From NCBI GenBank assembly GCA_038087875.1, contig CM075990.1, forward strand, positions 17,672,001 through 17,736,000: 64,000 nucleotides of DNA, given 5' to 3'. A model generated the notes under the pieces. That model was not told the DNA's origin. It was given only the letters and a program-made list of their open reading frames with translations, and did not search any database. Position 1 is the first letter of the stretch; each line of letters starts with the position of its first letter. The position numbers were made by a program, and so were the translations under genes. The DNA is from Malacoraja senta. Its lineage: Eukaryota. Below are positions 1 through 64,000 of this stretch, piece after piece.

Positions 1-579
1 AAATAAATTAGTTCCATACCAGCCTCTGCACCTTGCTTAAGCCACATGAAACTTCCAATCTCCCTTGCGATCGCAGGCTTCTCTTCCAAGTAGTCTTTCC
101 AGCTCCGCTAACTGTTTGTTTTGAAAGAGACTCGTTGTTGGGGATATATAGACAAGTATTGCGCTGTTTGAAGGAGATGAGGCAAGGCATGGATGATGTG
201 GGAACCCAGGGTGAATTCTTTCTTGTAGTTTTGCTGTTTTGCACAGTGACATGTGGTCTTAGTTAGAAGCAGAATTCAGTGGTCTCTGAGTAGAGTAATC
301 CCGAGCATCGTGGCCAAGGAAAGGCACTAACCAAGACCCGGCTACATTGCAGAGCAATAACGCACTGCTTCACATCCAATTAACCTACAACCCTGTACGT
401 CTTTGGAGTGTGGGAGGAAACCGAAGATCTCGGAGAAAATCCACACATTTCATGGGGAGAACGTACAAACTCTGTACAGACAGCACCCGTAGTCAGGATC
501 GAACCCGGTTTCCTGCTACTGTAACTGCTGCACCACCATGCCTCACGGTCTGTAAAAGTCAAATGGTTACATAGTTCCT

Positions 580-805
580 CTTAAGATAGACATAAAATGC
601 TGGAGCAACTCAGCAGTTCGGGCATCATCTCCGGAGATGCAGCCTGGCCCACTGAGTTACTCCAGTACTCTGTGAAACGTCACCTATCCATGTTCTCCAC
701 AGATGCTGCCTGACCCGCTGAGTTACTCCAGCACTCTGTGAAACGTCACCTATCCATGTTCTCCACAGATGCTGCCTGACCTGCTGAGTTACTCCAGCAC
801 TCTGG
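580..805 (+). mobile_element. PLE-terminus-derived short element with tandem 66-bp units
   Basis: tgtgaaacgtcacc.. recurs at 671 and 737; shares gctgagttactccagca with the family. Confidence 0.8.
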
Positions 806-1557
806 TGTGTGTTTTTTATTCGTAAGGACCGGGTACCTACCGTCTCTCTCGTGAGTGAAGGGTATTTCTCTCGCCCTCTGGACATCTCTCACAAGATAAG
901 GACCTGAGACAGTGGTCAATCGCTTAGCTCCTGAGTCACTATGACACATGCCACCGTGAGTCTGCCACAGGCCACCACTGCCCTTTACCAGTGTGAAGAT
1001 CAGACAAACATTATCCCGCTTTAACCAGCCAATAATATTTGCGACCTGTTGTTCTTAGCTGAGGATTTTGCGCTGAGTTGGCGATTTACCAAATCACAAA
1101 GTATTAGTCTTTTATCATAATTAGAACGGATCAGTTAAATTCAGGAAGTGATTACATTAATAACACAAACTAACTTGCCAAAGAACTGTGAACTCAGGCA
1201 GGGCTGCTTTACTCTGCAGCTCAAGTTATGAGCATGTGTTATCCTTGCAGCGTGCCTCATTAAACCATTCATTCAACTAAACATTATGTGGAATAACCAC
1301 TAATGCAGGGAGCCTCGAAATCTCCTCTCTCCTTTGAAGTGTAGATTCAGATTCCGTTCATTATTTAATGTTTATAACAATCTGTACAATTCTCGTTACC
1401 TTTTAATATTTGAAGAAATTTGGTATGTTGCTGAATATTCTATCAAACATCTTCATGTCTCAAAAAGGCAGCCAGCATCATCAGAGACCCACACCACCCT
1501 GGCCACGCTCTCATCTCGCTGCTACCATCGGGGGGAAGGTACAGAAGCTGTCTTGAA

Positions 1558-1840
1558 CCTGGAGAAACATGGATAGGTGACGTTTCACAGAGTGCTGGAG
1601 TAACTCAGCGGGTCAGGCAGCATCTGTGGAGAACATGGATAGGTGATGTTTCACAGAGTGCTGGAGTAACTCAGCGGGTCAGGCAGCATCTGTGGAGAAC
1701 ATGGATAGGTGACGTTTCGGGTCAGAAGGCTCCCAATCTGAAGCATCACCTATCCATGTTCTCCAGAGATGCTGCCTGACCCATTGAGTTATTCCAACTA
1801 TGTCGTTTTTGGTAAACTAGCATCTACAGTTCCTCATGTC
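1558..1840 (-). mobile_element. PLE-terminus-derived short element, 66-bp tandem units plus inverted arm
   Basis: agtgctggagtaactcagcggg at 1591 and 1657; reverse complement of the 640-805 array. Confidence 0.8.
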
Positions 1841-2654
1841 ACAGACTTTATGACTAATAGGAGTCAGTTACAGAGCTAGCCCATTGTACAACCACTTTCA
1901 GTGCTTGAGGATTTCCTTCACCAAGATGATGTCTTCTGTTAAATGGGGAAACTGAGCCGTAAGACCAAACCTTAGGCACCTCAATGGCTCTTCCACATAC
2001 ACAGAGAACAATTGTTCCTTTCTCCCTTCTGAAGAGTGAGTGCAGGTGCAACCTGTCAATGCAGCATGTCAGTAGCTCGAAGTGTAGTCTGGCCATGTTG
2101 TACGTCTGATGACCAGTCACCAGCGGCCTTGTGTAGAGACAAGCTTCCTCTCACACAGTCTAGGCTCTGCAAACACAATGGGTCAGGCCAGGAAACAGTG
2201 TTCAAGCTGCCTCGTCAATAATCTGTTTTAATAATATGCAGCGCCTGGTTTTCATTATTGTTCCTCTCACTGACTTTCAAAGGAAATTAAATCATTCCCC
2301 AATTAGTAGCACACCAGGCTCTGTTGTAATCGCTCTGCTTTGTTCCATTAGTGATCAACCAGACTTTCACCCCTCTGCTGACTGAAACTCAGGAGCAGGT
2401 CTGATGGTTTCACTCTAATCCTGGTCACAGAGACCTTCACTGGGTTAGAGTCATACAGCCAGGAAACTGGCCCTTCGGCCCAACTCGGCTATGCTGACCG
2501 AGATACCCCATCTAAACTGGTACTTGCCTATGTTTGGCCCATACCTCTCTAGACCTTTCCCATCCAAATGTCTTTTAAATGTTGCTATAGTACCTGCCTA
2601 AACCACGTCATCTGGCAGCTCGTTCCATACAACCCATCATCCTTCAGTTTATTC

Positions 2655-2852
2655 AGTGGGACAGGCAGCATCTCTGGAGAGAAGGAGTGGGTGACGTTTT
2701 GGTTCGAGACCCTTCTGAAGTCTGAAGAAGGGTCTTGACCCAAAACGTCACCTATTCCTTCTCACCAGAGATGCTGCCTGTCCCCGCTGAGTTACTCCAG
2801 CATTTTGTGTCTATCTTCAGCGTAAACCAGCATCTGCAGTTCCTTCCTACAC
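2655..2852. mobile_element. Palindromic PLE-derived short element (hammerhead core mutated GAAA>AAAA)
   Basis: Inverted arms around tctgaagaagggtcttgaccc. Further family copies (approximate): 12580-12700, 13420-13517, 19435-19560, 21263-21460, 23835-24020, 24180-24540, 26701-26766, 34712-34920, 35090-35140, 36780-36860, 39708-39800, 46712-46805, 47805-47890, 48020-48160, 51085-51230, 55385-55482, 58500-58670, 60408-60582, 63563-63665. Confidence 0.8.
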
Positions 2853-4179
2853 CATTTAGCTTAGTTTTAGTTTAGAGATATAGAGAGGAAACAGGTCCTT
2901 CGGCCCATCGAATCCACACTGACCAGCGATCCCCATGCACTCTGAGTGGAAACATTGGCCTTATCTCCCTGGTGGACTTCGGAAGGGCAGGATACATTGG
3001 GACGGGCCGGAGCGATGCTGTCTTCTCAGAGGCTGGCAGCCAGGCAGAGATACTGAGGGCAAGGCTGAGTCTGGTGAACGGGGAAGGTTCAGGGGGGGAT
3101 AACAGCAACATCAGTCAGCTGTAATATTTCTGAAATCAATTCCCATGGATTGAGATTGGAAACAAGACAGCGAATAACCTGTGCAGTAACAGGCAAACAT
3201 AAACTATAAGAAAAGCACTTTGGACTAAACAATTCATATATTCAGTATCTGTAACAAATGCCCCTAAGCTAGCATTGTAAAACTCTAGCTATTCAGTGGG
3301 ATTGTAAGTCAGTAGAATGGAAAATATCCTTCAACGCACAGCTTCTAAATAATCTGAATTTTCCAATTAATAATTCACAAAGTTATTTGTCTTTCTATTC
3401 TGAACACAACATGTTTGCGTTCAGGCTGTTTGCCACAGAGCCGCTGCATATTCATGCACAGTGCCATGAAGGTGGAATTTACCCTTGTTATCCAAGCTTT
3501 CACATGCTGGCTATTTTCTGGTGCTTAATTCCCCGTAAGTACCCAGGTTGTGTTCAGCATCAGCAGGCAAGTGCAAACCCAATGTCCCCTCATGCATTAC
3601 AGATGAGGGGAAATTTCCACCTCCCCACCAATGCTTCTGACAACATCATCCACCTTCTACTCTGCACGCCAGTCAGTCACACGCATCCAGTTTATCATTA
3701 ACCCTGTAGCAAATTATTCATCGTACCTGAACGTACTAAACCAGACTTTTGATTTAAATTAACATCTATCCAGTTAGATAGTTAGTAAGAAACTGAGGTA
3801 CTTGAGTCATAGTGTCATGGAGCATGGAAACGAGCCCTTCAGCCCAACTCGCCCATGCCGACCAATATGCCCCATCTACGCTCATCCCATTTGCCTGCAT
3901 TGGGCCCATATCCTTTCCTAACTACAGTATGTACCTGTCCAAGTGCATTTATTAAATTCCAATACAATACCTGCCTCAACTACTTCCTCTGGCAGCTTGT
4001 TCCATTTACTAGTTAATATCAGTTCATGCTTCCCTGAATAAAGCCATTGGCCAATATAAATCTGAAGTTTCCACCTTCTTTATTTCTTGACACTCAACAC
4101 TCATTTGACAATTTAATAAGTGTTGCAGTTTTCAAGTGAAGTTCTCCCCTCAGCCTTTCTTTCAACCCATGTCCATAGG

Positions 4180-4690
4180 CAGAGGTTGAATAGGCTGGGA
4201 CTCTATTCCCTGGAGCGCAGGAGGATGAGGGGTGATCTTATAGAGGTGTATAAAATCATGAGAGGAATAGATCGGATAGATACACAGTCTCTTGCCCAGA
4301 GTAGGTGAATCGAGGACCAGAGGACATAGGTTTAAGGTGAAGGGGTAAAGAGTTAATAGGAATCCGAGGAGTAACTTTTTCACACAAAGGGTAGTGGGTG
4401 TATGGAACCAGCTGCTGGAGGAGGTAGTTGACACAAGGACTATCCCATCATTTAAGAAACAGTTAGACAGGTACATGGATAGGACAGGTTTGGAGGAATA
4501 TGGACCAAACGCAGGCAGGTGTGACTAGTGTAGCTGGGACATATTGGCTGGTGTGGGCAAGTTGGGCCGAAGGGCCTGTTTCCACACTGTACCACTCTAT
4601 GACTAGTGTAGCTGGGTCATGTTGGCTAGTATGGGCAAGTTGGGCCAAAGGGCCTGTTTCTACACTGTACCACTCTATGACTATGACTCA
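4180..4690 (+). mobile_element. CR1/HER1 3' fragment with a duplicated 78-bp terminus
   Basis: RLGLYSLERRRMRGDLIEVYKIMRG; tgactagtgtagctggg at 4522 and 4600. Other CR1 3' fragments (approximate): 2445-2640(-), 3800-4005(-), 4955-5330, 6190-6570, 9885-10350(-), 16750-17110, 28765-29005(-), 38355-38850(-), 43880-44195, 47270-47640, 50150-50400(-), 53355-53625(-), 58020-58450(-). Confidence 0.88.
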
Positions 4691-5434
4691 ACTTTGAGTT
4701 TGGTTCTGCTGACCTTCATGTCCACGCTGCACCCAGACTGGGGACTGGAGCTGACCTGACACGGTGTTGGCACAGTAACATACCCTGCCCTAGCAAACAC
4801 TGCAGGATGGCAGCACAGAGCCAAGGCTTGCTCCCATGGTCAAGCACAAGCCATAGACCCAATGTCTACACTGAGCCAAACCTCAGCAACCACGATCGCC
4901 TACAGTCTTTGGTTACATGACGATCTGCAGCTTGTACTGCTAGACAAGATCTAATACTAGAGGGTAGAGCTTTAAGGTGAGAGGGGCAAAGTTTAAAGGA
5001 GATGCTTAAAGAATCAATCCTTGAGTAGTACGGGTGTCAGGGGTTATGGGGAGAAGGCAGGAGAATGGGGTTAAGAGGGAAAGATAAATCAGCCATGATT
5101 GAATGGCAGAATAGACTTGATGGGCTGAATGGCCTAATTCTTCTCCCATCTCTTATGAATATGTGCAGGACATCATTGTTACATAGAGGGTAGTGATTTC
5201 CTGGCTCGCCCTGCTGGGGGCGGTAGCAGAGACAGATACCATTGTGGTGTTTAGAGACGTTTGATGGGTATATGGATATTTAGGGAATGGAGGGATACAG
5301 GATATGTGGAGGCAGATAAGAGATGGTCGTGAATTATGTTGGACACATGATCTCTACAGATGCTGCTCAGGCCTGGTGTGTCCCCCCACCGGTTTGTTTC
5401 TCCTCCTCCTTTGCCAAGTCTCCAATACATGGTC

Positions 5435-5634
5435 NNNNNNNNNNNNNNNNNNNNNNNNNNNNNNNNNNNNNNNNNNNNNNNNNNNNNNNNNNNNNNNNNN
5501 NNNNNNNNNNNNNNNNNNNNNNNNNNNNNNNNNNNNNNNNNNNNNNNNNNNNNNNNNNNNNNNNNNNNNNNNNNNNNNNNNNNNNNNNNNNNNNNNNNNN
5601 NNNNNNNNNNNNNNNNNNNNNNNNNNNNNNNNNN
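5435..5634. other. Assembly gap (200 N)
   Basis: Run of exactly 200 N, a placeholder for unknown length. Confidence 0.99.
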
Positions 5635-6644
5635 GCAGAATTTCTGGAGATAAGGAATGGGTGACGTTTCGGGTTGAGACCCTTCATGGCGAGATTCTGC
5701 CTCAGACCCCAAGTGCACTTGTTGGACAATTTTAACAAATTAGTTTTCTTTTTGCCCTTTGTCTGATCTTTTCCTTTGCAAATGAACATAAACTCTACAG
5801 GAATCCAGGAACATATTATAAACTATCTTTTAAAAATATAATGTTAAATATAATCTTTCATGTTGGAACTTGATACAGCTTTGTTAATAGAGTTTAACAC
5901 TAACCAAGTATATTAATCAGGGTCCAGCCCACATCACTGGCTAACCAGGGTTCTGGGGTGAACAAAGATTTGCTTTGGTTAACCACTGCTGAGCTCTGTA
6001 TCGATGTATTCACTTCCTGTGCAAGTTACAGAGTATTTTATTTTGGTCTTGTACGCAAACATTAAGTTAAATGGCACTGTCAATGTGCAACTTGTTGCAA
6101 TTAGTAAAAATCCCCATGGTGATTCATGTAATCGAGGGTCCTGATCAATTAGGGGCAGGGCTCTCCCTGCAAGGTGTTCCTGAAACCAAGCAGATACAAG
6201 GAAGCCGTGCTGAGACTCTATAGGCCGCTGGAGAATGTGAGCAGTTTTGAGCCACATATCTGAGTTTAGAAACATGAGGGGAAATCTCATTGAAACCTGC
6301 TGAATAGTGAAAAGCCTGGATAGAGTGAATGTGGAGAGGATGTTTACACTAATGGGAGAGTCTAGGACCAGAGACCATAACCTCAGAATTAAAGGATGTT
6401 CCTTTTGGAAGGAGATGAGGAAGAATTTTTTTAGAGGGCGGTGAATCTGTGGAATTCATGCCACAGACGGCTGTGGAGGCCAAGTTAATGGATATTTAAA
6501 AAACAGAGATTGACAGTTTCGTGATTAGTAAAGGTGTCAAGGGTTGCGGGGAGAAGGCAGGAGAATGGAGTTGACTGGAACTGGTTGGCTGGCGATGGAA
6601 TTGGAGAGGTGCCCTGTTGATGAATGAGTGGAGGAGATTTGTCA

Positions 6645-6832
6645 GTGTCTCCTGTTCCGTGTTTCCAGGTCCATGTTTCCTGGTCCGTGTGCCCTGGTCC
6701 GTGTGCCCTGATCCGTGTTTCCAGGTCCATGTGCCCTGATCCGTGTCACTGTTCCATGTGCCCTGATCCGTGTTTCCAGGTCCATGTGCCCTGGTCCATG
6801 TTTCCAGGTCCGTGTGCCCTGGTCCGTGTGCC
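6645..6832. repeat. Minisatellite, about 14-bp unit (TCCRTGTKYCCWGG)
   Basis: Direct tandem periodicity upstream of ADAM8-like exon 6902. Confidence 0.9.
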
Positions 6833-6901
6833 GCGGCTCGTGCACCTCGTGGCGTGTCTTCTGCGTGTGATTACGTGACGTGATCTGTTGTTCCCATGCA
6901 G

Positions 6902-7097
6902 TTCCGTGCAGCAGGTGAGACGTGCAGAGCTGCTCACCATGACTGCGACCTCACCGACTACTGCGACGGGCAGAGCAGCCAATGCCCAGATGATGCCTTC
7001 GCCATGAACGGCTCTCCCTGCAGCGGTGGCCAGGGCTACTGCTACAACGGCCAGTGCCCCATGCATCAGCAGCAGTGCAGCGCCCTGTGGGGACCAG
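6902..7097 (+). CDS. ADAM8: ADAM8-like exon: disintegrin loop / start of Cys-rich domain
   Basis: cag|TTC..CCAG|gtaatg; FRAAGETCRAAHHDCDLTDYCDGQSSQCPDDAFAMNGSPCSGGQGYCYNGQCPMHQQQCSALWGP. Confidence 0.95.
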
Positions 7098-10000
7098 GTA
7101 ATGCATGTGTGGGTGGGAGGCCAGCGTGGTGCATGCATCCACTCACGTGTGGACACCCCTATTTGCATGGACACTCCAGGCTGAATTATCACCCACACCC
7201 TCGTGCCGATTGACATATTGATGTGGGTTTAGTGTATTTATTGTAACGTGCACAGAAATACGATGAAACTTTGTTCTGGGTGCTATCCAATCAAATCATA
7301 CTGCACATGAGTACCACAGATCCTTTTAGATTTTTAGATACAGCACAGAAACAGGCCCTTCGGCCCACCAAGTCCACGCTGACCATCAATCACTCGTTCA
7401 CTAGGGAGTGGAGGATCTGAGTGGACAGCCCACGGTCAGACTGAAGGGCAGAACAGGTTTGAGGGGCTGAGTGGCCGTTTGTGCTGCTTGTGATATTGAC
7501 TCTGTGCCCAGTGATAGTTGTGCCTGCTTGTGGAGGGCCAGTGAAGCAGAGACATCTGGAACCAAGGCTGGGCATGTTGGGGTTCCCGAGTGTTCACCCC
7601 AGACTGCTGCTTACACTTCATCTCGTTAACCAGTCTGGTTTGTTACATAACATTAAATGCCTTGTACTAGAAATTAAAGAAAAACATTAAAATAGAAACT
7701 AAACACATCTTTTCAATCTAAATTGGCAATAGCGAAGGGGACAGATGTGAACAATATCTGTTCAGGAGGTCGGGGTATTCCAGGTGTGGAGCAGGAGGTC
7801 TCACCTTTGACCTCGTTCCCAACCTCAATGTCGCCACGTGCATGGCCTGGTGTTGATCAGTGCCAGATGTTCTAGGACAAGGCCAGATGTTCTAGGACAG
7901 GGCCAGATGTTCTAGGCCCATGCCAGATGTTCTAGGACAGTGCCAGATATTCTAGGGCCGTGCCAGATGTTCCAGGGCAGGGCCAGATGTTCCAGGGCAG
8001 TGCCAGATGTTCTAGGACAGGGCCAGATGTTCAAAGGCAGGGCCAGATGTACCAGGGCAGGGCCAGATGTGCCAGAAAACCATCACCGATTCTTGCAGCA
8101 AGCTCCACTCCGCTGTCTCCATCTGTAACGTCGGGCTGCAGTTATGACGCTACTGAATGTGGATTATCTCCTGATGTTTACAGATGCAACAGTGGCTCCA
8201 AACCTCTGCTTCCAGCAGAATGAGATAGGAAACAAGTACCTTTATTGCAGAGCAACCAGCTACGGTCCTGAAGCCTGTCGGACAAAGTAAGCATGAAGCA
8301 GCTGGGTTGAGACAGATGTATGAAACAGCAGTAAGCATGAACCAACTACTGTGTACTAACCCCCCCCCCCCCCAGCTGCATGCAGTTGTTGAACACTTCC
8401 ATCCAATGCTCTAGTGTTTAGAGATGCAGCACATAAACAGGCCCTTTGGCTCACCGAGTCCATACTGACCAGCGATCCCCACACACTTATGCTATCCTAC
8501 ATACTGGGGCCAATTTACATTCATACCAAGCGAATTAGCCTACAAACCCGCATGACTTTGGAGTGTGGGAGGAAACCAGAGATCCCGGAGAAAACCCATG
8601 CGGGTCACAGGGAGAACGTTCAAACTCCACACAGACAGCACCTGTAGTCAGGATGGAACCCGGGACTCTGGTGCTGTGAGGCAGCAACTCTACTGCTGCA
8701 CCACCATGCTGTCCCTGGTGCATTAACGCCGCGTCAACAACCATGCACCTGACCACTGCCTGCATGTCCCTATGCCATGATCCCATTTCAGGAAATCTTT
8801 TAAAACTGTTGACAGGAAACAAGCCTAAATTCGAGAGGTAGATTAGTTAGTGACGGAGATAACACGAGAAATCAGCATCTTCTGTAGTGTGATAATTCAA
8901 GATTTTTTTTGCAGAGACATAAAATGTGGTAAAATGCACTGTGTTGGAGGAAACAAGTTTCCCATAACTCAAGCGAAGTATGAAGTGGAACTGAACCACA
9001 ACCTCCTGTGTAAGATCGCAACGCTGAATGACCAGAGCACTGGTGTGGCTGACCCTGGGCACGTGGCCACCGGCACCAAATGTGGAGATGAGATGGTGAG
9101 GGACTAACGGCTGGTGTCATGAGCAATCAAGGTTACGGGCCCTGGTTACAGGCCCCGGTTACAGGGCCCCAGTTACAGGCCCTGGTTACAGGCCCCAATT
9201 ACAGGCCCCAATTACAGGCCCCAGTTACATGCCCCAGTTACAGGGCCCCGGTCACTGGCCCCCAATTACAGGCCCTGGCTTCAGGCCCCAGTTACAGGGC
9301 CCCGGTTACAGGGCCCCGGTTACAGGGCCCCGTCACAGGCCCCGGTTATGGGGCCCCGGTTATGGGGCCCCGGTTACAGGCACGGTTACAGGCGCTGGTT
9401 ACAGGCCCCACACAGGCCCCGGTTACAGGGCCCCGGTTACAGGCCCCAGTTACAGGCCGCGGTTACAGGCACTGGTTACAGGCCCCAGTTACAGGCCCTG
9501 GTTACAGGGGCTCATTACAGGAACGTTACAGGGCGGTTACACCACACTGTGTAAACTGGCTGCTGGGATTGTTTTTACTCTGGACATAACAAGTCTGATC
9601 CTGCATTAAGTGTGATCTATTTCATCAACAGGTCTGTTATGATGGTCAGTGCCAGAGTTTCCTGCTGTACGGATCACGGAATTGTTCCAGGAAATGCAAC
9701 AGCCATGGGGTAGGCAGCTGGGCATCAGTACAAGCGACCGTCAGGGTTTGCTGCTACGGGGAGCTGTACCAATCCCTTCACATCCTGAAGGGTTGGAAAA
9801 AAAATTCTCATTGACTAAAGGATGAGTAACAAATGATCGCGGAATGAAGATTTGTTTTTACTCCACGTCTATGATATTTTAACATGGAGTCACATAGCAC
9901 GGAAACAGGCCAGTCGCACACACTGCTGACCAAGATGCCCCATCCACACCTGTCCCATTTCCCCACATCTGGCCCGTATCCACCTGAACCATTCCCATCC

Positions 10001-13000
10001 ATGTACGTCCAAGTCTCTCTTAAATGTTGTGATAGTCCCTGCCTCAACTGCCTCCACTTCTGGCAGCTTGTTCCATACACCCACCACCCTCTTTGTGGAA
10101 AACATTGCCCCTCAGGTTCCTATTAAACCTTTCACCCTCTCACCTTCAACCTGTGTCCTCTGGTTCACTGATTCATAGACTGTGTGTGTTCACCCATTCT
10201 GTTCCCCTTGTGATTTTGTACACCTCTATAAGACATGATTCCTCTCCAAGGAATAAAGTCCCAGCCTGCTCAACCTCTCCCTATAGCTCAGGCACCTCGA
10301 GTCTCGGCAACATCCTCGTAAACGATCTCTGCACTCTATCCAGCTTGAAAATGTTTAGTATTCAATCTGCTTTCTTCAATCTTTTGGCGAATTCTCTGGG
10401 TGGAACAGGTGTTGTTGTTCTTCAGAGAGAGTGCAGGGATGTGGTGCTGCTAAAGGTCCTGGCCACTGCTCCAGCGCAGCAACAACTATGCACTGGGGAA
10501 CTGCACATCGACTCTGCGGATGGGTCTGAATGTGTGCAGTGCATGGGGACATGCGCTGAGAGCAGCATGTGTGGCGTCAAGGTGCTGCGCGACTGCATAA
10601 CGTGTCGGGCATTTCACACGGGGGGTTATTCTCCTCCATTTATTCCATGTTAATCCCAATGTTGCTGATTGTCTTGTTTTGAAGGTTTGCAACCACCAGG
10701 GAGACTGTCACTGTGACCCAGGCTGGGCAAAGCCAGACTGTGCCATGCGGAAGGATGGCCTACCAGGTAGGAATCCAGCCACCACTGGCTGTACCTCAAC
10801 CATACGTACTATCCCTCCTAGCACTAGCTTCCCACACTCACACAAGGACTAGGCAGTCACTGTGTCATTGAGATGTACAGCATGGGAACAGGCCATTCGG
10901 CCCACCATGTGCACGCCAACCAAACTTCTAGATTAGTGCAGGTGTTAAAGATTACAGGGAGAAGGCAGGAGAATGGGAAAAGTAGATCAGCCATGATTGA
11001 ATGGCAGAGTGGACTCAATGGGCTGAATGGCCTAATTCTGTTCCTATGACGGTCACCCATCGCATTAACCCCATCTTCCAGCACCTGGACCCTGGATCTC
11101 ACTCCCTAGGGATTCAAGTGTTTATTGAGACACATCTTAAGCAGAGTGAGGACTCTGTTCCACCAGGCTAATGTTACCATTGACACCAGTAGTATCCTGT
11201 CATGTGGATTGTTTCATGGCTGATCGCTGTGTGACTCTGATCTTGGCACCACGTTATGAGTAGCCTGATGGGGATTCGGTATCTGACGACTGGTTCAATG
11301 CTTGAATGTGAATGGGGAGTGAAGGGGCAAACCAGCTGTTCATGGCGTAATCTGGTAACATACCAAAGAAAAATACTCCTTGCCCACTAGCTTAGTCCGT
11401 GTTGTCTCTAGCCAACGTTCAGTGAATATTTTCCCTGCTTCCCTCGTTTTTAGATGATTGGAAGTCCATCCCATGCGAAGCCGCAGTTGATTTAGTGTTG
11501 TCTTGCCACATGTGGACAGTTGCATTATGTATGTACTCGCTCTCAAGAAACACCAGCAGGTTTTGTCATGGGGCTTGGAGCTTTGAGGAATGGCATTGAT
11601 CTCACACTCTGCTCTGCCTGTACAGTTTCAACAGCTGATGTGGTCAACTTGAGTTCATTTGTAGTTTTCCTTCCAGTGAGCGATGGAGTGACAATCATTG
11701 TCGTCTGGGCGTTGGTGCCTTTCTTCGTTCTACTCATTCTCATTAGTGGCGGACTTCTATATTACAAAGGATGCTTAATGAAGAAATATATCAAAAAAAT
11801 GTGAGTACTGATTTGTTTCCCCAAATTATCCCCATGTTATTGGATATTTTAACAATACATAATTTACGTTTAATATCGCTCAGTAATTTGGAGATTTTGT
11901 GGACGCATGCAATTCGAAGAAGCCAGCAGTACTTTTCTGGTATTATGAATACTTAATCCAATGTATCCATTTGAAGAACATCCAGGCTCACGCGCACATT
12001 CCCACATTCCCACATCCCACAAATGGCAGCTGACTGACCTTATACCTCTTGTGTTTCTCTGCACCCCCCAGACAACATCAATGGCACAGAACTCTGCTGA
12101 TCTCTGTTTTGAATGAACAGTGACTGTTCCTCTGCCGTCTTACTGGTTACAAAATCCCAAAGATCCCACCAGAACAATCTGTAATGAGCTGGGAATTGAG
12201 TTGAAACTAAAAGCTACACTTGAATTGTGATCAGAAGGCTTGGTTGAATCAGTAATAATCCAGAGATACTGAAGCAAATGTGGTCATCTTTGTTTCTCCA
12301 CTCTACCAGGAGAACAAAATACATATATTGGTTTTTTTAAATCTGTGGTTAATCTACAGGAAGTGAGTTCTGAAATTAAAAGTACATGCAAACAGGAATG
12401 AAATCCATGACTAACCACTGTGGTCACATGCACTCACTTTGGTACAATTCAGTAGAAGCTTCCTTGGTACAGCGTTAGATTTATTTTATATGTGAACATT
12501 TGAGCGTCGACCTCATCTGAAATTGCACACCTTCATTCAACAAAGTTTGGGACAAAGTTGGAAATTTCCAAACAATTCCTGGGTTGGAAAGAACTGCAGA
12601 TGCCGGTTTAAATCGAAGGTAGACATAAAATGCTGGAGTAACTCAGCGGGACAGGCAGCATCTCTGGAGAGAAGGAATGGGTGATGTTTCGGGTTCTTAA
12701 TACCTGGGTTACTATAAATTGTTCCGGTGAGATATTGGGATTTTGCAGCCAATCAGGTTGTATGGGCTTAGTCATCCAAAATGGACATTGATGGAATTCT
12801 GGCCTATCAGGGTGTGGAACCTCAGGGTAGGGGGGGGGGGGGGGGTCGTACAGAGACACGTCAAGGCTGTGATATTGTGCTCAAGAGCCTGAGGCATGTA
12901 CACTGCTGTTTTCATGCCTGACTCTGCAGGTAGACCCCAGAGCCTGTAAACCCTCCAGAACACAGCACGCCCCGTCCGTTTGTCCTTTGTCCTGTAGAAG

Positions 13001-24777: not shown

Positions 24778-25385
24778 GTCCCAGGCCTCAGTCCCCAGGC
24801 CCCAGTCCCCAGGCCTCAGTCCCCAGGCCCCAGTCTCGGGCCTCAGTCCCCAGGCCCCAGTCCCCAGGCCTCAGTCCCCAGGCCTCAGTCCCCAGTCCCC
24901 AGTCTCAGGCCCCAGTCCCCAGGCCCCAGTCCCCAGGCCCCAGTCCCCAGGCCTCAGTCCCCAGTCCCCAGTCTCAGGCCCCAGTCCCCAGGCCCCAGTC
25001 CCCAGTCCCCAGTCTCAGGCCCCAGTCCCCAGGCCCCAGTCCCCAGGCCCCAGTCCCCAGGCCCCAGTCCCCAGGCCCCAGTCCCCAGGCCCCAGTCCCC
25101 AGGCCTCAGTCCCCAGTCCCCAGTCTCAGGCCCCAGTCCCCAGGCCCCAGTCCCCAGTCCCCAGGCCTCAGTCCCCAGGCCTCAGTCTCGGGCCCCAGTC
25201 CCAGGCCCCAGCCCCCAGGCCCCAGGTCCCAGTCCCCAGGCCTCAGTCCCCAGGCCCCAGTCTCGGGCCCCAGGCCCCAGTCCCCAGCCCCCAGCCCCCA
25301 GGCCTCAGTCCCCAGGCCCCAGGTCCCAGTCCCCAGTCCCCAGGTCCCAGCCCCAGGCCCCAGGCCCCAGTCCCAGCCCCCGTCC
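24778..25385. repeat. 7-bp-unit satellite (CCCCAGT/CCCCAGG) between the X-box and the SPEF1-like ATG
   Basis: About 600 bp tandem array with higher-order 21-bp structure. Confidence 0.95.
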
Positions 25386-25404
25386 TCGGGCCCCGGGCCC
25401 CGCC

Positions 25405-25507
25405 ATGCCGCTGTCTCAGGCCGCGCTACACACGGTCTACGCCTGGATCGACCAGGTGCCTCTGTCACGGCCCAAACGCTGCATCGCGCGGGACTTCAGC
25501 GACGGAG
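25405..25507 (+). CDS. SPEF1: SPEF1-like exon 1
   Basis: cgccATG; MPLSQAALHTVYAWIDQVPLSRPKRCIARDFSDG; G|gtgcgg. Confidence 0.92.
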
Positions 25508-28500
25508 GTGCGGCTGGAGAGCGGTGCAGTAACAGCGGGTCGGGCAGCGTCTCCGGAGAGAGAGAATGGGCGACGTTTCTGGTCGACACCCTTCTTTAGA
25601 CAGAGTCAGGGGAGAGGGAAACGAGCGGTTATAGACGGTGATGTGGAGAGATATAGAACAAATGAAGGAAAGATATACAAAAAGTAACGATGATCAAGGA
25701 AAGATGGAGCCCACAACGGTCCATTGTTGGCTGTGGGGAGGGTGATAACGAGTTATACAGACAATGAAACTCAACAGGAAGACAGTAAAACTAGTATAAC
25801 AACTCGGAATGTGGAGGGACGGAGAGAGGGGGATTCAAGGGTTACAAAATTAGATAGATTAATATTCATACCGCTGTCCAAGCAAAAGATGAGATGCTGC
25901 TCCTCCAATTTGCATTTGGCCTCATTCTGACAATGGAGGAGGCCCAGGACAGAAAGGTCAGTGTGGGAATGGGAGGGGAAGATCGGCCCAGCTCTACCTT
26001 GCTTGTGACACCAGGCTCACCATGTGGTTGACTCAAATGCCTTCTGAAATGGTCTATCAAGCCGTTCAGTTCAAAAGTAATTAGAGATAGGCAGGAAGAG
26101 CTACTACTGTCCAAATTCCAATCTGTAAAAGCATAAATAAGGGCCTTTAATTGGGTACATTCTTGGTAAACCAGCCAAGCTGTGATAGGGCCACCTTCTG
26201 TTCACCATCTCATTGTTATAGCCATGCATAGGTTTTTAATGATTTGCATATGAAAAGCACAAGATACAATGGGAGATAGATTTATGGGTGCGCTGATTAT
26301 ATTGGATCTTGTCTGTAGACTGCACAGTTTGGAATATTGTAGCCATAGTAACTCTGATTTATCCGGTGCATCTTAGGTAAATCATTCCTAGTAATCATCT
26401 TTTGTGTGAAGAAATGGATTTATACTGTTTTGAGTGTGATAACTTTATAAAACAAGCTTTGACAAAAGTGTTGATAAACTTGGCTTATGAACCGTCTGGT
26501 AACAGACCATTCATTGCTATTGATTATTGTAAATCAAATATCAATTAATTTCCTTTTTTACTCTTTAGTTATGGTTGCAGAAGTGGTGAAGCACTTTTTG
26601 CCCAGACTGATAGAACTGCACAACTATATCCCAGCAAATGCTACCCAGCAAAAACTAAGTAACTGGCAGTTATTAAACAGGCAAGTGCACTGATAATTAA
26701 CAGTCTGAAGAAGGGTCTCGGCCCGAAATGTCACCCATTCCATCTCTCCAGAGATCCTGCCTGTCCCTTGGTTAAATCCCTCCCTACCTATGTTCAAGAC
26801 ACCTCAGACACTCTCCGTCGTCTCCGCGCATATCATTCTCTAGGCCCCCATCCTCTCATCTTCACCATGGACGTCCAGTCACTCTACACCTCCATCCCCT
26901 ACCAGGATGGTCTCAAAGCCCTCCGGTTCTTCCTCGACCGGAGAAGCAACCTATACCCGTCCACTGATACTCTCCTCCGCCTAGCGGAGTTGGTCCTTAC
27001 CCTCAATAACTTCTTGTTTGACTCCTCCCATTTCCTCCAAACACAAGGCGTAGCTATGGGCACGCGCATGGGCCCCAGCTACGCCTGCCTCTTTGTCGGG
27101 TACGTAGAACAATCCTTGTTCGAGGCGTACCAGGGCCCCATCTCCGACCTCTACCTCCGCTACATCGACGATTGCTTTGGTGCTACCTCCTGCACCCACA
27201 CACAACTGACTGACTTCATCCGCTTCATCACTAACTTCCATCCGGCACTCAAATACACCTGGACCATTTCCGACACTTCCCTACCATTCCTTGACCTCAC
27301 TATCTCCATCGCAGGTGATAGACCTTTGACCGACATCCACTATAAACCCACTGACTCCCATGGCTATCTAGACCACTCTTCTTCCCACCCTGCTTCCTGT
27401 AAGGACTCCATCCCCTATTCCCAATTCCTCCGTCTACGCCACATCTGCTCCCAGGATGAGGTGTTCCACACCAGGGCATCGGAAATGTCCTCATTCTTCA
27501 GGGAACGGGGGTTCCCCTCCCCTACTATAGATGAGGATTGCAACAGGGTCTCTTCCATACCCCGTAACACTGCTCTCTCTCCCCATCCCCCCACTCGCAA
27601 CAAGGGCAGAGTCCCCCTAGTCCTCACCTTTCACCCCACTAGCCGTCACATACAACAAGTGATCCTCCGTCAGTTTCGCTACCTCCAACGTGACCCCACC
27701 ACTCGCCACATCTTCCCATCTCCCTCCCTGTCTGCCTTCCGCAAAGACCACTCCCTCCATAACCCCCTTGTCAATTCTTCCCTTCCCTCCCGCACCACCC
27801 CCTCCCCGGGTACTTTCCCTTACAACCGCAAGAGATGCTACACTTGTGTAGATGTCAGCTGATCTACATCGGTGAGACCAAGCGTAGGCTTGGCGATCGT
27901 TTCGCCGAACACCTCCGCTCGGTCCGCATTAACCAACCTGACCTCCCGGTGGCTCAGCACTTCAACTCCCCCTCCCATTCCGTATCCGACCTCTCTGTCC
28001 TGGGCCCCCTCCATGGCCAGAGTGAGCACCACCGGAAATTGGAGGAGCAGCACCTCATATTCAACTTGGGGAGTCTGCATCCTGGTTGCATGAACATTGA
28101 ATTCTCACAATTCTGTTAGCCCTTGCTGTCTCCTCCCCTTCCCAGCTCTCCCTCAGCCCTCAGGCTCCTCCTCCTCCTTTTTCCTTTCTTCTCCCCGCCC
28201 CCTCCCACCCCCCATCAGTCTGAAGAAGGGTTTCGGCCCTAAACGTTGCCTATTTCCTTCGCTCCATAGATGCTGCTGCACTCGCTGAGTTTCTCCAGCA
28301 TTTTTGTGTACCTGGGATTTTCCAGCATCTGCAGTTCCTTCTTAAACATCCTGCCTGTCCTGCTGAGTTACTCCAGCATGACTGATAATTCACACTTTGC
28401 TGTCTGCTACAAACTGGTTTTGCTTTGCAGCGGGCCCACCATTTTGGCCTTTCCAATTGAACATACTGAAAAGAAAAGAAAAATAAGTTGGAATTAGTGG

Positions 28501-31500
28501 TGGCAGAATTTTGAACCCACTGTAAAACATTTCTTTGGTAAATATAACGAAGAAATAATTTGTGATACAATGACTGTTGATTGGCCATTGCTCAGAGGCA
28601 GTGCGATCTACAGGGTAATGAAATGACTCATTGGTGAAGCCATTGTCCAGGCAGCCTCCAGCAAAGTAACCGATGCAATCCTGAGGGCTTTGGGTTTCTT
28701 GTGGATGACTTTATATTGGCATCTGCTCAGTTTGCTTCCTGTTATCTTAACCATCCCTCCACATTCATAAGTTCATAAGTTCTAGGAGCAGAATTAGGCC
28801 ATTCGGCCCAACAATTCTACTCCACCATTCAATCATCATGGCTGATCTATCTCTCCCTCTCACCCCCATTCTCCTGCCTTCTCCCCATAACCCCTGACAC
28901 ACATACTAATCAAGAATCTGTCAATCTCCGCCTTAAAAATACCCATTGACTTGGCCTCCACAGCCGTCTGTGGCAATGAATTCCACAGATTCACCACCCT
29001 CTGGCTGAAGACATTGCCTGATTCAACCAACAAGGGAGAACTTGGACCCTCATTTCAGTGTTTTGGTGGCACTTTGCCATTAGTCAATGTGATAGTTGCC
29101 GTGTGATGGGCGACTGGCAAAGTTACCCCGTAAAGCATGAAAGAGGACGTCCTAATGAAGGAATCACCAATGCGTGTGCGCCTCCTGTGTGTGTGGCTAT
29201 GTGGTTTGATTGTGCAGAGAGTTGTTGATCACTAAAGTGAACGGCAGAAAGCTGGTGGTCATGGTCAGCAAGGCAACCACAGTTGCCAACGGCCGAAGCT
29301 CTTGAATCTCTCCTCAAAACCTCTCTGGTTCTTGAACTTTCTTCCCCCTTTTATTGCTGACTGCTTTAAGGATAACTGTAAAGTCTATCTCTTACTGCCT
29401 AAAGGTAATTTTTCATCTGATTGCAGGGGCTCCATGCAGCAGATATTCCACAAGTATATCAATATAAAGTTACTGCCCCATTTTTGTTTATTATTCATTT
29501 GTGACCTTTGGCATCCCAGTGTTCATGGTGGGTCCACAGTGAGATGATGGTCTGCTGTGCTGTCCACATACCAGAAACATGTCCTCATGCTGTCCACATA
29601 CCAGAAACATGTCCTCATGCTCTCCACATACCAGAAACATGTCCTCATGCTCTCCACATACCAGAAACATGTCCTCATGCTGTCCACAGTGTTGCACATC
29701 AGCAGCTTCTGCACTCTCGCTGTGTTCTGTCCACAGTGAATATTGCTGGATAAAGCAGCTGGCTATCCATTATGCATTAATTCTAGCGTTATCCCAAAGC
29801 ACCCAAACTGTGAAAGAAACGGTGAAACTGTGCATTCCCACTGGTGCAGTGAAAAGGAGCAGAAACTCCACTTCCATTTACCACACAGACAGTACCCGTA
29901 GAATGTAGCATTGTTGCTCCCTGCTGATGACTTTATCATTGCTCTCCCTTCCTCTCCCATTGACAAATAGTTTACACAGCCTCTGTTTCTCATTCTACCA
30001 ATGTCAGCACATGGAAAATCTTTTCCACCAAGGTACTTACATATTACATCATTTTCCCTTCCTGAAATCTTGCATATCATGAATTATGAAATCATGGATA
30101 TCAAATTACATTATTAAATGAAATACAATAGTAACTTTCAAACATGGTTGAATGATTTCAGAATTCCAGCAACCACATTTTTTGGTGTTTCTCTGGAGGT
30201 TGATATCTGGAATCAGATACAATCACCACATAAGAGACATTCAGACCGAGAAGCACAAGGATCTATCTGATGTGGGTAAATGAGACTAGCGTAGAAGGGC
30301 AAAATGCTTGCCATAGATGTGTTTCTGAGTCGAACAACACTGTGATTCTTAATCCAGAAATTATTATTTTCACCAAATCAGGTCTTTTATTTTTAAATTC
30401 TTATTGATATATTTCATAATCCATTTACACAGGAAGGTATTTTCCAAATTACATTTTCATATTTCGGAGGAAATGCTGAACAAGTTGGTCAAGAGTTCTC
30501 CTGGAATTATTGAACTGGTTTTGTATACTCTGAGACAGAAGATCGAGGAGGAACTCAGTGTAAAACAAGTAAGAAATAGACACCTTGTTCATACACAGGT
30601 ACATGTATTAAACTATGCTGTCCAGACACCTTTCCTTTAACTGGAATTCTGTAAGTAATTGCAACAACTCAGTGGGATGTGGTCTCAGTGTTATCCCAAA
30701 AGGAACATCGCAGTGCTGTCCCTAAACTTCCTTCTCAGCTCAGGCATGGTCTTGCAATCTCCAAGAGCCTTGCTCAAAAATCAGATCCAAATCACAAGCA
30801 GTCATTCAAATATTTTTACACAGCTTCTTGTTGAAATACTTCGTTCATTTGGCAGCTTGCTGGTATATTTCATGCTTCCAATTCCAGACACTGTCGGGGA
30901 CATTCAGCAGAAGCTCATGTCTCTTTCCCATCAAAGAGCTGGTGTAGTGACACAGACACTGCTTGTCTCTGCAGACCAATGATGCACGTTCCCTAGTGTT
31001 CCCCAACATATTTGGCTGAAAAATGTTTGCCACAGCTCCCTTCTGTTCTATCTATCAATTAACAACCCCACAATCCCCAATTACTGTACTCAACCAAGGG
31101 GCATGGATCCTTCCTACACCCTGTGGAGGCCTCTCATAATCTTACTAATTATCCTCTCAATCTCCTCAGTCCCAAAGGAAAGAAACCTCAGTTCCAGTCG
31201 GTCTGCCCTCATACTCAAGGAGATTCCTTCTTTAAAACCTCTAAGTCTCAAGGTTTACAGTTGTAATAAATGTAACAACTCACATGGTCATATTTATTCA
31301 ATGTGATGGTGCTTGGTTCTAATTCTAATTCTATTGGAATTGTGGAACGTTACATACACTGTCGTTGAACAAGTGGAAGAATGACTGGAGGTCACAGTCT
31401 CTAATTTGACATAAGATCATCAAATGTAATGAAAGTCTGGGCTTGTGTTTTTCCTTTAGCTTTGACCTGCTTCACCAGGCCCGTTATTTTTGGTTGCATT

Positions 31501-34500
31501 GGTGCAGCTGGGTGTTTGAAGATACAAAGAATTGGTAGCTTCCCGAGTCCATGCCTCCCACCAGACAAGGGGCCCGACTAGTTCAGTAGCATCAGTCCAC
31601 AGAAAGAAACAAGTTTGTCCACTGATTTTGTTCCACAGTTTGCAACCCGCTGGGTACAACACAAGCTGGGATCCAGTGTTGTCAGCCTCATATGATTCAG
31701 TTACAAAGGATAAGATGATGTAATTCAGCAGCAGATCTGAGCAACGTTAAGGCAATAGCTTAACCCTGAGAGCAAACGATCGCAAAAACAATGAGGGAAC
31801 ATTTTCCTGTAGTAAGCAGCAACCCACTGTGAAGTTACTGCATAAGGTTCCATATGTTGAACAAAATTAAATTGCTGGAGCCGGTACTCAGTGGATCAGG
31901 CAGCACCTGTGAAGGGAATGGACAGACGACATTTTGGGTCTGTGATTTTTATTTGGTGTTTCCTTCATGTTAACAGGATGTGGAAGATTACACTAATGAA
32001 GCTGATAATTGTTTTCCAGGTGAGTTGTATTTTTGCTTCTATTAACTTAAACTTTAACATTGCCCTCTTGAAGGAGTGGTATGAGTGTTTAAGTATCAGC
32101 TAAAGGAATTACAAAGCATAGGGTGGCACAATGTCGCAGCGGGTAGAGCTGCTGCAGCACAGCGCCAGAGACCCAGGTTTGATCCTAACCTCGGGTACTG
32201 TCTGAGTGCGTTTGCACGTTTTCCCTGTGACTGCATGGGTTTTCTCCAAACATCACAAAAACGTGAACGTTTGTGCCTTTGCGAACGGGTGATCGATACT
32301 CAGCATGAACTCGGTGGGCCGAAGGGCCTGTTTCCATGCTGTGTCGTTCAAATAATGAATTACAAATATTGTAGCATTTGGAAAAAAATAATATTTCAGT
32401 TAGAAAACTAAACCTTTAGCCATCAGAGTTCTATGAAAGGACTTCTGGTTTCTCTAATTAATCCATCAGGATGTTTTGTTCTGGGTGTGGATGGTCAGCT
32501 GTGGCAATATTTAATATGTTTATTAGCTATCCTAATTGGGAATGTCCCGTCTTGTGGATACAACCAGACAGTGAAGGGCTGGCGATATTGTCCCCATCAG
32601 GAAAGCAATGCTGCCATTGTCCTTGTCTTTGGTGATAATGGCGGTGTGCATGAGAGGTGCTGTCAGTGTCGATTCTTAGGTTGCATATATTTAAACAAAA
32701 TATATATTCCAGGAAGATATGTTCAAGGTATTTCTACATTGATCATTGCAGGCAATGGGGTAAACATGTAAGGAAATGTAAATCCTTTTCTTGGAAGCTC
32801 TGGATGAGAAAGTTGTGTGGCGTGTTTGAAGAAGTGTGTTGGAGGCTGCGCATCTCTTCAAGGGTGACTGCAGCTTTGAGATTTTATTCAAACAAATTCA
32901 ATAATAAATGGACAAAGCAAGTGAGCAATTTGTAACCTCACTGTTGGTGAAGGGATTATAGCTGTAACAGGGCCTGGACTTTTAGCATCCTAATGATATG
33001 ATGTGTAGGAAGTGGCTGGACCTGACACAAGGGAAATTGTGCAATTCCATCAGCTGTTGCTGTTGCAAAATATCATGCATTCAGCGTGTGACCTTGTCTC
33101 CAACTGTATTTAAAACATTTGAAAGATTGAATTGTTGAAATGCTCTGAATAGAAAAAATATCCAATCACTGCAAACAAGGCCTCAAATTCCTATTGTAGG
33201 AAGGAACTGCAAGCTGGTTTAACACCTACGATAGACACAAAATGTTGCATTGAGTAACAATGCCTAGACTAACAAGATCACACTAATTAAATTGAAATCC
33301 AGTGGTGCAATTCAACAATACTACGATAATCTATACCTTTCAAATAATTATTGATTAATCATTTAATTTTTTGCCAAACATTTTGTATTGTAAATCAATT
33401 GTGACAATAAAACCACACTGTACAGTAACCAAGTGTATGTAGGAAATAAGTCAAGTCAAGTCAACTTTATTTGTCACATACACATACAAGATGTGCAGTG
33501 AAATGAAAGTGGCAATGCCTGCGGATTGTGCAAAAACTACAGAACAGAATAGAACAGAATCAATATTCTTTTACAAAGGACACAACACAACAGTAAATTA
33601 GTACAGTAAATTAGTCCCTGGTGAGATAAGAGTTTACTGTCCTGATGGCCTGTGGGAAGAAACTCCGTCTCATCCTCTCTGTTTTCACAGCATGACAGCG
33701 GAGGCGTTTGCCTGACCGTAGCAGCTGGAACAGTCCGTGGCTGGGGTGGTAAGGGTCCCCCATAATGTTGCTGGCTCTGGATCTGCACCTCCTGGTGTAT
33801 AGGTCCTGCAGGGGGGCGAGTGTAGTTCCCATAGTGCTTTCGGCCGAACGCACTACTCTCTGCAGAGCCTTCCTGTCCTGGGCAGAGCTGTTCCCAAACC
33901 AGTTTGTGATGTTGCCGGACAAGATGCTTTCTACAGCCCAGAGAAGAAGCACTGAAGGATCCTCAGAGAGACTCTGAATTTCCTCAGATGCCTGAGGTGG
34001 TAAAGGCGCTGCCTTGCCTTACTCACCAGTGCGGCAGTGTGTGTTGTCCATGTCAGATCCTCTGTGATGTGGACTCCCAGGTATTTAAAGCAGCTCACCC
34101 TATCCACAGTAGTCCCATTTATCTCCAGTGGCGTGTACGTCCTCGGATGTTGTGCCCTTCTAAAGTCTACAATCAGCTGCTTGGTTTTTGTGACATTCAA
34201 GAGGAGGCTGTTGTCCTGACACCAGAGTGCCAGATCAGCCACCTCCTCCCGGTAGGCCTTCTCATCGTTATCGGAGATCAGGCCCACCACCACTGTGTCA
34301 TCTGCAAACTTGATGATGGAGTTGGAGCTGAACCTTGCCACACAGTCATGTGTGTACAGGGAGTACAGTAGGCGGCTAAGGACGCAACCCTGGGGGAATC
34401 TGTGTTCAGGATGAGGGGGTTGGAGGTAAGTCTCCCCATCTTGACCACCTGGGGCCTGGCGGAGAGAAATAGGCACTGTATTACCCTGAATTGTTACAAA

Positions 34501-37500
34501 CATGCACAATCTACGGTAATTTCATTCTATTCCCCAGATTACATTCATGTCGGCATGCCTCAATTTGCAAACGGATGCCAATCCAAACCACAACCATGGA
34601 ACAACAATCAAAGGTATTTAAGAATACGATGTTCTTCCTATTGATTTAAATTATCTGTCACCTATTATAGATGATCGAGTAACTATGCTCACCCACCTAG
34701 ACTTACCATAAGTGTTGAAAGGAACTGCTGATATTGGTTTACTTTGAAGATAGACACAAATTTCTGGGGTAACTCAGTGGGACAGGTAGCATCTCTGGAT
34801 GGAAGGAATGAGTGACATTTCGGGTTGGGTTCTAAAGAAGGGTGTAGACTCGAAACATCAGCCATTCCTTCTATCGACAGATGCTGCCTGTCCCGCTGAG
34901 TTACTCCAGCATCTATCTTACCATAACAGTGTTGGAAGTTACCTTTCCTGGGAAACTGAAGGGAGCGACAATCAACTGCCACGGATACAAATAATGTCAT
35001 ACACAAGAAAGGGCAGATGCTGGTTGACAAAAAGTGAACACACAGTGCTGGAGTAATACAAAGACACAGCAGAATTTTGGAAACGTCATCCCGTCACCCA
35101 TTCCTTCTCTCCAGAGATGCTGCCTGTCCCGCTGAGTTAAAGAGTGCCCACGGTAGACTCACGAGTCACTACGGTAAACTCACGGGCTACTACGTTCTTA
35201 CAACGAGTTTAAAAGTTTACAATTTTTATTCAAGAGTAAATTTGACTCGTGGAAATCTTTCATCATGTTGAAAGATTTGCACGAGTTAGCAAGTTTCCCG
35301 AGTACCTGCCGTTAGCGTTACGAGTTCCGACGTTCCCGCTACGTTAATTCTACGTGATTACCACGAGTTTGATTTGTTTTAAACTCGGGATCACTCGTGG
35401 GTGGACTCGCAACGTGAGACAGGGGTTTTAGTTCTATGTTTGAAGTTCAGTAATCCCCAAGTTAAGAATGCTACATTTCTTCTAGAGTGGACAGAATAGA
35501 TTGATTTAAATTCATTTTCTAGTTTGTCAGTCCTGAGAATAATTGGCATGAGAACGGGCGATTGTTGCTAGTTGTTGGGGTGCAGTGTTTGGAATGTGTA
35601 CTCTGTATTTAACTTGTTCTGGCCCTGGCCCAGGAGTGTTTAATGGTGAAGATGTGAGAAAATGATCTCTTCACTAAAGCAAAAGTAACAGAATTTTCCA
35701 GATCATCAAAGTTCAGTTAGCTTTGCGGGTTTCTATACAAACATCTGTATTTAATTTCAAAATTATCTGCCGATTGTATTCAATTTTATAATTCTTCCAG
35801 GCAGTGCTAAAACGATTCATATTCTTTTGCATTCTGAACTTGGATAGTTTCAGACGGGTTCTCCCGGTGACACGGGATGTATTTGTACCTCAGCCAACAT
35901 CACTGTCGGCTTCAGAGTAGCAGTAAAGATCTTGGTGTAGCAATGTATTACCCTTTTTATGATAGAGCTGCTGGTCTTCTCCTATCTGTGTGGAGTTTGC
36001 ACATTCCCGTGTCTCTGTGAGTGTTCTTGAAAGCTCTGGTTTCCTCCCACATTCACAAACCTGCTGATAAATAGTTTATTGTAAACCACCCCCTGGACAG
36101 TGGTTTGGGGAGTTGATGGGCTGAAGAGAAAGTAGTGTACAGGAAAATAAGTAGAGGAATGCATTGATGGGATTTCTCTGAGAGCCAGCATTGACTAAAA
36201 GGGCTGAATGGCCTCCTTCTGTCTTATGGATATAATACAGTATGTAGCAACACATGCATTGAGCTCCATTTTGATAGACCCATTGAATCAATGTTTATCT
36301 TACACGAGAGCATGAACATCTCGGGGTTCTGTCACTGGTCAGAGTAACTGGAATGTTCCTCGTTATTATGGGTGTTGTTCTGTTGCTGCACTGTCAACAT
36401 CACGGCTGTGATAGTTCATTGTCCATCAACAACGTTGGATCTCCTAAAAGACAAGATGTAAAAAACAGATCATTTTTTTAATTTTTCATTGAATTTAACC
36501 AAAGAGGTTCCCTGCCACAACCTGCTCAATCATCAATTGCTGTTTATGCTTTCGACTCTGCAAATTGTTCATTCTTAATCATTGGGTCTGAGGAAGGAAG
36601 TGAACCAGTCTAATGGCCAGCTGGTTCCTATAGTTCTGCTGCCACAATTCCACCTTGCTCTCCGCACTGTTGAACTAGCTCACTGAAGTCTGGTCAGTAT
36701 AAATTATCTCAGGAAGTAGAGGCGTTGATGGGCTAACTTTATAATTGCATCAGTGTATTGGATCCAAGAAAGATCTTCAGAGATAGACACAAAAAGCTGG
36801 AGTAACTCAGCGGGACAGACCACATCTCTGGAGAGAAGGAATGGGTGATGTTTCGGGTCGAGATATGCGCAACCAGGAATTTGAAACTTTTGACTCTCTT
36901 CACCATCGTCCCGTCGATATAGACTGGTTTTTGGGTCCTCATCCTTCTTCTTCCAAAGTCCACAATCAGTTCCCTGGTCTTACTGTTCATGCACTGCATT
37001 CCTGGTGGTAAATTATCCTATGAGTGAGTTTCCCTTGCCTCACTGGTTTTAGATCATTGTGTGAGCAGTACTCCCACTTGGATCCTGCCGTACGTTTCTT
37101 GCTAGAGGAGAAAGATCAGGCTCTGTTGGCTTTCCGGGAGACTGTGGAGGTAAGCAATCAGTCGCCTTTATCTCCGACGTAGTACTGCTGTCAGCTGGCA
37201 CCGTTGGTAACGATTGTCACTGCCCCTGCTCCGAGACCGTGCAGCACAGTTAGTGTGGCCAGAGCAAATGCTGTCAGACGGTTGTGTTTGGTGGAGCTGC
37301 AGGAAGCAGTGACCACACATGCCATGCAAGGTCATCTGACATCCACCCCCACAGCAGGGCTGCTAATACTGGAGGGCACAGGTTTAGGGGAGAGGGGAGA
37401 GATTCAAAAGAATCACAGGGTGGAGGGTGGTGGTTGTGTGGAGCGAGCAGCCAGAGGAGGTGGTGGAGGCAGGTACTATGCCAAGGTTTGAAAGGCTTTG

Positions 37501-39078
37501 GCATAAGTACATGGGTTAGGAAAGATGAAGAGGGAAACAGGCCTATTGCAGGCAAAGAGGATTGGCATGGATGTCCCTGGTTACAGGTGTCCATTGAGAG
37601 TGGGAGAAGCTGGGTGGGAGGGGGAGGAAAGGGGGAGAGCAGAAATGCAGGCAATAGTGTTGACACATTTGAGAGCCCTTTTGATGCAGAGGTGGGGGGA
37701 GCCACAGGAAAGGGAAGCTTCTCTGAGGCATGGGTGTGTCGACAGTCAGATTGGATGCTGTGCCGATATTTCCTGATAGTGATGAGGCTGTAAACCATTT
37801 CCCAAGTTGAACATTGTAGAGGAAGGGCTGGTCTGTAACAGAGTGAGTGTGTTGGTGCTGTATGGGCAAGGAGCAGGAGCAGACTGAGTCACGTCCTTCC
37901 GCCCCAGTGTGACCTCTGCCCCTGCCACACAATGCAGTGAGTGCGTCAGGAGTGTTGGTTATAAATGTGATCATGATGATGGTGATGAAGAGAGGGAATG
38001 ATTGTTCCTCGACCAGAGGAACACTGAGCTGTGGTCTGTGGTCATACGGGTTACAGCTGCACACAGCAGTGTGACTGACGTTACAGTGAATCATCAGATC
38101 ACTTGTACATTACAAACGTGTGTAGCTCAGCATTCCCACTCACCAATCCCTTTGCCAAACACTGCGTGGTGTGAACATGTCCAGGGAGAGCATCTTGCTG
38201 GCCTTGCCTCAGACATCCACATCCATTCACATCAACTACAGATCCTTCAACTTGGTGTTCAAATGGAAACAAAACTATTGTCTCAACACATTTTACAAGA
38301 TGTCCACAGAGGAAAGCATTAATGTGAGTGGATACCCCTCAACATTCTAGACTCATGCAGCATGGACAAAGGCCCTTCGGCCCAACTTGCCCATGCCAGC
38401 AAAGATGCCTTATCTATTCTAGTCCCACCAGCATGCACGGCCCAAACCCCTCTAAACCTTTCCTATCCACATACCTGTACAAATGTGTTGTTAAATGTTG
38501 TTATATGCCTGCCTCAACTACATTCTCTGACAGATTGTCCATATACCCACCACCATCTGAGTGAAAAAAACCCTCAGTTTCGTATTTAGTCTTTCCCCTC
38601 TCTCCTTAAGCCTATCTTTTCTAGTTTTTGATTCCCCTACTCTGGGTAAAATACTGTGCATTCACCTTATCTATTCACCTCACGATCATATACTTAGCCT
38701 GTCCGGCCTCTCGTGGTAGCATGGCCTCAATTGCTGGCAACATCCTCGTAAATCTTCTGTGCACTCTTTCCAGCTTAACGACATAATTCCTATAGCAGGG
38801 TGACCAAAGCTGAAGACAATGCTCTAAGTGCGTCCTCACCAAGGTCTTGTACAAGAGCTGGTATTTACTGGGAAGTGAAGGTCCTGGGTTCAGTCAGGGC
38901 CCAGCTTGTGTGCAGTGCTGCTCCTGTGCCAATGATGCTGAAACTCTACTCTTTGTTTCATCAGATTCTGCAGATGAAAGTGCTGAGACTGGAGCATCTG
39001 GTTCAGCTGAAGGACCTGAGGATTGATGAATTGACAAGGCATTTGAAAAAACAGGAAGCAAAAGATATAGCAAATTGA
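25405..39078 (+). CDS. SPEF1: Sperm flagellar protein 1-like (CH domain plus C-terminal coiled coil), 7 exons, 226 or 236 aa
   Basis: Exons 25405-25507, 26569-26680, 30433-30568 (or -30598), 31977-32019, 34538-34613, 37053-37149, 38965-39078 join in frame. Family motifs WIDQVPLSRPKRCIARDFSDG, ELHNYIPAN..QKLSNW..LNRKV, ILQMKVLRLEHLVQLKDLRIDEL. May be a paralogue rather than the orthologue of human SPEF1. Confidence 0.9.
25527..25980 (-). mobile_element. Penelope-like 3' fragment (endonuclease end plus terminal repeat), SPEF1-like intron 1
   Basis: Reverse-complement similarity to 27960-28340 (e.g. ctcctccaattt vs aaattggaggag). Confidence 0.8.
26569..26680 (+). CDS. SPEF1: SPEF1-like exon 2 (GC donor)
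   Basis: ctctttag|TT..CAG|gcaagt; VMVAEVVKHFLPRLIELHNYIPANATQQKLSNWQLLNR. Confidence 0.92.
26767..28347 (+). mobile_element. Penelope-like element, 5'-truncated (RT plus GIY-YIG endonuclease remnant plus 3' terminal repeat), in SPEF1-like intron 2
   Basis: ORF 26768-27862 has TMDVQSLYTSIP, QGVAMGTRMGPSYACLF and YLRYIDDCF. ORF 27835-28119 has YIGETKRRLGDRFAEH. Deletion/frameshift near 27850. Flanked by the 13-bp direct repeat ATCCTGCCTGTCC (26754-26766, 28348-28360). Confidence 0.93.
29556..29688. repeat. 30-bp tandem repeat, about 4 copies
   Basis: TGCTSTCCACATACCAGAAACATGTCCTCA. Confidence 0.95.
30433..30568 (+). CDS. SPEF1: SPEF1-like exon 3 (alternative donor at 30598)
   Basis: ttacacag|G; KVFSKLHFHISEEMLNKLVKSSPGIIELVLYTLRQKIEEELSVKQ; CAA|gtaaga or CAG|gtacat. 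Confidence 0.88.
31977..32019 (+). CDS. SPEF1: SPEF1-like exon 4
   Basis: gttaacag|GAT..CCAG|gtgagt; DVEDYTNEADNCFP; phase 0 to 1 is needed to join the neighbouring exons. Confidence 0.75.
33448..34470 (-). mobile_element. Rex1/Babar-type non-LTR retrotransposon, 5'-truncated, frameshifted (SPEF1-like intron 4)
   Basis: PQGCVLS.LLYSLYTHDC, IIKFADDTVVVGLI, FKYLGVHITEDL, SFFPQAIR; 3' tail AATAAA plus (GACTT)n on the - strand. Confidence 0.88.
34538..34613 (+). CDS. SPEF1: SPEF1-like exon 5
   Basis: ttccccag|AT..AAG|gtattt; DYIHVGMPQFANGCQSKPQPWNNNQ; phase 1 to 2. Confidence 0.75.
35140..35430. mobile_element. Probable non-autonomous DNA transposon (MITE) fragment
   Basis: CpG-rich, repeated ACGAG/CTCGT motifs, central hairpin 35245-35286, right end gtgagacagggg followed by TTTTA; matching left TIR not seen. 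Confidence 0.55.
36865..36990 (-). mobile_element. Rex1/Babar RT fragment
   Basis: NSKTRELIVDFG..VYIDGTMVKRVKSFKFL. Confidence 0.75.
37053..37149 (+). CDS. SPEF1: SPEF1-like exon 6
   Basis: ggttttag|A..GAG|gtaagc; SLCEQYSHLDPAVRFLLEEKDQALLAFRETVE. Confidence 0.9.
38965..39078 (+). CDS. SPEF1: SPEF1-like exon 7 (terminal)
   Basis: tttcatcag|ATT..TGA; ILQMKVLRLEHLVQLKDLRIDELTRHLKKQEAKDIAN*. Confidence 0.92.
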   Translation: MLQMKVLRLEHLVQLKDLRIDELTRHLKKQEAKDIAN

Positions 39079-40609
39079 TAGTAACTAAACTGAGAGAAAC
39101 CATGAACATCTCTGTGTGGGCAAAGATTTGATAAAGCTTCTCTCTGTTTATGTTGAAGCACCTGATGTGTGTCTGCGTGATTTGTCACTGGGATTAAAGT
39201 GGTGCAGGTTTGTAGGTTAAATGGTCCAGTGGGCAGGGAGTGGATGAGAAGGTGGGATAACATGGAACTGGTGTTATCAATGGTTAGCATGCACTCGGTG
39301 GGCCAAAGACCCATTTTGTATCTCTAAACTAAACAAACACTGAGTTAAGTTATAACAGGGTTGATTCAAACAGGGTTTAATCCACAAACCTGTAGGACTT
39401 GGACTATGCAGGAAGTGACATTATCAAAGACAGGACAGGAGGCAGTGCTGCAGTGTTAGCTTCTTCTTCTTCTACTTCTTCTTTCGTGTGGCATACACAG
39501 CCTAAAGTTGTTGGACAACTTGTTCTATTTGATCTTCCGTTTGTGCAAGTCGAGTTGATTGCATTAGTCGAAACAGGGCGGACCACGTGAAGGTTGCAAT
39601 CTTCCACCCCGCAGTGTTAGCTCATGGCCCTGTTCCCACTCCCACTTCCCCCTCACCATTATCCCCACAGGAATGCTGTGCCCGATGAGCCATTTGGTGT
39701 TCAGGATAGTCTGAAATAGGGTCTCGACCCGAAACGTCACCAATTCCTTCTCTCCAGAGATGCTGCCTGTCCCGCTGAGTTACTCCAGCTTTTTGTGCCT
39801 ACTGTTGGTGTTCAGGATCCCCAGCTAACCAAAGGAATGTGGGAACTCCATGGTTCTAAACTTGCCTGGTTGCCAAAGCTGCAGAAGTCTGGAGGAAGGC
39901 AAATTCTTTGCATGATTGCTGTGAGCGTGGTCAGCATGGAAATATGAACATGTAATTATGTTTCTCCCCATGAGAAGGGTTACTGAGCCTTCCTCTCAAT
40001 TGTTACCATGCATCAGAGATTTGCAAAAATAAGCAACAAATCTCTGAACCCCTTAATAAGCGCCCAGCACTTCCAGTTATGTGAACTTTATATTTACATT
40101 TTGAAGCTCCGAGCTTATAAATTCCACATGGTTTACGTATGGATTAAACTCCTAAAATAACATTTTTTAGAAAAATATTCTTCTGTAAATAAGCAAGTTT
40201 TATTAATAATAATTATCTGAACATTCCTTTTATTACGATTTTGTGAAATCTGTACATGTTTTGTTGCAAACTTTACAAATGTTCCACCAATCAAACTGCC
40301 ATTTAAGTCTTGGGTCAATAGGATTTGCTAACTGTCGGAGACATTGTTAGAGATTAGGAGGATCGCTTCAACTGTAGCTTTAATAATTGTGGAAATATTT
40401 CCCAGCAGACAAATAATCCATTGCAACTTCTCAGGGGAAACAACTCTGGGAACGGAGATCTCTCGTCTACAGTGGAGAGACAACAACACACTGTCCGATC
40501 CCCAGTGATGTGAGTAATTGTGACCAGAGACAAACTTGGCCTTGTGTACTGACGCACTCTGACTGAGGACACACAGACTGACTTGACTGATACTAGGGTG
40601 GTAACAAAG

Positions 40610-40905
40610 GTTTAGTTTTGAGATACAGCATGGAAACAGGTCCTTTGGCCCACCAAGTCCATGTGATCACCATTCACCCCGTACACTAGTTCTATCCTAC
40701 ACACTAGGGATAATTTACAGAAGCCAATTAACCTACAAAACCGCACGTCTTTGGAGTGTGGGAGGAGACCAGAGCACCCGTAGAAAACCCACGCAGGTCA
40801 CAGGGAGAACATACAAACTCCGTACAGACAGCATCTGTAGTCAGGATGGAACCCGGGTCTCTGGCGCTGTGGGGCAGCAACTCTACCGCTGCACCACCAT
40901 ACCGG
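40610..40905 (-). mobile_element. HE1/V-SINE-like SINE, full length
   Basis: Reverse complement of head, body and CR1-like tail all present. Confidence 0.87.
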
Positions 40906-41179
40906 CCAAATTCTACGTCAGAGATATTAAAACAGTCTGGTGTTTAGACATGTTATGCAAGATTGTTTTTGCACTTGTACCTCACTGTACTTGTGTAAAT
41001 GACAATAAACTCGACACCACACGACCAAACCATCTAGCCTTTGATAAGAGAGGAATTATCCCAGTGAATTTCCTTTGGACGGCCAATGCTACTAAATCTG
41101 TTTTTCAGCTTTGGGGAACCTAAACTGTGACAGTATTCCTCATCAACACTCTGTACACCTGGAACAAAGTCTCCCTGTC

Positions 41180-41600
41180 CTTGAAGTTCTCACGGCCTGG
41201 TTTGGCAATTCAAACGCTCAGGTACAAAGAACGCAAAGTCTGGTGGACACTGCCCGGCCCATCACAAGTCCTTACCTCCCCACCATCGAAGAGAGCTGTA
41301 GGAAGCACTGTCTCAAGAAGGCAGTCACATCATTAAGGACCCTGGCTATGCTCTCATTTCACTCCTAACCTCGGGAAGAAGGTACAGGAGTCTGAAAATC
41401 AAGAGCTTCTTCCCAACAACCATCAGGCTATTGAACACTACAAACACCAACTAAACCATGAACCGTCTTGGTTGCACTAGGGTCTTTGAGCTTGCTTTTG
41501 TTTTGCACGACATTGTTCTTTTATTCAATGAACCTGTTTTTGTTTGTTTATCATGTTATCGATTGAGTAGTGTGCTGCAAGTAAGAATCTCATGGTCTCT
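41180..41600 (+). mobile_element. Rex1/Babar 3' fragment
   Basis: TAWFGNSNAQ, agcttcttcccaacaaccatcagg (SFFPTTIR), degenerate 3' UTR. Confidence 0.7.
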
Positions 41601-42209
41601 CTTCCCCTCAGTGCTGGACTCCCTTTGTCGGTCGATTCAGTAAAGCTCATCAGTGTTCTGTGTGAAGAGATCTCCCAGACAGACGGCGATTTCATGTCGC
41701 CCCTGGTCTGTGGTGGAAGTGAGTCAGGGTGTGCTGGTTCAGTCTGGTCCCACCCAGCAGTGATGGTGTCCATTACTGTGAAGAGCGCTCTGCTCAAAGG
41801 TATTCAAGCAAGTGCTGACAGAACCATGTGGGTTGGGCATGTTGCCAGAGGAAGAGTGTGGCTGAGCAGTGACTGAGGAAACAAGCTGTAACGTGGCCCA
41901 GGCTCCGAGCAGAGCCCAGGGCTGTGGCGATAATTGTGGCCCAGCACTGACACATGTGTGCCGACTGCTCACCCCCTCCTTCTCCAAGACTCCCATCCAT
42001 TCCCACTCTGTTATCCCATTTTCAATTACTCCTGGTCCTAAAGAGTTTCACATTCGACACCAAGGTTTTATGTGGGACATAAAACCCAGAACAGTACAAC
42101 ATGAGAACAGGCCCTTCGGCCCACAATGTCTGTGCCGGAAATGATGCCAACTCTTATCTGCTTGCACATGATCCATATCCCTCCATTCCCTGCATATCCA
42201 TGTGCCTAA

Positions 42210-43115
42210 CAGAGGGGAAGTTCCTGAGTCTGGTGGTGGGTGATTTCAAGCTTCTGTACCTTCTGTGGACAGGAGCAAGGAGAAAAAGGAATGACCAGGG
42301 TAGGACAAGCCTTTGATAATTTTGGCTGCTTTTCCAAGGCATTGTGAAGTGTAGATGGAGTCAATAGTGAGAGGTCTGGTCAGTGGACTGGTCTGTGTGA
42401 TGGACTGGATTACAACACTCTGCAATTTCTTGCAATCTTGGGCAGAGCTATTCCCAAACTAAGCTATGATGCAGCCTGATGGTATGTTTTCTATGGTGCA
42501 CCTGTAGAGGCTTGTAAGAGCCATGGGAGACATGCCAAATCTCCTCAGTAAGTAGACGTGTTGGTGGCACTTGGTGCATCAACGTAGTTCATCCATGACA
42601 GATTGCTGGTAATATTGACACCAAGAACTAGAAACTTTCAGTCATTCCAACGGCACCAATTATGCTGATTAGGGCATATACTTTGGTTATAGTTTAGTTC
42701 ATTATTGTCATGTGTTCTGAGGAACAGTGAAAAGCTTTTGTTTGTGTGTTATCCAGTCAAAGAAAAAACTATACGTTTACAATCAAGCCGTCTACAGTGC
42801 ACAGGTAAAGGATAAAGGCTAGAACATTTAGTGCAAGATAAAGTCTGCGAAAGTCTGATTAAAGATGGTTCAAAGGTCTCCAATGAAGTAGATGGGATGT
42901 CAGGACCGCACTCTAGCTGATGAGAGAACGGTTCAGTTGCCTGATAACAGCTGGGAAGAAACTGTCCCATGTTTCACCATGTTCCTGAAGTTGATAATCA
43001 GCTCCTTCATCTTGCTGACATTGAGGAAAATGTTATTGTCCTGACACCATATCATTAAGTTCTCTATCTCCTTCCTGTACTCTGTCTCATCATTGTTCAT
43101 GATCTGACCCACCAC
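42210..43115 (-). mobile_element. Cluster of Rex1/Babar-like fragments
   Basis: VGQIMNNDETEYRKEIENLMIWCQDNNIFLNVSKMKELIINFR at 42980-43115; 3'-end segment 42690-42970 (related fragment at 13570-13725, + strand). Confidence 0.7.
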
Positions 43116-45769
43116 TAGCTGGAGATAGAGCTGGATTTGGTCATATGGTTGTTGTTGAGGAGAGGGGTGGGTCTAGACTTGGTTTAATCCTCTTATTATT
43201 TTCTATGTGTTCCGTTATCAAATGATAACATATTTCAAGATGTTCCCTGTAACTGATGTTTAGTTGACTGCTCTGAAGTCCCCCTTATATAAATAGTGAG
43301 CTAACACTCACAACCTCCAATCTGCACAAACTGTTCTATGCTCAGTAGAATTGTGGAAGATATCAACCAATGCATCACAGCTAGCTTCTTGTCCACTGTG
43401 TGATTGGATTTGTACCCTCTTAGTTCCATTAAATTCATGTTGATTTACAAGTACTAATTCCTTTACTTTCTCCTTTTCTTTCTAATCTTGTTCCTGTTTC
43501 TGGTAAATTATTTATATTTTCTTCCTGAAAGTAGAACCAGAGGCTTGTTTCAGTGTGTGCAACTGCCTTAGTTCCTCATTGCAAACTGTTCTGTTTCTGA
43601 CTGTGATCTACCTTCTCTCTTTGTGTAGATGCAGAGGCTTCTGCATCAACTTTTATGTTGCCCCTGCATTGGTGTCACCGGACTAGTGCAGCGAGCTCAC
43701 GTAAAGAGCAACAGTCTGGTTGGGAAGCAGTGAGTTTGGATTTCTTTGTGGATTAAAGCAGATCCAGTCCTCCTCCAGCCAAACCCAGCCACAACTCACA
43801 ACATCACACCCACCCCATGTCTTACAACCTAATGACTTTGCTCACAGTGAGAACCAACCTCAAGGAACAGGAAAAGGAGGATGTTTCCACTAGTGGGAGC
43901 GTCAAGGACCAGAGGGCACAGCCTCAGAATGAAAGAAGGTACCATTTTAGAGGAGATGAGGAGGAATGTCTATTGTCAGAAGGTGGTGAATCTGTGGAAT
44001 TCATTGCCACAGACGACGATGGAGGTTAAGTAATTTTTAAGGCAGAGATTTACAGATTCTTCATTAGTACGGGTGTCAGGGGTTAATGGGAAGAAGGCAG
44101 GAGACTGGGGTTGAGAGGGAAAGATAAATCAATTGCGATTGAATGGCAGAGTAGATTCGATGGGCCGAAAGGCCTAATTCTGCTCCTATCACATGAATTA
44201 AGGAACAGTGAAAGACGAGCAGCTAGGTTGTGTCCTGGTCCTTGTGAAGATATAACAATGATCAGGCAGTTAACAGGGCAGGCAGGAGACTAGTCCATCC
44301 AGCATGGTCACCTGGTCTTCACCTCCCCACTCCCTAATGCGGGATCAGGTGGTGGTGTGTAGTTCACGGCTTAAAATAATGAGTACATTTTGTCTTCTTG
44401 TTGAAAGAGGGGAAGATGAGATCGAAGCAAAGTCCTTTCTTTGAGGTGAAATGTTGGTGCAAAGCCAGGAGCCGTGTCTGAGTGTTTGTGGTCAGAGCTG
44501 ACCACGGCCGAAGATGCAGATGGAGGGATCTCACCACTGGTGATGAGATGAATGGTCATTGCCCACTGTCTCCAGCGAGCTGCGTGGCTGTTCCAGGCTG
44601 TTGTTGCGCACAATGCCAGCTACTGAAGCATTAATTGGAGGTATAAACGCTTGCATTGTTCCCGGTGTGTGGGGAGTCTAGTGCCTTTTAAGTTAACAAA
44701 GTTTAAGTGAACAGAGCCACTCTCTCTCTCTCTGGAGGCTGTGATCTGCAGGGTTTGGTATGTGATATAGTAACCTCTGGGTTTAATCACAGCTGCAGAT
44801 ATGTAGTGGTGCTGACCTCAAGCCCTTCATTGTAACCGATAATTGGGGGAAACTTTCTCAAAGCTATGGAAAAAATGTCGAAACAGATGAATGGCATTGA
44901 GCTTCCCATCGCCGGCCCGGCCGGGACCGTCACATAGACTTGTTCCCGTGCCCAGCCCTCTCGCCAACTTTGGCTGCAGGTCCTGAGTTTCATTTGCTTC
45001 TGTGGATCTGGCACGTCCTGGCTTTGATATCAAAGATTCCGCGAACTCTGGGCATCATCAGCTCTGATTCAACATCTGTGCTCCTGTATCTGAGGTCTCA
45101 GGAGCAGAGTCGTTGCAGCTGCCACAGCCTGGAGAGCGAACACCTAACTCCCCCCCCCCCTCCCCCCGCTGCCGATCACCGAACAGCAGTTTTATTCCAG
45201 AAACACCAGAATGAGTCAGAAAGACGATTCGACGTTTGTCTTGACTCAGTTTATTGAAGAATGCGTGCCTGTCATGCAATGGAATCAGTAGATGTGACTG
45301 GGGCCCACCCTACCTTTCACCTGGTGAAGACCGCGTTCTTCACCCATGAGTCGTCAGTGACTCGGCCTTTGGAATCGATCCCAGGTTTGAGTCGGGTCGT
45401 TGGGAACAAGCCCAGGTCAGCCGCCTTGCTGGGATCCGGTTCTGGATTATGGACCCACGCTGGGAAGATCAGGAATATTCAGTAATACCAGGCAACCTAT
45501 AATAGTGTAAAGACCAACGGACTGGTTGAATGGACCTGTTTGGTGTTCCCGTGGGTCAGAGAGGGGCAGCGCTGGACCAGTCCCAGGTGGGACATCGCCT
45601 TCACTTTCCAGCGGGATCTGCAGATGTGCATTATTTTCCTCTTAGATTAAATAAAATTCAAATTAAAAGCCCCTAAACTGTATTGATGAAGATCTGTGTC
45701 GTACACACTTTTATTGATCAATACATTTTTACGTTTTTCTAAAAAAAATTGAATCATTTTATTTATGGG

Positions 45770-46012
45770 TCAGAGAGTGGTGAATCTCTGGAACTCTCTG
45801 CCACAGAGGGTAGTCGAGGCCAGTTCATTGGCTATATTTAAGAGGGAGTTAGATGTGGCCCTTGTGGCTAAAGGGATCAGAGGGTATGGAGAGAAGGCAG
45901 GTACGGGATACTGAGTTGGATGATCAGCCATGATCATATTGAATGGCGGTGCAGGCTCGAAGGGCCGAATGGCCTACTCCTGCACCTAATTTCTATGTTT
46001 CTATGTTTCTAT
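45770..46012 (+). mobile_element. CR1 3' end, young copy
   Basis: cagagagtggtgaatctctggaactc.. through gggccgaatggcctactcc and (TTTCTATG)3. Confidence 0.9.
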
Positions 46013-48224
46013 TTACAGTCTTCTTAAGAATTAGACTACGTTATTTTCAACTTCCTGTTTCCTAATCTAACGACTTTGCACCTTGTTTTTCAGTTGAAGC
46101 GGTTTGCATCTGTTCCAGGAACTAACCGCATTCATCATTAAATGCTGCTGACGAGTTCTCAGGTCGGTAACCAGCGTTTGAGCAGATAAGATAGCAAAGA
46201 TAATATCAAAATGAGAGCTGTCAAAATCCTGACACTTCAGGGAAATTACAGACAAGAGATCTTGTATCCGCTGCATGCAGGTTTTCCCTCAGTCAACCAA
46301 CCGAGGGTGCTCAGGGTCCAGACCACCTACCTGCGTATTAGACCTCAGCTCTGGCCTAAATGTCACCCCGACCAAGCCCGAGACCAAAGAGCAGCATCTG
46401 CCCAAGTCTGATCCAATGGGTACCCGGCCCATGAGGTTTCCCGGACTCCATCTCACTAGTACCACCACCCACATTAGATGCTTCTGAACTCGCTCCTTGA
46501 TGCAGTTTCCTCCCACACTCTAAATCCCTACAGGTTTGTGGGCTAATTGGGCTTCTGTAATTCAGGGATGTGATTCCCCCTCATCTATTCCCAGTTTCAA
46601 GCCCCTCCCCTTCCATTCCCGGTGCGACCCGTTCTCTTTGATGGGAGATCTCACAAACGTTGACCAATGTAGTTCAGCCAACACTGTGCAGCCAACAGCC
46701 GTGGCGACTGGCAGTCGGAAGAAGGGTCCCGTCCTGAAACGCCACCTATTCCTTTTCTCCACAGATGCTGCCTGACCCGCTGAGTTACTCCAGCACTCTG
46801 TGTCTGTCCTGGTGACCAGTGGCTGCCGATAGCCTGGTGGGGTGGAGGTTGTGTCGGGCTGTGGTACAGCTCGCAAGCTCTCTCAGTACATGTGGCTGGG
46901 ATACAGTTACTCACTCACAGCCTGACTCAGACCTCCACAGCTGAGACACTCGGCCTTCCTGCAATAAGTGCTTTTAAAACAGGAAATGCAAACAACTGGA
47001 ACCGATCAGTTTATTTTTTTCCAGTGCTGAGATCGCCAGCAATGAGGACGGACAGCTCGAGGGGGGCAAGGACTGTGGGAAAGGGACTGGGGTCAGGAAA
47101 CCAGGAGTCAGACAATAAATTCACATCGCAGCTAATCATTGTAGGCGGCAGCTACTGGTCTTCACTGAGTCCTGGTGGGGAGATGAGGTTTCCACACAGC
47201 TAGGCACAGAGGATTGGGCAATGATTGGTCCTGTGACTGGTGCTGACATGTGGACAATGGCAACATCACCAAATGCCCTGACGAAGAGAGGGATCACAGG
47301 GTCCACAATCCATGAGAGTGGCTATAGAAGTAGATAGAGTGGTAAACAAGGCTTATGGTATGCTTGCCTTCATAGACCGGGACATTGTTTGTTTTCACTG
47401 GGCGGAAATGTCAAAGACCAGAGGATACAGCTTTAAGGTGAGGGGGAAATTTAAAGGTTTACGGGGAGGTGGTGGAGGCAGATACAATAGTGATGTTTGA
47501 GGGGCTTTTACAGGCACATGGATATGCACGGAATGGAGGGATGTGGATCACGTGCAGGCAGAGGGGACTCCTAACGGCATCGTGTTGGGCACAGACATTG
47601 TGGGCCGAAGGGCCTGTTCCTGTGCTGTTCTGTGTTCTTTATCCGAGGTAGACTGTATTCACGGGGACAATGCGCTGCCCTGGGGGTGGGGGGGGGGGGG
47701 GGCAGGACATTTGAACTGAAAAGCTGTGAAGTTTCCAGGAAGAAAATATCTCAGAAAGTTAAATCTCCATTGCTGAAAGTCTGAGGTCGCCCATGATTTA
47801 TGGAAGATAGACACAAACATCTGGAGTAACTCAGCGGGACATGCAGCATCTCTGGAGAGAAGGAATGGGAGACGTTTCGGGTCTCGACCCCTCTGCTGCC
47901 CCACTTGGTGTCAGGAGTGGCCGGGGGGGGGGGGGGGGGGGCGGAGCCTGTGCGCTCACGGTCAGCTGCTCCACCTGGCGGCGAGATGCGGGACATGCAG
48001 CGCACTCAACGTGACGGAGGGAACTGCAGATGTTATTTTAAACCGAAGATACAAACTGCTGGAGTAACTCAGCGGGACAGGCAGCATCTGTGGAGAGAAG
48101 GAATGGGAGACGTTTCGGGTCGACACCCTTCAACCGGTCTGAAGAAAGCTCTCGACCCACAACATGTATGTGACCCTAACGTAGAACCGAGCCGTCCCTG
48201 TGCGCAGACTGGAGGGAGGGAGCT

Positions 48225-48577
48225 GTCCGGACTGTCCCGCACCCACCCGGCCCGGCCCGGCCCGCACCCACCCGGACTGTCCCGCACCCACCCGGACTGT
48301 CCCGCACCCACCCGGCCCGGCCCGCACCCACCCGGCCCGGCCCGCACCCACCCGGACTGTCCCGCGTCCACCCGGACTATCCCGCACCCACCCGGACTGT
48401 CCCGCGTCCACCCGGACTAACCCGCACCCACCCGGCCCGGCCCGGCCCGCACCCACCCGGCTCGGCCCGCAACCGCACCCACCCGGCTCGGCCCGCACCC
48501 ACCCGGACTGTCCCGCACCCACCCGGCTCGGCCCGCAACCGCACCCACCCGGCTCGGCCCGCACCCACACGGACTGT
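48225..48577. repeat. GC-rich promoter minisatellite, about 20-bp unit CCCGCACCCACCCGG(ACTGT/CCCGG)
   Basis: Tandem array about 190 bp upstream of the COMTD1 ATG, in a CpG island. Confidence 0.93.
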
Positions 48578-48761
48578 CGGGGCGGGTCAGGCCAGCGCTG
48601 GGCCCGGGAGGTCGGGCAGTGTCTGTGGAGACACAGTGGACATTCGGGCCGCCGGCGCCGGCGCCGCCGCATCACAAGATCCTCAGCTGCCCGGGAGTGG
48701 CTGCGGGCCGGGATCCGCCCCAGTCCTTGACCGCCACTCCCCGCACTCGGGCCTCGGCGCG

Positions 48762-57364
<8,603 letters not shown>

Positions 57365-57529
57365 GGACCACACCGTCCCTCCATGGATGATGCAGGTCCA
57401 TGGAACCCAGGCTGGCCAACGTCACTGACTGGTCTGTACATGCAGGCCCAACCCATCTCCCCAGACCCTACCTCTATCCTGTCCCCTCTTGTCCAGTCTG
57501 TCCCTACCTACATCCAGATGATCTCACTC

Positions 57530-57770
57530 CACCCCTCCATGCCCCCTCACCTCACTCACCTTCACACCCATCCCCTTTACATCCTCACCCTCACCCTCTC
57601 CCTACACCCCCTCCCCCTCACCTCCCTCTCACCCCTCCCCTCACCTCACTCTCACCCCCCCTCGCCTCGCACTCTCAGTTTCTCCCTCACCTTCACACCC
57701 TCCCCCTGCACCCTTCCCTCACCCCAGTCCCCACTACCCCTGTTCCCACCTCACCCACAACCACATCAGA
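57530..57770. repeat. C-rich low-complexity tract in the COMTD1 3' UTR
   Basis: CCTCACC-type degenerate repeats. Confidence 0.8.
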
Positions 57771-59469
57771 TCCATGCCTACACTATCTTGGATTTTCACA
57801 CTTTAAGTCCACATTATGATCAGAGTTGTTCATTAACGCTGCGATAAATATAAAATACTCATCAAACATAACAACCTGCGTCTTCAAATCAGGCCCAGCA
57901 CTCCCGGTGTAAGCACATCCGTACATCCCAGTGTTCCCGAGATCATGGATACATCCAGGATCTCCAGCTGAGATCATTGATAACTACCCAGGGCGTCTGT
58001 GGGATAATAGAGCCATTTGACAGGCCCTTCGGCCCAACATGTCCCACCTACCTGCATTCGGCCCATATCCCGCTAAACCTGTCCTATCCATGTACCTGTC
58101 CAAAATGTTTCTTAAAAGTTACAGTACCCCCTCCTCTGCAGCTCATTCCATACACTCACAACCCTCTGTGTAAAAAAAGGTTGTCGCTCAGTTTCCTATA
58201 AAATCTTTCCCCCCTCACCTTAAACCTGTGTGCTCAGGTTCTTGAATCCACTACTCTAGGTAAAAGACTGAGCATTTACCTCTCATGATCTTATACACCT
58301 CTGTAACATCACCCCTCATCTTCCTGCACTCGAGGGAATAAAGTCCTAGCCTGCTCAACCTCTCCCTATAGCTCAGCCCCACAAGCCCTGGCAACATCCT
58401 CAGAAATCTGTGCTCCCTTTGCAACTTAACAACATGGTGACCAAAACTGATGACAATACTGTAAATGATGGAGCTCTCCCCACAGTCTGATCTAACTGCT
58501 GACACAAAGTGCTGGAGTAACTCAGGGGGTCAGGCAGCATCTGAAGAAGATTTTTTGAAGGGTAACGACCCAGACGTCACCTATCCACCTTTTCCAAAGA
58601 TAGTCCTGACCCGCTGAGCTACTCCAGAACTTTGTGTCTTGTTTTGTAAACCAGCATCTGCAGTTTCTTGTGGCTCCATTTACTGGCGATGGCCGTGGAC
58701 ACCTACAGCAGAAGGCAACTCCACACCAGCACCTCATGGGATTCAGCCCATCCAGTGAATGGATTAACACATAACACAGCGAGCCAGACAACTGGCATGG
58801 ACATCTCCTGTCCTGAGCAGGTTTACTGGATTTCTGAGATCTTTCCTGGTTTATTAAAGCTGCTCTGATGGATGTGAGTTCATGCTGGTGAATGGGCCTA
58901 CGACACTAGGGTCCAGAGATCCCACCCTTCACAGTTCCCCCAGTGCTTGACACGCAGCTCGTCACCTTGGATCAAGTGCGGGGGTTGGGGTGTTGAGTTT
59001 GTAACTCTGTGAGCATGGTGTGAGATGGGATGGTGGTGAGCAGCTGACCACCCAGCTCTGCATTGCAGCACAACCCTACAGGGAACACAATCTGCCTAAT
59101 TAGTCATCGGCTGGCAGGGAGTGTGACCCTGCACAATCCTGCAGAGCAATCCGCGCCTCCCAAGGCTCCTGTACCTGCTCTGAAATATTCATCATTGCTG
59201 TCTTCCTGTCCGCGTTCTGGGAAATGGCTGTTTGCTGCAATGAAATGCAGGCAATGGAAAGATGAAAAGTCCCAATTCATGATGCAATTACCCAGCTGTC
59301 AGAGAGGAACCATTTAAATGTCTACACCTATTTTGTTTCAACTGATTAAGATAGATTAAAATCTGAAACAGATCCAATTTGATGCTGCTTGTACACCAAG
59401 TTCACACAGAGCTGTTATTTTCAGCTGTGGAGAGTTTGCTGTAAAGAATTGCAACTCGAGTATAGTTTG

Positions 59470-60730
59470 AACAGAGAATACTACAGCACAGGAACAGGCT
59501 AAAGCCCACCAAACATGGTGCCAAAATAACCTAGTCCCCTCTGCCTGCACGTGATCCATGTCTCTCCATTCCCTGCACTTCCATCAAATGCCCCGATTGT
59601 ATCTGCCTCCACCACTGCCCCTGGCAGTGCGTTCCAGGCACCCATGGGGTCACATTGCACCACGGGGTCACAGTGCACCACGGGGTCACAGGGGTCACAC
59701 TGCACTACGGGATCACAGTGCACCACAGGGTCACACTTCATCATTGCATGCAGAACAACATGTCCAATCTACACAAGTCTCGTTAGCCTGCATTTGGCCC
59801 ATATCCCTCTAAGCCTGTCCTATCATTGTATCTGTGCGGTGTCCTTTAAATGTTGTTATAAGCCCAGCCTCAACTACATCCTCTGGCAGCATGTTCCACA
59901 TACCCACCACCCTCTGTGTGGAAATTGTTGACACTCTCACCTCCAACCTATGTCCTCTGGCTCTTGATTCCCCTACTGTGGGTAAAAGACTCGGTGCACT
60001 CACCCAATCTATTCTCCTCATGCTTATACAGCTCCACGATCACCTCTCATCCTCCTACACTCAAAGGAATAAAGCATTGGCCTGCTCAATCTCTCCCTGT
60101 AACTCAGGCCCTCGAGTCCTGACAACCTCCCCATAAATCTCTGCACCTTTTCCAGCTTAATTATATCCTAATGGTACCAAAGCTGAAGACAATACTCTAA
60201 ATACGACCTCACCAACATCTTGTACAGCTGTAACATAATGTCCCACATTCTATATTCAATACCCTGACTGATGAAGGGCAATGTGCAGAAAGCCTTCTTG
60301 ACACCTTATCTCCCTGTGATGCGACATTCAAGCAACTATGTACTCCTAGATCCCTCTGCTCTACAACACTCCCCAGAGCCCTGCCATTCACCGTGCAGAT
60401 CCTGCCCTGGACAAAAGGAATAGGTGACGTTTGGTATTGAGACTCTTCAGTCTGAAGCAGGGTCTTGACTTGAACCGTCACCTATTCCCTTTGTCCAGAG
60501 ATGCTGCCTGACCCACTGAGTTACTCCAGCTTTTTGTGTTTATCTTCCGTTTAAACCAGCATCGGCAGTTCCTTCCTGCACATCAAGGTGCCCAAAATGC
60601 ACCTCACACCTATCTGCATTGAAGTCCATTAGCCATTCCTCAGCCCAACTGATCAACATCCTGCTGTAATATTTGATAACCATCTTCACTGCCTACACCA
60701 CCCACTTTAACATCATCAGCAAATTTACTA
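59470..60730 (-). mobile_element. Degenerate CR1 LINE fragments with a nested PLE-derived element (60408-60582) and an 18-bp minisatellite (59645-59740)
   Basis: Reverse-complement CR1 3' motifs (cccaccaccctctgtgtg, cttgattcccctact), VVEQRDLGV. Confidence 0.85.
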
Positions 60731-61219
60731 ATCATGTAAATCATTTATATAAACCACAAACAGTCGGAAACACAACCTTCCACCAACACCCCTGGTCCCT
60801 TCCATGAAGCTGCTTCTGTGCAGGCAGCGAGACTAACCCTGTGTCCCTGGTGAGAGAGTAGGAGGTGTGTGGAGCAAGGGGGCTGTGTCCTAGTGCAGAC
60901 AGACGGACACAAACTCATTCCATGGCGGATCAACTGCACCCCGAATAAACCAGAAGCTCAACGGCAGCTAATTACATTGATCCTGTAATTGCATAAAACC
61001 TTACACCCACTGATTCTTTTCAAATCCTTAATTGCTGCTTGGAAACCCGGCAGATCCCTGTGGGTGGGAAGCTGTTAGTTCCTGTCTCGTTAAATATTTG
61101 CTTTGTAAATATTTATAAGGTGAGTGTGTAGTTTCTCATCACATGAATAACATCTCCAAGGAATTTGGTTCCTGACACAACGCTTTTGGCATTGTTAAAA
61201 AGGGAAGAATAAAATGCTT

Positions 61220-63365
61220 GGGCATCTGTTATAACAAGGAAAGGAAGGGTCCGAGATGGATTCTTGGAGCATCTTGTAGCGGAGCCAACCAGGGAAAAGG
61301 CAATTTTGGATTTTGTGTTATGTAATGAACTGGATTTGATAAAGGAACTCAAGGTAAAGGAACCATTATGAGGTAGCGACCCAATATGATAAGTTTTATT
61401 CTGCAATTTGACAGAGAGAAGGTCAAATTGGATGTGTCGGTTTTGCAGCTGAGCAAAGGGAACTACAGAGGCATGAGGGAGGAGCCGGCCAAAGTTGACT
61501 GGAAAGGGACCCTAGCAGGGATGGCGGTGGAACAGCAATAGCAGGAGTTTCTGGGAATAATCCGGAAGATGCAGGATCTTTTCATTCCAAAGAGGAAGAG
61601 AGATTCTAGGGGAAGAAAGTGGCGATCGCGGCTGACAAGGGAACTAAAACTAAAAGAAAATGCATATAACATAGCAACGGTTAGTGGGAAGCCAGAGGAT
61701 TGGGAAGCTTTTAAAGAACAACAGAAGGTGACTAAAAAGACAATACGGGGAGAAAAGATGAAATACGAAGGTAAGCTAACCAATAATATAAAAGAGGCTA
61801 GCAAGAGTTTCTGCTCTCGGTTGCAGGGATGTGCTGCAATGCAGAGCTGGGTGGTCAGCTGCTCACCACAAGCAAGAAAGAGGCAAGAGTGGACATTGGA
61901 CTGCTGGAGAATGATGCAGGAGACATGATAATGGGGAATAAAGAAATGGCAGAGGAGTTTGAATAACGTTTTTGCATCAGTCTTCACAGTGGAAGACACC
62001 AGCAAAAGCCTGAAATTCAAGAGAGTCAGGGGGTTGGAAGTTAGTGGAGTGGCTATTACCAGGGAGAAGGTGCTTGGGATTGTGGAGGCATTAATAGTAA
62101 TATTTAAAGAATCACTCGAGTCAGGAGTGGTCCCAGACGATTGGAAAATGGCCAATGTTACCCTGCTGCACAAGAAGGGAGTGAGGCAGAATAGTGGGAA
62201 CTACAGGTCTGACTTTGGTGGTTGGTACGATTTTAGTCCATTATAAAGGATGAGGTTACGGAGTACTTAGAAGTTCACAATACAATATGCCGAAGTCAGT
62301 GTAGCTTTGTGAAGGGGATGTCTTGCTTGACAAATTTGCTGGAATTCTTTGAAGAAGTAAATAGCAGGACAAAGGAGAGTCAGTAGATGTTGTTTACTTA
62401 GATTTTCAAGAAAGCCTTTGATAAGGTGCCACGTTAGGCTGCTTAGGAAGATGAGAGCCCATGGTATCAAAGGGCAGATACTAGCCTGGATAGCAGGTTG
62501 GCTCGATGGCAGAAGGCAAAGAGTGGCAATAAAGGGGCCTTTTTCTGGTTGGCTGCCAGTGACTAGCGGAGTTCCGCAGAGGTCAGTGCTGGGGCCACTA
62601 CTCTTCACGTTGTATATTAATGATTTGGACGAGGGGATTGAAGGCTTTGTGGCCAAGTTTGCAGATGATCCAAAAATAGGTGGAGAGGCAGGTAGTGTAG
62701 AGAAAACAGGGACTCTGCAGCAGGACTTGGACAGGTTGGGAGAGTGGGCAGAGAAGTGGCAGATGGAATATAGTGTGGCAAAGTGTGGAGTCATGCATTT
62801 TGGTAGTAGGAATAAAGGTGTAGACTATCCAGAAATCGGAGGTGCAAAGGGACTTGGGAGCTGGTGCAGGATTCCCAAAAAGTTAATCTGCAAGTCGAAT
62901 CGGTAGTAAAGAAGGCACACTCAATGCGAGCATTTATTTCAATAGGTTGATATACAAAATCAGGGCTGTAATGCTGAGGCTCTATAATGTGCTGGTAAGG
63001 CCACATTTGGAATATTGTGAGGAATTTTGGGCACCATAATCTGAGGAAGGATGTGCTGCCGCTGGAGAGGGTCCAGAGGAGGTTTACAAGAATGATCCCA
63101 GGAATGTGCAAGTTAACCTATGATGAGCGTTTGTCAGCACTGGGCCTGTACTCACTGGAGTTTAGAAAAATGAGGGGGGACCTCATTGAAACATACTTAA
63201 TAGTGAAATGCTTGGATAGAGTGGTGGAGAGGATGTTTCCACTAGTGGGAGAGTCGAGGATTAGAGGTCACAGCCTCAGAATTAAAGAACGTGCTTTTCG
63301 GAAGGAGATGAGGAGGAATTTCTTTAGTCAGAGGGTGGTGAAGCCGTGGAATTCTTTGCCACGGA
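61220..63365 (+). mobile_element. Degenerate CR1 LINE ORF2 (end of APE endonuclease through RT; many frameshifts)
   Basis: WKMANVTLLHKKG, SGVPQRSVLGPLLFTLYINDL, AKFADD, LERVQRRFTRMIPG in shifting frames. Confidence 0.92.
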
Positions 63366-64000
63366 ACGCTGAGACAGACCAGGTCCTGTGTAATTACTGC
63401 TCGGGAGAGCAGGCAGCGCCCGGGGGAGTTCTCCCTCGCTGCTCCAGAGAACATACACGGAGAGAGCAAGGTTGTCACGGCAGCGCCGCGCAGTGCGTTT
63501 AAACAGAGTGAAACTCACCATAGCTCGTTGACAGCAGCCTAGCTTTGTCTGAGTCTGTCCCTCAGTCTGAAGAAGGGTCTCGACCCGAAACATCACCCAT
63601 TCCTTCTCTCCACAGACGCTGCCTGACCCGCTGAGTTACTCCAGCATTGTGTGTCTGTCTTCAGCGTGGCGCAGCCTCCCTGGAGCACAGCAGGGTCCTA
63701 GCGCCCGCCCTTCACCCCTGCCCCACTTTACCTTGCAAAAAAAACAGACGCAAAATAAAACATACATAAATCCACACGCAAAATGCAGTGGCAACATTCA
63801 CTGTAAAAAGTTCTCAAACTATTACTTTCGGGTTTGCGGGGTTAATCGAGCAGCAGGACTGGAGGCGGCAGCAGCAGCAGTGTCGGCGCTGGCCTGCAGA
63901 GGGCAGCCTCTCCCCGCTTGCTGAAAAACTCAACAAATGCATACCCACACACCAGAGGTCACACACACCCACACACCAGGGGTCACACACACCCAGACAC

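Follow-up and report, generated by a model that had tools for sequence, protein, structure and literature searches.

The window, that is, the entire 64-kb stretch of skate DNA analysed here, contains three 5'-truncated Penelope-like retrotransposons (PLEs) that retain coding sequence and many short copies of a PLE terminus. The lineage A copy (26768..28347, plus strand), detected by tblastn with RT and GIY-YIG homologs and matching a Leucoraja protein at 85%, is inserted into a short copy and flanked by a 13-bp TSD. It consists of an RT fragment (26768-27859), the EN C-terminus extending to 28119, with the stretch carrying the GIY motif missing, a putative intron (28115-28218), a hammerhead (28218-28249) and a tail that reaches 28347 in the alignment. 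The lineage B copy (15068..15349, minus strand) encompasses the EN C-terminus, a putative 96-nt intron (15256-15161) and a hammerhead with core mutations, and the lineage C copy (25525..25981, minus strand) the EN C-terminus, a putative, pyrimidine-rich intron of ~245 nt and a decayed hammerhead. Three of the 28 insertions described below, one from each of three lineages, have EN-coding sequence immediately upstream of the terminus, which bears out the derivation from a Penelope terminus proposed in an earlier, sequence-only reading of this DNA. The Penelope terminus singled out in that reading (28216-28347) is indeed linked to an ORF but belongs to a divergent lineage (17% from the consensus of the short copies), and the two other ORF-linked copies, lineage B (5.3% from the consensus) and lineage C (14.8%), had been missed. 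The CX2-5CxxC linker between RT and EN, a feature of the Neptune/Nematis clade (PMC8557442), is present in the close homolog P0014, and its first Cys is changed in the window copy. No elasmobranch PLE protein of full length was recovered in protein searches.

With a 17-arm profile, 43 arm matches were obtained in the 64-kb window at E<=0.1, whereas the reversed window yielded no match. By our own grouping, these matches represent 28 insertions, 18 single and 10 inverted pairs, along with two weak matches; the repeats noticed previously are real, but the number given for them, roughly 20, was too low. The insertions total 3,235 bp, or 5.1% of the window, with one insertion per 2.3 kb of this window, and 25 of the 28 lack coding sequence, in agreement with the description of dense, non-coding copies. 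The conjecture that they rival tRNA SINEs in abundance also held up, with 28 insertions compared to ~11 (13 BLAST pieces) for the single tRNA-SINE family that was examined. Neither an A box nor a B box was found near the consensus head, as previously stated, whereas all six tRNA-SINE heads used as a control contain a B box with at most one mismatch. ARAGORN detected no tRNA, and no exact-pattern copy was found in viral, metagenome or prokaryote collections. The 40 aligned arms diverge from the consensus by 0-26%, and the folding of five single arms is unremarkable (z from -2.2 to +0.7). A TSD score of at least 9 was obtained for 7 of the 27 insertions tested, compared to 5 of 700 mismatched flank pairs, and the length of the TSDs varies between 10 and 16 bp.

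Contig data came from four runs, two of which were guessed to be 'RNA?', one of these flagged as probably DNA. The summed contig depth of the terminus block relative to the EN block, a rough ratio that does not measure copy number, was ~11x in run X1 and 15-18x in run X3, in line with the 3 of 28 insertions that are ORF-linked.

Single copies, inverted pairs and tandem units

Positions of ends are numbered such that C3 of the hammerhead core is 0. The short copy that was split by the lineage A insertion (5' part, 26701..26767; 3' part, 28348..28382; plus strand) retains all 12 core positions and an outer 14-bp TSD. TSDs also flank the copies at 13422..13516 (minus strand; 5' end at C3, 12-bp TSD, core intact, helix III pair lost), 39708..39801 (plus strand; 5' end at -3, 14-bp TSD, core mutated) and 12583..12694 (minus strand; 5' end at +16, 12-bp TSD, with a tail). 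The copy at 55386..55483 (plus strand; 5' end at -1) has an intact core and helix III, the one at 63559..63664 (plus strand; 5' end between -8 and -5) an intact core and a lost helix III pair, and the one at 46712..46808 (plus strand; 5' end at -4) a mutated core. The remaining short single copies, all on the minus strand, are 19442..19558 (5' end at -6, with a tail), 47803..47894 (+4), 5635..5685 (+5; the 3' part is lost in an N gap), 36781..36863 (+11) and an old copy at 31869..31940 (+15). Two fragments start further downstream, at +24 (35092..35139, plus strand) and +68 (33195..33258, minus strand, with a tail), and a short copy of the lineage C type (51080..51228, minus strand) keeps part of the pyrimidine tract, with the 5' end between -22 and -42.

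In the inverted pairs, which account for 10 of the 28 insertions, the arms are joined head-to-head so that the 3' tails point outward. The tail is present on exactly one arm in nine of the ten pairs and on both arms in none. It is found on the left arm at 21261..21458 (left only), 23832..24018 (with a 16-bp TSD around the whole pair and an intact core and helix III in the right arm) and 34712..34918 (with a 10-bp TSD around the whole pair), on the right arm at 2653..2852 (right only), 58499..58682, 60407..60590 and 24222..24340, the last a pair of two heavily truncated arms, and on the long (minus) arm at 48016..48163. The other two pairs include tandem repeats: at 578..811, an inverted arm is combined with 2.7 tandem 66-bp units of subtype C1, and at 1556..1834, 2.4 tandem 66-bp units on the minus strand are combined with an inverted arm that carries the tail. 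The tandem arrays span 628-811 and 1560-1727 and consist of near-identical units, with 0-3 differences in 66 bp. Because CUGAAGA and helix II are absent, the 66-bp unit is not a ribozyme. All three forms listed in the sequence-only reading, namely, single arms, palindromes and tandem multimers, exist, but the palindromes are head-to-head rather than tail-to-tail, and the tandem units have no catalytic core. Each inverted pair has its own junction and its own arm lengths, and in many cases the two arms of a pair resemble other copies at least as closely as they resemble one another. An Rfam hit to Plasmodium RUF6-5 (45 bits, gathering score 70) was rejected as the 21261-21458 palindrome folding as a hairpin.

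The hammerhead motif

The features tested for a minimal type I hammerhead (CUGANGA, the extra base, G-C closed helix II, GAAA, palindromic 15.2-16.2 and UH) are all complete in the consensus and in 2 of the 15 core-spanning arms, and the 4-bp helix II folds; the minimal hammerhead motif noted previously is supported. The 12 core positions are identical to the consensus in 5 of these 15 arms (13516(-), 23930, 26705, 55387 and 63567), and the core is mutated at 2722, 28220, 34832, 39711, 46716 and 60452. The earlier lists of intact and mutated cores are reproduced here with the exception of the copy at 21362, which lacks C3 because of an inversion junction; however, in three of the five nominally intact copies, CpG decay has removed the palindromic pair of helix III, which is kept only at 23930 and 55387.

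The conservation of the core expected under selection is not apparent. With subfamily-diagnostic columns dropped, changes were found at 14 of 223 core positions and 102 of 1466 neighbouring positions (p=0.78), compared to 48 of 214 CpG sites; when these columns are kept, conservation seems higher in the core (14/223) than in the neighbouring positions (200/1775; p=0.02). There is no excess of 5' ends at the cleavage site, which would lie at +27/+28 (3 events, p=0.18), and the cut site lies uncleaved within most copies. The MFE fold of a dimer did not yield a hammerhead, and Rfam cmscan reported no hammerhead family at E<=1. Among 43 loci of metagenome RT relatives, there are six minimal-hammerhead-like matches with unrelated flanks, none with a pyrimidine tract and CAG right before the core; these loci are too distant to bear on the splice reading. 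A dip in depth over the hammerhead is not a finding because the reference copy has a mutated core.

5' ends and the putative pLTR intron

The 5' ends of 20 of 38 arms fall within 14 nt, from -8 to +5, at the 5' edge of the hammerhead, a clustered but ragged distribution that four null models matched in 0-3 of 20,000 simulations. For single copies alone, 9 of 18 5' ends are in the 14-nt interval, which was reached in 1-61 of 20,000 simulations. The truncation points are not simply spread along the element. This sharp boundary is absent from the sequence-only reading, and we found no description of a 5' stop hotspot at an intron/hammerhead boundary in the literature searched.

The stop interval coincides with the polypyrimidine-CAG 3' splice site of a putative pLTR intron. 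The intron-like signals include GT at the stop codon, a tract with 75-88% pyrimidines and CAG before the core; the lineage B copy deviates with AT at the donor, and the lineage C copy with CTG at the acceptor (for the intron start in lineage B, the majority letter at 15256 was taken from the contigs). The pyrimidine tract and 3' splice-site-like bases are found in three lineages. No splice joint for this intron was present among the 15 listed of 135 contig joints. Of nine listed pieces in which the contig continues beyond the head of the element, eight end somewhere from +1 to -6, which is a weak hint only, given that the listed pieces are a handful of ~248,000 and that the tract may prevent pieces of other subfamilies from aligning.

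The 3' ends form two classes, near +91..+98 or +122..+133. The reading frame that begins with an ATG at +49 continues to the end of the tail in lineage A but is interrupted by a stop in B-type copies; the encoded peptide has no match among 240 fetched proteins. The B type is common to short copies and an ORF-linked copy. For subtype C1, the window contains no ORF-linked copy, but the subtype is abundant among loose ends in the contigs of all four runs. In a tree of 31 arms, which has low power, none of the 28 inner branches was starred, and there is no supported clade of short copies only.

Origin of the short copies

The repeats are best read as 3' termini of PLEs, that is, pLTRs with a minimal hammerhead, and not as retrozymes. 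With a probability of roughly 0.7, the short elements arose when autonomous PLEs of several lineages, putatively of the Neptune/Nematis type, integrated abortively. Under the mechanism described for an Anolis PLE (PMC11167929), the PLE protein would bind the RNA just downstream of the hammerhead and nick the target, and reverse transcription would start at one of two internal sites, giving rise to the two classes of 3' ends. About nine times out of ten, synthesis ends within ~130 nt, mostly at -8..+5, where the hammerhead starts and the pyrimidine tract of the putative intron ends in CAG. Most likely, RT stalls at this hotspot on unspliced RNA. The likeliest cause would be a roadblock on unspliced nuclear RNA, formed by 3' splice-site factors or the C-rich tract, and the hammerhead fold or an RNA dimer might be a lesser one; because the Anolis RT passes its hammerhead in vitro, the block would have to be cellular or lineage-specific. 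Should both target strands prime, two short cDNAs could join mid-way, resulting in a head-to-head pair with one tail. The template is uncleaved, given that most copies span the cut site, and by analogy to Penelope of D. virilis, in which transcription starts 46 nt before the pLTR intron (PMC2377424), the short copies would lack a promoter. After insertion, the copies decay neutrally. The divergence of the lineage B copy falls inside the range of the aligned arms, which counts for truncation, as do the EN-linked termini of three lineages, the depth ratio of terminus to EN block, the TSDs, the single tail of the inverted pairs, the similar decay of core and neighbouring positions and the lack of Pol III boxes. 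Counted against truncation are the clustered 5' ends, a pattern equally expected from an RNA with a defined 5' end, the passage of the Anolis RT through its hammerhead in vitro, the lack of an ORF-linked C1 member, the difference between lineage A and B-type copies downstream of the +49 ATG, the better conservation of the core when diagnostic columns are kept, the lack of a splice joint among those listed and the coverage of one window only.

The family itself is ordinary in that PLE-terminus hammerheads, dispersed truncated copies, head-to-head pairs and tails are already in print. Solo and inverted pLTRs of EN+ PLEs with minimal type I hammerheads have been described (Cervera and de la Pena 2014, PMC4209133; Arkhipova 2013, PMC3846280; Craig 2021, PMC8557442), with a tail on one arm of an inverted pair as a signature (PMC3846280, PMC8557442). 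The skate copies share with these the minimal core, the extra base after A9, G10.1-C11.1, the palindromic helix III, the prevalence of dispersed single motifs ascribed to truncated PLEs, the head-to-head inverted copies, the optional tail of 30-40 nt at one end and TSDs of ~10 bp, but, in the window, they are far denser than in coelacanth and Xenopus, for which 4,000-9,000 motifs per genome have been reported. PAc, the Poseidon of Anolis carolinensis (Frangieh 2024, PMC11167929), similarly has two 3' end classes ~100-130 nt downstream of the hammerhead and an uncleaved RNA template, and primes both strands in vitro; unlike in PAc, the skate linker is putatively of the Neptune/Nematis rather than the Poseidon type and the first ATG, at +49, lies outside the core, and it is the PAc RT for which passage through its own hammerhead in vitro was reported. 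In Penelope of D. virilis, the intron ends at helix I of the hammerhead (PMC4209133); the 2-bp helix I, the intron 3' end abutting it (putative in the skate) and the tail repeat are alike, whereas the putative skate introns measure ~96-245 nt compared to 75 nt (PMC2377424, PMC4209133).

The potential importance of the family lies in its scale and in the stop hotspot. The hotspot is a testable mechanistic clue that may reveal how PLEs replicate. At the density of the window, a genome would contain hundreds of thousands of fossil insertions, and in such a genome, RT start sites, the stop site and inversion junctions could be mapped by computation alone. A more far-reaching proposal, tentative and on balance doubtful, is that PLE inserts of 95-135 nt, very abundant in skate genomes, have their 5' end fixed at the pLTR 3' splice site/hammerhead edge, either as a Pol III-free hammerhead SINE equivalent with an initiator at -3 or through an RNA dimer held by the palindromic helix III that templates both target strands and stalls RT, a structural, non-cleaving role of the hammerhead.

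A separate, self-propagating non-autonomous parasite of PLEs is possible in view of the sharp 5' boundary and subtype C1, but we consider it unlikely. Under this scenario, short loci or an autonomous pLTR would give Pol II RNA from TCAGT at ~-3, and the PLE protein would bind in trans, start internally and run off the RNA 5' end, yielding units of 95-135 nt; if self-propagating, the copies would form a SINE-like class without a Pol III promoter. The TCAGT presumably resembles an initiator consensus. The TSD-bracketed units that begin at 0, -3 and -4, the non-coding nature of most insertions, the in-frame stop in B-type termini and the abundance of C1 loose ends are consistent with a parasite, as are the sufficiency of pLTR sequence for mobilisation in trans (PMC3846280) and the run-off of RT at the template 5' end in vitro (PMC11167929). 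However, the 5' ends are ragged over 14 nt; five of the seven non-ORF arms with a listed end at -3 or beyond match the element further upstream, above chance for an RNA start at -3; the TCAGT bases can just as well be interpreted as a 3' splice site, preceded in three lineages by a pyrimidine tract; and the low-power tree contains no short-only clade. The most common short type shares its terminus with an ORF-linked copy, and core positions are no better conserved than those around them, which largely undercuts the distinct, ribozyme-carrying SINE-like parasite of the sequence-only reading: the absence of Pol III boxes stands, whereas there is no support for the ribozyme being under selection in the copies (p=0.78).

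Non-LTR retrozymes, in which tandem units would self-cleave and circularise before reinsertion by PLE RT, are a far less probable source. Retrozymes are tandem units of 150-450 bp, each with a complete, mostly canonical ribozyme, and produce circular RNA; like the skate copies, they are non-coding and carry a type I hammerhead, with a proposed pLTR origin, and they have been reported in one chondrichthyan genome (PMC7229834; bioRxiv 10.64898/2026.07.22.740005). The hammerhead motif and the two arrays of near-identical units fit such an origin, but no two consecutive units with a complete hammerhead were found in the window, the tandem units being devoid of CUGAAGA and helix II and most copies being dispersed monomers or inverted pairs. 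Rather than being canonical, the hammerhead is a minimal one of the PLE type, in which helix I has 2 bp, and the uncleaved site inside most copies and the lack of 5'-end enrichment at the cut site also argue against the earlier label 'retrozyme-like'.

Least credible is a MITE-like DNA transposon that would have borrowed its TIRs from the PLE end and move as a palindrome: although 10 of the 28 insertions are inverted pairs, two of them TSD-bracketed, the junction and the arm lengths, which differ from pair to pair, the confinement of the tail to one arm, the variable TSD length and the frequent lack of closer similarity between paired arms all speak against it, and the 'MITE-like' inverted arms are the described head-to-head pLTR arrangement.

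Truncated PLE termini and their coding relatives

The elements are most probably truncated termini of Penelope-like retrotransposons (PLEs) with minimal hammerheads, a known kind, present at very high density. A profile built on 17 hand-picked arms produced 43 matches in the window and none in the reversed window. With two weak matches (24370-24401 and 35032-35061) excluded, the arms belong to 28 insertions, of which 10 are inverted pairs and the other 18 single; together they cover 5.1% of the window. The sequence-only reading suggested that the elements may rival tRNA SINEs in abundance, and this is borne out for the one tRNA-SINE family tested, which is represented by ~11 insertions (13 BLAST pieces) vs 28. 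Flanking direct repeats scoring at least 9 were detected for 7 of 27 insertions (the 5635 copy adjoins an N gap and was left out) vs 5 of 700 mismatched flank pairs; therefore, the 28 insertions are independent, retrotransposition-type events.

In three insertions of three lineages, A (26768..28347, +), B (15068..15349, -) and C (25525..25981, -), sequence coding for the GIY-YIG endonuclease (EN) directly precedes the terminus. The RT fragment at 26768-27859 shares 85% identity with a protein of Leucoraja erinacea and 77% with one of Amblyraja radiata, which makes a skate the most likely source of this animal DNA. Longer homologs of the fragment combine the RT with a C-terminal GIY-YIG domain. 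Copy B differs from the short-copy consensus by 5.3% and has the same diagnostic alleles; the distances of A and C are 17.4% and 14.8%. Among the four sequencing runs used, X1 contributed 144,914 contigs that aligned to 15040-15400, and X3, which is from a relative, 174,885. The summed contig depth of the terminus block exceeded that of the EN block ~11x in X1 and 15-18x in X3, ratios that are not copy numbers but are consistent with the 3 of 28 insertions in the window being ORF-linked. These alignments show that the family is very large and common to relatives. No published description of skate PLE termini was found in the literature covered, which fell short of most subscription papers; chondrichthyan families may be listed in the supplements of bioRxiv 10.64898/2026.07.22.740005.

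The Penelope copy cited in the sequence-only reading is nested within a short copy (26701-28382); each has a TSD of its own, of 13 bp for the nested lineage A element and of 14 bp for the short copy that it interrupts. PLE termini may be preferred targets.

Copy boundaries and inverted pairs

Element coordinates are counted from C3 of the core (general hammerhead numbering), which is set to 0, and the predicted cut is between +27 and +28. The 5' ends of 20 of 38 arms, taken from local alignments with an uncertainty of a few bases, lie within -8..+5, where the stop rate per base is 0.11, vs 0.007 downstream and 0.002 upstream. To correct for the post hoc choice of interval, a scan statistic was applied: across four null models, only 0-3 of 20,000 simulations clustered 20 ends this tightly, and 1-61 of 20,000 matched the 9 of 18 found when single insertions were considered by themselves. 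The boundary is real and not an alignment limit, because three copies ending there are bracketed by TSDs, eleven arms adjoin the inverted partner, and pyrimidines make up 40-62% of the 40 bases that precede 12 short single copies. No publication describing 5' ends that stop at the splice site of the pLTR was found, again short of most subscription papers; 5' boundaries may be depicted in Fig. S2 of PMC11167929, which could affect the novelty of the hotspot.

The long copies have, just before the hotspot, 60 bases that are 75-88% pyrimidine (at least 80% occurs in only 0.7% of window stretches) and end in CAG, and GT is found at the ORF stop, as judged by the general splice-site consensus. At the donor of copy B, G is the majority letter in aligned contigs (85% of depth, X1); the acceptor is CTG in copy C but CAG in the related short copy at 51195. 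We infer a retained intron of ~96-245 nt, homologous to the Drosophila virilis pLTR intron, which begins 46 nt downstream of the transcription start site (PMC2377424) and ends at helix I (PMC4209133). The short copies have no upstream exon sequence in common, and spliced templates are therefore not indicated.

The 3' ends fall into two classes, ~+91..+98 and ~+122..+133. In the Anolis PLE, the RT starts internally at two sites, which correspond to the two ends of the 'tail', and acts mainly on uncleaved RNA (PMC11167929). In the window, internal 3' ends, an uncleaved template and a clustered stop are supported directly. Consensus +47..+54, upstream of a small hairpin, is complementary to tail part +106..+113; this pairing is present in three folded tail-bearing copies and could define the two RT start sites.

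All 10 inverted pairs are head-to-head, and not tail-to-tail palindromes as had been proposed; head-to-head is described as the most frequent arrangement in PMC3846280. The tail is on exactly one arm in 9 of 10 pairs and on both in none, matching PLEs described in PMC3846280 and PMC8557442, and the junction differs in every pair.

The mechanism as a whole has a probability of roughly 70%: the copies would be truncated where the RT stalls on unspliced RNA, at its 3' splice site, with priming by both target strands giving rise to the inverted pairs. One-tailed head-to-head pairs and neutral decay (see below) are supported directly. A short self-propagating RNA beginning at TCAGT near -3, which resembles the general initiator consensus, predicts the same 5' boundary as the stall, but we consider it unlikely.

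The hammerhead and tandem units

The consensus consists of CUGAAGA, an additional A, a helix II of 4 bp that carries a tetraloop, and GAAA, with a palindromic ACGU helix III and a helix I of only 2 bp. It was left unscored by the Rfam search and reads as a PLE-type minimal type I hammerhead, as described in PMC4209133; helix I of the D. virilis Penelope hammerhead likewise has 2 bp. By eye, lineage A has pairing-preserving changes, U-A to U-G in helix II and A-U to G-U in helix I. All 12 core positions are kept in 5 of 15 core-spanning arms, and helix III as well in 2 of the 15.

The core is not better conserved than neighbouring bases: with CpG sites (48 of 214 cells differing from consensus) and 13 subfamily-diagnostic columns dropped, and with lineage A, two divergent subtypes and three redundant tandem units (6 in all) removed from the 40 arms, 14 of 223 core cells differed vs 102 of 1466 downstream (p=0.78). 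With the diagnostic columns kept, the core seems better conserved (p=0.02). None of these 13 columns lies within the core, as would be expected if the source elements, but not the copies, were constrained; such constraint is expected for autonomous PLEs as well. The most conserved stretch is the hairpin at +62..+77 (14 of 417 differing), which may be the site of protein binding.

Pol III boxes, as defined by general consensuses, are absent from the element, as had been claimed. A retrozyme-like nature is very unlikely: the 66-bp tandem units (~+20 to +86) lack CUGAAGA and helix II, falling short of the two consecutive complete ribozymes given in bioRxiv 10.64898/2026.07.22.740005, and 5' ends showed no excess around the cut, with 3 events falling in +24..+30 (p=0.18).

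These units occur at 628-811 and 1560-1727, two loci 750 bp apart that face each other; the units differ by only 0-3 bases and the flanks are unrelated, suggesting that the subtype is young or that gene conversion has occurred. Run X23 has a similar junction among its letters between joints, and the duplication may thus be characteristic of the family.

Neighbouring and distant sequences

Copy C ends ~20 bases from the apparent 5' splice site of an exon within 25400-25530, whose peptide presumably resembles a SPEF1-like N-terminus, and retains CpGs lost in other copies. Exons of an O-methyltransferase gene, presumably COMTD1-like, lie at 50621-57364 (Pfam Methyltransf_3, E=0.003, below cutoff); two of the short copies lie in its introns, as do several GC-rich minisatellites. 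An open 407-aa LINE reverse transcriptase frame at 51236-52456 (RVT_1, E=5e-21) is presumably CR1-like, and related LINEs left many short 3' fragments within the window. Another LINE RT fragment (33934-34521, -), with RVT_1 and ALKBH8_N matches, we assume to be Rex/Babar-like. Minimal hammerhead-like motifs were also detected in six metagenome loci with related PLE RT fragments (L004, L007, L008, L009, L015 and L032); in five of these, the motif shares the strand of the RT and lies downstream of it.
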